A stretch of 63,030 nt of DNA, the filler included, from Malassezia furfur (Eukaryota): NCBI GenBank assembly GCA_052055015.1. It is 3 parts of 3 records of this genome, joined end to end, with 100 filler letters (N's around TTAATTAATTAA, not from the genome) between each part and the next. Parts side by side here need not be neighbours in the genome. Positions count along the whole stretch, not along the records: positions 1 to 20,979 come from JBQJIT010000171.1; positions 21,080 to 42,032 come from JBQJIT010000172.1; positions 42,133 to 63,030 come from JBQJIT010000173.1. The stretch is one strand, 5' to 3'. A program made the translations under genes and the position numbers. The notes under the pieces were generated by a model. The model was given only the letters and a program-made list of their open reading frames with translations, had not been told where the DNA came from and did no database searches. This document shows, one piece after another, positions 1 to 63,030 of this stretch (position 1 is the first letter of the stretch; the number at the start of each line of letters is the position of its first letter).

Positions 1-348
1 GCCAGGCGGCAAGGCGGCGCCGGGCAAGTGCACGGGCACCGCGACGCCGCCCGCCGACGCGCCGCGCGAGAGCTGGCTAAGCTCGTACCAGAGATCGCTC
101 ACGAGTCTCGCCAACGGCAGCGCGCGCTCCCAGGCGCAGATCAACATGCAGCTGCTTCACAAGCGCGACGAGATCCTCGCCAAGTACGTTGCACATGCAC
201 TCACACAGCCTCGGCGAGGGGATGAGCGACTTGGAGCGCAGCGCAAAGGACTTCCTGAAACAGTACGTCTCGTGACTCATGCAGAACGCGCAACTCGGCA
301 CTCAAGGCGGCCGCGCGCGACAAGTTTGACAAGTACGCGAGTATGTAG
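1..348 (+). CDS. 3' end of a tomosyn/Sro7 (lethal giant larvae family)-like protein with a C-terminal R-SNARE-like motif; 5' truncated
   Basis: Removing introns 184-208 (25 nt) and 263-284 (22 nt) gives ...QINMQLLHKRDEILANLGEGMSDLERSAKDFLKQTRNSALKAAARDKFDKYASM*, which resembles the tomosyn C-terminal SNARE helix. Confidence 0.55.
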
Positions 349-478
349 CGAGGTAGCCCACCGTGTCCCTGCACACGCACCGCACAAGCCTGGGCCGGCT
401 CACCGCCGCTGCCGACCAGCGCCCTCTCTTTCACTCCGCTTAACCCCCACCCCCGGCCTCCACCCGCACCCCTCCACC

Positions 479-3400
479 ATGGCGCCGCACGCGTGCCGCA
501 CGGCGCTCGAGGCCGTCGCAGCCTCGGCGGCGGACCTCGACGCGTGCTATGCCGCCTGGAACGCACACTCGTACGGGTGGCATGCGGGGCCCGAGTTTGC
601 ATGCGGCCCCGCGACGCAGGGGTGGAGCGCGGTCGTCGACGGGCAAAATGTCCACGTCGCGTCGCCAGCGCTCTGGCGCGTCGCCCTCCCGATCCGCGCC
701 GATGCCGCTCTCCCAAGCACGCCGCACCCGCTTGCGGGACTTGCGACCTTCCGCAATGCTGTCGACGCCGAGCTGCGGTTCCTCGAGCGCATCGAGGCAG
801 GCACCACCGCCGAATCCGCATCGAATGCGCGCTACCTCGTTGCGTTCTGGGCCGAAGTGCTCTACACGCTCCTAACGCGGGGAACCCTGCTCGCGCTCAA
901 CGCAGAAATCGCCACACGGACACGCACGGTGCGCATCTCGATTGTCGCGCCCAAGCAGTGGATCCGCCTCGTACCCATCCGGCGCGACGCACTGCGTGCA
1001 GAGTTCCGCGAAGCCGATGCCCTGCTGGATCTCGACGACCTTCCGCAAGACGACAGCGCAGCGATCGAGCAGTCGAGCATTTGGCAGATCGCATGCGACG
1101 TCGTGGCCGCCGCGGATGCGCAGGCACAACGCCCAGCGCTCACACTCGCTCTCGTGCGCCTAGACGAGCGCGATGCCGACATGGCGCCTGCCCCCTCCGG
1201 GCCGGCGTACTGGCATGCGTCCGAGGATGCGCGATTTGCGTGGCGCCTCGCTGCGCTTGTGCGCCGGATCCGCGCGCTCCATATCGATGTGCGCTTCGGC
1301 CCACGCAACGTCGCGACCGACACGCCGACCGTGGCCGACTCGTACCCTGCCTTGCCGCGTCCGCCAACGCTGCCCACGCTGCGTGCCACGCCGACACTCA
1401 ACCTGGATACGAGTGCACTGATTGCACTGGTCAGCGACTTGTCGCATGCGCGGCCGGGGCCGGACATGGAGCAGCGCCTCTCCTCCCACTCGAACCGCGC
1501 ACTCGCCGAGCAGTATGCGTACGAGCAGCAGTCCCCGCTGTGTGCTGCCCTGGCCGAGGCGTGTGCGCCGGTGACGCATCTCGTGGCCTCACCCACGTCG
1601 CTCGCCAAAATGCAGCAGATCGTGCACAAGCTTGGCTCGGACGATGAGCAGCGCCGCGCCGCAGCCCTATGCCACGGCAACGCCGTCCAGTTTTGGGCAG
1701 GCTCGCGGTGGGACGCCTCGCCGATTTCCACGCAGCTCGTGCTGCCCATCACGCGCGAGGTAGACGCATCGCACTCATACGCGGGCGACGCAACCACGCA
1801 CACGCTCGCATCACACATGCGCACGGCGCTCCAGGCGGCCGCTACATCGTCGGCGCGCGCCAAGACCCTGGGCGCCTCGCCCCACACTGTCGAGGCGCTC
1901 GAACTCGGCCTGGATGCATCGGTCACGACGCTGACGTCGCATGCAAACGGCGTCCAGCAGCTCGCCGCTGCTACGACCGACGCCCTCGACTCGGCAACGC
2001 ACCTCCCGCCATACACAGGCGCACCCACGACGGCCGCCCTCTGGCTCGTCCGACCCCGGTCGCTATGTGGTCCGTGCGCAACAGGGTCAGAGGCGCCGAG
2101 TCCCCCCGTGAAGCCGGTGGCCGACGTCGAGGACATGGCGCGAGTGTCCGAGGGATCCGACGTGCCCAGTTCGCCGTCGAGCACACAGTCTCCGCCCATG
2201 CGCGCGCCGCGCACGCGCCTTGCGCGCCTCGTGCGCTGGATCATCGGCCCGCCGTACTCGACGCTGCGCCCCATCCAGCACTACCCTTGGTGGCCGTTTG
2301 GTGCACTCGAGTCGCGCTTTGAGCATGCCACTGCGGCCCTTGCATGGCGTCCGCCGCCGCCGCAGTCGCACCTCCCAGCGTGGCTCACGCCGGACGACGA
2401 GGCGTTTGAGCTCCTCCCGCCGTCGACGCCACGTGCATCGCCGCCGACGCACCGCGGCGCGCTCTGGCTGAGCCGTGTGCATGCCACGTTCATGGTGAAC
2501 CGCGTGCACTATATCGCGCTAGTGTGCGTGTGTGTTGCGTGGCTGTTTGGCTTTGCAGTGCTCGTCGACCGCAACTGGTTCCATGCAGAGGTGGAGACAG
2601 TGCATGGGTGGACGTCGCCGCAGTACGTCGACTGCACCTCGACCTACTGGCTGCGCAACGCCGCGTGCGGACTGGATGGTGCCAAGTGTGCGCCGTTCGA
2701 GGCACCCGCGCAGCCATTCCGGTGCCCGAGCGGGTGCGCAAGCACCATACTGCTCAATCCCCGCACGGTCGGCGATGCCCAGTACAACTACCAGCCACTC
2801 GTCGTCGGCGGTGGGCCACACAACGCCACCTCCTTTACGCCGTACCGCGCCGACTCGTTCATCTGTGCGGCGGCCCAGCATGCGGGCGTGCTGGGCAGCG
2901 GCGGCGGCTGTGCGTCGCTGCGGCTCACCGGCGCCTATGCCAACTTTACCGCTAGCACCGCCCACGGCATCGAGAGTTTTCCCTTCGCAGGTACCTTTCC
3001 GTCGTCCTATGTCCTGGAGCGCGTGAACGGCAGAAACTGTGCCGACACGCGGTGGAAGACGTACGTGCTGGACGCTGTCTTCTCGGCAATCGTGGGCCTC
3101 GTCGTGCGGCCGCAGCCGATCGTGCTCCTCTTCATCCTGGCGATCGTGGGGTACTGGCATGTGAACCTCGTGTCCGAGTTGCGCGACTTCCCGCCGCCGG
3201 TCGGCGAGGCTGCGGGCGACTTTGGGCCGCACCTGTTTGTGACGTACGCGGCGTGGCGCATCGCCATCCGGTACGTCTGGCCAGCGTTTGCGCACGTGCC
3301 GCTCGAGTTTGGTATCGGCACGCTCGGCCTCTGGTGGCTCGGCGTGCTGCTCGATGTGGTGTTTGCGGACGTGCCACTGCAGCGGCTCGAGGGGCACGAT

Positions 3401-4114
3401 ATCACGCAGCAGCCGGGCGCTCTGCCCTCGCTCATCGTCATCATCATTGTGGTGGTGTGCGTCGCTATCAACCAGGTGCGCGTGATCCGCGCAGCAGGGT
3501 GTCTGCCAAAGTATCTCGCACTCTATATTATTGCGGGCGTCGCCATCGGCCTGTGCGCGACAGTGCCGGGCGAGGGCGTGCGGCTGCACCACTACATCAT
3601 CGGCATCGCTCTCCTGCCCGCGTGTGGCTTCCCGACGCGCATCTCGCTGCTGTGCTGTGCCTTTTTGTTTGGCATGTATACCAACGGTGTGGCGCGCTGG
3701 GGCTTTGATGGCCTCATCCAGGACGAGAGCGTGATCCAGGGCGACGCGACCGGCAGCTCGGCGCTCCCGGCGTTTGCAGTGCCGCCCACGACGGGTTCAG
3801 TGGTGCACTGGGACGCGATCCCTGCCGCGCTGCGTGCCACCTGGGACTCGTTCGTGCTGCTCGTCGACGACGTGGTGCGCTACCAGGGGTCCGGCACGCA
3901 GTTTGATCTGAACACGCTCTATTCGCAGTACAACACCTCGGGCTCGACCGATTCCCCGCTGCTGGGGACCAGTACGCTGACCAGCGCACTCGCCAATACC
4001 ACGCACTACCTGCGTCTTGCCTACGCCTCTGCGGGCTCGCCAGGCGACTTTACTATGCCCGCGCTCATGTGGATGAACGGCACATTTGTACCCCCGCCCG
4101 CTGGGCGCACATAG
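479..4114 (+). CDS. Long ORF: N-terminal DUF1308/UPF0415 (C7orf25-like) region in frame with an LCCL-domain polytopic membrane protein; possibly two genes
   Basis: ATG in CCACCATGG context at 479. TLNLDTSALIALVSDLSH and LWLVRPRSL resemble DUF1308 motifs. Downstream CGLDGAKC..F..FRCPSGC and YRADSFICAAAQHAGV (LCCL), several TM helices and RLHHYIIG. Second possible start at 2135. Confidence 0.7.
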   Translation: MAPHACRTALEAVAASAADLDACYAAWNAHSYGWHAGPEFACGPATQGWSAVVDGQNVHVASPALWRVALPIRADAALPSTPHPLAGLATFRNAVDAELRFLERIEAGTTAESASNARYLVAFWAEVLYTLLTRGTLLALNAEIATRTRTVRISIVAPKQWIRLVPIRRDALRAEFREADALLDLDDLPQDDSAAIEQSSIWQIACDVVAAADAQAQRPALTLALVRLDERDADMAPAPSGPAYWHASEDARFAWRLAALVRRIRALHIDVRFGPRNVATDTPTVADSYPALPRPPTLPTLRATPTLNLDTSALIALVSDLSHARPGPDMEQRLSSHSNRALAEQYAYEQQSPLCAALAEACAPVTHLVASPTSLAKMQQIVHKLGSDDEQRRAAALCHGNAVQFWAGSRWDASPISTQLVLPITREVDASHSYAGDATTHTLASHMRTALQAAATSSARAKTLGASPHTVEALELGLDASVTTLTSHANGVQQLAAATTDALDSATHLPPYTGAPTTAALWLVRPRSLCGPCATGSEAPSPPVKPVADVEDMARVSEGSDVPSSPSSTQSPPMRAPRTRLARLVRWIIGPPYSTLRPIQHYPWWPFGALESRFEHATAALAWRPPPPQSHLPAWLTPDDEAFELLPPSTPRASPPTHRGALWLSRVHATFMVNRVHYIALVCVCVAWLFGFAVLVDRNWFHAEVETVHGWTSPQYVDCTSTYWLRNAACGLDGAKCAPFEAPAQPFRCPSGCASTILLNPRTVGDAQYNYQPLVVGGGPHNATSFTPYRADSFICAAAQHAGVLGSGGGCASLRLTGAYANFTASTAHGIESFPFAGTFPSSYVLERVNGRNCADTRWKTYVLDAVFSAIVGLVVRPQPIVLLFILAIVGYWHVNLVSELRDFPPPVGEAAGDFGPHLFVTYAAWRIAIRYVWPAFAHVPLEFGIGTLGLWWLGVLLDVVFADVPLQRLEGHDITQQPGALPSLIVIIIVVVCVAINQVRVIRAAGCLPKYLALYIIAGVAIGLCATVPGEGVRLHHYIIGIALLPACGFPTRISLLCCAFLFGMYTNGVARWGFDGLIQDESVIQGDATGSSALPAFAVPPTTGSVVHWDAIPAALRATWDSFVLLVDDVVRYQGSGTQFDLNTLYSQYNTSGSTDSPLLGTSTLTSALANTTHYLRLAYASAGSPGDFTMPALMWMNGTFVPPPAGRT

Positions 4115-4138
4115 AATTGCACACGCGTGACCTCCACC

Positions 4139-4484
4139 ATGTCCGACGGCGGGGAAAGCTGCGAGGAGCTGCTGAACCTGCTGCACCAGCGCCTCGTGGC
4201 GACGGGCGAGTGGAATACGCTGCTTGCGCAGCTCCGGCAGCTGCTCGAGGAGAGCGAATGGGATACCCAGCTGCGCGACCAGGCTGAGCGTACGTGTCAC
4301 AATGCTCATCCAGGCGAGGCACGCGCGCAAGATCCGCTGCATCTGCCCACGCTTGTCGCCAAGCTCGGACCGTACGCCCAGAGTAGGTGCAATGTCTCAC
4401 ACAGAAACCTTGCCGAACTCGGTGCGCGATACCATGTCGGCCAAGATCCGCGACTTTCTCGACCGCAACCTCGAGGACGCCTAA
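4139..4484 (+). CDS. SUS1: SAGA/TREX-2 subunit Sus1/ENY2
   Basis: LHQRLVATGEWNTLLAQLRQLLEESEW...PYAQKTLPNSVRDTMSAKIRDFLD after removing introns 4290-4313 (24 nt) and 4383-4404 (22 nt). Confidence 0.85.
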
Positions 4485-4537
4485 GTGGTGCTACTCCACG
4501 CGCCGCGCAAGGGCGCGTCCGCGGCGTTGGGCGGTTT

Positions 4538-5188
4538 CTATGGCGTGACCTTGGTTTCAGACCAGTGCTCCTCCGTGCGCTCGTACACGGTGCGCTTCAT
4601 CTCAGCGAGGTCCAAAACATCGACTTTGTGCGGCTCGATGAGCAACAGTGCGAAGCTGCGTCAGCGGCACACCCCATACCTTGTAGGAATAGAAGAGGCG
4701 TCAACTTCGGGCGGCGGCGCATGCGCCGCGTCCGCTAGCGGGACACCGGGGGGTGCACCTCGGAACGTGTCCTGCAAACCAGGACCCAGCGCATGCCACA
4801 CACGCTCGCGCTCCGCGTCGAGGTCCCCCGACTCGAGCCCCCGCCAGGCATGCTCGGCATGCGGAAGGACAGTGGCTGTGCCACTGATGCGGAACTGTGT
4901 GAGCTAATGCCTTACCTGGACTTTGGCTGGCGCAATCCACCACGCCAGTTCGACGGCCGGCTGCGCACGGATCTCCTCAACCTTGGGGGCACGGACGTCG
5001 GTCGTCGTGACTAGCGTTGTGCTGTCGCGCAGAAAGCCGCGGTGCACGACATGGCGTACGTGCGGCGCTCCACCACACACGGATGCTAATGCGTAATAGC
5101 CTACATAAGTACGACACGTACCCGCTGAGCGGTCGCCCTTCGGATTGGCCAGTGCCTCTTGAATCCGCGCTTTCCAGGCCGGGATCAT
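4538..5188 (-). CDS. Pyridoxamine 5'-phosphate oxidase-like FMN-binding split-barrel protein
   Basis: PHVRHVVHRGF, TTDVRAPKV, ELAWWI...QFRISG, FALLLIEPHKVDVLDL, W...VTP; introns 5101-5121, 4895-4915, 4656-4679. Confidence 0.8.
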
Positions 5189-5252
5189 CGCGCTAATGGA
5201 GGTGCGCCCTATTAGATTTCCCCATACTCCGCTTCCCCACTTTGAGACCACC

Positions 5253-7045
5253 ATGTACAAGTCGCTCTACAACGAACAGAAGCATCCGAGCGACCTGTCA
5301 TTACCGCAGTTTGTCTTTCGGTATCTCGACAAAGACAGGAACGAGGTACCGATTTTACACCCTTCTCCGTTCGGCTCGCGCAGCGAGTCCAAGGCGCTCA
5401 CATTGCTCGACGTGCGCGACGGCGCGTATGCCATCGCCAAAAGTTTCCTATCGCCCGACTACCCGGGTGGGCCATGGAAAAAGGGGGAGGTCGTACTGTT
5501 TCTCACCGAAAACCAGGTATGTCAGCTCCAAAAAAAAATTAACGCAGCATGACTACCTCATGGTCTGCCTCGGTGTGATGCTAGCAGGCGGAATTCCAGC
5601 CTTGCTCAACCCGCAATTTACAGGGAATGAACTTCTTGTGATGATGAAGAAGGTGACCCCTCGCACAGTGTTTGCTTCGGCAGCGACGTTTGACGCGGCC
5701 GATGCAGCTGTAAAAGAATACGCACGGACCGCCGACTCTGTTCCGGTATACGTTTTTGAAGAGGACCACCCGCGCAGCCTGCAGAAGATCTTGAAAGAGC
5801 CTATGATGCAAACATCGCACGACATTGACGTGCCTTCATGCTCCCCAACGAAGGATACCGCCGTATACTGCTTCAGCTCCGGCACGTCGGGTATGCCCAA
5901 AGTCGTCTGTTTGTCGCACTTCAATGTCATCGCCAACGTAATCCAAACGGTCGCAACGCTCGGTGGCCGTATGAACAAACCGCGCTTTGACGATGCAGGG
6001 TGGTATGACCAGCCGCTGTTGCCTCCCCAAGACGGCACGAACGAGTTCCACTTGTCCATTCTGCCGCAGTTCCACTGCTACGGTCTGCTGATGGCCGTCG
6101 CTTCGCTGCACACATCCACGCCCTGTGTTGTATTCTCACGCTTCAAGGTGGATCACTTCTTTGAGGCAGTGCAGCGATACCGCGTGACGTTCATGTTTGT
6201 CGTTCCGCCTATGCTCATGGCGATGGCCACGTCGACTTTGGCGGAAAAGTACGACGTTTCGTCTATCCGCTCATTTGCGTCCGGCGCTGCATCACTGTCG
6301 AAGGAGCTTTGCGCCCTGGTATATAAGAAGAATGGCATCCCCGTCACCGATGGCTACGGTATGACGGAAATGTCCCCGCTTATTGCACTCCAGACCGAGG
6401 CAGACATTAAGCGGCATCATCTCGACGTTGGCCGTCTGGTCCCTAATACCGAAGCACGCATTATTGACATCGATACAGGGAAAGACGTCGAGCCCGGCGA
6501 GCCCGGTGAGCTCTGGCTGCGCGGTCCTCAGATGATGCTGGGGTATAAAGACAACGACGAGGCCAATGCCAAGGCATTTGTGCCCAACATGTCGGACCCG
6601 GAGCGCTTCTTCCGCTCCGGCGATGTGGTCTCCATTGACAAAGACGGTACGCTGTGCTGAGCTAACCCAGGCTACATAACCATCCGTGAGCGCATCAAAG
6701 ACGTGATTAAATATAACGGCTACCAGGTTTCCGCATCCGAGCTGGAGGATGTCGTGCGCGAAGTCGACATCGTCAAGGATGTCGCGGTCGTTGGCAAGAT
6801 CAAGAAGGACAACATTACCCGCAATGAGTTTCCGTGGGCCTATGTCGTGGTCAACAACGATGCCAAGAACCAGCCTGAGGAGGAACGCACAAGCAAGATC
6901 CTGGACTATGTGAATTCGCGGGTGCCCCCCTACAAGAAACTGCGTGGTTTGACTTGGATTGATTCGATCCCTACCAGGTATGTACCGCAATGCATAACAC
7001 AGCTCGGCTGGAAAAGTTTTGAAACGTGAGTTGGCAGACGAATAG
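5253..7045 (+). CDS. AMP-binding acyl-CoA synthetase, 4-coumarate-CoA ligase-like
   Basis: FSSGTSGMPK, GYGMTE, GELWLRGPQMMLGY, FRSGD, RIKDVIKYNG, IPTSSAGKVLKR; introns 5517-5547, 6647-6670, 6978-7002. Confidence 0.9.
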
Positions 7046-7052
7046 TGGGTAT

Positions 7053-8202
7053 CTAGGACATGCCGTGGACTTCCATGAGACGCAAAGTGTCGACATCGGG
7101 CACCACGCCTTTCTGCTGCATCATGTAAGCAACCACGTTCCAGGCATTGGAGCGTACGGCCGTCTGGAGGTGGGTGGTATCCAGCTTCAAGCGGTCCTCC
7201 AGTCGTCGGCGCTTTGTCCGCCCGGGCTCAGCACTTTTACGGGGAGAGGGACGTGGCCGGCGCATGCGCAGCGCAACGATGGTGTGCATTGTCTCTGATA
7301 GCGAGTGTACTTGTTGTTTCCACTGTGCCTCGAGCTTGTCGTCACGCTCAACAAGCATGCGCAGACCTTCGAGCCAGCCCTTTTTGGAGGCTAGCTGCAA
7401 TGCAAAGCCTTGTTTCAAACCAGGATCAGCGCCGACCGCAAGGAGAAAGCAGATGATCGGCATGCTCATGCGATGAACAGCCATGGCCAGTGGGTAGCCT
7501 TGTAGAGAGTTCGGCGATGCGCGATGCAACAGCACCAGTCGAAGAAGCAATTCGAGATGGGCCAGTGGCGGCCGTGGCATCGATGCCTCTCTGTGCGCTG
7601 ATGGGACCATGGCATTGATCGTATCCACCATGGTCCGCAGAGGCGCTTTCAGGTGTTCTGGTACTGTTACCAGCTCCTGCTCTGTGTCGACCGTAGTAAT
7701 GGCACGGAGAATGCGCTCGGGTACGGTGTGGCATGCCAGATGCAGAGGATACAAACATGGCTTCCCCATAGGAAACAGACCATGCAGCTGGCATATATTT
7801 CCGCACATTGTAGTGCGTAGGATGTACTTTTCCACGACACCTAGAAGTTCCGGCGTGCAGATCCCAAAACGTGCAACGTACGACAGAATGTCACATGTGG
7901 CTGCCCGGCGCTGGGGAATTAGTGATCCAGAAGGCGGGTACGTCGTTGGGACAAACTTGGTAGCAAGATCTGGAATACTGGCATCGGCACGCTGACCTCG
8001 CGTGAAACGTAGTGCATAGGAGTCGAGCCAGGTGCAAAGCAGATACTCGCAGAGAATTAATCGCGGGGCTTGTGCACAGGCATATAGGGTATAACGACAC
8101 ACGTAGGGTAGCGATGGGCTCCTTGAAAATATCAATATTCTCCAAAGAAGCTTGATCAGACGCCGCAAAACCTACCTCGACCGGAAGCAGGGACAAACCC
8201 AT
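7053..8202 (-). CDS. Hypothetical protein with an F-box-like N-terminus and ankyrin-like repeats
   Basis: MGLSLLPVE|LLWRILIFSRSPSLP after intron 8151-8175; GYPLAMAVH...FLLAVGADP...ALQLAS repeats. Confidence 0.6.
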
Positions 8203-8284
8203 CCCTGCATCGTGTGCCTTTCGAGGTGCCTTGCCAAAAATTTGCTCATGTGGAGGTTGCCCCACGTCGTCTACGGCCGGCGCG

Positions 8285-11200
8285 ATGCTGTTCGAGCCGC
8301 TGTTATCGAAGGCACGCACGTCATGGCAGAGGACATGGGTAACCCACCTCTATGACATCCTCCCACCCGTACTCTTCAACATATCACTGCTCCCGTTTGT
8401 ATTTGTAAAGGTGCTGTCAAACTGGCTTGGAAAGCATTCCTTTTTCTGCTTTATTTTGGCGCATCTTGTGTACTATCCGGGCGGGAACACTGTTGGCGCA
8501 CACGTGGAGCAGGTTGTACTGGGTACCGTGCTGAGTACATTATGTCTGGGACTATCATACCTCATTGTCTGTATCCAAGTCTGGATCGATGAGCCAAACC
8601 CCATCTACACCAGCAAGAAAACAAGAGCGCTCGGAGCATGTTACCTCATTGCTGTATTCTTTTTTGCGGGCATAGTATGGAGTAAAGTACCGCGACTTAG
8701 GACCCCGTTGCGTGCATTGATGTTTGTGCAAGTCTGGGCACTCACTGGCTCGTCGTCAGTAATCAACTCTGAGAACTTCACGCAACTCTTCTACCCTCTC
8801 ATTGTGACAGCAGGGCTTAGCTTTGCGGCCAACATTTTGTTTCCTCGAACGGGCCGTGATGCATACTTTCAGGCTGCATGTCGTGGGCTCAAAACAACCA
8901 TGAAAGTGGTCGATGTCGCAGTCGAGAATTTCGACTCCGAGCTGCGGCAGTGGTTGGTACGAAGCCACTTGGCACTTGAGTCGCATGGGAAAAGGAGTCT
9001 TCCCCCACCTCCTATCCAATCTTCGGAATTCATTCAACTTCGGAAGTCTATTGATGAATGCATTGGCCTAATGCGCCTGGCTGTCGCTGCAACTACACAT
9101 GAGATTGCCTGGTGTCGCGTACCAGTGTCAAATATGGCTGATGTGCTCGGCTATCTCGTCGACTTTAAAACATGGATCAGCTGTGGCTTTGGCCTAGAGG
9201 TTCCCTTGCTTCCGTTTGAATTGTCTACACGAAGGTACAAGTACCTGGACGAGGAAGAGGATGAGACGGCGTTTCGGGACACGGCCGCCTATGAACCGCA
9301 CCAGGATGTTGACGATACGCCTGAAAATACCCAACAAGATGAGGAGAACGTGCAGCCGTCCGCGCCATTTACTGCATCTGTCCCTACGAATGATGTTCCG
9401 GAGATCATGGGGCAGGAAAAGCCCATGAAAGAGCTCTATTCCGTCTTGCAAGATGCATTGGCAGCAGTGCTTGTCGTAACAGAAGTATCTTACGGACAAA
9501 ACCCTACCACAACGCGCCCTGGGACGCTTGAATTAGCCGAAGAACTGCAAAAACCCACAAAACGAAGTCGAGCTTGCCAAATCCTGTCAGAACGGAAAGA
9601 CGCATTGCAAAAGGCTATACAGAACAGCCGTGTCAAACTGCATAAAATGGTGCAGTCAAGGCAATGCCTCGTTGACAAATACCGTAACTCGTTCTTACAA
9701 GATGAAACCGCGCAAGAAGCAAAGTCGGAGGACAAGGCTCACACTGACCCCAATCTGCATTCGCCCTCCTTATTCCGCCCAGACATGTGTGCATTGTCAT
9801 TTTACTCGTTATCGCTCATCGAGGTATCTTACCGGACCATGCGCCTGCTAGAAAGCGCCTCTGATACGGTCGAATTTTACGAAAAGCACCCAAAGGACAA
9901 GATCCACTTCCCCGTGCTCAACTTCTCGAATTGGTTCTTTTCGTCAAGTGGGATCGGTCTTTTCCAAAATGTTTCTGAAAATACTATGGTAAACTCGGTG
10001 CATTCTTCTTCGAATGATGATGGTCAGGATGCGCCAAGTTCGCCGGACAAACCTTTCGAAAAGAAGGGCCAAGAAAAGAGCGAAGATGATCTGCCAGAGC
10101 TCTTCGATGATGTCAGGCGGACAAATATGTACCAAGCATATGCAATGAATACGGTACGCGCGTCCAACACTACCAGTTCTTTCGAACATAAGTTAAGGCG
10201 CCCCTTTCTCTTCAATGACATTCGCAATCTCGTTCATCGGTTTTCGCGTAAACCCAACGTCTTGCGTGCACGCATTCAAATATCCGCATTTTGCCGTCGG
10301 TGGAAAGAGTCGCGTCATGTGCGCTTTGGAATCAAACTGGCATCGGGAGTTGTCGTTCTGTGTATTCCAGCATTTGTGCTGCCTGGATCCGATTCTTGGT
10401 GGAGTAATAACCATGGGCAATGGATGGTGATTTCCTTCATCTGGTGCCTGGAGTCCTATACGGGAGACTCCATCCGCATGTCTCTGTGCCGCATCCTTGG
10501 AACGCTTTCAGGTGTGATCATGGGCATCATCTCCTTCGAGATTTCGCGTGGAAACAAGTACGGCCTGGGCGTCCTTGTGGTGCTCTGCGAAACAGTGGCT
10601 TCCAGCATTCGTATGCGTTCTTCTCTGCCTCCTCTTGGGACGGTCATGGGAGTTACGGTACCGGTCGTTGCCCTTGTGACCTTTTTCAACGAACACTATG
10701 ATACTGCTTGGCTTGTGGGCGTCACTCGTGGGTATATGATCTGCATTGGGATCGTCACCGCATTGATGATCAACACGTTTATGTGGCCCTATCATGCGCG
10801 GATCAAGTTGGGACAAAAGCTCTCATGGCTTGCCAGTGACTTGCAGACCATGTACATGAACATGACCAGGCATATGTTCTACGCTGGATTTTACGTCTCG
10901 CCTGAATCCCATGCTCGATTCGCCGACTTCGAGCAGAAGCTGCGCGCCAACATCAGCAAATGCTATCTGCTGATCAACGTGATGAACAACGAAATATCTC
11001 TGGTGCCCAAACCCACGGTGATTATGACGCAAATGCTTGTGCGATTGGAAAGCATCTTTGATTTGCTCGTTGGCCTGCGTTTGTGTCGTGAGCATGGATT
11101 GCAGAGTCTGCGCCAAAAGGTGATTTGGGATGTGGCCAACCTGCGTCAAGAACTGGCATCCACAGTGATGCTGAACCTCTGGATTATTGGACAGTCCATG

Positions 11201-11644
11201 CTGACACGTTCGCGTATGCCCCAGTTCTTGCCTTCGACCCGACGAACCCTAGAAGAGCTCACGGCGGCCCTGGCTTACAATCTTGGCGAAGTGTTTTACG
11301 ACCGAAGCCATAAGGAGGTCATTGTGCCGAGGGATTCGCGGCATATCTTCGATGCACCAAATCTACAATACAGGTCTCACGACTACTTCATGAAAACGCA
11401 GAGCCATTCTCGACCCCATGATTCTGTCGTGACGCTTCACCTGGCCGGCCGGACGCCTGCTGTGCCTTCGTCCGCTTGGGGCGAAGTTCCACCCAATAAT
11501 ACCCCAAGTGCGGATGGTGTGCTGTATCTGCTTTCAGAGCATGTACTTCTGTCCCAAATTGTCTCCTGTCTGGAAGCACTGCTCCACTTGAACCGGTATC
11601 TTCTCGGCGAATTGCAAATTGTACGCGCCGATCCAATTGTATAG
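8285..11644 (+). CDS. Aromatic acid exporter/FUSC-like (ArAE_2, Bre4-related) membrane protein
   Basis: ~1120-aa intronless ORF with two TM clusters; the second has RFGIKLA...GQWMVISF...TGDSIRMSLCRILGT and WPYHAR. Confidence 0.75.
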   Translation: MLFEPLLSKARTSWQRTWVTHLYDILPPVLFNISLLPFVFVKVLSNWLGKHSFFCFILAHLVYYPGGNTVGAHVEQVVLGTVLSTLCLGLSYLIVCIQVWIDEPNPIYTSKKTRALGACYLIAVFFFAGIVWSKVPRLRTPLRALMFVQVWALTGSSSVINSENFTQLFYPLIVTAGLSFAANILFPRTGRDAYFQAACRGLKTTMKVVDVAVENFDSELRQWLVRSHLALESHGKRSLPPPPIQSSEFIQLRKSIDECIGLMRLAVAATTHEIAWCRVPVSNMADVLGYLVDFKTWISCGFGLEVPLLPFELSTRRYKYLDEEEDETAFRDTAAYEPHQDVDDTPENTQQDEENVQPSAPFTASVPTNDVPEIMGQEKPMKELYSVLQDALAAVLVVTEVSYGQNPTTTRPGTLELAEELQKPTKRSRACQILSERKDALQKAIQNSRVKLHKMVQSRQCLVDKYRNSFLQDETAQEAKSEDKAHTDPNLHSPSLFRPDMCALSFYSLSLIEVSYRTMRLLESASDTVEFYEKHPKDKIHFPVLNFSNWFFSSSGIGLFQNVSENTMVNSVHSSSNDDGQDAPSSPDKPFEKKGQEKSEDDLPELFDDVRRTNMYQAYAMNTVRASNTTSSFEHKLRRPFLFNDIRNLVHRFSRKPNVLRARIQISAFCRRWKESRHVRFGIKLASGVVVLCIPAFVLPGSDSWWSNNHGQWMVISFIWCLESYTGDSIRMSLCRILGTLSGVIMGIISFEISRGNKYGLGVLVVLCETVASSIRMRSSLPPLGTVMGVTVPVVALVTFFNEHYDTAWLVGVTRGYMICIGIVTALMINTFMWPYHARIKLGQKLSWLASDLQTMYMNMTRHMFYAGFYVSPESHARFADFEQKLRANISKCYLLINVMNNEISLVPKPTVIMTQMLVRLESIFDLLVGLRLCREHGLQSLRQKVIWDVANLRQELASTVMLNLWIIGQSMLTRSRMPQFLPSTRRTLEELTAALAYNLGEVFYDRSHKEVIVPRDSRHIFDAPNLQYRSHDYFMKTQSHSRPHDSVVTLHLAGRTPAVPSSAWGEVPPNNTPSADGVLYLLSEHVLLSQIVSCLEALLHLNRYLLGELQIVRADPIV

Positions 11645-11646
11645 CA

Positions 11647-11958
11647 TTATCCCCTACCCCCACGTAGCGGCGCATATGATCCTTCTGTACTGCTAAGCAT
11701 CATCCCAGATTCTGTCTGTTTGAGTTGGATGCGACCGTGCTTGAGCAGCGACTCGATTTTTCCAACATCGGTCTCATGCCGCGCTTGCTCGAACTCATCA
11801 CGGAACCATGCGATCGTTTCGCGCCTTGCCGACATAGTGGGTATAACTGCATAAGCACAATACGTACACCTCGTAGCGCGCAGGTACTTGCGATAGAGTG
11901 CCAGCGCCTCAGCGTGCAGCATAAACTGCCGCAACGACGGCGCATTGAGCTTCCCCAT
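11647..11958 (-). CDS. LYR-motif protein (LYRM2-like)
   Basis: LRQFMLHAEALALYRKYLRATR...WFRDEFE; probable 21-nt intron 11847-11867. Confidence 0.8.
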   Translation of the reverse strand: MGKLNAPSLRQFMLHAEALALYRKYLRATRCTYCAYAVIPTMSARRETIAWFRDEFEQARHETDVGKIESLLKHGRIQLKQTESGMMLSSTEGSYAPLRGGRG

Positions 11959-12035
11959 AGTGGTGGCACGGACGTCACGTGAGGAAGGCCGCTTAAGCGC
12001 GGCGCAGCGCCAGCACTTTTCTCTTCGTGCGGCAT

Positions 12036-12264
12036 ACGTCGCCATCTTCGTGTTGCGCCCGGTAGGGATTGCGGTGCAGGCCGCAAGGTCTGCTGTTTCT
12101 TTACCGTACCACATTGCCGATGACGCTTCAATGGACGACCAGATCAGGCGACTCCAGGGGGATTATGCCATCTCTCGTGCCTGCTTGCAGGCCCGCACGG
12201 TCATCTTAGCACCCATGCGAAGGCTCTCATGTTGAGCTTTGGCGGGTCGGTAGACCGCACATTT
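12036..12264 (+). ncRNA. Candidate box H/ACA snoRNA
   Basis: Stem GTCGCCAT(12038)/ATGGACGAC(12131) directly before H box AGATCA (12141-12146); GCAA-capped apical stem; 3' hairpin CGGTC/GACCG followed by ACA (12259-12261), TTT and a T-rich tail. Confidence 0.55.
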
Positions 12265-12316
12265 TGTAGTTTTAATTCGAAACAGTAGTGGGAATCATCT
12301 TTTGTCTCCTGACACC

Positions 12317-13592
12317 ATGTCGCCCATCCCCGTCGCCTTGCTTGGGTACGGTAACTCGGCTCGGACGTTTCATCTTCCGTTCGTAAAGTCCTTGCCCGAC
12401 CAGTTCCGCCTGCAGGTCGTGCTGCAGCGCCCACGTCCAGAGGGATCGACCTCCCCGAATGCCGCACTGGACCTTCCCGACGTTCAGGTCGTGCCGGACA
12501 TTGATGCTGCCCTCAAAGCACTACCCGAAGGAGGACTGGTGATCATCACCACCAACAATGCATCGCACTTCCCATATGCAGAGAAGGCGCTCCAAGCAAA
12601 GATGCATGTCCTTGTTGAAAAGCCTGTGGCTGTTCACGAGGACGAGGTGAACAAATTGGCACAACTCGCACGATCTGTGGGGAAGGTGTGCACTGTCTAC
12701 CAGAGTACGTGCGTTTGCTAACCCAGACCGCCGCTTCGATGGGGACTATCTGACGCTGAAGTCGTTGATTAAGCACGATGGCGGACCTAACCCGTCGGCG
12801 CTGGGTCTTCCAACGTATTACGAGTCCCGGTTTGACCGATTCCGCCCCATTGCCAAAGGTGGATGGCGGGAAAGCGTCGACCCGGAAACCGAGGGAGGCG
12901 GTATGCTGTGGGACCTGGGTGCACATCTCGTGGACCAAACCGTTGCGCTGTTCGGCCCTCCCGAAACCGTTTTCGGCATGGTCCAGAACCAACGTGGCCA
13001 AGGTCCGGAGAATGTGGATGACGACTGGCTGGCCATCCTCACGTATCCGCCTCATGATCCTCCTACAGAGGAAACATTTGCACCGGGCAAACGCCTCGGT
13101 ATGCTTCGTGCGGTCCTTGGTTCGACCTGCCTGTCGGCCCACACGGATGCAGAGCAGTCGCGTTTCCGTGTGGAAGGCACGCTTGGCTCCTATGTCAAAA
13201 AGGGAACCGACCCCCAAGAGGGTCAGCTCAAGCTGGGCTGGACCCCGGCGACCCATCCTGACACGTTCGGTTCGTATGCCAGCGATGCACCAGCTTCCTT
13301 GCGTCTCGCTCAGCTCTCAACAAGTCAACCGAACCAAGAGGTGTCTGGAACCAACCCTCCCAAGCTAGCGGTTGCGAGCATCCCCACATTGCCTGGCCGC
13401 TACATTGATCTATACACGAACTTGGCCGAGACCATTAGTGCAGTCAATGCGGCCCCCACAGCAGAAGAAGCTGCTAGCATTGTGGACAAACTCTTGGGCA
13501 TCAAGCTCGAACATGTTGCAACTTCCACCCGGATTCTCCGGCTTATTCGTCAAAGTGCCAAGGAAGGCCGTGTGCTCCCCTTTGTAGGCTAA
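12317..13592 (+). CDS. Gfo/Idh/MocA family NAD(P)-dependent oxidoreductase
   Basis: LLGYGNSA, HVLVEKP, YQNRRFDGDY restored by removing 22-nt intron 12705-12726, GGMLWDLGAHLVDQ. Confidence 0.9.
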
Positions 13593-13684
13593 ACGCTCCC
13601 GACGAGTAGCCATTATGTAGAGACACAACATTGCCCATCTTAACCAAAAAATTTAGGCACATTACGAGATTCCTCCACAATTCA

Positions 13685-14437
13685 ATGCTGCGTTGCGGAG
13701 CAGCGTTTCGTGGGATGCAGGGCAGGTCGCAGTCCAGCACACTGCTAAACCTACTCGAAACTTTACCCCAGCGTCGCATTCAGACTCAAGCTACACCATC
13801 TCCATTTGCAGCACAAAAATTGCCCGAACTGAAGGCATTATGTCGCTCACTGGGTCTGCGTACGACACTCAAAAAGGCAGAGCTCGTTGCCATGTTGGAT
13901 GCCTACTACGCTGAACGCGGCGAAGTTCCCAACATAGCGCCTCAAAATGATACCAAGACGCCATCCGAAAGTCCGGACACGTCTACTATACCCATTGCAG
14001 ACTCCGATTCATCAGTTGAATTCATACGAGTGGCCTATCGGAGCCCCACGTCACGTCGTAAAAGCAAAACAAACGCAACTGGGGACCTTGAAAAGGCAAT
14101 GGAAGCCATCAACCTCTCTTCCTCTTCTGCAGAAAGCGACGTACCAGGCTCGAGCGACTCAGAAGCTATTGAAGCAGCCGAAACGCAGGAATCCCTTGCG
14201 CTCGACCTGTACGGAAGCGAAGCCAATGATCTCGACGAGGTATTATGCAACGCAATATACCAGGACAAACAACTGTATCGCCGAATCCTGCTTTTGGAGC
14301 CCATACCTTTGGATGAGATGGTTGGGTTGGGAAAACGGCTGAATCTACTGCCTGGTTCGATTGTCAAAAATCGCGCGCGAATGCGAACTTGGCTAGATAC
14401 CCAGGGCATTTGCTTCTATGAAGCAGACTTGAATTGA
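13685..14437 (+). CDS. SLX4: Compact Slx4-like structure-specific endonuclease subunit (SAP plus C-terminal Slx4 domain); start uncertain (13685 or 13715)
   Basis: SAP-like KLPELKALCRSLGLRTTLKKAELV; C-terminal LYRRILLLEPIPLDEM...WLDTQGICF. Confidence 0.7.
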   Translation: MLRCGAAFRGMQGRSQSSTLLNLLETLPQRRIQTQATPSPFAAQKLPELKALCRSLGLRTTLKKAELVAMLDAYYAERGEVPNIAPQNDTKTPSESPDTSTIPIADSDSSVEFIRVAYRSPTSRRKSKTNATGDLEKAMEAINLSSSSAESDVPGSSDSEAIEAAETQESLALDLYGSEANDLDEVLCNAIYQDKQLYRRILLLEPIPLDEMVGLGKRLNLLPGSIVKNRARMRTWLDTQGICFYEADLN

Positions 14438-14566
14438 GATGCAGATGCACTGTCTCGTTCTTGCGCCATGTCTGAAGGCATCCTGCAAGGAAGCAGCTAT
14501 CAGGCTTTATATCTAGAAGATAGTGGATGCGTGAAGATGCGTTTGTTCTCTTTACGTGCGATGATC

Positions 14567-15751
14567 CTAGTCAACATCGTTGGAATTGTCGCCCTCATCT
14601 TTTTCTTGCTTGTCAACTGTCTCGCCAGATGCCTGCGCCTCGTCGTCCTCTTCTTCGTCTTCGTCTTCTTCATCCGCTGCATCTTTCTCATCCGAGTTTC
14701 CAGCATTACCATCTGTTTCGCCCCGCTCCTCTTTTGCTTCTTCGGAGAGTTCAACCAGTTCAAATCTTGGTTAGCAAGACACATACTGGACAACGAAGAA
14801 CACATCGTTGGTCGACAGGTTCTTTGCAACATAACGCACAGGTTGACCATCCCAGTACTTTTGCAGATCAAAATGCAACCCTCCGTATGGCAACACGAGC
14901 TGCAGCGTGTTGAAGTCAATAAACCCATTGCAGAAATCCACGGTCACGACATCTGCTGGCGTAATCGAAAGTTTTTCGCGGTTCGCCTTCTTCCCCAACC
15001 AGGACGCCCTCGCTGAGGAAGCTTTCGAGACCGTTTCTGACTCCAAATTCTTTAGAGTTGTTTCGTCGATGCCCGTTTTCTCGTCCAGGATCGACTCACC
15101 GTCCTTTTCTGTGCGGAACAGAGGCGCAATATTTTCATTCACAAAATGTTGCTCGCTGTCGCCATCCGGCGTCGGGAAAGGTGGCCATGAATCGGTTTTA
15201 AACATTTCCTCGGCTGTCTTGGCCTCGTAGGGTTGTTTGGCACGGTTCGCCTGGACACGGTACATCGTAGCTAGCAGCGGGGAAAATGCCCATGGCTTGT
15301 CGCCATAAAGATCGTGTTTCACTGCGTTAGAGCCAAATGCATACAGTTAGGGTCCACATAGCTTGCAAACCGCAGGGCAAGGCTGGTGCCGTACGGAAGC
15401 GAGTCCTGGATGAGTGGATCAACTTACACGAATCGGGCGATCAAACTCGTTTCCGAACACGAGTTCGTCCACCGAAATCTCATCGGAAAATTGGCCTGCG
15501 TTAGGTTATAGCGTACCTTGCACCTGAATACTATAGGTCATCGCATCCCCGTACGGTTCTTGGAAGTAGGCTGTGGTTTTGTTCGCGGGTGTACCGTCCG
15601 GCGATTCGCCCACAAAGTCTTTGATGCGGACCGTGAGACGTCCATGGAACCGTTCGCTATCGACCACAAAAGGGTCGTTGTCGTGGTTCACATTGACGAT
15701 CTCCAGATGGTCTACGTCGGGGCCTGCAGAGATGCGAAGCTTGGGTGCCAT
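14567..15751 (-). CDS. DUF1769 family protein with acidic tail
   Basis: KLRISAGPD, FHGRLTVRIKDF, YSIQVQG, LVFGNEFDRPIR, DLYGDKPWAFSPLL, DFCNGFIDF, KYWDGQPVRY; introns 15496-15516, 15406-15427, 15322-15344, 14766-14786. Confidence 0.8.
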
Positions 15752-15849
15752 GGTTGTATGCGCAGCAGGTGGGGGAGAGTGGCTTAGGTGAGCACGGGCC
15801 ATCTCCACAAACCCTGAACCTTACCTTGGCGATCTTCCTCCGCAAGACG

Positions 15850-17440
15850 ATGCGCAAGGTACGTGGGGTGGCTAACATAGTTTCTCGATAAAATCGGCGA
15901 CAAGATCGGTGGTACGGACATCAAAAACGTGCCACCCGTGGACACAATCCCTACGGACAAGCCGATTGATTCGCGTCGGATTTTCCAATACCGCAAACAG
16001 CGGGGTGTGAATCTTGGCTCCTGGTTCTCGCTCGAGTCCTGGCTCACTGGCAGCCTGTTTGAGAAAGCGGCTGAGCCGCGTGGAAGTGAGTACGATGTGG
16101 TAAGCAACATGAGCCCCGAGGATGCTCGGAAGATGTTGGAAAACCACTGGAGCAACTTCATCAACGATGGCGACTGGAAATGGATGGCTCAGCACGGCGT
16201 CAATTCGGTGCGCCTGCCGATCGGCTACTTCCACTTCCTTTCTGGAGCTGATCAGGGTCGCTTCTCGTCCCTGCTGAAGAACACCGAGTTTGAGAAGTTT
16301 GCCCCCGTTTACCAAGGCGCATGGCAGTATATTCTACAGGGTATCGAGAAGGCGCGTGCCCACAACATCGGCGTGCTCGTCGACTTGCATGGCGCACCTG
16401 GTGGCCAGAACAAGGATGGTCACTGCGGAATCTCGAACAGCAAGTGTTCGCTGTGGCACGGCCTACACACTGGCAAGAACCAGCGCCTGACGATCGAGAT
16501 TTTGGTCGACTTGGCGGAAGCGCTTGCCGGCTTCGACAATGTGATTGGCCTAGAGCTGCTGAATGAGCCCGAGAACAACTCAGGTCTCGAGGCCTTCTAC
16601 ACCAAGGCCATTGCGGCCATCCGTGAGAGTTCTGTCCCGCAGGCGCGACAGCTCCCTATTTATTTGGGAGATGCGTGGGTCACCAAGTTCTATGCGGACT
16701 ACGTGGGCGAAAACACGACCGCTGGAAGCCCTCTCGCGCTAGACCACCACGTGTACCGCTGCTTCACGCCCCAGGATCACAACACCTCGGCAGAAGAACA
16801 TGCCCAGAACATCGATCCGAACGGCGACGGCAAAACGGCGCGGTGGCTGCAGGACGTTTCCAACAAGGCGCATGGGTCGCTCATCATCGGCGAGTGGAGT
16901 GGTGCGCTCAACCCACGCTCATTTGAGCTGAGCAAAATCCAGAGTAAGTTGCAGGCTCGCACGCTATGGTCCAAGGCGCAGTGGATGGCTTTTGAGCGCT
17001 TCACTGCGGGCTACTACTACTGGACGCTCAAGAAGGAGGGCGGCCCTGACCCTGGATGGTGCCTGTACACGGCCATGGAGAAGGGGTCCATGCCCCCCTC
17101 GCTCGATCCGCTGCAAGGACGACGGCCGGATCTCCAAAAGATCCAGGGTATCCTGCAGCAGGAGCTCAAGAACTCCTACGAGGGACACTGCCACTACTGG
17201 GACAGCCAGGTTGGTGGCTCCAAATTTGAGCACTGGCGCTACGAGCGCGGCTTTGAGCTCGCGGCCAAGGACGCGCTTCAGTTCATCCAGGCAGGCTCCG
17301 AGATCGGGTTCTCGCATAATTTGGGCCTGCTGCGCCTGGCTGGGCACGAGAAGGAAACCGGAGGCAGCAAGTACCTTTGGGAGTTTCAACACGGGTACAA
17401 GGCTGGCGCGGCCGCAGCTAGTCGTGTATTGTATGCCTAG
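15850..17440 (+). CDS. GH5 exo-beta-1,3-glucanase-like protein, no signal peptide
   Basis: RGVNLGSWFSLESWL, VRLPIGY, DLHGAPGGQN, ELLNEP, IIGEWS; first exon MRK then 22-nt intron 15859-15880. Confidence 0.9.
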
Positions 17441-17484
17441 GTGCGATGCATAGCGTACGCAGGTGGTATCGTAGGTCTATTGGT

Positions 17485-18507
17485 CTATTCTTCTTCTTCG
17501 GCGTGCACACTCACCGTGACGCCCGAAGCGTTGCCGGTTTCGCCATCAGCCGAGTAAGGGTCGTAATACGATATGCCTGAGCGCGGCGATGGCGCCAATG
17601 ATGATGGCAGAGCCTTTGGCGGCGCGGCCTGCGCGGCCGGCGGTACTGCGGCCGGCACTGCGTCGGTTGGCGCCGCATCGTCGTCTTGTTCCCATGTCCG
17701 CTGGGGTTTGGGGATCCGGTCTGGGTGAGCAAGAGGGAACGTACGTAGGAGACCGTATCCAACGCCACAGCCAAGCAGTCCCTCGCCACCCCAGTCCCGG
17801 TTCGGCATGATGACGACCTCGCGCGTGTGGTCGTAGTCGCTGTTGTACACATACATGGCGACATTTCGCCCCGCGTGCTGCTCAATCAGCTGGAAGAAGT
17901 CGGCCTCGCTCTGGAGCGGACCGCCTGTCCATCCAATGATGTAGTCGCCGTACGGCACGAGCCCTGCCGAGTCGGCGGGGCTGCCCTCGAGCACGTCGAG
18001 GATGTGCCATACATGGCTGATTGACACGGTCGGGTTGCATAGGCGCAGGGTGAGCCCGAGCAGCGAGGGCTGTGCATTGCCCTTGGTGCCCGCCTCTGAC
18101 CATGCGCGCGATGGCACGACGCGCACGTCTGGGGTCAGTCGCGTCCTAGGCCGCGCACGCACCTCGGTAGGCCTGCTGCTTGGAGCTCCACACATTGAGC
18201 ACGATTTCGCGCCCCTCGTTGGCCTCAACCGTGGTCCAGTTGGCGTGGCCGAGGCGCGCGCCGACGGGCACGCCCGGGGGGTACTCTACGCCGAGGTCTG
18301 CGAGCGGGCGGCCGTTGATGCCGATGCAGAAATCGAAGAAGGGTTCGCTGCGTGAGTGTGCGTGACGACGTACAAGCCCGCGTACTGTGCCGGGCTGCCC
18401 TGCGCGACACGGATCACATGGTAGCCCTGCTTAGGGGCTGTTATGAGCGGCACACACGTACCGATGCTGGCATCCCCGGTCTCCGGCCGGCTCTCCGAGG
18501 CGCCCAT
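17485..18507 (-). CDS. GRH1: GRASP55/65 Golgi reassembly stacking protein
   Basis: Myristoylation-type MGASES start, [36 protein letters not shown] (restored by intron 17721-17744); other introns 18438-18461, 18348-18373, 18129-18162. Confidence 0.9.
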
Positions 18508-18667
18508 TGCGTGGTGGATCGCACAAGCCAAATCGGGCGCGTGGGGTCCGACGCGTGCCACGTGTCAGTTTCATCAAATGTCTCTGTTCCAATCACTATA
18601 GGTGAACTCTAACGGGGAGCGATGGTGTAAAGCTAAAGCGAACGTAGGCGCCCAACGAACGTGTCAT

Positions 18668-20533
18668 TTAGTTGTCGCGCGCAATGATCTCAGCAGCAAT
18701 CTCAGCGATACCGTAGGTGATCGACATGAGGTGGGCCGAGAAGGAAATCGGGGGCACCGACGCGTCCACAACGCGCAGGTTGCTCGTGCCGTACACCTTG
18801 AGGTTCTGGTCCACGACACCGCCCTCGTTGCGGGGAAGCATCGAGCAAGTGCCAGTCGGGTGGTACTCGGTACCCGCGTTCTGGCGGATCCAGTCCTCCC
18901 ACTGGTCGTTGCTCTGCACGTCGCTGCCGGGGCTCTCCTCGTAGTCAATCAGGTCCTTGAGCGGCGACTGGGCGACAATCTTGCGGATCAGCTTGAAGCC
19001 CTGACGGAGGATGGTCAGGTCAATGTTCTGCGACAGGTAGCCGGGGTCAATGTGCGGCTTCGCGAAGGCGTTCGTCGTGTGGATCTTGACCGAGCCACGC
19101 GACAGGGGGTGCTGCAGCGCCGCCTGGATGTTGATCGCACCAAACATGACGTTGCCGAGGATCTCGATGGGCGCCACGTTCGAGGTGAAGATGCGGTTGG
19201 CGATCGCCTCGTACGACTTGCGCTGGCCGCGCTTGACCGACTCGGGAACGTCGGCGTTGTTCACAATGTCGTCCACGCTGCTCTGGATGCGGCTGATGAT
19301 CGAGTCGGGGTTCTTGAAGAGCTTGTCCATGTGCACGTACGACACGGCCGTGTTGACGTACGAGTCCGTCTTGGAATTGCCCGTGACACGCTGCTCGGGG
19401 ACGTACGAGCTCTTCTTGGGGCGGAACGACATGCCCGCGGACAAGTGGTCCTGCAGGTTCTCACCGACACCGGGCAGGTTGACCACGACGTCAATGCCGA
19501 GGCTGTTGAGCAAGCTCGACGGGCCGATACCCGAGAGCTGCAGAATCTGGGGCGAGTTGATCGCACCGCCGCTCACAATCACCTCGCGGTTGGCGTGCAC
19601 AGTGTGCGTCGCCTCGCCGCTGCTCGCAGCGTACTCGACGCTCGTCGCCTTGACGTTGTTGCGGTTCGACCGGTCAAAGTTGATCTTGGTCACCGTGTGG
19701 CCGGTGAGCACGTGCAGGTTCGAGCGCGAGGCCACAGGGTCAATGTAGCCGGTGCGCGAGTAGGAGCGGGTCCAGTCCGACTTCTTCATCGTGGCCGCGG
19801 CGACATAGGTGCCCCAGTTGCGGCCGTTGTACGGGTCGCTGTTGAGCGGCGCAGCAACCGCCTCCGAGGAGCGGATAAACGCACCGATCGGGTCGTAGGT
19901 GACCGCCGGCCACGTCGTGTGGATGGGGCCGTTGCTGCCGTGCGAGCTCGAGTCGTACTCAATGTTCTCGGCACGCGCGATGCTGCGCAGGGGCGGCGAG
20001 AAGTTCTCGCTCTTCTTCATCGCGGCCAGGAAGCTGTCCCAGTCCCAGCCGCCGCCAATGAGGTCGTTCCAGGTGTTCTGCTCGCGCTTGCTGTGACGCA
20101 CATAGTACAGGCCGTTGATGGCGCTGCTGCCACCGAGCACCTTGCCACGCGGCCACGAGGCACGGCGGCCGTTCATGTAGTTCTGGCGCGTCGTCTTGAA
20201 CTGCCAGTCGTACTGCGTGTTGACCGACGAGTCGTACAGGTCCGCGTCAGGCACGAGGAACTTCTGCTGGTCGTCGTAGCCCGTCGCACCGGCCTCGATC
20301 ACCGCGACCGACTTGGAGCTGTCCGCCGAGAGGCGGCCCGCGAGCGCCAGACCCGCAGTGCCACCGCCGATGATCACATAGTCGTACGACTGGTTGTCGA
20401 GGTCCCAGCCGTTGGTAGTGACCTGGCGCTTGGCGTATTGGTGCACAGCCTCCGAGCTGTTGCCCGACGGCTGCGCTGCCACAACCGTGGCGGTGGCCAC
20501 GGCCGCAGCAATTCCCGAAAGAGTGAGCTTCAT
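18668..20533 (-). CDS. Secreted GMC oxidoreductase (AA3; family of the allergen Mala s 12)
   Basis: Signal peptide MKLTLSGIAAAVATATVVAA, KR site, GGGTAG, RGKVLGGSSAING, GVGENLQDH, EYHPTGTCSM, SAHLM. Confidence 0.92.
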   Translation of the reverse strand: MKLTLSGIAAAVATATVVAAQPSGNSSEAVHQYAKRQVTTNGWDLDNQSYDYVIIGGGTAGLALAGRLSADSSKSVAVIEAGATGYDDQQKFLVPDADLYDSSVNTQYDWQFKTTRQNYMNGRRASWPRGKVLGGSSAINGLYYVRHSKREQNTWNDLIGGGWDWDSFLAAMKKSENFSPPLRSIARAENIEYDSSSHGSNGPIHTTWPAVTYDPIGAFIRSSEAVAAPLNSDPYNGRNWGTYVAAATMKKSDWTRSYSRTGYIDPVASRSNLHVLTGHTVTKINFDRSNRNNVKATSVEYAASSGEATHTVHANREVIVSGGAINSPQILQLSGIGPSSLLNSLGIDVVVNLPGVGENLQDHLSAGMSFRPKKSSYVPEQRVTGNSKTDSYVNTAVSYVHMDKLFKNPDSIISRIQSSVDDIVNNADVPESVKRGQRKSYEAIANRIFTSNVAPIEILGNVMFGAINIQAALQHPLSRGSVKIHTTNAFAKPHIDPGYLSQNIDLTILRQGFKLIRKIVAQSPLKDLIDYEESPGSDVQSNDQWEDWIRQNAGTEYHPTGTCSMLPRNEGGVVDQNLKVYGTSNLRVVDASVPPISFSAHLMSITYGIAEIAAEIIARDN

Positions 20534-20979
20534 GGAACGAGTGTGGTGGTACGAGGGGACGCGCCGTAGAAGCCGACGCGACCGGTTGTCCCTGCTGTTT
20601 TCTACACTGCGGCACACGGAATGCCGGGGTTAGAGTTGACTAAAATCGCGTCCTCATTCGACGCCGCCAATGGCCGGCAGGCGCATGCCAGGCGTCCGTG
20701 CCACATGTCACGCCACAGCGTCGCACACCCGCAACCGCATCGGATAAAATAATGTCTGATTCGCTACATCGGAAAAGCATCGGAACGCCACACGCGTCGT
20801 GCCTTGCACCTATCCGATTCGGCAGGGCTTGGCATCGCCCAATAATATGTTTTCACACCAACCGGGAGCCCAAGAGGCGACGCGTACCGCGTCATGTGAA
20901 GGGTGGCCGTAAGGTCCAATCGTAAACGAGAAGCCCCGTCGCGGGGCGGATTAGCAAAGAAGGGGATCGGGATGGGCGG

Positions 20980-21079
20980 NNNNNNNNNNNNNNNNNNNNN
21001 NNNNNNNNNNNNNNNNNNNNNNNTTAATTAATTAANNNNNNNNNNNNNNNNNNNNNNNNNNNNNNNNNNNNNNNNNNNN
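20980..21079. other. Artificial assembly spacer N44-TTAATTAATTAA-N44
   Basis: Exactly 100 nt; central 12-mer at 21024-21035 places stops in all six frames; identical copy at 42033. Confidence 0.95.
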
Positions 21080-21132
21080 GTGTATGGTGAGGGCAAGGGG
21101 CGGTGGGTGGGATTAAGGAATACCCGACACGC

Positions 21133-23294
21133 TTACAGCGCCCACGCAAACACCGCGGCCACGCCCGCACCAAGCACCACGCTCACCCACGCACCAGGGT
21201 GCATACGCAGCGCCGCGCTCTTCGAGTCGGCCGCGTTGTTCGTGTTGCCGCCCGAGCTCGACGCGCCCTTGCTGCTCGAGCTGTTGCTCGAGCCGCTGCC
21301 CGCGCCGCTGCCCGCGCCGGTCCCCGAGCCACCATCGCTGCTAGAGCTGTTTTGGTTGTTGCCCGTCTGGTAGTTGTCCTTGTTGCTCTGCACAATCTCC
21401 GCACCAATCTCGCCAATACCGTACACGATCGACATCAGGTGCGCCGACATGGACAGCGGCGGCACCGACGCGTCAATCACGCGCAGGTTGCTCGTGCCGT
21501 ACACCAGCAGGTTCTTGTCCACGACACCGCCCACCTCGCGCGGAAGCATCGAGCACGTGCAGCTGGGGTGGTACTCGGTGCCAATGTTGTTGCGGATCCA
21601 GTTGTCCCACTCGTCGTCCGACTGCACGTCGTTGCCGGGTGCCGTCTCTTCGTCGACGTGGCTGCTCAGCGGCGCCTGCTGCAGGATACTGCGCGCCATG
21701 CGGAAGCCGGCACGCAGGAAGATCAGGTCCGTCTCCTGCTCGAGGTACGACGGGTTGATCACCGGCGCGTCCCAAATGTCCGACGACTGGATCGTCACCG
21801 AGCCGCGCGAGAAGGGGTGCTGCAGCGCCGCCTGCACCTGGATCTGGCCAAAGGTCATGGCGAACAGCAGCTCCATTGAGCCGATCGGGCTGTCGTAGAT
21901 CTCGTTCGCGGTCGCGAGATAGGTCAGGTTGTAGCCCTGCTTGACCGCGTCGGGCGCATCGTACGCCTGCACCGCCTTGGTGGCGTTGTCGCGCACGAGA
22001 CCAATGACGTTGTCAAACTGGTTGCCCAGCAGCTGGCTCGTGTTGGTGTACGAGGTGGCGCTGTTCACGAACGAGTCGACCGTCGCATTGTTCGTCACCT
22101 TCGCAGGCGGCAGCTCGTCGGGGTTCTTGGGCGTGAACTGCACACCGGCCGACAGGTGGTCCTGCAGGTGGTAGCCGACACCGGGGAGGTCCACCACGAC
22201 AGGCACCTGCTTCGAGTCAAGCAGGTTCTTGTCACCAATGCCCGACACTTGCAGGATCTGGGGGCTGTTGACCGCACCGGCACTCAGGATCACCTCACGC
22301 GTAGCGTTCACCTGGAAGGTGCGACCGCCCTTGTTCTTCATAAACTGCACGCTCGTCGCCTTGACCGCGTCCTGGTTCGAGGTGTCAAAGTTGATCTTGG
22401 AGACCATGTGGTCCGTGAGCACCACCAGGTTCGAGCGGTAGGTGTACGGGTCAATGTAGCCCGTGCGCGACGTCGTGCGCGTCCAGTTGGTCGGGTTGAT
22501 CGCCGAGGTGCCGACAAACGTGCCCCAGGCGTTGCCACTGTCGGGGTTGTTGGTCGCAGGCGCCGACACGTTCGAGGCCGCCTCAATAAACGCACCGACA
22601 GGCGCATACGAAACCGCCGGCCACGTCACGCCGATCGGGCCGCCGCTGCCGTGCGCCGTAGTGTTCCAGTGGATGTCGCCCACCGTGCGCGCCTGGTCCG
22701 TGGGCGCGGTGAAGTTCTCACTCTTCTTCATCGCACGCAGCATGTTGTCCCAGCCCCAAAGGTCAGTGGCGTTGTCAATGAGCTTCGCCCAGAGGTCCTG
22801 CTCGCGCGCACTCTGGCGAATGTAGTAGAGACCATTGATGGCACTGCTGCCGCCCAGCACGCGGCCACGGGGCCACGGCTTCTGCTGGTTGTTCAGGTTC
22901 ACCTGCTCCGTCGTCGTCCAGTTCCAGTTCATCTCCGACTTGCCCGGCGAGTTGTACAGGTTGGCAGCCGGGACATCGATCTTGGCCGCATCGTCCGGGT
23001 CGAGGCCAGAGGGGCCAGCCTCGATGACCGCCACCTGCAGCGACGGGTCCTCGGACAGGCGCGAGGCCACCACCAGACCGGCCTGGCCACCACCAATCAC
23101 GACATAATCAAACTGCTTGGCTGCGGTCAGCATAACGTCGGCAACGTACATTCCAAGTCGTGCGCCTTGGTCGTGATGGCGCGCTTCACAATGTGCGCAT
23201 GATGTTGCATGTAGTCCTCCGCATAGATGGGAGCAATGAAACAAACGAGTGTAGCCAAGAGAAGGGCCGCCCAAGGGGCGCAGCGTAGCGTCAT
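21133..23294 (-). CDS. GMC oxidoreductase paralog with signal peptide, Ser/Gly-rich stalk and probable GPI-anchor signal
   Basis: MTLRCAPWAALLLATLVCFIAPIYA; intron 23121-23149; GGGQAG, RGRVLGGSSAING, EYHPSCTCSM; tail SSSSDGGSGTGAGS...KSAALRMHPGAWVSVVLGAGVAAVFAWAL. Confidence 0.9.
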
Positions 23295-23645
23295 CTTGAC
23301 GGTGAGGGTCGTGGGTGAAGAGACGAGGCGCACTAGAAGCTTTGTACACAGCCAGAAACAGGCCAGTCTGGCGCGCCACCTGACGCGCTCTAAGGTCCTG
23401 CAAGGCACGGTTGGGACATAAGCCAAGGGGTGACAGGTGGCCCAATGAGATGCCGGACGATGCCTCGGGGCTCCAGGGTTCGACGATTTCCATCGGGTCT
23501 TAATTCTATGGCTGACAAACCATTCCGATCGCGGCCACACAGCGGCCGAATCGTGCCCTGGCGCACAGGCCGGCACGCGGGTGGCGTGCAGTGACCCGCG
23601 TTGCATCGGAACGCGTCGTGCCAAAATCGCATCGCGCGCCCTACG

Positions 23646-24680
23646 TTATTTTTTGATCGAACGCGATGCGCCCCCACTCTCCTGCACCACACCGGCACGC
23701 ACCAGCGCGTCGCGCGCAACCCGATTGATATGCTTAAATCGATCGGGACCCAACAGCACTCCGCCGTACCACCGCGTCACTACCACCAGCACGTTTTCCA
23801 CTTCCTGTCATAAGCTCATAGATACCCACCAGTAACGTCAGCAGGTGGGCAAGCCGGCCGCCCGCGGCAGTCTCACCGTCGTCGTCACAATCTGGAGTCA
23901 GCGAGGTCACGCACCATGATGCAACACGCCGTCGTCCGTACGACACACCCACGCATGGATGATGGGGTGCGTCGCACGCTGCACGCGCTTGTCCGACTCT
24001 AGGATGTGTGAGAGGAGCACGGGTACGTCGTCTGGATGCCGAATGCGTGCGGCATGGCCCAAAAATTCCGACTTGCGCTCCACAATCGGCTCACTGCGTA
24101 CAATGGATGCAACGTCCACCTGTGCAGCGGTGCGTGACGGTTCACGCGGTGCCTCATGCTCCTCTGCCGCATGCGCCGTTGTAGCAGGGTCACGCACAGG
24201 CTGATCCTCGCGCTGCTGTTCATACCACGAGCGAATGTAGTCCAAGACAGACTCAATGCCCTCGAAAAGCATCGACTCGTTCTCCTGCCACACAACGCCA
24301 TTTGCCGCGTGCGGTTGGAAGACAGAGGCGACGTACTGATGTACCTCTTCGGGCGCTTTGAAGACGCCAACATACCGGTTCAGCAGCTGCAAGCGTGGCG
24401 GCACCTGCGTTCGGGGGTATCCTGTGGGCAAACGGATCTGCAGACGAACGGTCACGTCATTTGCATCACTCTGCAATGAGACGCGCAAAACCAGGACGAG
24501 GCCCTCTTCGGCTGCGTCCGACGTCGACTCCTGGAGAAGCTGTAGTTCCTCATCGCCATAAATCGACTGCAACGCAATCAGTTCTTGTGAGAGTGTGTCT
24601 GCTGCCTCTGCCTCCTCGCTCGTTGCAAAGTTGGCAGGGTCAGCAAGACGGCTCACGAGCGCGCCAACGCCGCCTTCCAT
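23646..24680 (-). CDS. YIH1: IMPACT/Yih1 family protein (RWD plus UPF0029)
   Basis: ELIALQSIYG, LPTGYP, ERKSEFLGHA, DCDDDGETAAGGRL, VVVTRWYGGVLLGPDRFKHI; introns 23892-23914, 23805-23829. Confidence 0.9.
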
Positions 24681-24795
24681 CGTGCTGCCGCTGCCCCGCG
24701 TCGTGAGAGCGTGGAGAGGATGACGTAATTGGGTGGAGGGCAGCACGCGTGGGACAAGCACACACTGACATCGAGTGCTGTGTGCGTGGACCAAG

Positions 24796-27481
24796 ATGGC
24801 GTCGCTCTGGAGTCAGGCGTCTTCGTTCTTGTATGTATTACGCTAGCTGATGAAAGGGGGCGCACAAACATCTCGATCAACTACAATGTGGATGACTCGC
24901 GCGCTCCGTACGTGTCCGCCTAACGCAGCCTCCAAATTGGACCTTGGCGCGTGTTCACAGCAACACGGAAATCGGGCGCTTCATCCGCGCCTGCAGGCTC
25001 AGTGCAGCCACCCGCCCGCGATACCGTATCGGTGTGGTCGTGCCTGCCGCAAGGCCGCGGTGCTGATCGCACCAAAGCGGTCGAGCAGCTCAAACGCGAG
25101 GTACGCATCTCGACTTACGCAGGTCACCACGCTCTCCCGCTTGCGGCACCCGTGCATTCTAGAGGTTGCTGAGCCGATGGAAGAAAGCCGCGGTGAGCTC
25201 ACGTTTGCGACGGAGCGTGTGAGCATGTCTCTATCGACGAGCCTCTCGGCACGCTCGAATCCAGACAACCAGCTTGACGAAATCGAAATTCGCAAGGGCC
25301 TCCTTCAGGTACGCTGTGCCTCTCATCCAGATCGCGCGCTCGCTTGAATTCTTGCACGAATCGAAGCGGCTCCACACCAACCTCACGCCTAGTGCGATCA
25401 TCATCAACGCCAAAGGCGACTGGAAACTGGCAGGCGTGGGCTACTCCACGGTGCTGGATCCAGAATCACCCAGCCGCACGCGGTGGGCCTATGAGGACGA
25501 GGAGCAGATGCTCCCAGTGTCTATGCAGCGCAACATGGACTATATGGACCCGATGTATGTGCTTGACGGGAAGGCATCGCCCGCGAACGACATGTTCTCG
25601 CTCGGTATCCTCATCTTTGCCATCTTCCATCACGGAAACACACCGTACCAGACGCACGGAAGTGCGAATGCGCTGCGGTCCTATGCAGACCATCTGCCCG
25701 ATCGCATCCATACGCCCTCGTGGCAGATGCTCGGGCCCGACGTGCAAGGTTCGTGACTCGCTCACCCAGTGATCTTGAGCAACCTGATTACGCGCTCGGG
25801 CAACGAGCGATACAATGTCAAGACGTTCCAGACGTTGAGCTACTTTAACAGCATACTCGTGTCTGTGCTCAAGTTCCTGGAGCGCGACAGTTTTGCGGCG
25901 CGCACGAAGCAGGAAAAAGTGCAGTTCCTCCGTGGTCTGCACAAGATGCTGCCGCAGTTCTCGCCGGCGCTGCAACGCCGCAAGCTGCTGCCCTCGGTAC
26001 GTGGGATGCTCACCCAGATGACAGAGATTATGGCGGACCGCTCTCTGCTCCCCTATATCCTGCCGAACGTTTTTGCGATGGCGAGCAACATTTGTACGTG
26101 GCGTGCCTCACACAGCCTCGCTGGAGTTTTGCAGCAGCATTTTGCCGCGGATCAAGCCACTCTTCCTAATCAAGGACCCGCCGCAGAACCAAAGTATGCC
26201 GCACACTAACACCAGTGCTCTTGCTGAACCAGACGGACCTGTTTGTGAGCAAAATGACCCCGTCGCAGTTCCGAGAAGGTACGTGGATGGCTGACGCAGA
26301 TGTGATGCCGCTCTTTTACGCCTCGTTTGAGAATGAGCACATCGCGGTCCAGGAAAATGCGCTGCAAAAGGTGCCACAACTGTGCGAGCTGCTCGAGTTC
26401 TCGCATGTCAAGGATACCCTCCTGCCCAAGCTGATGGCGCTCTTCTCCAAGACCAAGACGCTGTCGGTGAAAGTGAGCGCACTCGTACGTTTCCTGCGCT
26501 CACCCAGATTTGCTTCCATGCGTTGACACCCATGCTTGACAAGGTGACGCTCAGTGAGACGCTGATTCCCGCGCTGGCGCGCGTCAAAACACGCGAGCCC
26601 GCCGTAATGGTAGGTCGTCCGGCTTACCCAGGTGGCTTCGCTCGCTGTCTACGAGGCCATTGCAGCCAAAGTCGACCGCGACGTGCAGGCGACGGCTGTG
26701 CTGCCGCGCTTATGGGTCATGAGCATGGTACGTGTGTGGCTGACGCAGTGCCCTGCCTTGACCGAAACGCAGTTTGCGCGGTTCATGCGCGTGATCCGTC
26801 AACTCGGCGAGAAGATCGAGCGAGAGCGTGCGTAGCGATGCTGACCCAGACATGGCCTACCTGCACGAGCAGCAGAGCGTACAAAAGCATACGGAAGAAA
26901 TGGTCGGCGATGCACAGGGGTCGCGCAAGAGCCTGTCGTCTACCATGAACGCCAGCAACGACCTCGACTTTGAGACGTTGGTGGGCCAGACACAGTCGGC
27001 CGCGTCGACGGGACTGGACCTCTTTGCAGACGTTCCTGGCACACCGACAACCGAGATGCCTGCGCTGCTTGACAGTGTGCCCAAGTCACAGGGGGCGCCG
27101 CGCTCGAACAGCGTGTCGGTGCCGAACGCGGGCGTTCCCAACCATGTGCGGGCGTCGCACGCGCCCAAACTAAGCTCGCCCCTCGCGCCGCCACCGCGGC
27201 CCATGTCGGCAACTGTGTCGCAGCCGGCCACGCCGAGTGCGACCCCATCTACCGGCCTGTTCGATGCGCTGATGGCCGACAAGCCGGCCAACCCACCTGC
27301 GACGACCGTGCGTCCGCCCCTACCCCAAACGGCGTCGCAGCCCAATCTGGCGAGTACGCCAGGCCCGTCGGCGCCCCCGGGGTGGGGAGGCGGTCTGCTC
27401 GTGCCCGAGCGCAAGAGCACGGCAACAGGGCCCGCACCTGTGCCCAAATCGACTTGGGCCGACTTTGATCCGCTGAAATAG
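24796..27481 (+). CDS. SCY1: SCY1-like pseudokinase (SCYL2/Scy1) with HEAT repeats; 13 introns of 21-26 nt
   Basis: LSRLRHPCILEVAEP, LDEIEIRKGLLQIARSLEFLH, IIINAKGDWKL; introns 24831-24856, 24908-24928, 25101-25122, 25309-25330, 25749-25769, 25997-26017, 26094-26115, 26194-26215, 26279-26299, 26485-26507, 26610-26631, 26728-26748, 26828-26849. Confidence 0.85.
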
Positions 27482-27490
27482 TCTACACTG

Positions 27491-27816
27491 CTACGCCTCC
27501 TCTGCCACGTCCTCACACGCGTCGATCCATTGCCTGGGTGAGCGCCACACGTACGAATATACATCGATCGGCTGCGAAAGCGTATCGGTGTCCGTGGAGA
27601 ACTTCTGTCCGCAGATCTTGCAGCTCAGGTAACCGATGCGCGCCTTGTCGTCGCTGCGTCAGCCACGCACGTACATTTTGCACGACACGGCCTTGTCGTG
27701 GTTGCAAAAGAGACACGTAAAAACGGTGTCTGGTGTGAGTCGCACCACGTACCCAGCGGTGGCGTCTTGGTCCTGCCCGCGCCAGGCTGGCGCGTCGACT
27801 TCTTGCGCTTGCCCAT
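27491..27816 (-). CDS. ELF1: Transcription elongation factor Elf1
   Basis: MGKRKK...FTCLFCNH...CKICGQ...PIDVYSQWIDACE; introns 27730-27752, 27654-27674, 27534-27554. Confidence 0.93.
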
Positions 27817-27886
27817 CGTCGAAGCGAACGCGTACGGAGTGTCGCGTGCGTCACGTGGACGAAAGTGGACCGTGCTGCAGTCGACG

Positions 27887-28618
27887 ATGCCGACGGCGAC
27901 CCCGAGCCAGGAGGAGATTGCGGAGCGCGTCCAAAATGGGCCCAATATCTGGATTGCCGTGGCAGACGGGGATGAGGAGCGCGTCAAGTTGCTCCTGGAG
28001 CACGGCGGCGTCACGCCGGTGACCGGCGATATGGTCCAATACACGCCGATCCATGCAGCTGCGTCGTACGGGCGACACGACCTGCTGCGCCTTTTGCTGC
28101 GCTACCCCGGCGTGGACAAGGACGCGGTTAACGTCCGTGACGAGGATGGCGACACGCCCCTGTTTTTCTGCGAGGACCGCCCGACCGCCGAGCTGCTCGT
28201 GACCGAGTTTGGCGCGGATGCCAGCCTCAAGAACGACGAGGGGATCACGGTACGTCGCATGCTGACCCAGGCCGCGCAGCATGCCGAGATGAACGAGCAC
28301 GAAGAGCTCGCCGAGTACCTCCGCTCGGTGACGGGCGAGGCCGCAGTGCCGCGCAGCGAGCTGCTCCAGCGTGCCGGCGAAGAGGAGGACGAGGCGCCGG
28401 CCGACCTTGACGACGACGCGGATGACGACGCGGATGGCGCCGAAGACGCCGACGTGGACGACAAGGCCGACCAGATCATGGAGCAGGTGCAGCGGATCAT
28501 GGAGGAGGCGGATGCCAAGGGCGAAGACCCTACGGAGAAGCTACGTGAGCTGCTTGGCGTGAGCCTTGCGCGGCAGGTGCTCGAGGGCTACGAGCAGGCG
28601 CAGCACGACGCGGCCTAA
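27887..28618 (+). CDS. Small ankyrin-repeat protein with acidic tail (YCR051W-like)
   Basis: NIWIAVADGD, YTPIHAAASYG, RDEDGDTPLF; probable 21-nt intron 28250-28270. Confidence 0.8.
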   Translation: MPTATPSQEEIAERVQNGPNIWIAVADGDEERVKLLLEHGGVTPVTGDMVQYTPIHAAASYGRHDLLRLLLRYPGVDKDAVNVRDEDGDTPLFFCEDRPTAELLVTEFGADASLKNDEGITVRRMLTQAAQHAEMNEHEELAEYLRSVTGEAAVPRSELLQRAGEEEDEAPADLDDDADDDADGAEDADVDDKADQIMEQVQRIMEEADAKGEDPTEKLRELLGVSLARQVLEGYEQAQHDAA

Positions 28619-30896
28619 GCGTCTGACCCGCCGAGCTCAAACGCCTGCGTGATGAGCTGGGAGATGGCGCCCAGGTGCTCGTCGCCGGGTTCATTCCGGT
28701 ACACTGTGTTAGTAGGCATACATACTGAAGAGCAACGACTCGGACAGCGTCAGCACTTCGTTGCGCGTCAGCTTCTGCTTGCCGTGCGCGTGCAGGCGGA
28801 AGAACCACTCGATCGTCGCATTCACGTCGCCGTCGGTGCTCAAGAGCCCGTCGAGGCCCGTGACGATGTCCTGGAAAGAGAGCGAGCCGCACTGCTCCTG
28901 GTCCCAGAAGGTGAAGAGGCGCCGCGCAAGGCCCTGGTCGGGGATGCGGCGCTCGATCCGCTCCTGCAGGCCGTTGCCGACCAGGTACTCGTCGCGCGCC
29001 CAGGTCGCGACCTCGCTGAGGAAGAGCCTAAACGTGGTAAAGTTGATGCGCATCTCCTTCAGATCCTGCGTCGGGTCGAGCACCGAGGAGGAGCGCACCG
29101 GCGGCGCATCGCCGGCAGTGAGCGACTCGGGCGCATGCCGCGCGCGGTAGATCGCCTCGACCACCTGGTCGTAGATGAGCCCGAGCTGCGCCTTGTTGAA
29201 GCGCCCGTGCGACTTGAGGTTGCGGATCGCACACCGCCGCGCAAACGCCTCGATCTCCTCGACAATCTGCTGGCGGAACCGCTTGCGCTCCGCGTCGATG
29301 GTCTCGTTGCTAATCAGCCCAAACTCGCGGAACGCCACGACGAGCAGCTGTTGGAAGCGCGTTACCTGCCGGCGGCGGGGGTCAGCGCTTTCGGGGTAGG
29401 CACTGTCGCCGAGCGTGCGGAAGTAGTTGCGCAGCACGCCGATCAGTGTCCCGTCGTCGTTCAGCTGCAGAATGTCCTCGCCGTTGATCTTGAGGATCGC
29501 AAGTCCCACCTGGAAGAGCACGCGCGAGTCGAACGCCATGAAGCAGTCGATGATGCGGAAAGCAAACACCATGGGCATGCTGTTGATGTACAGCGAAAGC
29601 AGCCACGGCAGCGTCACGACGCTCAGCTGCATGTCGTGCTTGGCAAAGTGCTCGTGCAGCACCGGCATCGTGGTCTGCACCAAGTTCTCAAACACCTTTT
29701 GGTCGAGCAGCGTCCCGGCCATCGACTGGGTGTAGTAGCCGGGCAGCAGCCGCTCACACAGCGTGTCGAGCAGCCAGAAGCACTGCTCCTCGGACGTGTA
29801 GATGAGCAGCGCCGCGACCACAATGTTCATGGCCTGGCAGTACCCCAGCTCGCGGTTCTTCCAGCTGTAGGCCACCAGCACGCGGCGCAGCGTCTCGATG
29901 CCCTCCGGCGACTGGAACGCGGCATACTCGGGCAGGCTGCGGTTCAGGTCCTTTTCGATCTCTTCGGTGCTCGTGCTCGTCATCCCCTCGTGCTCCGCGA
30001 GAATCTGCTGGTACTTGCCGGGATGCGCCATGCGCTGCAGAATGGAGCCACAGCTGATCTCCCACACCTCGCCACGCAGCTGGTTCGGCAGCCCGACCTG
30101 GACGAGGCGCGTGAATTGGGGGTAGCGCAGCAGCGTGATGTTGCGCCCGTGCAGCGTGAGGTAGTCTTTCCAGAGGCGCATCTTGCTCTTTTCTTTCAGC
30201 CTGGGTCAGTCGCGCGACCTACTTTTTCGGGTCTCCGGGGAAACCAAACTGCGCGCCGAGGCCCATGTGGTACGGCAGGCGCGCCGACACACTCGCGCTC
30301 GCGGCACCGCCCTGGTCGACATCAATCAGTGCGCCTGTCTGCGTCGCTTCGGGGCCGCCGTCGGGGCCGCCATGCTCCTCCGCCATCTCCGCGCTGTTCT
30401 TTAGCAGGTATTCGCTGTAGCACTCGCTCAGGAACGGCTTGAGCTTTTTCATGTCGCCCAGGTGCGCCCGCAGCCGGTCACGGAGTGCATGGCAAAAGCC
30501 CTCGCACGAGGGACGTAGCGCATTCAGCTGGAAGATGAGCTGCATCCCGTGCCACACAGTGATGCTCAGGGCAAAGACGGCGTCGCGGGTATTCAGCCGC
30601 TCGACGCGGCGCACCGTGCTCAGCGGGAGGGCCACGCGGCATCCCCGCCCACGGTCTGCCTGACTGGCAAAACAGAGGAACGACGGCGTGAGCGTCAGGC
30701 GCCCGGCGTATACCAAGTCTTCCTGGCCCTCTTCGTTGGGATTCGACAGCGTAAGGATCGCAGAGACAATCTCGGCGCGATTCCCCGCGGCATCGACATA
30801 GGGACCCTCGTCGGGTGGCAGGCTGAATGCCTCGGCAAACTGCTGTGTCTTGGTTGGAGGACGGTAGTCCCGCAACGAGTGCACGATCGTCGACAT
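28615..30896 (-). CDS. GYP2: Rab GTPase-activating protein, GRAM-TBC-EF hand (Gyp2/Mdr1-like)
   Basis: YAGRLTLTPSFLCF (GRAM), EIEKDLNRSLPEY, YCQAMNIV (TBC R/Q fingers), EF-hand; introns 30201-30222, 28704-28725. Confidence 0.88.
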
Positions 30897-31040
30897 CGAG
30901 GCGACCGTCCGAGAGCGCCCGGGCCGTGCACACGCTCCTCGTGTGGAGAGGTCGCGGCCAATCAAAACGGGGATCCCTCATGGCTAAAAATTGTACACTA
31001 GTGACAGTATGAAAAGAGCAGTGGAGAGAGCGGTCGCACA

Positions 31041-32054
31041 TTACGCCGCTACCTTGGCGGGCAGCGCCGTGGCCGTGATGGTCTCAGTGACGACCGTCTC
31101 CCCCGCGGGCTTGGTGCCAAGCGCTTGCGCATGCTTCTGCTCGGCGAGCTCCTTGGCAGCGCGCTCCTTGGCCGCGCGCTCCTTGGCACGCGTGCGCTTG
31201 TAGCCGCGGTCCGTGCCAAGGAAGTGGTCCCACCAGCGGAAGCTGGTCGAGTAGCAGCCAAGGAAGGCCATGTGGTGGTAGTCGTGGTGGTCCGCACCGG
31301 CCCAGAACGGCAACCAGTTGTGCAGGCTGATCGGGAAGTCGTAGCCCGAGTGCGCGTCCACCGCCTGGAACAGACGCAGGACAATCCAGATGTACACGGT
31401 GAGAATGTGCAGGTCCTTGGTCAAGGCGCACAGCAGGAACGGCGCGCCAATCGTGCCCATACCGAGGATCAGCACCTCGAGCGGGTGTGCGTACTCGGCG
31501 GCCAGACCAAATGGCGCGCTGAACTCGTGGTGCACCTTGTGAATGTGCTTGTACAGCGGGCCCCAGTGGAGCGCGCGGTGTGCAAAGTAGTGGAACGTGT
31601 CCTCAAACACAAAGAAGAGACCAATCTGCCATGCCATCTTGTACCACGGCGGGAACGGCACCTCGTGCGTGGTCATGCCGAGGTACTCGCAGATCGGGTG
31701 GAAGCTCCAAATCTGCGGCAGCTCCACGGTAAAGTGGCTGAGCAGCACGAGCTTGGTGCAGCGCCACTGCTCGGCGAGCGTGGGCACCTTGCCGGGCTGC
31801 AGCTTGTACTTGCGCATCGACGGGATCATGTCGATGATGATCCACGGGATCGAGCGGCCAAAGTAGACGATCTCGTGGAGCAGGAAGCTCATCACACCCG
31901 TCGCAATGACCGGGTTCTCCCAGTACTGGTACCACTGCACCCACAGCTTCTCGGCCCAGGACAGCGACGACATGTTCAGGCCCTCATAGAGTACCGAAGC
32001 GGGGGTAGGGTGCCCCGTAATCGCTTCTGTGAACGTGCCCAGAGTGTGGTTCAT
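31041..32054 (-). CDS. ERG25: C-4 methylsterol oxidase
   Basis: FLLHEIVYFGRSIPW; His boxes HRALH, HKVHH, HHDYHH; APFGLAAEYAHP. Confidence 0.95.
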   Translation of the reverse strand: MNHTLGTFTEAITGHPTPASVLYEGLNMSSLSWAEKLWVQWYQYWENPVIATGVMSFLLHEIVYFGRSIPWIIIDMIPSMRKYKLQPGKVPTLAEQWRCTKLVLLSHFTVELPQIWSFHPICEYLGMTTHEVPFPPWYKMAWQIGLFFVFEDTFHYFAHRALHWGPLYKHIHKVHHEFSAPFGLAAEYAHPLEVLILGMGTIGAPFLLCALTKDLHILTVYIWIVLRLFQAVDAHSGYDFPISLHNWLPFWAGADHHDYHHMAFLGCYSTSFRWWDHFLGTDRGYKRTRAKERAAKERAAKELAEQKHAQALGTKPAGETVVTETITATALPAKVAA

Positions 32055-32152
32055 GAGCGCGAAAGGTGGTGGTGGTGCTCCGAGCGTGGGCTTCTTGGGC
32101 AATTTTAAAGGGTGCCGCCGCCCATCGCGTGGTTTGACCAACCTCGTGCAAA

Positions 32153-32187
32153 ATCGTGCGATTTCCGTCACCACGTGGCGTCACGTG
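32153..32187. promoter_or_regulatory. ERG25 upstream elements: SRE-like ATCGTGCGAT and two CACGTG E-boxes
   Basis: ATCGTGCGAT 32153-32162; CACGTG 32172-32177 and 32182-32187; 100-135 bp upstream of the ATG. Confidence 0.35.
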
Positions 32188-32259
32188 TGATAAGATCGGT
32201 AGCGTGCATGCACGCGACCACGTTTTTTCTTTAACGCTTCATTGCCAAACGGCAATAGA

Positions 32260-32464
32260 CCCCGACTGCTATAAAAGCACCTTCTCAATAGAACCGGGCG
32301 TGCGTAAGCCGTCTCTCTATGATTGTGTGAGGTCGTAGAGTAGTCGGAGAGTCATACCAGCCCGGCTCGCCGGGAGTGGGATGATGGGGCTGGGTGCGTC
32401 ACGGCAGCAGGAACGGTGTTCGTGCCTTCCCATGAGCGGTGTCGCAAGGTCTTGTCGTACATTC
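32260..32464 (+). ncRNA. Candidate box H/ACA snoRNA
   Basis: Stem CCGACTGCT(32262)/AGTAGTCGG(32339); H-like AGAGTCA or ATACCA (32348-32359); insert hairpin CCAGCCC/GGGCTGG; 3' stem ACGGCAG/TTGTCGT then ACA (32459-32461), TTC and a T-run. Confidence 0.55.
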
Positions 32465-32504
32465 TTTTGTCTATAGCCCATATGTCACATTTTATTTTTT
32501 GTTT

Positions 32505-34301
32505 CTATGCATGGTCCGGCGGGATACACACAGGCTCCTGCTTGCCTCCCGTGGGCGAAAGCATGAGCTGCACCGTCTGCCCTCCAGCAAACACGGCGCA
32601 GCCGACACCGAACACCGCCAGGGCAATGTCGAGCACACGCTCCGTGCGCGTCCGCGCGACGCCGCGCAGGTGCAGCAGCGGCGGGTAGACAAACGCGAGC
32701 GGGACACAGGCCACGGAGCCAATCAGACTCACAAACTTGTCCAGGTCGTCGGCGCCCACCCATGCACACAGCATCGAGAAGATGACCACCAGGAAACGGA
32801 AGAAGTTCTTCTCCATCTTGATGCGCCAGTCGTACTTGCCGCTGCGGCGGAAGAGGCCCAGCTCGAGAATGGACAGTGCGGGGAAGAGCTGCAGCGGGAG
32901 CGACAACAGGATGGCGAGCGAGTAGAGCACCTGGATGGCCTGCACGAAGCGCGAGTCACGCGGCAGGTTCGAAAAGACGACCGTCTGCACATCGCTGCCG
33001 AACGTCGCGTACGACAGCACACCGGCCGAGGAGAAGAGCAGCATCACCCCGATCATGACGCCCGTCAGCGCGCGCGGGAATTTCTGCGGCTCCTTCATGC
33101 TGTCAGTGATGGGAATCACCAGCCCAATGCCCTCGAACGTGAACACTGCCGTACCGATCAGCAGGGGGAAGTCGACGCGGTTGAACAGGACAACCTTGGC
33201 CATGCCGTCGGTGATCAGGTGGCTGATTTCGTAGTAGAAAAGATAGAAGATGCCGGCGAGGATGAACACGTCGGCGATCAGTGCCGCCGACGACAGCTTC
33301 GCGATGCGGCGCACCAAGCTCAGCGGCAGGAACACGAGGCACTGCAAAAAGATCAGGAAGCCAATCGAGATCTTGGTGCGGCACTCGGTGACCGACAGCA
33401 CGAAGGACTGGGTGTTTTCGGCGATGAACACGGTGTACGCCGCGACAAAGCCCAGCTGCGAGAAGATGATGGAGAAGAGAATCGCCTGACGCATGCGCGG
33501 GCCATACAGCAGGCCGCCCATGTCACCGAAGCCCACGGGGTATTTCAAGTTCACCTTGACCAACAGCAGGAACGACCACAGCGAGATGCCTGCAATGGCA
33601 CACAGCACCAGCGTGGAGAAGAGGATACCACCGTTAAAGAACGCCTTGCCCAAGAACAGGATGCCCGTGCCCACAAACGACTTGAGAAGCATCAGCACCG
33701 CATCCAACACGGTCGCCTCGCCCTGCTTGCGGCGCGGACGAGGACGGAACGCGGGAATTTCGCCGTGCACGTTGTGCGAGAGCAGCTGCGACGACTCGCC
33801 CGTGCCCTGGCCGGGCGCGTACCCGGCAACCTGTGCGGCGCGCGTGTCGTCGCCGCCCTGCGTGTCTTCGAAGGCGTCGACGACCTCGGACTCGAGGTCC
33901 TCGAGGTGCTCACCGGCAAAGTGCCCGTAGAGCATGAGGAAGTCGACGAAGCTGCGCAGCGCACGCGGGGGCGCCTTGCCCTGCTCCGCAGCTTGGTTCA
34001 GCACAAAGGTGCGCCGGAAGCCGCCGGGCTGCTTGATCAGGTCGCGGTCCACCGGTGCCTCGATGGAGCTCGTATTGATAGCGTGCATGCTCTCGCTACG
34101 CGGACGGCGCGGCCGCTTGTTCTGGTGCGCCCAGCGGTACAGGTCGTCGGTGATGGCGCCGCCGAGCGTGTGGTGCGCGCCCTGGTACTCCTCCTCGTCG
34201 CCAATGTACCCCGAGATGTTGCTCGCGTTGGCGCCGGTGAAGCCCGAGCGGTTCGTCTGCTCAGGCTGCTCGTCCTGGCCGTTTTCGTGGGATTCGGACA
34301 T
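32505..34301 (-). CDS. AVT3: Vacuolar amino acid transporter, Avt3-like
   Basis: GGAITDDLYRW, PGGFRR, LYGHFAGE, LLKSFVGTGILFLGKAF, FTFEGIGLVIPI, DKFVSLIGS. Confidence 0.9.
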   Translation of the reverse strand: MSESHENGQDEQPEQTNRSGFTGANASNISGYIGDEEEYQGAHHTLGGAITDDLYRWAHQNKRPRRPRSESMHAINTSSIEAPVDRDLIKQPGGFRRTFVLNQAAEQGKAPPRALRSFVDFLMLYGHFAGEHLEDLESEVVDAFEDTQGGDDTRAAQVAGYAPGQGTGESSQLLSHNVHGEIPAFRPRPRRKQGEATVLDAVLMLLKSFVGTGILFLGKAFFNGGILFSTLVLCAIAGISLWSFLLLVKVNLKYPVGFGDMGGLLYGPRMRQAILFSIIFSQLGFVAAYTVFIAENTQSFVLSVTECRTKISIGFLIFLQCLVFLPLSLVRRIAKLSSAALIADVFILAGIFYLFYYEISHLITDGMAKVVLFNRVDFPLLIGTAVFTFEGIGLVIPITDSMKEPQKFPRALTGVMIGVMLLFSSAGVLSYATFGSDVQTVVFSNLPRDSRFVQAIQVLYSLAILLSLPLQLFPALSILELGLFRRSGKYDWRIKMEKNFFRFLVVIFSMLCAWVGADDLDKFVSLIGSVACVPLAFVYPPLLHLRGVARTRTERVLDIALAVFGVGCAVFAGGQTVQLMLSPTGGKQEPVCIPPDHA

Positions 34302-34655
34302 CTCCGAGGCAGAGTCCGGGCGGACAAGGCTGGGTCAGCGCGGCACCGAGCGACGTACTATTTCTCGACAATTTTGGCCTTGTGTTCGTCGGGGAGGGGA
34401 TGCTCGTCGAGTTCTGCGACGAGGTTGCCCGACTGAGTGCGCTCAGGCATCTCCGGGCGCCGCTCCGGCTCCGGCGAGGTAGGGGCCACCCCTTTTCCCT
34501 TGGAATCCTTCGAGCTCGCAGGCATGGCCGGTGTCGTAAGGGCCGCCCGCCGCCGCGCACGTTCGACTTATCACTCGCAGCATGCATGGTGTCACGTGCG
34601 CGAAACTTTTTCCCGGGCGCCCCACACCGCGTACGGGCCAACGTGCCGCACCGAG

Positions 34656-35827
34656 ATGGCGCGGGAGGAAGAAGAGCGGCTGCTGCCGCGCGAGCCCATG
34701 TCGCAGTCCCCGCCGCCCATGTCGGGCAGGCAACAACGTGAACGCCGCCAGCAACAGCAGCAGGAGGAGGAGGCGCCGTCGCTGCCGCTCAACCCGCGCG
34801 AGCGGCGCTCGCTCGTGTTTCTCCAGATGAACACGCCACTGAGCATGTTGTGCTGCATCGTGTCGGCGATTGTCGGCGTGATGATCGTGCCGTCGATCAG
34901 TGATGTGTTTACGAGCCACCCGACGCTGATCACCGCGGCGCCCAACATGTTTATGATGTACATCTTTGTGCTCTTCCTGTTCCAGGTCGGCTTCTGCATG
35001 CTCGCCGTCATCTCGCAGAACTCACACACGCAGCGCTGCATCGTGCGCACCACAGGCTCGCGCCTCGCCGTGGAGAACTACCTCATGGCGCTCTGGTTCA
35101 TCCTGTTTGTCCTCGACACCCCCCTCACCACGACGCTGGGCTGCTACGTCCTGGCCGGCGTCGGTGTGCTGTCGCTGGTCAACTTTGTGGTGCTGCGCGC
35201 CAAGTACCGCCCGCGCTGGGTGCATCCGTTTGAGCTGTTCCTCGTGCACATCCCGAACAAGTACGTTCCACGCGCTGACGCAGGCTCATGACCGTCCTGG
35301 TGATCCACCAGCTGTTTTGGCAGCAGCTCTTCCTCGACAACGACTGGGTGCGCGATCCGTGGCGCGGCTATGACCACCTCAGCCGGTCGCTGGGCTACGC
35401 GATCGGTGTCCAGGTCATCCTCGGCATCCTTCTCGCCGTGTGGGTGGGCGTGAACACGGACGTAAGTGTGTACCTCGCGTCGATGTACCTCGACGCCTCC
35501 GTGCTGGGCCTCAAGTCGATCCCGGTGGTCGGGCCGCGCTCGCGTCCGTTCTCGCTGTCGATCGTGATGTTCACGTCGATGTTTGTGCGCACCGTCTCGC
35601 TCGTGGTCCCGGGCCTGATCAAGAATCGCTTCCTGGTCATCTGCCACACGCACCCTGGCGGACGAGAGGCGCACGAGGTCGAGGTCGAGGCCGAAGTGCC
35701 GCCGTCGCGTGCGCAGGACGAGCTCAACGCCGCCTACGCCAACCGCGAACGCCGCGCGCCCGAGCTCGAGGGCGTCACGGTGCACAACCCCGACCCGTCG
35801 TACGGCTCCATTGAGCGACGCACCTAG
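34656..35827 (+). CDS. Fungal multi-pass membrane protein (DUF1774-like)
   Basis: About seven hydrophobic segments; 23-nt intron 35261-35283 joins two ORFs (HIPNK|LMTVLV). Confidence 0.6.
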
Positions 35828-35866
35828 GCGCCCTGCAGTGATGACTAGTAGTAGTACAAGTGAGGA

Positions 35867-36692
35867 TCAGCCTACGAAGCGCAGCGCGTCGGCCTGGATA
35901 AAGTACCGTGCGACAGTTTTGTGGCCGTCGGTGTCTGCCGACGACGACTTGCCTTTGGATGCGGAGCGCGACTGCGTCCACACGAACGGCACACCGCCCT
36001 CGGCGTTGCTGCCGTTGCCGTTGACCAGCACAAACGACTGGCTAAAGACGCGGGGGTGCGTCGACAGCGGCGCGTCTGCGTCAAACTTGCGCTTGCTCGC
36101 GGACGCAGATGCGGGCATGGTGGCCGATTTGGGCGCACTGCTCGCGTTCGTCGCGAGGCTCTCGGGCGTGTAGTGGGCGACGGTGCCCGACACGACAAGC
36201 AGGAGCGACGGCGCGTCGCGACGGTCTGGGGTCAGCATGTTCAGCGTGCAAGGGTGACGCATGTCGGCTCTGCATACTACTCTAGCGCGCGTTGAACGAG
36301 GGCACGCCGAGTCCTTACAAGAGCGCGGCACTGTTGCCCAGGCAGGCACGAGAGAGGTGGGCAGCCTCGTCGTGGCCTTACCCAGTGGGCCATGCGCCAC
36401 GTTGGTACGCACCTGATGCACTCATCGTGCCGAGCGGGTGGCAGTCAAACGACTGGATCTCGTGCTGTGAGCCGGGCTGTGCGTCCAGCAGCTGCGCGAA
36501 CTGCGCGGCTCCGCTGATGGGATTGCCGTTCCACGCGATCGACGAGGTAGGGAGGTACAGCGACGGCAGGAGCTGCGAACGCTGCGGCGAGTCCGCTGCT
36601 GCGTAGTACGCCGTGACAAACGTCTCCGCGGCGTTGGACGTAAAGTCCATCAGCCATGCGGGCGCACTCTGCTGACCGCGTCCGTCGCCCAT
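35867..36692 (-). CDS. NXT1: NTF2-like export factor Nxt1/p15
   Basis: AAETFVTAYY, IAWNGNP, HEIQSFDCHP, LLVVSGTV, FSQSFVL, IQADALRFV; single 187-nt intron 36226-36412. Confidence 0.85.
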
Positions 36693-36746
36693 CGTCGTCG
36701 TCGTGCGAGATGCCAAAAAAATGCCCGATTATGCAATCTAAGGAAA

Positions 36747-38264
36747 TTACAACACCTCCAGCTGCAGGTCCTCGTCGTCCTCCTCCGCCTCCTCAGCAAA
36801 CTCGACGTCCTCTTCGGCTTCGCGCTGCGTCGCCTCAGACTCTTCACGCTTGAGTAGGTTCACAAGCCGGGCAATCGCCTCGGTAATCTGTGTGAGTCTT
36901 CCAGAACGCACCTCCTCATTGTGTTCGGCCAGGTGAGCTTCGCGCACCACAATGTACACGCCGCGGCGCCGCAGGCTTTCGCGGCCGTACAACGAGGTGC
37001 ACAGCAGCAGGAGACACTCGATCAGCATCATACGAAGCGCCGTGTCGGGCTCGCGCGGCTTGTCCTCCGGCACAAGCTGGCACACGGTCGGCAGATCTTC
37101 CTGGTCTTCGAGGTCGACCTTGCTCAGCTCCTTGCCGTCAATGAGCGGCATCAGCACATAGGGCAGGACATCCACCGGTGCTGTGTGGTCCTCGTAGCCC
37201 TTCATCCCTGGCGCAGCGGCCAGCAGCATCTTGTGGGCATGCTTGATGAACAGGATGTTTTTCAGCGCACTAATCACACCACCACGGCGGATGAGGTTCG
37301 CATGCTCCGTGTATACCATGATACGCCCCACCGGATACGCGTCCGCGGACATCTTGTCGCCGTCCACGATTGGCTGGACAAAGAACTCGCGCCCGCGCGG
37401 CAGGACCGTCACATTCGCAAAGACACTGGCCAAAAAGTTGCAGTTGGACTTGCGCCGCACCTCGGGGCGTCCCTGCGCATTGACATCAACCGGGCGCTCG
37501 TCCACGTCCCGCTTGGTGTCGGCAATACGTTCACGCATGTTGGACGCACTCGCGCTGCTCGACTCCACCGACGCGCCTTCCTCAAACGCACGGAGCAGCT
37601 TGATGAGGCCCGGCATCTTAACCGCTTCAGTCACACGCACCGACTTGCTTAGTCGTTCGGTGGCCTCGGCGGTGATGCGCTTGCGCTCTTCGTAGTCAGG
37701 ATCGTTGGGGTCGGCATCCATCCCGCTCAGCGACAGCTGCAGGTCCAACGGGGAAAGAAACGAGTAGAACGGACGGTCTTCCACCTCGAGGTTGAGAAGG
37801 CGCGCGCACACGGGCTCAAACTTGGTCAGGTTGGACAAGAGCATGCAAGCAAGGTCCGCAAGAAGCGACACCGAGTCCTGTGGTCAGTGTGCTCGTACGT
37901 ACGCCAATGTACGCGACCAGGAATCGCAGAAACTCTTCGTCACCGATCCGCAGCGCCACCGAGGGGCTGTCAGAGAGGTTGATTAGGGCACTCAGCGCAT
38001 CGTGCATCGTGAGCTGCGTCAGAAATGTACACATACGGGCTGGTCGTGGCACAGCTCCTTGATCTGCTCGACGACGTTCAGCTCCGAGCCGTCCCAGATG
38101 CGGAGGGGCTTTCCTTCGCTGTCGGTCAGCTTGTCGACGAGCAGCGAGCGGCTCGGGCTATCTTTCGCACTGAATCCAACGACGTGCGACATCGCAAGCT
38201 GGCGTACCTGCGGATTCGGATCCGCAAGGAACGTTAGGACTTCATGGCTAGCGGGAAGCGACAT
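36747..38264 (-). CDS. HGH1: Hgh1/FAM203 (DUF383/DUF384) eEF2 chaperone
   Basis: FLADPNPQVR, ALINLSD, CMLLSNLTK, FLASVFANV, RRGGVISALKN, GRESLRRRGVYIVVREAH; introns 38014-38036, 37878-37902, 36888-36911. Confidence 0.88.
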
Positions 38265-38589
38265 GGTACTGCAAAAGCACGGACCGACAGGCCAAAATTT
38301 GGTGACGCACGTGGCGTCGCGAAGAAGACGGTTTCGGCACCTCGGGGGGTCGGCAGTGGTTTGGCAGCGGTGTGCTCAAGGGCCGCATGCAGCACAGGCT
38401 ACAAGAAAGAATTAAGAGGGGGGTCTGAGGACCAGCTGAGCATCGCACAGGAACGGGGCCTACTCGATTTCATCCACGGTAGCATGCTACAGGATCAAAA
38501 GGAGGACGCTGTATACGTAGTGTGGCATGGTATTAGAGCAAACAGCACATCGCTGCGCCGCTCAGGTAGTGCAGCAGGCTGCATGGTAT

Positions 38590-38970
38590 CTAGTGCGAGA
38601 CGCGGACTTTGCCCTTTGACCGGCGACGAGCCAGCACCTTACGTCCGTTTTTGGTGCGCAGGCGCGACAGGAAACCGTGCTTGCGCTTGCGCTTGCGCTG
38701 CGACGGCTGGTATTCCGAGCCGTACGTCACGAACCGGACACCGTTTGGCTGGGCCTGCGGCTGCGAAGCTTGGAAGAGGTGCGGGCGCGTCATCGAGAGG
38801 ATCGGCGACGTCCGCGACGTCGATGGCATGCCCACACGCATGCGAGCCATAGGGGCAGGCGCCACAGTCGTTGGGACAGAAGCACGCCGTGCGCAAACTT
38901 GCGGCGCAATGACGGCCTTTGGGCGGAGTAGGCGCACCTGACGCACGCCTACGAACCGGGGCAGCGACAT
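38590..38970 (-). CDS. MRPL34: Mitochondrial ribosomal protein bL34m
   Basis: Arg-rich presequence plus [38 protein letters not shown]. Confidence 0.92.
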
Positions 38971-39013
38971 GGTCGAGGGAAGAGGCGGCGATCTCACGTG
39001 ATTCCGATTAACC

Positions 39014-40001
39014 ATGTCCCTGACCCCGGCGTTTAAGGCACTGCTCAAGGCACCCAAGTACGCGGCGCGTGCTTCGGCTTACACTCCGAACAAGACGATT
39101 CCCGCAGGTATCGGAGGTGTGCCTGCGCGTCCGCCGCGCGCTGCGCTGCTCGAGGATCTCTTTAAGCGGATCAACTCTCGTGCACAGCAGCACAGCATTG
39201 CTTGGGGTGAATGGGTGACGGTGGTGGTACGTGCGCATTCTTGACACAGACGGCGACTATGTTTGCGCTGAACTCTCCCGGTAGCCTGAAGAGCCTTCAC
39301 CGTTTCGTCGTGCGCCGCGAGGGATCAAACGAGCTGCGGCCTGTCTCGGAACGGGTGGAACGTGCGTGCCTGATGCGCGAAGTCGGTCTCAAGTCGATCG
39401 GCCTGATCGGTACGCCCAAGGCGATCAACAATCTCGCTGCGCTGCGTGCTATGGTCGACGAGGATGCCGAATGTGCCGCTGCGATGCCTAACGAGCCCCG
39501 CCGGTACGTATCAGTGTCTGACGCAGCGATATCAGCCCGGCCGAATGGGACCATGTGAAAAACGTGGGCTTCACGCTGTGGGAGGACATCTACCGGGAGA
39601 AGGAGAAGCGTCTGCGCGATGTACTGGCGCACTCGCACCCTGACCTGGGCGTCTACATCCTGCAGAACGAGTACGGACCGCTGTTTGCTCCGCCGACCAT
39701 GTACAAGCAGATTGAGGAGCCGTCGTGGGAGGTGAACCGTGTGCGCGTGAGTCTGATGAACATGGCCGCGCTGCACGCGCAGGGTGGTGTGGCTCCGCAG
39801 GTGACGAGCCACACGTTTGGCCTGCTGCGCTCCGGACCGAGCTTTGCACACGTCCAGGGACCCGAGCGTGCCGGCCTCGATTTCCTGACCACGCTGGAGG
39901 GCGCGACGTGGGTCATCGAGACGGTGAACGACGTCGCTGCCGTGGTCGAAGGTACCGAGGATGAGGACCGTGAGCCGCCGTCGCCGCCGTCACGCTTGTG
40001 A
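39014..40001 (+). CDS. AhpD/carboxymuconolactone decarboxylase-like conserved fungal protein
   Basis: [58 protein letters not shown]; introns 39227-39249, 39504-39526. Confidence 0.65.
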
Positions 40002-40057
40002 TGTAGCGTAGCTAGCGAACCCCAAGCAAGCGAGTCGCTCCTCCACATTCTGTGTCG

Positions 40058-42032
40058 ATGGAGACAGAGCCGCCTACGCGCTCGGTGCATCAATGCGCGC
40101 AGTGCGGCGACCTCGCACAGCTCACAGCCATTGTTGAGGCAGATCCCTCGCAGGCAAATGCGCGCGATGCGGAAAATGTGACTCCGCTGCACTGGGCAGC
40201 GATCAATGGGCACATGGAGTGCTGTGTCTTCTTGCTCGAGCATGGCGCCTTTGTTAATGCGGCGGGCGGAGATCTCGGAGCGACGCCGCTGCAATGGTGC
40301 GCACGCAACGGGCAGGTTGCACTTATGCATCTGCTGCAGCAGTACGGCGCCGACCTCACCTTTGAAGACAAGCAAGGTTTCAACTCGCTGCATCTGGCGA
40401 CGCACAGCAGCTTAGTGATGGCGCTCCTCTATGTGCTGCAGCAGGCACCCTTTACAACTCCGGAGGGGCTGGACGTGAAGGATCGCCAAGGACACACGTC
40501 ACTCATGTGGGCCGCGTTCCAGGGCGACGCGCTGTCGGTCGACGTTTTGTTGAAGCATGGCGCCAGTGTCGACACGCGCGACGAGTCGGGCCTCACCCCG
40601 CTGCACTGGGCCGTGGTGCGTGGGAGCAGGCAGTGTATTGAACATATCGTGTCCTTCGGTGCCGACCTGCATGCAAAAGACCACGAGGGGAAGACGCCAC
40701 GCGACATGGCCGAAGAGCTGCAAACGCTGCTCGGGTACAACAATGCGCTGTATGCCCTAGGCCGCGACACACACGGGCGCACGGTGCACCGCGTCATCGG
40801 TCCGCGGATGCTGCGCATTCTCTTGTTCGTGCTTCCGTTCGCATGCTTCGGCTTGCTGTTTTACGGCGTGCCATACCTGCCTTGGTTCTTGGCACCCCTG
40901 GCGTTCTGTGCGGGTGTTGCCGCTATGCACGTGGGGATGGGCCTGTACGTGCTGGACCGGCACATGCCGAACGCGATGAAGAAGTCGCCCTACTTCCTCT
41001 CGCTGCTCTCGCTGACGCTCGGCTGGCTGTTTATTATGTGGACTGCCTACGTCGCGCCAAATACGCACGCCTCTGTCGTCCGGCATGTGCTAGTCGGCAC
41101 GCTGCTTTCCATCGTCGTTGGAACACTGGGATGGTGTGCAAATGTATCGCCTGGCCGCTGCCACACGCCTGCGTCCCCAGCGGAGCGTCAGGCCGACATC
41201 AATTTGCTAGCGTCGCGCGGAATGCTGACGGGCATGTCGTACTGCGTGTACTGCCTTGCGCGCCGCCCACTGCGCTCCAAGCACTGCCACCTGTGCGGTA
41301 CATGCATACCACGACACGACCATCACTGCCCATGGATTGCCAACTGCGTCGGGCTGCGTAACCACCGCGCGTTCATCGCCATGGTCGCGGCAGCCGACGT
41401 GGGCATTCCCATCTACCTGAGCCTTGTGTATCAATGTACGTCACGCACTGACCCAGACTTCCGCGACAATATGCCCGAGAGCGTTTGGGCGCAGCACCGC
41501 GAGCGGTATGTCATGCCGTGGCTGTTTGCCGCCGCCGACTTCAACGGGCCGCTGCTGTGCAGCAGCCTGTGGATCCTCCTCGTGGACGCCTGGCTCGTCA
41601 TCCTGCTCGTGATGCAGCTTGCGCAGATCTCGCGGCAGCTGACCACACTCGAAGCGAGCAACGTGGGTCGCTACGGATTCATGGGCGGCCGCGGGGACAC
41701 CAACATGAGCAGCCAGGCAGGTTTCATCGAGCAGCAGACCGAGCGCCTGGTTGCCGCCGGTATGCGCCGCGAGGATGTCCACAAACAGCTGCACGGGTGT
41801 GCGCACCGCAAAAAGAAGACGTTATGGGGCGTGTGCACTGGGGTGGGTGCATCGTTGCTGTCCATTGTTGGGCTTGACCTATACACGCGCGGGAAGGGCG
41901 GGCAAGGCCTGAAACGCTCGCGCGCGGCTGCCAACCCATTCGACAAAGGAGCCGTGGGCAACTGCCTTGGTACGTCACCGCACTGACGCAGACTTTTGGA
42001 CCGGTGGTGAATACCTTCATGTGGACTACACG
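40058..42032 (+). CDS. AKR1: Ankyrin-repeat DHHC palmitoyltransferase Akr1; 3' end lost in the gap
   Basis: TPLHWAAIN ankyrin repeats, RPLRSKHC...RHDHHCPWIANCVG, NPFDKGAVGNCL; introns 41436-41456, 41969-41990. Confidence 0.92.
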
Positions 42033-42132
42033 NNNNNNNNNNNNNNNNNNNNNNNNNNNNNNNNNNNNNNNNNNNNTTAATTAATTAANNNNNNNNNNNN
42101 NNNNNNNNNNNNNNNNNNNNNNNNNNNNNNNN
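42033..42132. other. Artificial assembly spacer N44-TTAATTAATTAA-N44
   Basis: Identical to 20980-21079; interrupts the 3' ends of both AKR1 and RPC40. Confidence 0.95.
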
Positions 42133-42751
42133 CATGGTCCTTGCCGATGCCCTTTTCGCAGTGCAGCTCCATCTCCATGCGCTGGCCCGGCGCCATCTTG
42201 GCAATCACGATGTCGCCATTCACCGGCCGCGGCGGCGCATCGGCCATCGTCTCGGCTTGGTCGCCCTTCGGGTCCCACTCGAGCTGCGAGGCATACACAT
42301 AGCGCCCCTCGACCGTGCCGTCCTTGGCGTTGGTCTTCTTGCACTCGGCCTTCAGGTTGAACACCACCGTGTTCTGGTCGTTCGCCTCGTCGTCCAGCTT
42401 GAACGTCAGCTTGGACGGGTCGATGGCGAGCGGCACAAGGCCCAGCCGGTGGGAGAGGACTTCGTCCTGTATGATGGAAGTGTTGTTCCAGATGTATACG
42501 TGCTCGATCGCCACCGTGGGCACCTCGGCAATGAGCGTCCGCCGCAGCGCATTCGCAATGCTCGCATCCACACCGACCAGCTCAAACTCACACTGGTCCG
42601 GCAGCAGGCGCGTGAGGAAAACCTGCAGCTTCTTCTGGAAGGCCTCCTGGCTCCACGCACCCGACTCGCCAGGGACTTGCAGGGGGAACGACTTGGACGA
42701 TACATTGCCGACCCGCTCAGGGTGAATCTCGACGATGTTGGAGCGGTCCAT
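42133..42751 (-). CDS. RPC40: RNA polymerase I/III shared subunit AC40; 3' end lost in the gap
   Basis: GVDASIANALRRTLIAEVPTVAIE, NNTSIIQDEVLSHRLGLVP, KGIGKDH. Confidence 0.95.
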
Positions 42752-42966
42752 GATGCGCTGCCCAACGTAGCACGAGCGTCGCCAAAAAGCCCTACCCAAA
42801 GATGGACGCCGTGGAGCGAGCGCCAAAAAAAATCGGCCACGTGATGGCGGCCCGAGCGGCGCCGTGGGGGGAAGGCGGCGAGCCGGCACCCAAGCGCATC
42901 TGGGGTAGATACATTGTTTTCGCTAGCGCAACATTGGTATGGGATACAGCTTCGTACGCACGGCAT

Positions 42967-44000
42967 TCATTCGATGTTAATATCGGGAGAATCCGGCTCC
43001 GACTTGGCGACCAACAGGTCAAAGTGACCGGGGCGGTACAGGAGGTGGCCCACGTTGACCATCTGCCCTTGGTCCAGATCAAAGCGCACCACGTCGCACG
43101 CATTCGGGTCACTGCCAGGCACCGCCTCCTTGTTTCCAGGCATGTCGCTCGCGGCCTCGGCCTCCTCACCCACCGGCTCCGTTTCCGGCGGCGCATGCGC
43201 ACTGGACAGGTAAACGACGTCCAGAGTGACCTTGAGGGCCGTGCACAGCGCGGTGATCTGAAGATGGTCCGCATCTTTGCCAAATGCCTCAACTTCGCGG
43301 TTGGTAAACTCTTCCATCGTCGGGGGGTTTTCACTGCCCGTCGCCGACACCAAGAACGGCGTGTAGTCATTCGCATTGGTCTGTACGGTCAGTCCATCGG
43401 ATCGTCAACCTACCTTGAGGAAGGCGCTCGTGACCATGCGGAGGAAAACGACAATGTTGTTGCTCTTTTCCGCGTCGTTGAAGGCCTCGACGAGACGGTC
43501 GACCGTAAGCGCCGGCCGCGTGGGATCCGTGGAGTGGATCTGACCCATGAGGTCGTGGAACGGCTCATAGAATTCCTTCACCACCTCCTCATCGTAGCCA
43601 GTCTGCTTCAATAGCTCCAGCAATGAGTCGAGGTGTTGGCCTGCGAAATGGTGCAAGGGACGATCATCCATGGTCAAGATCGTGTAGAGATAGGTAAACC
43701 CAAATGCGCGGTAGAAGCAGTTCCCATCGCCCTTCAACCGACGGATCCCGATAAAGTCCGACTTCTCTTTCAGCCATTTTACCTTGCCAAGGAACTGACG
43801 GTTGTTGGCATACTCTTGGAGGAGGACGTCCAGCGGCTCAACTTCCGAGACGAGAGGGCTATTGGAGCCTTCCTCGTCCAGGAGCTTCTGGCCAAGATCA
43901 ATACGTTCAGAATCACTCAAACGTTCAAGTCTGACCGGTTAGTTCACCAATAGGATATGTGGGATACCTACTCAGACGGCTTCGTCTCCGGGTTGCTCAT
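42967..44000 (-). CDS. Otubain-type deubiquitinase (peptidase C65)
   Basis: RRLKGDGNCFYRAF, DADHLQITAL, LYRPGHFDLL; introns 43931-43971 (41 nt), 43381-43413 (33 nt). Confidence 0.9.
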
Positions 44001-44094
44001 TATGGTTTAGGCCGAAACTACAGCGACTCCACTTGCCACGGGCCACCCAGCACCGAAGCCCCAGGGTCTTGTTCACGTCATCAAGTGACAACCC

Positions 44095-44568
44095 CCAATA
44101 TAAAAGCTCGAGCAAATAGACTTTTAATCCTATAAATAACCATTGTTATTATTAATTTAAATACTAAAATGATGTATATACGTAGAAAATAATTTATATT
44201 AAACTAAATTAATTAATTATTTATATTTATTTATTATAAGATACTATAATGCAATATTCACGATTATAATTTAATTAAATAGAGTTAAGTATTCCATAAT
44301 GCTCAAAATAATATAAAACTGAATATTTTTAAAAAATAAAAATAGTAACAATAATTTAAAATGCTCAATTTATAGTTTGAATAAACAGTTCATAAGTTTA
44401 GGTAAACAATCAAATGTACATTTGCGTCAATAAATTGTTTAAAAGCTATATATATTGTTAAAGGATTATGATATTTTATTTTATTTCTACTTTAGTCTAT
44501 GATCAAGTGTTATTTATTCGTTTGTATTTGAATTTTGTGTTTTTTTCTGAATAAATTATGATTTTATT
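44095..44568. other. AT-rich non-coding island, putative centromere core
   Basis: Manual count 82 G+C in 44101-44560 (~18% GC) against a ~60% background; intergenic, no ORF; flanking genes also reduced in GC. Confidence 0.75.
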
Positions 44569-44630
44569 GGTCGAAGTATGGGCGGAACTAAGAAGGCTTT
44601 GTCAGACAGTCTGTGTGGAGATCTCTCACC

Positions 44631-46277
44631 ATGAGCGAAGACGAAGTGTTCCGTGCGAACCGCCCGGCCTTCGCCGTCACGATCCGGAACTGGTTAAACC
44701 GATATGTGCTGAATCATTCGCGAAGTCTTGCCGCTCACCAGGTAAGACCTGCCCATCATATGGATGATAGGTACTGACTCTGGGCTCAGGCGTCAGTACA
44801 GCATCCATGGCTGGATGCGTACTTCAAGTATTCGTCCATGTTGGGTACACACACCTTCTTTATGTTGTTCTTGCCACCCGTGTACCAAAATGGAGGAGCT
44901 TCTGCTGGCCGAATGTAAGGAATCGGAAAGTGCTCATTGCAGTCTGATTTTAACTTCCGCACTTGCTGTCTACATTACGGCCTTCGTGAAAGTTCGTATG
45001 GACTGGTTGAATGGCATTCTGACACCTCTTAGGATTTCTTCTGCGTCCCTCGCCCAGCCTCTCCGCCAGTTCGCAGGCTCCTGATCGGGACACATCATCT
45101 GGAATATGGATTCCCCTCGACGCATTCTGCTAACAGTGTGGGGATGGCAATCTTTTTCTACTACCTAGTGGAGATGGCCCGACCCTACGCCCTTGCAATC
45201 GTTTCTGATGAAGATCCCGTGTTCGTCCACTGGTTTGCTGAGACCTTCTTGATGGAGGGCTTGATCCTACTCTATGCATGGACTATTGTGTATGGTCGGC
45301 TCTATTCGGGGATGCACAGTGCATTAGGTACGGCTGTCGACGCTATGCAACTAACCACCAGACTGCTTCGTGGGTTGTTGCATTGGTGTTTCGGTGGCAT
45401 TGTTCGCCATCTGGATCGACCCCAAACTGAGCGACTTCTTGCTTATCCAAAATCTCTATGGTTTGTATCCACTACACTGTACTGACCAAGCAGCGCCGAT
45501 GGTCATCTTCGGGGCAGCATGTCTGTCCCTCGCTTTTCACATCCCTCCCGTGGGACCTTGCCCGTGCTATGAGGATGGTATGTATACTCAACCATTCATG
45601 ACTAGCGGTTGCCTTCGTTGGTTCATGGACGGGTGTTTGCTTGGGCAACTGGCGCACGAATACGGATTATTATGCTGACATGGCCGTGTTGGATGCCACC
45701 TTCCGCTGGATCGCCTCTTGGATTCCGACGTCGATTCAGACTTCGTGTCAATCCTTTTGGTTCCAGGCGATCAGCAATGACTATGTGAAATTCCTGGTCA
45801 ATCTGGCTTTTGGTGAGTGCCAGTTGCCTTTGCTCATACCAGGTGTCATTCCAGTTGTCCTTTTCAAAGTCCTCGCTAGTTCGCCCATCAAAAAGGCTTT
45901 CCCTGCCATTTATATGACGGTGGTACGCCGCTTGAGGAAGAGCCAGGTGCAACTGAGCCCAGTACCTTCCGCGGAAGGGTCGACGACGTCAGGTCATGAT
46001 GTGGAAACGAGGGGCCAGTTGCGTCGTCGCGAAAATGCGGCGATGAATGGGATGAATGCCACTGCGTCCCCTCTGAAATCGAACGACCTGCACATCTCTA
46101 GGTGGGCTTCAGTGGATGAAAAGGTCTGTGTTGGTATGTATACAACGCCAGCTGACCTACCAAGACGCCCCCCGGTTGTTGATCTATACCGGTATTGGAA
46201 TAATGGGTGCATGGACATCTGTTCTGTTCATCGACTACTTCCGCGTAAGAATGATTGAGCTTGTAAAGATATCGTAG
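44631..46277 (+). CDS. Long-chain base (sphingosine)-1-phosphate phosphatase, PAP2 family (Lcb3/Ysr3-like); 8 introns
   Basis: LDAYFKYSSMLGTHTFF, KDFFCVPRP, EYGFPSTHS, RLYSGMHS, CPCYED; introns 44742-44789, 44915-44942, 44992-45032, 45328-45361, 45461-45490, 45578-45605, 45813-45842, 46134-46164. Confidence 0.85.
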
Positions 46278-46332
46278 ATTAGACCCAGAAGCCCCTCACG
46301 ATTGTACATCTCTCATAACGATAGCCAGCGTT

Positions 46333-47005
46333 TCATGGCGATGGGAGGATGGCGGCCGCTACCGATCTCCCTTCTTCCGAGAGCAGGTTGTACGTCGAAC
46401 AGGCATTCCGCTGCGAATTAGAACATGAGTGACGTACCGAATTCTGTACATCGAGCTGGATTCCGAGCGAGTTTAGATACATCTTGATGCTATTGGGCAC
46501 GGGCAACACAGTATTGCCAGTGCCTAGGATGAGAATTTCTGGAGTAAGCATGCAGATAGCGACGCTACGCACCTGGACGAGGCACGACGACTTCAAAGAG
46601 GGTCCAGATGTCATTGACCCACGATTCCCAGCCCTTGCCATTGGGCATTGCCGACATAGGGTCGATATTGGGCGGGTTCCAGAGGAATACTTTGCCGTTT
46701 AGGAAGATGCAAGGGGAAGGAACCACGAGTCCATCCGCGAGCTTAATCTCCTTTGCAGTTACCTTGGCAATACGGATAGGTAGAGTGTCGTCCTCGAGAA
46801 TGTTGGACAAAGGGTTGTCGAAATCGAGATCGTCACTGCGTTAGGAACCATCGGTGACGTACGCCTGCTCCCTTCGTGCGCGCGGAACCGAGGTTGTATA
46901 GGGCACGCAAGCCATGCGAGCAGTATTCTGGACGCGAGGAATCATCGCAACGCGAGCGAGGCGCGAAAGTGTGGGCCTGTGCGGCAAACATGTTCGGGAG
47001 AACAT
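46333..47005 (-). CDS. NDUFAF3/Mth938-like complex I assembly factor
   Basis: VVPRPEILILGTG, LGIQLDVQNSRNACSTYNLLSEEGRSVAAA; introns 46836-46862, 46539-46572, 46411-46437. Confidence 0.85.
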
Positions 47006-47097
47006 GGCGTCAGGGACTGGCAAGGAACTATGAAAATTGGCCGCATATTCCGCATTGAAGTGCACCGACTCCTCCACTCTCCTGCGCTTGGATCAAC

Positions 47098-47790
47098 ATG
47101 TCGTCAGCGCTGGCTCCAAAACTGAATGGTGCGGGCATGAACGGACGTCCCGTCGTCTTCTTCGACATAACGATCGGAGAGACGCCTGTGGGCCGTATCA
47201 AATTCGAACTCTTCTCGGACTTCACACCCAAGTATGTCCAGATGGATCACTGACGTCAGGACTGCGGAGAACTTCCGGCAACTATGCACGGGCGAACACA
47301 GGCATGTCTTTTGGTCTGACCCAGGTTCAATCACAAGCCTATGGGATACAAAGGCTCGATTTTCCATCGTGTGATCAAAGACTTTATGTGCCAGGGGGGC
47401 GACTTTCTCAATGGCGACGGCACAGGCAGTTTCAGCATCTACGGCGACAAGTTCGACGACGAGAATTTCCTAATGAAGCATGACGCAGCAGGTCTTCTCA
47501 GCATGGTATGTCGACCACATCCAGCTTACCAAAGGCAAACTCAGGCCCGAACACCAACGGGTGCCAATTCTTTATTACGACCCAGCCGGCTGATTTCCTC
47601 GATGGAAAGCACGTCGTATTTGGCAAGGTGGGTCGCGATTGCCGTGCTCATACCAGGTCGTCGACGGCATGCTTACGCTCCGCAAAATCGAGAACGTCCC
47701 GATGGGTGCAAACAACCGGCCACGCTTGGAAGTCAAAATTGCAGGTACGTCGGCCTTACCGCTCTGACTCCAGAATGCGGTGAAATGTAA
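47098..47790 (+). CDS. PPIH: Cyclophilin H (U4/U6 snRNP-associated PPIase)
   Basis: [62 protein letters not shown] end; introns 47232-47259, 47302-47324 (GC-AG), 47506-47534, 47628-47656, 47745-47773. Confidence 0.88.
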
Positions 47791-47814
47791 ATCAGTAATG
47801 TTGTCCCCAAATTG

Positions 47815-50397
47815 CTATGACTCGGCAAGCGAAGCGACGGAGCTCAGCTTCGTGAGCACTTCGTCCCATTCACCCTGCGCTGTAGACAAAATAGTCACGG
47901 CCCCGCCCGCACCGACAATGACGTTGGGTCCCTGGGCCGTCACGGTGCGGATGACCACCGAGAGATTGGATGCGCCGTTCACCCCCATAAAACCCAGTGC
48001 ACCTGAGTAGGCACACCGGCGGCGCGTGGTATCGGAAGGCGAATGACTCGGCGAGTGTTCCAAGTGCTCCAACAACTCCACACTGCGCCGCTTGGGCGCT
48101 CCGGTCATGCTACCCGGGGGGAAGCACCGCTTCGTCGCTTCCACGCAGCCAATCCCCGGGCGCAGCTTTCCAACGACAGCCGTCACAAGCTGGTGGACCG
48201 TTTCGTAGGTTTCCAAGGCAATCAGACGGGGCACCTGTACGGAACCGGGATAGCACACGGCTTGCAAATCGGCTCGAATCAGGTCGGCGATCATGAGGTT
48301 TTCTGCGCGCTCTTTGGGGTCCGCTCGCAGTTTCGCCTTCCGTCGCTCGTCTTCGGCCTCGACATGCCGTCGCATTTCCGGCTCTGTGGCCGCGCGCGCA
48401 AGCCAGTCTTCCTCGCCCTTGCTCCAACCGGGACGGATCAACGTCCCTTTGATCGGGCGCATCTCGAGCCATTCGCTCTGGCTGATCGTCAAGAAACGCT
48501 CCGGACTCGTCGAGAGGATGGCTTGCGGGATATTTTGATCGAGCGGCAAAAGCTCGACGTACGCACCAAACGGTGCAGGATTTTTGGCTCGCAGTTTTGC
48601 GTATAGATCAAAGTAACCATCGTAGTTGTGCGTGTCCAGAGGGAGTTGGCCTTCAAACTGCGTGGTCAGGCAGAGCTCGTAGCTCTCTCCTTGCGCGATG
48701 TAGTCTTTGGCCTTGCGGATCTTTTCCATGTACGTCGTGCGATTGTCCACCGCATTTAGCGGAGCCAGTCCGGCAGAAATTCGGGGGGTCGTTGGTTCGG
48801 GCACCGCGCAAATTTCGGTAAGCGCATCTTGCACCTCGGAAAACCACGCATGGGCTTCACTTGCCGACACACCCATCATCAAGCTGCCCATGTTTGCGAG
48901 ACTCTCTTCCACAGACGCCAGCGGCGAGCTGCGGATCGTCGGGCGCACGTCCTCATTGCGCACCAGAGCCGAAGCAATCCACTTTCCGGTGGCATGATCC
49001 AGCGTTAGCACCGTGTTGCAAAAGGCCCAGTGGGCTGTAGGAAATGCCAGGCGATCGAACGCAGCATCGCTCAACTTCTTTTCATAGCGCTTGGCGCGCA
49101 GTGCCCCCAGCGCCAGGCTCTCGTCCTTCATTTCGTAGCTCCAGAGCCCGGCAAAGCCAGCAGGGAAGTTGCACGTATGGGCCGACTCGGCCTGCACATC
49201 AGCACCCTGGGGAAGCACGGTTTGGTGCTGCAGATCCCACTGCAGCTCGCTCATCCAGTCCCACAACGAGTCCATGTCGACGTCGAGCGGGGTTCGCTCC
49301 ACGCTCGCGTCTCCGCGCTGACAACACACAGTCAAGTGGGCATCCATATCATACAACAGGGTGAATGCCGCACGGCTCATCATCGAGACATGACTTTGGG
49401 GATCCCTCGGACTCGCGCTGTCGAACCATACACATCCACCCATGGCGTTCGGATGACCGCGTTTCCGGAAGAGCCGATCCACGATCGGAACCATGTCGTG
49501 CGCCAGCGTTGGAATCAGGGGTTTCTGGTGGGGCACCTCCATGACCCGCTGCTCCAATCTCCACCGCTTCGGCGTTGTGCCGGCGTCGGGGCTTTCCCGG
49601 CTCGGAGCGATGCAGCTCCGACCCAGCTCGACGAGTTCAGCAGGCAGCGCACAGGACTCCTCAGCCCAAAGCTGCACACGCGTCTTGTCCTTTTTGCTCC
49701 AATAGACGCCCACATTGTGGAGAAAGTTTTGCAGGATGGTATGACCCTCTGCCGATTCAATGCTCTCCGGGTGGTACTGGATGCCGTAGTAGGGCAGCTC
49801 GGTATGCTCAATTGCCTGCACAATCACATCGTTGGAGTCTGCAAGCTCGCTGTGGGCTACCACGCGAACGTTGGCCGGCAGGGTCGTTTCGTCGACCACC
49901 AAGCTGTTGTAGCAAATCACCTCGGTGCCGTTCGGAATCCCGGCCATGATGCTCTTCATGCCATCCGCATACGTGTACCTCTGCTCATCAATTTGCAGTG
50001 CACGCTTTCGTCCATGAAACGGCTCGGCAAGCTGCCGAATAGATGCGCCCGATGACGTAGCAATCCCCTGATGGCCCAAGCAGATGCCAAGCACCGGCAC
50101 TTGAACGAGCGCTGGGTTCTGCAGGAGGCGCGTGGATGACCCAAAGTCTTCTTCATTCATCGGATTCCCGGGCCCGGGCGAGAGGATGATGGCATCCACG
50201 TACGGGAGGAACTGGTCGTGCACATTCTCCGGTGCCAAGGCTGGGTGTGTGTAGGGTATAATGACCACCCGGTGTGCCAGACTTTCCGGGCTCATTAGCG
50301 GATCCACACTCGCACACAGCAGCGACAATAGGTTCCGTGTGTATGAGTCATGGTGATCCACGATCGCAATGCGGGGCAGGCCCTGCGAGTGTGCCAT
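47815..50397 (-). CDS. ABZ1: Aminodeoxychorismate synthase (PabA-PabB fusion)
   Basis: DHHDSYT, SPGPG, GICLGHQ, QYHPES; GESYELCLT, MRPIKGT, ENLMIADLIR, PPGSMTGAPK. Confidence 0.92.
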   Translation of the reverse strand: MAHSQGLPRIAIVDHHDSYTRNLLSLLCASVDPLMSPESLAHRVVIIPYTHPALAPENVHDQFLPYVDAIILSPGPGNPMNEEDFGSSTRLLQNPALVQVPVLGICLGHQGIATSSGASIRQLAEPFHGRKRALQIDEQRYTYADGMKSIMAGIPNGTEVICYNSLVVDETTLPANVRVVAHSELADSNDVIVQAIEHTELPYYGIQYHPESIESAEGHTILQNFLHNVGVYWSKKDKTRVQLWAEESCALPAELVELGRSCIAPSRESPDAGTTPKRWRLEQRVMEVPHQKPLIPTLAHDMVPIVDRLFRKRGHPNAMGGCVWFDSASPRDPQSHVSMMSRAAFTLLYDMDAHLTVCCQRGDASVERTPLDVDMDSLWDWMSELQWDLQHQTVLPQGADVQAESAHTCNFPAGFAGLWSYEMKDESLALGALRAKRYEKKLSDAAFDRLAFPTAHWAFCNTVLTLDHATGKWIASALVRNEDVRPTIRSSPLASVEESLANMGSLMMGVSASEAHAWFSEVQDALTEICAVPEPTTPRISAGLAPLNAVDNRTTYMEKIRKAKDYIAQGESYELCLTTQFEGQLPLDTHNYDGYFDLYAKLRAKNPAPFGAYVELLPLDQNIPQAILSTSPERFLTISQSEWLEMRPIKGTLIRPGWSKGEEDWLARAATEPEMRRHVEAEDERRKAKLRADPKERAENLMIADLIRADLQAVCYPGSVQVPRLIALETYETVHQLVTAVVGKLRPGIGCVEATKRCFPPGSMTGAPKRRSVELLEHLEHSPSHSPSDTTRRRCAYSGALGFMGVNGASNLSVVIRTVTAQGPNVIVGAGGAVTILSTAQGEWDEVLTKLSSVASLAES

Positions 50398-50557
50398 GCC
50401 GCGCAGCACGTCTAAAGCCAATGTAGCACGCCCAGAATTCTTCTAGGTTTTGTCAGCAATATTGTCGGTGCGTTAGCCCGGCTCTGGACGGGGCCCGCCG
50501 TGGGCCGTCTACGGACGAGCGAGCATAGCTACTAATGTACAACGTAGGCGTTCAACG

Positions 50558-50950
50558 CTATCCCTGCAGATACCGCGCAAAGACTGGGTGAGAAGCGCTC
50601 GACGTACACCAATAGCTCCAACGCCGACCGAGCCATCTCCCGAAAAACGGGATCAACACGAGCTGGAACGCCATCTGGAGCTGGCGTACGCCCTCGTCCC
50701 ATTCCTGCAGGGCCAACCGGTCTTGCTCGCGCTCAAACGCTTCCGAGGACGTCACACTGTCGGTCGACAGGTTGGTCTGCATCACATGCTGCCAGGGCGA
50801 TGGGATCGGCTGCTTTTCCGCCTCGTCGTCCAAATACGCCGGCAGTGCCCTCTTGGTTTGTGGCAGATCCGTGTGCGGCCCCGACGCCATCTCCTTGTAC
50901 TGGCGGATCCAGTCGGGGTCGGCCGCCTCGCGCTCCGGACTCGTGGCCAT
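50558..50950 (-). CDS. MIM2: Mitochondrial import protein Mim2-like
   Basis: EWDEGVRQLQMAFQLVLIPFFGRWLGRRWSYW; probable 24-nt intron 50584-50607. Confidence 0.7.
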   Translation of the reverse strand: MATSPEREAADPDWIRQYKEMASGPHTDLPQTKRALPAYLDDEAEKQPIPSPWQHVMQTNLSTDSVTSSEAFEREQDRLALQEWDEGVRQLQMAFQLVLIPFFGRWLGRRWSYWCTSSASHPVFARYLQG

Positions 50951-51094
50951 GGCGTCGCAGGACAGGCGCGAACGGTACACGTGATCTACTTACCCCGCAT
51001 GCACGCGTGCACGTTCTGCGGTGACTGCAGCTGGCTGGTCCGAGTGTCGCGAGGAATCAATTATCCAGTGCTACAGAAACAATTCCGTTGGTAT

Positions 51095-51607
51095 TTACTT
51101 GGAGGTGGTGGTCGAGCCGCTGTTGAGCTGCTCCTGCGCCTTGCTGAGGAGGTCGCTAGCGCCCTTGCGCGCCTGCTCCACGTACGACTCACCCTCGCCG
51201 GTGGTCGACTTCGAGGCATCGCTCGCAGCCTCACCAGCCTTGTCGCTGGTCTTGTGGAGCATGCCACTGACGCTGTTCAGGGCGTCCGAGGCGTACTTGC
51301 GCGCCGACTCGGTGATCGACTCGCTGTTCGACTGCGTCGAGGCGGTGTTGCTCTCGCTGCCGAACATCTGGCTGGCCTGCTTCTGCACGTACTCGGTGGT
51401 GTCGTTGATCAGGTTCTTGCCCTGCTGCAGAAGGCTCTCGCCCTCGGTCTTGGGCGCGACGTCGTCGGCCTTGTCGCTCACACGGCTGGCGAGCTTGTCG
51501 GCGCCGCTCTCGACCTTGCTGGCGGCCTTGCTAGCGTCCTGGCGGAGGCTGTCGGCGGCCACATCGGCATCCTTCTGGAGAGCAGGGACAGTGTTGGTGT
51601 TGGACAT
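51095..51607 (-). CDS. LEA/hydrophilin-like stress protein
   Basis: 170 aa, S/A/K/D/E-rich amphipathic repeats (EGESLLQQGK, EGESYVEQARK); TATA-like TATATTA about 45 bp upstream. Confidence 0.65.
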   Translation of the reverse strand: MSNTNTVPALQKDADVAADSLRQDASKAASKVESGADKLASRVSDKADDVAPKTEGESLLQQGKNLINDTTEYVQKQASQMFGSESNTASTQSNSESITESARKYASDALNSVSGMLHKTSDKAGEAASDASKSTTGEGESYVEQARKGASDLLSKAQEQLNSGSTTTSK

Positions 51608-51807
51608 GGTAGATTGGGTAAGGGAAGAAGCGTGGGCGAGTGCGCAGTCCTAATATACGCGGGACGGGACAGCCGCTCGACCCTAGCGGAATAACCGTAT
51701 GCTTACCTAATCTTCGCGGTGCGCCGCGAAGGTCCTGGGTGTTCGGCGGTGCTCCACGCGCGCCGCACGCGCCGCAACGCATGGACCACGTTTCGGCGCA
51801 GCCCCGG

Positions 51808-52497
51808 ATGGCTCCGCTGCGTCTCGGCTCGGTCGCACCGGACTTCGCCGCGGAGACGACGCAGTATGTAGTGGTGCGCGGCTGACGCAGGGGCCGCATC
51901 CGCTTCCACGAATGGATCGGGGATGCGTGGGCCATCCTCTTTTCGCACCCTGATGACTTTACGCCGGTGTGCACCACCGAGCTCGCCGAGGTCGCGCGGC
52001 TCGAGCCCGAGTTTGCGCGCCGCGGCGTCAAGGTGATTGGCCTGTCGGCGAACGACGTCGCGTCGCACCTTGCGTGGATCGACGACATCAACGACATCGG
52101 CGGCACGCAGCTGCGCTTCCCCATTATCGGCGACCAGGACCGCACGGTCGCGACGCTGTACGACATGCTCGACGCGCTCGACCCCACAAACCGCGACGCG
52201 GCCGGCATGCCGTTCACGGTGCGCGACGTGTTTGTGATCGATCCACAGAAGCTCATCCGGCTGAAACTGTCCTACCCCGCCTCCACTGGCCGGCACTTCC
52301 CCGAGATCCTGCGCGCGATCGACTCGCTGCAGCTCGGCGACGCGCACCGCGTCACGACGCCGGCCAACTGGCAGCGGGGCGATGAGGTGATTGTGCACCC
52401 CACGGTCGCCGATGCCGAGGCCGCGCAGCTGTTCCCCGGGTTCCGCACGGTGCGTCCCTACCTGCGGTACACGCCGGACCCGAGCGGCGCGCCGTAG
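51808..52497 (+). CDS. PRX1: 1-Cys peroxiredoxin (Prx6 class)
   Basis: LRLGSVAPDF, FSHPDDFTPVCTTE, YPASTGRHF, TPANW; intron 51864-51890; alternative in-frame ATG at 51781. Confidence 0.93.
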
Positions 52498-52500
52498 TGT

Positions 52501-53952
52501 CTATGTAGCAGTATCTGGAGCACGCTCGCCCTCGCGCGGCGGCTTGGGTGCGGTGGTCATCGAGTGGTTCGCACCGAGTAGCGCCTGGATGCCGTCGCGC
52601 ACAAACGACGGCAGGACGCGCAAGAACGGCGTCCAGGCAGCATACCAAGGGATGGCGACGATGCGGCTCTCTTGGCACTCGAGCGCATCGATCACCGCGT
52701 TCGCGACCTTGGCGGTGCTCACGGGCGGCGCGAGGAAGCGCGCAAACGCATTGTACTGGATGCCCGAGAACATGCTCGTCTCCTGCAGGTGACCGGTGGT
52801 GACGAGCGTCGTGCGCACAAACGGCGTCTTGTAGATCGCATCCAGCTCAAAGCGCAGCGACTCGTGCAGCCCGACGAGCGCATGCTTCGATGCGACGTAG
52901 TCGATCATCTGTGCGACGCCCGTCTGGCCCATCATGGACGACACCGTGACAATGTGTCCGCGGCGCTTCTCGACCATCGGCGGGAGAAACTCTTTGAGCG
53001 TCCAAAAGTGCGCCATTGTGTTGGTGTCCAGCACCCGTGCAATGTCGCCCACCGGCGTGTCGAGCAAAGGGTGGCCGTTGCGCACCGCCGCGTTGTTGAT
53101 CAGCATCGTCGGCGCGCCGTGCCGGTACAGGATGTTGCGCGTCACCGACAGCACCTCGTTCTGCCGCGAGATGTCGCAGTGGTACGCGACGAGGTTGGGG
53201 TGCTTCACCGTCGTCTTGGCAATGTCGAGCGTAATGACGCGCGCGCCCTTTTGCGAGAGCCGCAGCGCAAGCTCTGCACCAAAGCCGCGCGCGCCGCCCG
53301 TGATCACCACCGTCTCGTCGTTCCACGCATTCCGGTCGAGCCGCGGGAGCGTCGGCGTCGTGAGCGTCGCCCAGGCCCAGGAAGCGAGGAGCGCCGGCTC
53401 CGTGGGCACTGGCGCCGCGTTCGTCCATACGCGGCTCAGCCAGGCGACGCACCGCACCGCGAGCACAGCACACATGGGCACAAGGAGCAGCACAAGAGGT
53501 ACCGCGGCCATGTGCACGGCCGAATGCACGCCGTACACGCCCCGGGCCAGCCAGCGGGCCGGCGCATCGGCCGCGGGCGGAGTGGGGGTGCACATGAGCG
53601 CGCATGCGACGGCGAGCAGCGCTACGGGCGTCGCGCGGTGCATCAGCACGACGTCTGCGTGCTCGAGGAGCGTCTCGAGGTTGTACTCGCCCCAAAAGTC
53701 GCGCGAGTGCTTCGCCCGTGCGAACTGTGCATTCGCGGCCTGGCCCGCCTCGCTCATCGCGACGAGCCGCTTGCGCGTGTCGGTGGTGCCCTGGAGCGGC
53801 GGGTCGAATGCGATCGTTTGCACGGGCAGCGTGCTCTCGTCGGTCACCGGCCCCGCGAGCGACGGCGGGGCATACCGAATGCGCATGCACGTGCGGTCGA
53901 TCGACTCCATGCGCGCCCACTGCGGCAGGCGCGGGAGGTGGGCGTGGAACAT
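52501..53952 (-). CDS. Short-chain dehydrogenase/reductase (retinol dehydrogenase/17-beta-HSD11-like) with a long N-terminal extension; start uncertain
   Basis: VITGGARGFG, INNAA, NTMAHFWTLKEFLP, YVASK. Confidence 0.8.
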   Translation of the reverse strand: MFHAHLPRLPQWARMESIDRTCMRIRYAPPSLAGPVTDESTLPVQTIAFDPPLQGTTDTRKRLVAMSEAGQAANAQFARAKHSRDFWGEYNLETLLEHADVVLMHRATPVALLAVACALMCTPTPPAADAPARWLARGVYGVHSAVHMAAVPLVLLLVPMCAVLAVRCVAWLSRVWTNAAPVPTEPALLASWAWATLTTPTLPRLDRNAWNDETVVITGGARGFGAELALRLSQKGARVITLDIAKTTVKHPNLVAYHCDISRQNEVLSVTRNILYRHGAPTMLINNAAVRNGHPLLDTPVGDIARVLDTNTMAHFWTLKEFLPPMVEKRRGHIVTVSSMMGQTGVAQMIDYVASKHALVGLHESLRFELDAIYKTPFVRTTLVTTGHLQETSMFSGIQYNAFARFLAPPVSTAKVANAVIDALECQESRIVAIPWYAAWTPFLRVLPSFVRDGIQALLGANHSMTTAPKPPREGERAPDTAT

Positions 53953-54310
53953 GGCGAGGTGCGCAACGGCGTCCTGCGTCAGCGAGGCGCACGCACGTCA
54001 TGGTCGCGGTTCATGTGTTTGCAGATCCGCTCGGACGCGCGCCCGATGGCATCTTCCTGCCCCACACTCATCGTGGAGTGCAGCACACCTCCACCTCTGT
54101 ACAAGGCCGGCCCGGCCACAAGTCCAATGCAAGATGAGCTCTCAAAGCTACCGATTGATGAAACTATGACGATATTAGCAACGCGATGAAAGGTCTGATG
54201 AGGGGAGGAGGCACGCGGGCGGCAGCCAGGCATGCCCGTGTGCGCGAGGAAGAATGCAGTGCGGATAGGCCGCGGGGGGAATGGGACGGGAGGGAGGCGA
54301 AGGGAGCACC

Positions 54311-56917
54311 TTACATCTCCTGGCCCGGCGGGTACGCGGCGTCCTCGACGACCTTGCCCTTCTCGTTGAGGCCGGCGTGCTCGGTGGTCGCCGAGTAGCC
54401 CGCCTGCTGGTCGAGCGCGACCTGCGAGCGGCCGATGCCGTACGAGTCGTCGGGGTACCACAGCACGAGCTGCTTCGAGGTGCGCGCGGGGTTGTAGAAC
54501 GCGCCGAGCTTGGCATCCTGCTCGGCACGCGAGCGCACCGCCACCTGGTGCGCGTCCTCCATCTGGAGGACGTGCGACGCAGGCGCCGCGGGCTGCACCG
54601 CGCTGGGGCCGTTGATGTAGTACGCATCCTTCTCGGGCAGCAGCGGCGCCGTCTGCTCGGCCGAAGTCTCGGCCGGCGCACTGTCCTTGCCGTAGCGCAT
54701 CGTGAGGTCGAGCGGCACCGACTGCAGCAGCGGCCCGTACGAGTTCAGCAGGAAGTAGTGGTAGCCCATGATGATCACCACCAGCAGCACAGTCAGCACA
54801 CCGAATGCGATGTACGACGTGTTGGAGCCAACGTTGAACAGGTACATGGACGCCACAAGCAGCGTGCCGAGGTACAGACCCGCAAACGTGAAGCTGATCG
54901 CCGTCGGGAAAAAGAGGCCGGCCGTCTCGTTCTCGGGCTTGCAGTCGTACACGTACAGGAACATGTAGCGGTACGCCAGGTACAGCAAGAACATGGTCAC
55001 CGCCGCAAAGCCGTTTACGATCGGGGCGAGCAGCATGTAGCCGAACACGATGATCATGATCAGCAGCGTCGAAGGGAACAGCTGGCCCCAGGCCGGTGCG
55101 CCCATGCCGTTCTTGAGGCCCCACACGGTGCGCGGCGTCGAGCCCAGGAGGATCATCTTGACGTAGTACACAATCAGCGGCACGATCTGCAGGAACAGTC
55201 CGGGCGCAGCACCCACACCGGCAACAAACACCCACTGCAGGAAGAAGGTGCTCGAGCGGGGAATGGCCGCCGAGATCTGCGACACGAACGCCGAGACGTT
55301 GGGCGTAGGGACGAGGGTGTCGGCAAAGTCCTGCACGTTGTTCATCGCGCCCTGGATGATGGCGAGCACGAGGAAGTTTTGCAGCAGCTGGAAGATGGAG
55401 AAACGCACCATCAGGCTGCGCTCGACGCCGTTGCGCGTAGGGATGCCGCTCTGCTTCGCGAGGAAGCGCAGCCACATGGGCAGCAGCATGTTGAGCACGG
55501 CGAGTGCCGCCACCGGCAGCACACCCTTGATGATACCGAGCACCACGGTCGGGATGGACTCGATCCAGCCCAAAAACTTGACCTTCGAGCTCAGGTAGTC
55601 CACCTGCGAGAACATACTGACCACGGCCACCGGCACGAACCAGAAGACCACGGTCAGCCACGTGACTCCCCAGAAGAGGGCCGTGCGAATCTTCTTTTCG
55701 TACGGGTTCATGTTGAGGTTCGACCAGATGACGTCCTTGGGGTGCGCCTCGGTGTAGCGGGCGGCCATACGGTACGGCTCGTGGCTCGCCTCGGTGCGCG
55801 CGGCGACCTGCGCGCCGAGCTGCTCATGGAACAGGATAAACGCACTGCTCTGCGGAGGGTACGCCTCGTAGTCGGTCATCGCCCGCTCGCGCTGCGTCGC
55901 GATCTCGGCGTTCAGGCGCTGGATCTCGGCGCGGCAGTAGTTGATCGTGTCGACCTTCTCGCCCATGCACGGCACCTTGCCGAGACGCATCGTCGGGCGC
56001 TTCTTCTCCGGGACGTAGCGCGACGCGACATCGGCCGAGATCGAGCCGTCCGACGGCGCGCCCTCGGCCTTGCCCTTCTTGACGAGCTTGTGCGCGGTCT
56101 TGATGAGCTTCGTGACGGCGCCCTCGAGCTTGAGCACGAGCTTGTCGCGCTGCTCGACGAGCTTCGGCAGGTCCTGCAGGTTGCGGTTCACCCACACCTT
56201 CTCGACGCCGCCGGGCAGCTGGCCGTAGATCTGCGTGAGCTTCGTCTCAGAGAGGTACTCGTTCGGGACGCCGGTCACGAGCATCGTCTTGGCCTGCACC
56301 GTGTTGCGGTAGCTCGGCGAGGTGATGAACTGCTGGCGCAGCTGGATAAACTCCTTCATGCGCCAGTGGATGTTGACGAGGATCCACGCAACAAACATGT
56401 AGTTGACGATCAGCACACCCGCCGAGCGGTCCTGGTCGGACGTCTTGCTCGAGTTGATCAGGTAGCCGATCGTGAACATGTTGAAACCTTGGCTGGACGA
56501 CGTAATGTCGGCGGCGTACAGCGGCATGAGGAAAATCCAGCTAAAGATCCAGATCGGCACAATGATCCACAGCGACATGTTCAGGTAGCTGATGAACATG
56601 TACGCGTCCAGACCGTTGCGGTTCAGCACCTCCTTGTCGGGCAGCGAAATAAACTCTTTGACCCAGCCGAACATGGTGTGGTCCAGCGGCGGGACATTGC
56701 GGCTCGCGGGCTTCGACAGGAACGAGCGCGGCTGGTAAATGTTGTCAAACCTGGGACGCAGCACAACAAAGGCCACCCCAAAGACGCCCGCCATGATCAG
56801 CGAGTAGACGATCGTCGTAACGACCGTCGACGTCGACGTGTCCGACGGCGGATTCTGCGCTGCGACGAGCGCAGGCAGGGCGAGCGCGGCCGCAAAGAGG
56901 AGTCGGTGCATCGTCAT
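54311..56917 (-). CDS. OSCA/TMEM63 (Phm7/Csc1-like) calcium-permeable channel with a signal-peptide-like leader
   Basis: NIYQPRS, GLDAYMFI, TMLVTGVP, GEKVDTINY, SAFILF, PKDVIWSNL, many TM helices. Confidence 0.9.
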   Translation of the reverse strand: MTMHRLLFAAALALPALVAAQNPPSDTSTSTVVTTIVYSLIMAGVFGVAFVVLRPRFDNIYQPRSFLSKPASRNVPPLDHTMFGWVKEFISLPDKEVLNRNGLDAYMFISYLNMSLWIIVPIWIFSWIFLMPLYAADITSSSQGFNMFTIGYLINSSKTSDQDRSAGVLIVNYMFVAWILVNIHWRMKEFIQLRQQFITSPSYRNTVQAKTMLVTGVPNEYLSETKLTQIYGQLPGGVEKVWVNRNLQDLPKLVEQRDKLVLKLEGAVTKLIKTAHKLVKKGKAEGAPSDGSISADVASRYVPEKKRPTMRLGKVPCMGEKVDTINYCRAEIQRLNAEIATQRERAMTDYEAYPPQSSAFILFHEQLGAQVAARTEASHEPYRMAARYTEAHPKDVIWSNLNMNPYEKKIRTALFWGVTWLTVVFWFVPVAVVSMFSQVDYLSSKVKFLGWIESIPTVVLGIIKGVLPVAALAVLNMLLPMWLRFLAKQSGIPTRNGVERSLMVRFSIFQLLQNFLVLAIIQGAMNNVQDFADTLVPTPNVSAFVSQISAAIPRSSTFFLQWVFVAGVGAAPGLFLQIVPLIVYYVKMILLGSTPRTVWGLKNGMGAPAWGQLFPSTLLIMIIVFGYMLLAPIVNGFAAVTMFLLYLAYRYMFLYVYDCKPENETAGLFFPTAISFTFAGLYLGTLLVASMYLFNVGSNTSYIAFGVLTVLLVVIIMGYHYFLLNSYGPLLQSVPLDLTMRYGKDSAPAETSAEQTAPLLPEKDAYYINGPSAVQPAAPASHVLQMEDAHQVAVRSRAEQDAKLGAFYNPARTSKQLVLWYPDDSYGIGRSQVALDQQAGYSATTEHAGLNEKGKVVEDAAYPPGQEM

Positions 56918-57233
56918 GTACAGCCCAGACACGCGCCGGCGATCCAGAGGTGGTGGGACAGGCAAAGCGGCGCGCGCGTCGCTGGGCGCAGACGGCCTTT
57001 GCAACGCGCCGAATGAACGGGGCATCGATTTTCAACATACCTCTGCGTATGGCATGCATCAACGACATCATAGGTGCAATGCGATTGGTCGATTCGGGTG
57101 AGACATGCATTCTTCCATCTACGGCGGGGCTGGGGCGGTTGATTTACCTAGGTACGGCCAATCACAAGCGTATGCCAAGGATCTACCTGCACAGCGCATC
57201 TTCCACGCCGGATTTTTTTTTTTTCATCGCGGC

Positions 57234-57593
57234 ATGGGCGAGGAGGGCGTGCCGGTCACGGTGGAATTTGGGTACGTGCGCGGCTGACGCAGCGGCGGCA
57301 CCGAGCTGCTCCTGGCGCCCCCGCACGCCAAGGTGCACACGCTGACAGTGCGTGGCGACGCGGGCCGCGCGCCGGACATGCGTGCGCTCGTACAACACAT
57401 CCGCACGCACCTCCTCCACGAGCGCGAGGAGCTGTTTGTGGAGCACGACGCGGTGTAGGTGGCATGCTAACGCAGGCGCGCGGGCATCCTTGTGCTGATC
57501 AACGACAGCGATTGGGAGCTCGAGGGCGAGATGGACTATGTACTGCAGCCGAAGGACCACATCGTCTTTATTAGTACGCTGCACGGTGGGTAG
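57234..57593 (+). CDS. URM1: Ubiquitin-related modifier Urm1
   Basis: VEFGGGTELL...[18 protein letters not shown]...FISTLHGG*; two 21-nt introns 57272-57292, 57455-57475. Confidence 0.95.
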
Positions 57594-57612
57594 CCCATAG
57601 AAGCGCGACGCG

Positions 57613-59481
57613 CTACGTGCGGTCTTTGGGCGTGTCCTGCGCCGTCTGCGGCTCGTCCTGCTGCGGCTGCTGCCCCTTGGTCTGCTCCATGGCGTGGGCG
57701 ACGCTCGCGGCCGCCGCGAGCGTGCGCATCGCCTTGGAGTCCTGCTGCTCGTTGAGGTCGGCGACGGTGATCACGCGCGGCTCCTGGTTCTGGCTGCCGC
57801 CCATCTCGACGATGTACGGCCCCTGCGCCTCGTACTCGGGCTCCGTCTCGGAGAGGTACACGTCGCGGCGCGGCATGCTGCGCTCGTCGGTGTCCGAGTA
57901 CTCGCTGAACATCTCCGAGGCCATCGAGCTCGACATGTCCTGCCCCGAGCGGCGCCCACGCGCCGACGTGCGCGGCGACGCGTTGCGCGGCGACGCGGTG
58001 TGCGGCGTGCCGACGTGCTTGAGCGACACCTTGTCGCGCGCGTTGCGTGCGGGCACGACGCCGTACTTGCTGCGGCTGCCCGAGCGGCCCTGGCGCTGGA
58101 TCGTGCCGAACGAGCTGTGCAGCGGCGTCTGGTTCGGCCCGCCATGCTTGCGGCGGCGCTCGATGATGCCGCGGATGAGCGGCTGCCATGGCTCCTGGCG
58201 CATGCCCGCGGGCTTCTGGCGCACGACCTTGATCTTGTTGTGCACGTCGACAAACACGTCCGTCTCGTCGACGATCTCCTCGCCGATCATCTCCTCGATG
58301 ATGTCCTCGAGCGTCACGACGCCCTGCGCGCCCTCCGGCTCACCGGGGTGCTGCGACACGAGGATCATGTGCGAGCGGCCGACCTGCATGTAGTTGATTG
58401 CGTCGAGCAGGTTCAGGTCCGGCGACGCCTCGGGCAGCGGCGTGAGCTGGAAGCACGACACCGGCCAGCCGTCCTCGGGGTCGTACTGGATGAGGCGCTT
58501 CACGAGGAGCATGCCGATGATCGCGTCCGGCTTGCCCGGCTCGTGCACCGGCACGCGCGAGTAGCCCGACTCGACGAGGCGGTCGACGGCCGGCTCGTCG
58601 AGCACGTAGTCGCTCGACAGCGTAAACACGTCCTCGATCGGCGTCATGACGTCGCGCAGCGTCTTGTCGTTCAGGTCGAGCACCGCGCGGATGATGGTCA
58701 CCTCGTCGTCGTTGAGGTGCTCGGAGCCGATCTGCTGGTGCAGCGCGACAAACGTCTTGAGCTCCGCCTTGCGGTACGTTGTGCCGTACTCCTCGCCGAG
58801 GCAGTAGTCGAGCAGCTTCGCCGTCGGCCACGCAACGGGCGCCATGAGGATCATCGCGCAGTGCACGAGCGGCGCACACATCGCGCCGATCTGCAGGCCG
58901 TAGCGCGCACAGATCGACTGCGGCACAATCTCGCCAAAGATGACAATGAGCACCGTCGAGACAATCACCGCACTCAGCCCCGAGCCGAACTCGGACAGGA
59001 AGATGGGCAGCGTCTCGTTCACGATCACGTTGCCGAGCAGCAGCACCACGAGCACCCAGTGCCGCCCGCGCTCGAGCAGGCGCATCACCTTGGTCGCGTT
59101 CTTGCGCTCCTGCTCGGTCCCCGACGTCATGAGCACCTGCAGGTTCACCATGTCGAGGCCCATCAGCCCGAGCGTCAGCCCGGCAAAGATGCCGCCCAGC
59201 AGCACAAGCACGCCGATCATCACAAGGTCCAGCGACTTGGCCAGCGCCGTCTTGGCCACCTTCTCCGCGTCGCCGCCGCCGCCGCCGCCGTGCGAAAGCA
59301 GCGAGGCGACCGCCTCCGGCCGCACGACGCCCGCCGCGTACGACTGCGCCGCCGGCATCGCACGCACGCCCGAGACGAGCGCGTGCATTGCATAGCTTCC
59401 TAGCAACAGGATGCGCTTCGCGACCGCGTGGGACGCCGCGCCCGCGCGGGGCACGCCGCTGCTTGCCCAAGCGCTTGCCAT
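57613..59481 (-). CDS. MAM3: CNNM/DUF21-CBS metal transport protein Mam3
   Basis: [73 protein letters not shown]. Confidence 0.9.
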
Positions 59482-59599
59482 CAACTTTTCTTCGCCAGGC
59501 CCGGCCGGCTGCGCAACGTGCGCCCCAGGCACACACGCACGCCCCCCCGACCGCATCGGCCGAGGCCTTCTTCGCTCACTCCACTTGGCGTCAAAAAAG

Positions 59600-60784
59600 A
59601 TGGTGCGTCCGAGGGCAGCGTAGCTGACGGCAGACGACCGTGCAACGCATCAAAGAGGTCGAGGATGAGATGGCCCGTACGTGACCCGCACTCACGCCAG
59701 GCACGCAGAAGAACAAGGCCACCGCGTACCATCTCGGCCAGCTGCGTGCGAAGCTCGCGAAGCTCAAGCGCGAGCTCATTGCGCCGACCGGCGGCGGCGG
59801 CGGCGGTGGCGGCATGGGCTTCGACGTCGCGCGCACGGGCATTGCGAGCGTCGGGTTCGTCGGCTTCCCGTCCGTCGGCAAGTCGACGCTCATGTCCGGC
59901 CTGACCGGCACGACGTCCGAGGCCGCCGCCTACGAATTCACCACACGTACGTCCTCGCCCGCGCTCACCCAGTCACCACCGTGCCGGGCACCATGACCGT
60001 GCGTGGCGCCAAGATCCAGGTGCTCGACCTGCCGGGCATCATCGAGGGCGCCAAGGACGGCAAGGGCCGCGGTCGCCAGGTGATTGCCGTCGCGCGCACG
60101 TGCAACCTCATCTTCATCGTGCTCGACGTGTGCAAGCCGCTGAAGGACAAGCAGATCCTCGAGGCGGAGCTGGAGGGCTTCGGCATCCGGCTGAACAAGC
60201 GCAAGCCGAACGTGATCGTCAAGAAGAAGGACAAGGGCGGCCTGTCGATCACCAACACCGTCCCGCTCACGAAGCTCGACCACGACGAGATCCGCGCGGT
60301 GATGAGCGAGTACCGCATCGCGAACGCCGACATTGCGTTCCGCGAGGACATCACCGTCGACGAGCTGATCGACGTCATCGAGAACAACCGGATATACATC
60401 CCGTGCATCTACGTGCTCAACAAGATCGACAGCATCTCGATCGAGGAGCTCGACCTGCTCTACAAAATCCCGCAGTCGGTGCCGATCTCGTCGCGCATGT
60501 GGCTCAACGTCGACGAGCTGGTCGACAAGATGTGGGACGAGCTGAACCTCGTGCGCATCTACACCAAGCCGCGCAAGTCGCCGCCGGACTACACCGCGCC
60601 CGTCGTGCTGCGCCGCGACAAGTGCACCGTCGAGGACTTCTGCAACGCCATCCACCGCGAGATCTTCAAGCAGTTCAAGTACGCGATGGTGTGGGGCACC
60701 TCGGCGAAACACGCGCGCGGCCAGCGCGTGGGCGCCGATCACGTGCTCGAGGACGAGGACTGCGTGACGATCTTCAAGCGCTAG
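59600..60784 (+). CDS. RBG1: Developmentally regulated GTPase Drg1/Rbg1
   Basis: [50 protein letters not shown] domain; introns 59603-59633, 59677-59700, 59947-59972. Confidence 0.95.
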
Positions 60785-60831
60785 GCGCTTTGTACCCTAC
60801 CGGCCTATAGTACACTGTAGCCGCCTACGCG

Positions 60832-61926
60832 CTACCACGCGGGCGCCGTACGCACGCCCTCCCACCGCGGGATGGTGCGCCCGATCGCGCCGTCGGGCGC
60901 CTGCCGCGCGTGCCGCGCCTTGTCGGAGCGCACCCCGAGCGCCGGCGTGCCGCGGTTGAGCGCCTCGAGCAGCACGCACGCCTTGCACAGCTCGTTCGAC
61001 GACAGGTAGCCGCACCGCGCACACGTGCGCTGCACCGCGCGCTTCACCTGCCCCGCGACGTGCAGGTTCTCGCCCGCATGGATGATGTCGATGATGCTCG
61101 ACGCACGGATGCTCTCGAGGTCCTTGAGGAAGGTGCGCGCATACCCGCGGTACGCGTTCGGCGAGTAGATGCACTCGGTGCTGAAGTAGTCGAGCTGCTT
61201 GAAGTACGCATACATCACAATCTCCTTCTCGTACGCATACTTGAACGGCTTGCTCCGCTTGATGCCACTCCCGCCGAACGACGCACCGCCGCCGCCACAC
61301 CCGCCCGCGTCGTCGTCGTCGCCCTCGGGGCCCTTGGTGAGGATCTCGGTGCACCGCTCGAGGCGCGCAATATCGCCGCGCAGCACATTCATGAGGATCG
61401 TCTCGGCGATGTCGTCCGCATTGTGCCCCGTGACGATGTGGTCGACGCCGAGCGACGCCGCGCCGCGGTCGAGCGCCTGCCGCCGGAACACGCCGCAGAA
61501 CGTGCAGTTGTTCTTCCGCCCGACGCTCGCGACGATCTCGTCCATCGACCAGCCGTACAGCTCCTTGTAGCCCAGCACGGTGAGCGGCATCGCATACTGC
61601 GCCTGGTTGCGCTTCACCGTCTCGAGGCTGTCGTCGCGGTACCCCGTGATGCCCTCGTCGATGCTCAGCAGGATCAGGTGCAGCCCGTAGTCGTAGCGCT
61701 CGTTGAGCGTCTTCATGACGTGCGCAAGCACCGTCGAGTCCTTCCCGCCGCTCGCGCCGATCGCCACGCGGTCGCCGCGCTGGAAGAGCCGCGCCTCGGT
61801 GATCGTGTGGTGCACCTCGGTCTCGAACACGTAGAAAAAACACCCCTTGCACACCATCTGGCCCGTCTTGGGGCGCCTCAGCACCGCACGCGCCTCGCCG
61901 CACAGCACACACGGCCGCGGCGCCAT
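60832..61926 (-). CDS. NCS6: Cytoplasmic tRNA 2-thiolation protein Ncs6/Ctu1
   Basis: SGGKDS PP-loop, [32 protein letters not shown], terminal CxxC pairs. Confidence 0.95.
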
Positions 61927-61973
61927 CAAAAACGAAGAAAGCACGCGCGCTTTGTCAGCGTGGGGAAACGACG

Positions 61974-63030
61974 ATGCTCGCGCTCCGCCGCCCGGCTGGC
62001 CTCGCGCGCCGCGCCCTGCACACGACCGCGCGCCTGCGCATCGACCGCCACGCCCACGAGGAGCACGAGCGGCCGGGCTACGCGATCCCGACGCCGTTCT
62101 GGGAGCGCGCGCTCCTCGGCGTCGGCAGCGCCCTCGGCCTGCTCGTCAACCCGAGCCGCGGCGACTGGCTCTCGGTGCTCACGCAGGTGTCCTCCTTCCC
62201 GAACATCGACCGCCTCGTCGGCCAGATGCGCGCCACACACGAGGGGCGCCGCCTCCTCGTCGCGCGCCCGTCGATCAACTCGCGCACCGTCGACCTCGAT
62301 GCCCTCTGGGCTCTCCCGGACGGCACGTTCGGCAAGGAGTGGGTGCGCTGGCTCCGCGCGAACCGCGTCGGGCCCGACGGCCGCTGCGAGGCTCGGCACA
62401 TGCCCACGCTCGAGACACGCTACGTGATCCAGCGCTACCGCGAGACGCACGACTTCTACCACGTGCTGCTCGGCATGCCGACCTCGACGCTCGGCGAGAC
62501 GGTCGTCAAGTACTTCGAGATGGCACACATGCACCTGCCCGTCGCCGCGCTCTCGGCGCTCGGCGGGAGCCTGCGCCTCGCGAACGACGACCGCGGCGCG
62601 CTCGTCCAGCGCCAGTCCGCTCAGCACACCGCGCAGCTGCAGCAGCTCGCGCCGTGGGCCGTGCGCCTCGGCCGCAACGTGCGCCTGCCGCTGATCGGCA
62701 TCGAGTGGGAGCGCCGCTGGGAGCAGCCGATCCACGAGCTGCGCGCCGAGCTCGGCCTCGACGAGCCGCCGCCCGTCGTGCTCGACGTGCTCCAGGCGCC
62801 GGAGCGCACAAGCCGCGCGCGCACGCAGGTGGCCGGCCGCCGCTTCTTTGGGTGGCCCAGCAAGGTGTGGGAGCGCCATGGCCACAAGGATGCGAGGTAT
62901 GTAGCGAGGGGCGCCGAGGCCCAAACCGACGGCCTCCAGGGCGCCTCTGTGCCGGGCGCCTCGGATCGGGCCGCTTCCGCAGCCCCCCCGGCTCGGGCCG
63001 CACCCGCCGTGCCCGAGGCGTCGGGCCCCT
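61974..63030 (+). CDS. COQ4: Ubiquinone biosynthesis protein Coq4-like; runs off the window end
   Basis: Mitochondrial presequence, [27 protein letters not shown]...GETVVKYFE (HDxxH-x-E motif); missing from the ORF track because there is no stop in the window. Confidence 0.88.

Follow-up and report, generated by a model that had tools for sequence, protein, structure and literature searches.

Spliceosomal-type introns of mostly 21-26 nucleotides, with a putative branch site close to the 3' end, in a 63-kb window of Malassezia furfur DNA

The window analysed here is a stretch of 63,030 nucleotides of Malassezia furfur, joined from parts of three records. An independent, partly automated annotation of this DNA contains 70 GT-AG or GC-AG introns in 43 gene models, a density of about 1.6 per gene: the automated model proposed 69, two of which were rejected as false, and three were added to the remaining 67 by reading the sequence. 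The introns are very short, with a minimum of 21, a median of 23 and a mean of 24.6 nt. Fifteen are 21 nt long, 14 are 22, ten are 23, eight are 24, three are 25, three are 26, and 17 fall between 27 and 41 nt; none of the 70 is shorter than 21 nt. Outside the interval 42.9-47.8 kb there are 58 introns, and 52 of them fall in the 21-26-nt class. This matches the first-pass annotation, made by hand, in its 21-nt floor, its mode of 21-22 nt and its proportion of 21-26-nt introns (54 of 59). Its total of about 78 exceeds the 70 found here, and about eight of its introns lie outside the comparison. Approximately 30 junctions have outside support, and signals and frame alone stand behind about 40 of the 70.

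The splicing signals are strong and closely packed. The donor is GTACGT in 34 of 67 introns, with C at +4 in 47, and the acceptor has C at -3 in 61. CTNAC is present in 55 of 67, with a free middle base (G 23, C 15, A 13, T 4), and by analogy with other fungi the branch nucleotide probably sits in this motif. In 63 of 67 introns the stretch after the putative branch A is 5 nt (48 introns) or 6 nt (15) long, which leaves a gap of 3-4 nt to the AG; this distribution is partly built in, as the candidate filter favoured the distance. The 21- and 22-nt introns have no room for another arrangement. The introns vary in length only upstream of the putative branch, in the stretch that begins at the 5' splice site, and the branch A is never placed before position 16. 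The floor of 21 nt follows from this minimum of 16 nt, from the first G to the branch A, plus 5 nt. No pyrimidine tract was found in the introns, the spacer being 50% pyrimidine over the 67. The putative branch site close to the 3' splice site and the missing polypyrimidine tract, both described previously from reading by hand, are recovered.

The strict motif GTACGT-N5-9-CTNAC-N1-4-AG occurs 21 times on the two strands, compared with a mean of 0.05 and a maximum of one in 100 dinucleotide-preserving shuffles. With a looser pattern (GT[AG]NG[TC]...YTNAY...AG, one per 3' end), 128 signal-only candidates were obtained and submitted to a frame test based on codon usage on the two flanks. Of the 56 candidates of 21-26 nt, 44 passed, with a sharp onset at 21 nt. 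Only one of 13 candidates of 13-20 nt did so, an 18-mer that is uninformative, being a multiple of three. Among candidates of 22, 23, 25 and 26 nt, whose lengths are not multiples of three, 28 of 33 passed, against a null rate of 2% (269 of 13,377 pseudo-introns of such lengths in intron-free coding DNA). With the accepted introns taken out, the remaining GT..AG pairs of 8-20 nt passed at 4-7%, equal to the flat background at all lengths. Twelve of the 68 introns tested failed, mostly beside very short terminal exons. Together, the enrichment and the annotation confirm the earlier claim that tiny introns are pervasive here.

Pfam coordinates, matched exon by exon, continue across at least 14 junctions. 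On the plus strand (+), this is seen in the cyclophilin gene at 47506-47534 and 47628-47656 (both 29 nt; Pro_isomerase 36-93/94-126 and 94-126/127-154), in Urm1 at 57455-57475 (21 nt; 8-56/59-96) and in the DRG GTPase gene at 59947-59972 (26 nt; MMR_HSR1 2-33/39-110). On the minus strand (-), it is seen in Duc1 at 15496-15516 (21 nt; 1-67/67-90), in the RWD/UPF0029 gene at 23892-23914 (23 nt; UPF0029 1-44/51-70) and 23805-23829 (25 nt; 51-70/74-107), in the DUF383/DUF384 gene at 36888-36911 (24 nt; DUF384 1-35/36-54), in the otubain gene at 43381-43413 (33 nt; Peptidase_C65 3-149/150-242), in the DUF498 gene at 46539-46572 (34 nt; 2-53/55-86) and 46411-46437 (27 nt; 55-86/88-109), and at 53974-53996 (23 nt; DUF2470 1-12/14-77).

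Other introns that pass the frame test also adjoin recognizable domains. An EnY2-like gene has a 24-nt intron at 4290-4313 (+), preceded by an exon matching EnY2 positions 4-38, and in an acyl-CoA-ligase-like gene the 24-nt intron at 6647-6670 (+) separates the AMP-binding and AMP-binding_C exons. In a GFO/IDH/MocA oxidoreductase gene, the N-domain profile (3-119 of 120) stops at the exon end before the 22-nt intron at 12705-12726 (+), whose removal restores YQ[N]RRFD. After the 23-nt Duc1 intron at 15322-15344 (-), the profile resumes at 113 beyond a 20-aa exon, and the exon downstream of the 21-nt Elf1 intron at 27654-27674 (-) matches Elf1 positions 39-70 from its first residue. A second motif, GYGLL[H]RIP, is restored in the GRASP gene by the 24-nt intron at 17721-17744 (-), which failed the frame test. 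Both motifs had been named before as restored by splicing, as had Urm1 and Elf1, whose exons Pfam confirms. In an ankyrin-DHHC gene, the 21-nt intron at 41436-41456 (+), within the DHHC domain, has the strict motif and the support of the frame test; it is a stop-free multiple of three, and the open unspliced reading still gives a DHHC match.

Further introns passed the frame test. On the plus strand, these are, with consensus signals, 184-208 (25 nt) and 263-284 (22 nt), followed by 4383-4404 (EnY2-like, 22 nt), 5517-5547 (acyl-CoA-ligase-like, 31 nt), 15859-15880 (GH5 gene, 22 nt, three codons past the ATG), 28250-28270 (ankyrin gene, 21 nt), 35261-35283, 39227-39249 and 39504-39526 (23 nt each), 51864-51890 (peroxiredoxin, 27 nt), 57272-57292 (Urm1, 21 nt), and 59603-59633 (31 nt, immediately past the ATG) and 59677-59700 (24 nt) of the DRG GTPase gene. 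Those at 45328-45361 (34 nt) and 45461-45490 (30 nt), also plus, belong to weak gene models with low scores. On the minus strand, the set comprises 14766-14786 (21 nt) and 15406-15427 (22 nt) of Duc1, 18129-18162 (34 nt), 18348-18373 (26 nt) and 18438-18461 (24 nt) of GRASP, 23121-23149 (GMC oxidoreductase, 29 nt), 27730-27752 (Elf1, 23 nt), 28704-28725 and 30201-30222 (RabGAP-TBC, 22 nt each), 34330-34358 (amino-acid transporter, 29 nt), and 37878-37902 (25 nt) and 38014-38036 (23 nt, in the 5' part) of the DUF383/DUF384 gene.

Several introns that failed the frame test were kept. In Elf1, the 21-nt intron at 27534-27554 (-) has the strict motif and precedes a 13-aa last exon; in Mim2, the profile (2-37 of 45) runs to the exon end at the 24-nt intron 50584-50607 (-), beside a 7-aa last exon. 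Called on their signals were the 27-nt DUF498 intron at 46836-46862 (-) and the 29-nt cyclophilin intron at 47745-47773 (+), which is followed by a 4-aa last exon. Confidence is lower for five others: 4656-4679 (24 nt) and 5101-5121 (21 nt), both minus and with signals only; 4895-4915 (-, 21 nt, donor GTAAGG), whose preceding exon fits Pyridox_oxase_2 (24-89) as far as the exon end; 41970-41991 (+, 22 nt), which has the strict motif and adjoins a masked stretch; and the otubain intron at 43931-43971 (-, 41 nt), called on signals beside a 9-aa first exon. Two introns of the cyclophilin gene were read from the sequence, a 28-nt candidate at 47232-47259 (+) and a 23-nt GC-AG intron at 47302-47324 (+), which passed the frame test weakly and whose downstream exon joins the profile at position 36. 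Beyond the length range of the 70, an inferred 187-nt intron of an NTF2/Mtr2-like gene (NXT1) was read at 36226-36412 (-), which ends CTGACCCCAG; exon 1 of this gene matches NTF2 positions 2-68, and exon 2 has no Pfam confirmation.

The richest gene, a ppk32/SCY1-like kinase gene on the plus strand, has 13 introns. At none of the 13 junctions does its spliced protein show a gap when aligned with five homologues, from M. vespertilionis and four distant fungi. The introns lie at 24831-24856 (26 nt), 24908-24928 (21 nt; frame test failed, short exon), 25101-25122 (22 nt), 25309-25330 (22 nt), 25749-25769 (21 nt), 25997-26017 (21 nt), 26094-26115 (22 nt), 26194-26215 (22 nt), 26279-26299 (21 nt), 26485-26507 (23 nt), 26610-26631 (22 nt), 26728-26748 (21 nt) and 26828-26849 (22 nt). 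The twelfth, which has the strict motif, had been chosen as the example in the first-pass annotation and is present exactly as quoted there. Some of these introns are orthologous to longer ones elsewhere: the relative L002 has introns of 26 and 25 nt that match 25101-25122 and 25749-25769 in residue and phase, and in a distant fungal locus (L008) an 82-nt intron likewise matches 26279-26299. Candidates of 25-29 nt in L002 bear the same splice signals; the counterpart of 25997-26017 there, 27 nt long and in-frame, is read through. In the unspliced ORF products of relatives, inserts of 7-9 aa appear exactly at two ppk32 junctions, as for the 7-aa inserts at 25309-25330 in P0002 and P0003.

The closest protein is M. 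furfur ppk32, with 97% identity. Its public model (P0001) has 611 aa, compared with 799 aa in the present annotation; two 21-nt introns, one of them 25997-26017, are translated in it as 7-residue inserts, and several conserved exons are missing. Tiny introns evidently break public gene models, and P0001 is one clear example of the mis-annotation by default gene finders that had been anticipated.

The data support spliceosomal-type introns whose lengths peak at 21-22 nt and do not drop below 21 nt. With a probability of roughly 0.9, judging from the sequence, these would be ordinary U2-type GT-AG (rarely GC-AG) introns in nuclear DNA that have shrunk close to the smallest size able to hold the three splicing signals. 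Homology and frame point to their being spliced out of the mRNA. Each intron opens with GTACGT, or a sequence near to it, as a strong 5' splice site, continues through a spacer of at least 6 nt without base bias and CTNAC, taken as the branch site, and closes with a CAG acceptor, 5-6 nt remaining beyond the putative branch A. This distance is nearly constant, and only the stretch from 5' splice site to branch varies. Recognition would probably take place across the intron, U1 binding the 5' site and SF1/U2 the CTNAC, and the first AG a few nucleotides downstream would serve as acceptor without the help of a pyrimidine tract.

The earlier interpretation as a whole is partly supported. It also took the introns as real but their splicing as requiring a spliceosome altered in this lineage. 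This is a tentative proposition, and rather improbable on balance. Possible changes would be a lost or modified recognition of the pyrimidine tract (U2AF large subunit/Mud2), a U1 5' end altered to suit the C at +4, or a geometry of SF3b or Prp8 fitted to a 16-nt path from 5' splice site to branch. The missing pyrimidine tract, the short gap between branch A and AG, the frequent donor C at +4 and the hard floor at branch position 16 are in line with it, as is the orthologous gene of a distant relative, with ordinary introns of 67-82 nt and a branch motif further from the end. However, Yarrowia, Trichomonas and Giardia are reported to have the branch 2-4 nt from the AG and no pyrimidine tract (PMC2483917). 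According to the accessible part of a 2026 paper, the tiny-intron myxozoans and Stentor retain conventional U2-dependent machinery, U2AF included, so that an adapted spliceosome is not a forced conclusion (PMC13644364). Moreover, the 27-41-nt introns and the inferred 187-nt one share the same 3' end, so introns of minimal size are not all that the machinery can handle.

It is much less probable that many short elements, especially the stop-free ones of 21 or 24 nt, are kept in the mRNA and translated as small inserts. Twenty-eight of 67 introns are multiples of three and 14 of these have no in-frame stop, so that their retention would also leave the frame open; the inserts of P0001 and the DHHC match of the unspliced reading at 41436-41456 would agree with this. 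On the contrary, the inserts are missing from all five other aligned ppk32 homologues, elements at the same sites in relatives differ in length and sequence, and the full splice signals are shared with the 39 introns of other lengths, whose retention breaks the frame. P0001 itself lacks conserved exons and is therefore a faulty model. Longer true introns with other sites, or motif matches due to chance or assembly artefacts, are very improbable: P0001 does jump from exon to exon across longer stretches, and the permissive gene finder built for this analysis readily made long false introns, but longer introns would remove residues that Mucoromycota through Ascomycota have conserved, the Pfam coordinates join up exactly where the short introns lie, and the strict motif far exceeds its shuffled expectation.

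The short introns found here fit the published pattern of the genus, the window belonging to it going by the best protein match, and are more extreme. Very short introns in Malassezia are not new, as the first-pass annotation had left open: they are stated in a review (PMC7426719), the introns of M. sympodialis average 30 bp (n = 5350, 99% RNA-seq supported; PMC5389616), and those of M. restricta have a median of 30 and a mean of 37.2, the minimum length in its annotation having been set at 15-20 (PMC6473144, PMC9241646). The compact genome, the one to two introns per gene and sizes far under the usual fungal ones are alike; the median of 23 and the mode of 21-22 found here are clearly below these reported values of 30. 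The accessible portions of these texts give no length floor, branch-site architecture or M. furfur figures, the length distribution being placed in Supplementary Figure S8 of PMC5389616.

Introns with an anchored branch point-AG distance and no pyrimidine tract have been described in Yarrowia lipolytica (2 nt), Trichomonas vaginalis and Giardia lamblia (4 nt) (Irimia and Roy 2008, PMC2483917). They resemble the present ones in the strong CTRAC-type motif held at a near-fixed distance, here 3-4 nt, before the AG. Those species are reported to be intron-poor, and the Yarrowia introns to be long (median 204 nt), whereas a gene here has about 1.6 introns on average, each of them is minimal over its full length and the middle base of CTNAC is free. 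Tiny introns as such are reported from Paramecium (~25 nt), Stentor (15-16 nt), microsporidia, dicyemids and myxozoans (median 22 bp) (PMC13644364, PMC5014332); among the lineages that PMC13644364, in its accessible part, lists as having introns shorter than 30 bp, Malassezia does not appear. The size class and the sharp lower bound are shared with these lineages. In contrast to their presumed branch sites, described as weakly conserved A residues (PMC13644364), the introns of this window combine a strong CTNAC with a strong GTACGT donor, and their host is a culturable basidiomycete yeast.

A total of 70 introns was counted in 43 gene models over 63 kb, one gene carrying 13 of them. Their lengths range from 21 to 41 nt, with a median of 23 and a mean of 24.6 nt: 15 introns measure 21 nt, 14 measure 22 nt, ten measure 23 nt and eight measure 24 nt. 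Outside the region of 42.9-47.8 kb, 52 of 58 fall between 21 and 26 nt. The first-pass annotation had arrived at 54 of 59 in this size range, with 16 introns of 21 nt and 14 of 22 nt, in close agreement with the present counts; its total of about 78 introns lies above the 70 counted here. Lengths divisible by three are not avoided (28 of the 67 introns called automatically and retained, with the mode itself at 21 nt), and 14 of these 28 contain no in-frame stop. Paramecium avoids introns with a length that is a multiple of three. One intron, 59603-59633 (+), lies directly behind the ATG of a DRG GTPase gene, and another, 15859-15880 (+), three codons into a GH5 glycosidase gene.

The genes of the window are close-packed on both strands, and about 20 long ORFs were confirmed by Pfam. 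GC at the third codon position is 79% in these ORFs, so the reading frame is easily scored. In 2-kb windows, the GC content is 50-68% throughout, except for one AT-rich island; four stretches of 44 bases consist of N. The 13-intron gene, at 24796-27481 (+), encodes a ppk32/SCY1-like, kinase-like protein. A protein search with an exon of this one gene returned M. furfur ppk32 as the best match (97% identity) and M. vespertilionis as the next (58%); the closest proteins are those of Malassezia, as expected of a Malassezia nuclear genome. On the basis of this single search, the DNA probably belongs to M. furfur or to a species very near it. No RNA gene was found by Rfam and ARAGORN over the whole window. 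Two GMC oxidoreductase genes, 18668-20617 (-) and 21133-23493 (-), are placed in tandem along the window with a masked stretch (20980-21079) between them, and a second masked stretch covers 42033-42132.

A dynamic-programming gene finder of our own with weak intron models fused genes via long false introns in three versions and was abandoned. It was replaced by signal-defined candidates combined with a codon-usage frame test. The pattern GTACGT-N5-9-CTNAC-N1-4-AG has 21 matches in the window, versus a mean of 0.05 and a maximum of 1 in 100 dinucleotide-preserving shuffles. The example intron quoted by the first-pass annotation was located at 26728-26748. A looser scan for signals only, with one candidate kept per 3' end, yielded 128 candidates. 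The frame test demands coding-like codon usage and no stop over 20 codons on each side, in compatible phase; on a single flank it accepts 88.5% of stretches in the true frame and 2% of those out of frame. Among the signal-only candidates, 44 of the 56 with a length of 21-26 nt pass, and one of the 13 with a length of 13-20 nt. The latter is 18 nt long and is uninformative in this test, as its length is a multiple of three. For lengths of 22, 23, 25 and 26 nt, 28 of 33 candidates pass, against a null of 2.0% (269/13377) for pseudo-introns of non-3n length in intron-free coding DNA. Once the accepted introns had been taken out, the pass rate of arbitrary non-3n GT..AG pairs stayed flat at 4-8% for all lengths from 8 to 40 nt; the short pairs that passed have no splice signals, except one that lies within a real 23-nt intron. 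When GT..AG pairs from 8 nt up were scored by the frame test, nothing in the window pointed to introns shorter than 21 nt.

ORFs called on the spliced strands, after deletion of the signal-defined candidates, gave the 43 gene models with 69 introns. Two of these were rejected as false: 33100-33154 (55 nt), which truncates an amino-acid transporter, and 37599-37640 (42 nt, in frame), for which the DUF383 profile gives no support. The final set of 70 was reached by adding three introns found by reading. In the frame test, 56 of 68 accepted introns pass, and the 12 failures are mostly beside exons of few codons.

Independent support for the junctions is provided by homology. Every exon was scanned alone against Pfam, and the profile coordinates, compared across junctions, continue across at least 14 of them. 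For the 21-nt class, Urm1 runs from 8-56 to 59-96 and Duc1 from 1-67 to 67-90. Somewhat longer introns interrupt UPF0029 (1-44, 51-70 and 74-107; 23 and 25 nt), DUF2470 (1-12 and 14-77; 23 nt), DUF384 (1-35 and 36-54; 24 nt) and MMR_HSR1 (2-33 and 39-110; 26 nt), while the Mim2 profile (2-37 of 45) stops at the end of the exon, at a 24-nt intron. The same continuity is visible for cyclophilin (36-93, 94-126 and 127-154; two introns of 29 nt), otubain (3-149 and 150-242; 33 nt) and DUF498 (2-53, 55-86 and 88-109; 34 and 27 nt). Gaps of one residue in these coordinates fit split codons. Short exons escaped detection by Pfam, among them exon 1 of Elf1, the first exon of cyclophilin and exon 2 of the NTF2/Mtr2-like (NXT1) gene, and their junctions were placed by reading alone. 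The conserved motifs that the first-pass annotation named as restored by splicing do reappear at 12705-12726 and 17721-17744.

The spliced product of the ppk32-like gene (799 aa) aligns without gaps at all 13 junctions with its homologues, namely M. vespertilionis, proteins labelled as those of Entomortierella, Fennellomyces and Phaeomoniella, and one unnamed protein. Removal of the introns restores both the frame and the colinearity with homologues, as is the case for U2-type introns. Furthermore, related assemblies yield three ORF products, translated without splicing (56-72% identity), that have inserts of 7-9 residues exactly at two junctions and end at a third; such inserts are expected if orthologous introns of 3n length are read through. 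The public M. furfur ppk32 protein model (P0001, 611 aa) begins 109 residues late with respect to the spliced model, and two 21-nt introns, 25997-26017 and 26279-26299, appear in it in translation as inserts of seven residues. Several conserved exons are missing from it, and so are conserved segments beside at least five other junctions. As judged from this one gene compared, public M. furfur gene models are unreliable wherever such introns occur, and proteome-based work on this skin commensal and opportunistic pathogen inherits the errors.

Intron positions are partly common to orthologues: two are found in a relative's metagenome locus (L002, 45% GC, 56% identity) and one in a distant fungal locus (L008, 68% GC). 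In L002, introns of 26 and 25 nt match 25101-25122 and 25749-25769 in residue and phase, and the counterpart of 25997-26017 is a 27-nt element that keeps the frame and is read through. Comparison of L002:3600-5400 with 24796-27481 of the window gives introns at three of the 13 sites (26, 25 and 27 nt). A fourth candidate of 25 nt (5368-5392) is close to the last junction. Six of the 13 introns (residues 388-563) have no counterpart in L002, one of the six being common to L008. Relatives therefore vary both in how many introns they have and in how long these are. The L008 orthologue contains seven introns of 67-82 nt. Its 82-nt phase-1 intron occupies the same residue and phase as the 21-nt intron 26279-26299; hence, at least one mini-intron is an old intron, shrunk about fourfold.

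The splice signals are strong. Among the 70 introns, 69 have GT-AG termini and one has GC-AG. The donor is GTACGT in 34 of 67 introns. A is found at +3 in 56 introns, while 47 have C at +4 and 58 have T at +6, all of them positions that the search left free; G at +5, present in all 67, was demanded by the search, as were GT and AG. The single GC donor is in the cyclophilin gene, 47302-47324 (+), a 23-nt intron of the form GCATGT...CTGAC-C-CAG, and was the one credible case among 38 candidates in a scan for GC donors. A branch-type motif CTNAC, with any middle base, is present in 55 of 67 introns (YTNAY, required by the search, in 67 of 67), and C at -3 in 61 of 67. GT/GC-AG ends with an extended donor consensus, and a CTRAY-type branch-site motif upstream of the 3' splice site, are those of U2-type introns. 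The minor, U12-type class is characterized by ATCCTT-type donors and a branch site of the TCCTTAAC type, and with no ATCCTT-type donor among the 67 introns this identity was rejected.

The putative branch A is followed by five bases in 48 of 67 introns, six in 15 and seven to eight in four, a regularity inflated for the longer introns by a filter that favoured a distance of 5-6 nt. For introns of 21-22 nt, no other branch arrangement fits. Counted from the first intron base, the putative branch A occupies position 16 in 16 cases and 17 in 15, and never a lower one. Variation in length is therefore confined to the part from the 5' splice site to the branch, and the floor of 21 nt is the sum of 16 and 5. 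The spacer from donor to branch motif is 50% pyrimidine; hence, there is no pyrimidine tract anywhere in the introns. In the NXT1 gene, a putative intron of about 187 nt (36226-36412 (-)) ends in CTGAC-CC-CAG (CTGACCCCAG) like the short introns. A Rfam search of this interval gave no RNA gene inside, and Pfam did not confirm exon 2.

Introns are longer at 42.9-47.8 kb: the 12 in this lower-GC part (about 50-55% GC) measure 23-41 nt, with a median of 29, and the other 57 have a median of 22 (Mann-Whitney one-sided p = 2.6e-6). The 12 flank an island of about 400 bp with 16-18% GC (44100-44500), itself within a 5-kb stretch (42900-47800) of 48-57% GC. The island resembles the short AT-rich centromeres of Malassezia. 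Longer introns were not seen in the other lower-GC stretch, at 4-16 kb. The difference in length may reflect uneven shrinkage within the genome, possibly driven by recombination-linked deletion bias or by gene conversion.

The introns appear to be of the standard U2 type, with recognition probably taking place across the intron. In this reading the strong donor would be bound by U1, and CTNAC by SF1 first and U2 afterwards, with the first AG, 3-4 nt beyond the branch A, as acceptor. The floor could accompany a changed choice of 3' splice site, with no pyrimidine tract and the AG 3-4 nt from the branch. A C at +4 would not pair with the 5' end that U1 usually has, and U1 has perhaps co-evolved to suit it. 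We tentatively propose, with a probability of about 30%, that the M. furfur lineage has driven canonical introns down to a hard mechanical limit (a 5' splice site-to-branch A distance of 16 nt and a further 5 nt to the 3' end), the shortest of any fungus outside the microsporidia, with strong signals, more than one intron per gene, uneven shrinkage and maybe an altered 3' splice-site choice and U1. If true, a transformable yeast would become a model for minimal-intron splicing. A sharp minimum and strong signals in a culturable, transformable yeast give a handle on the minimal RNA (5' splice site, branch and 3' splice site) that a canonical spliceosome needs.

Very short introns are, as a general fact, already known in Malassezia, and the window is a more extreme case. 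A review credits the genus with 'very short introns' (PMC7426719). In M. sympodialis the 5350 introns average 30 bp, and 99% of them are supported by RNA-seq, which added 156% to the number of supported introns (PMC5389616). For M. restricta, the minimum intron length in annotation was 20 and later 15, with a median intron of 30 (PMC6473144, PMC9241646). The M. globosa models have a mean intron of 76-79 and support for 76-85% of their junctions (Wu et al. 2015, PMC4634964), which we read as under-calling of short introns and no contradiction. Literature searches, with subscription journals mostly outside their coverage, found no paper on the length of M. furfur introns, on a floor to it or on branch architecture, and the accessible text of a recent survey of introns below 30 bp omits Malassezia (PMC13644364).

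The first-pass annotation had gone from a loop of 16 nt to an adapted spliceosome. This step is possible and is not forced by the data, since introns with an anchored branch point-AG distance and no pyrimidine tract have been described in Yarrowia, Trichomonas and Giardia (Irimia and Roy 2008, PMC2483917), and myxozoans with 22-bp introns, as well as Stentor, are reported to keep a conventional U2 and U2AF (2026 study, PMC13644364). As in the anchored architecture of Irimia and Roy (2008), the introns of the window have no 3' pyrimidine tract, and in 63 of 67 cases the branch A is followed by 5-6 nt, a spacing that the filter favoured. That architecture, on the contrary, was described in highly intron-poor genomes, whereas the window contains its 70 introns in 43 gene models.
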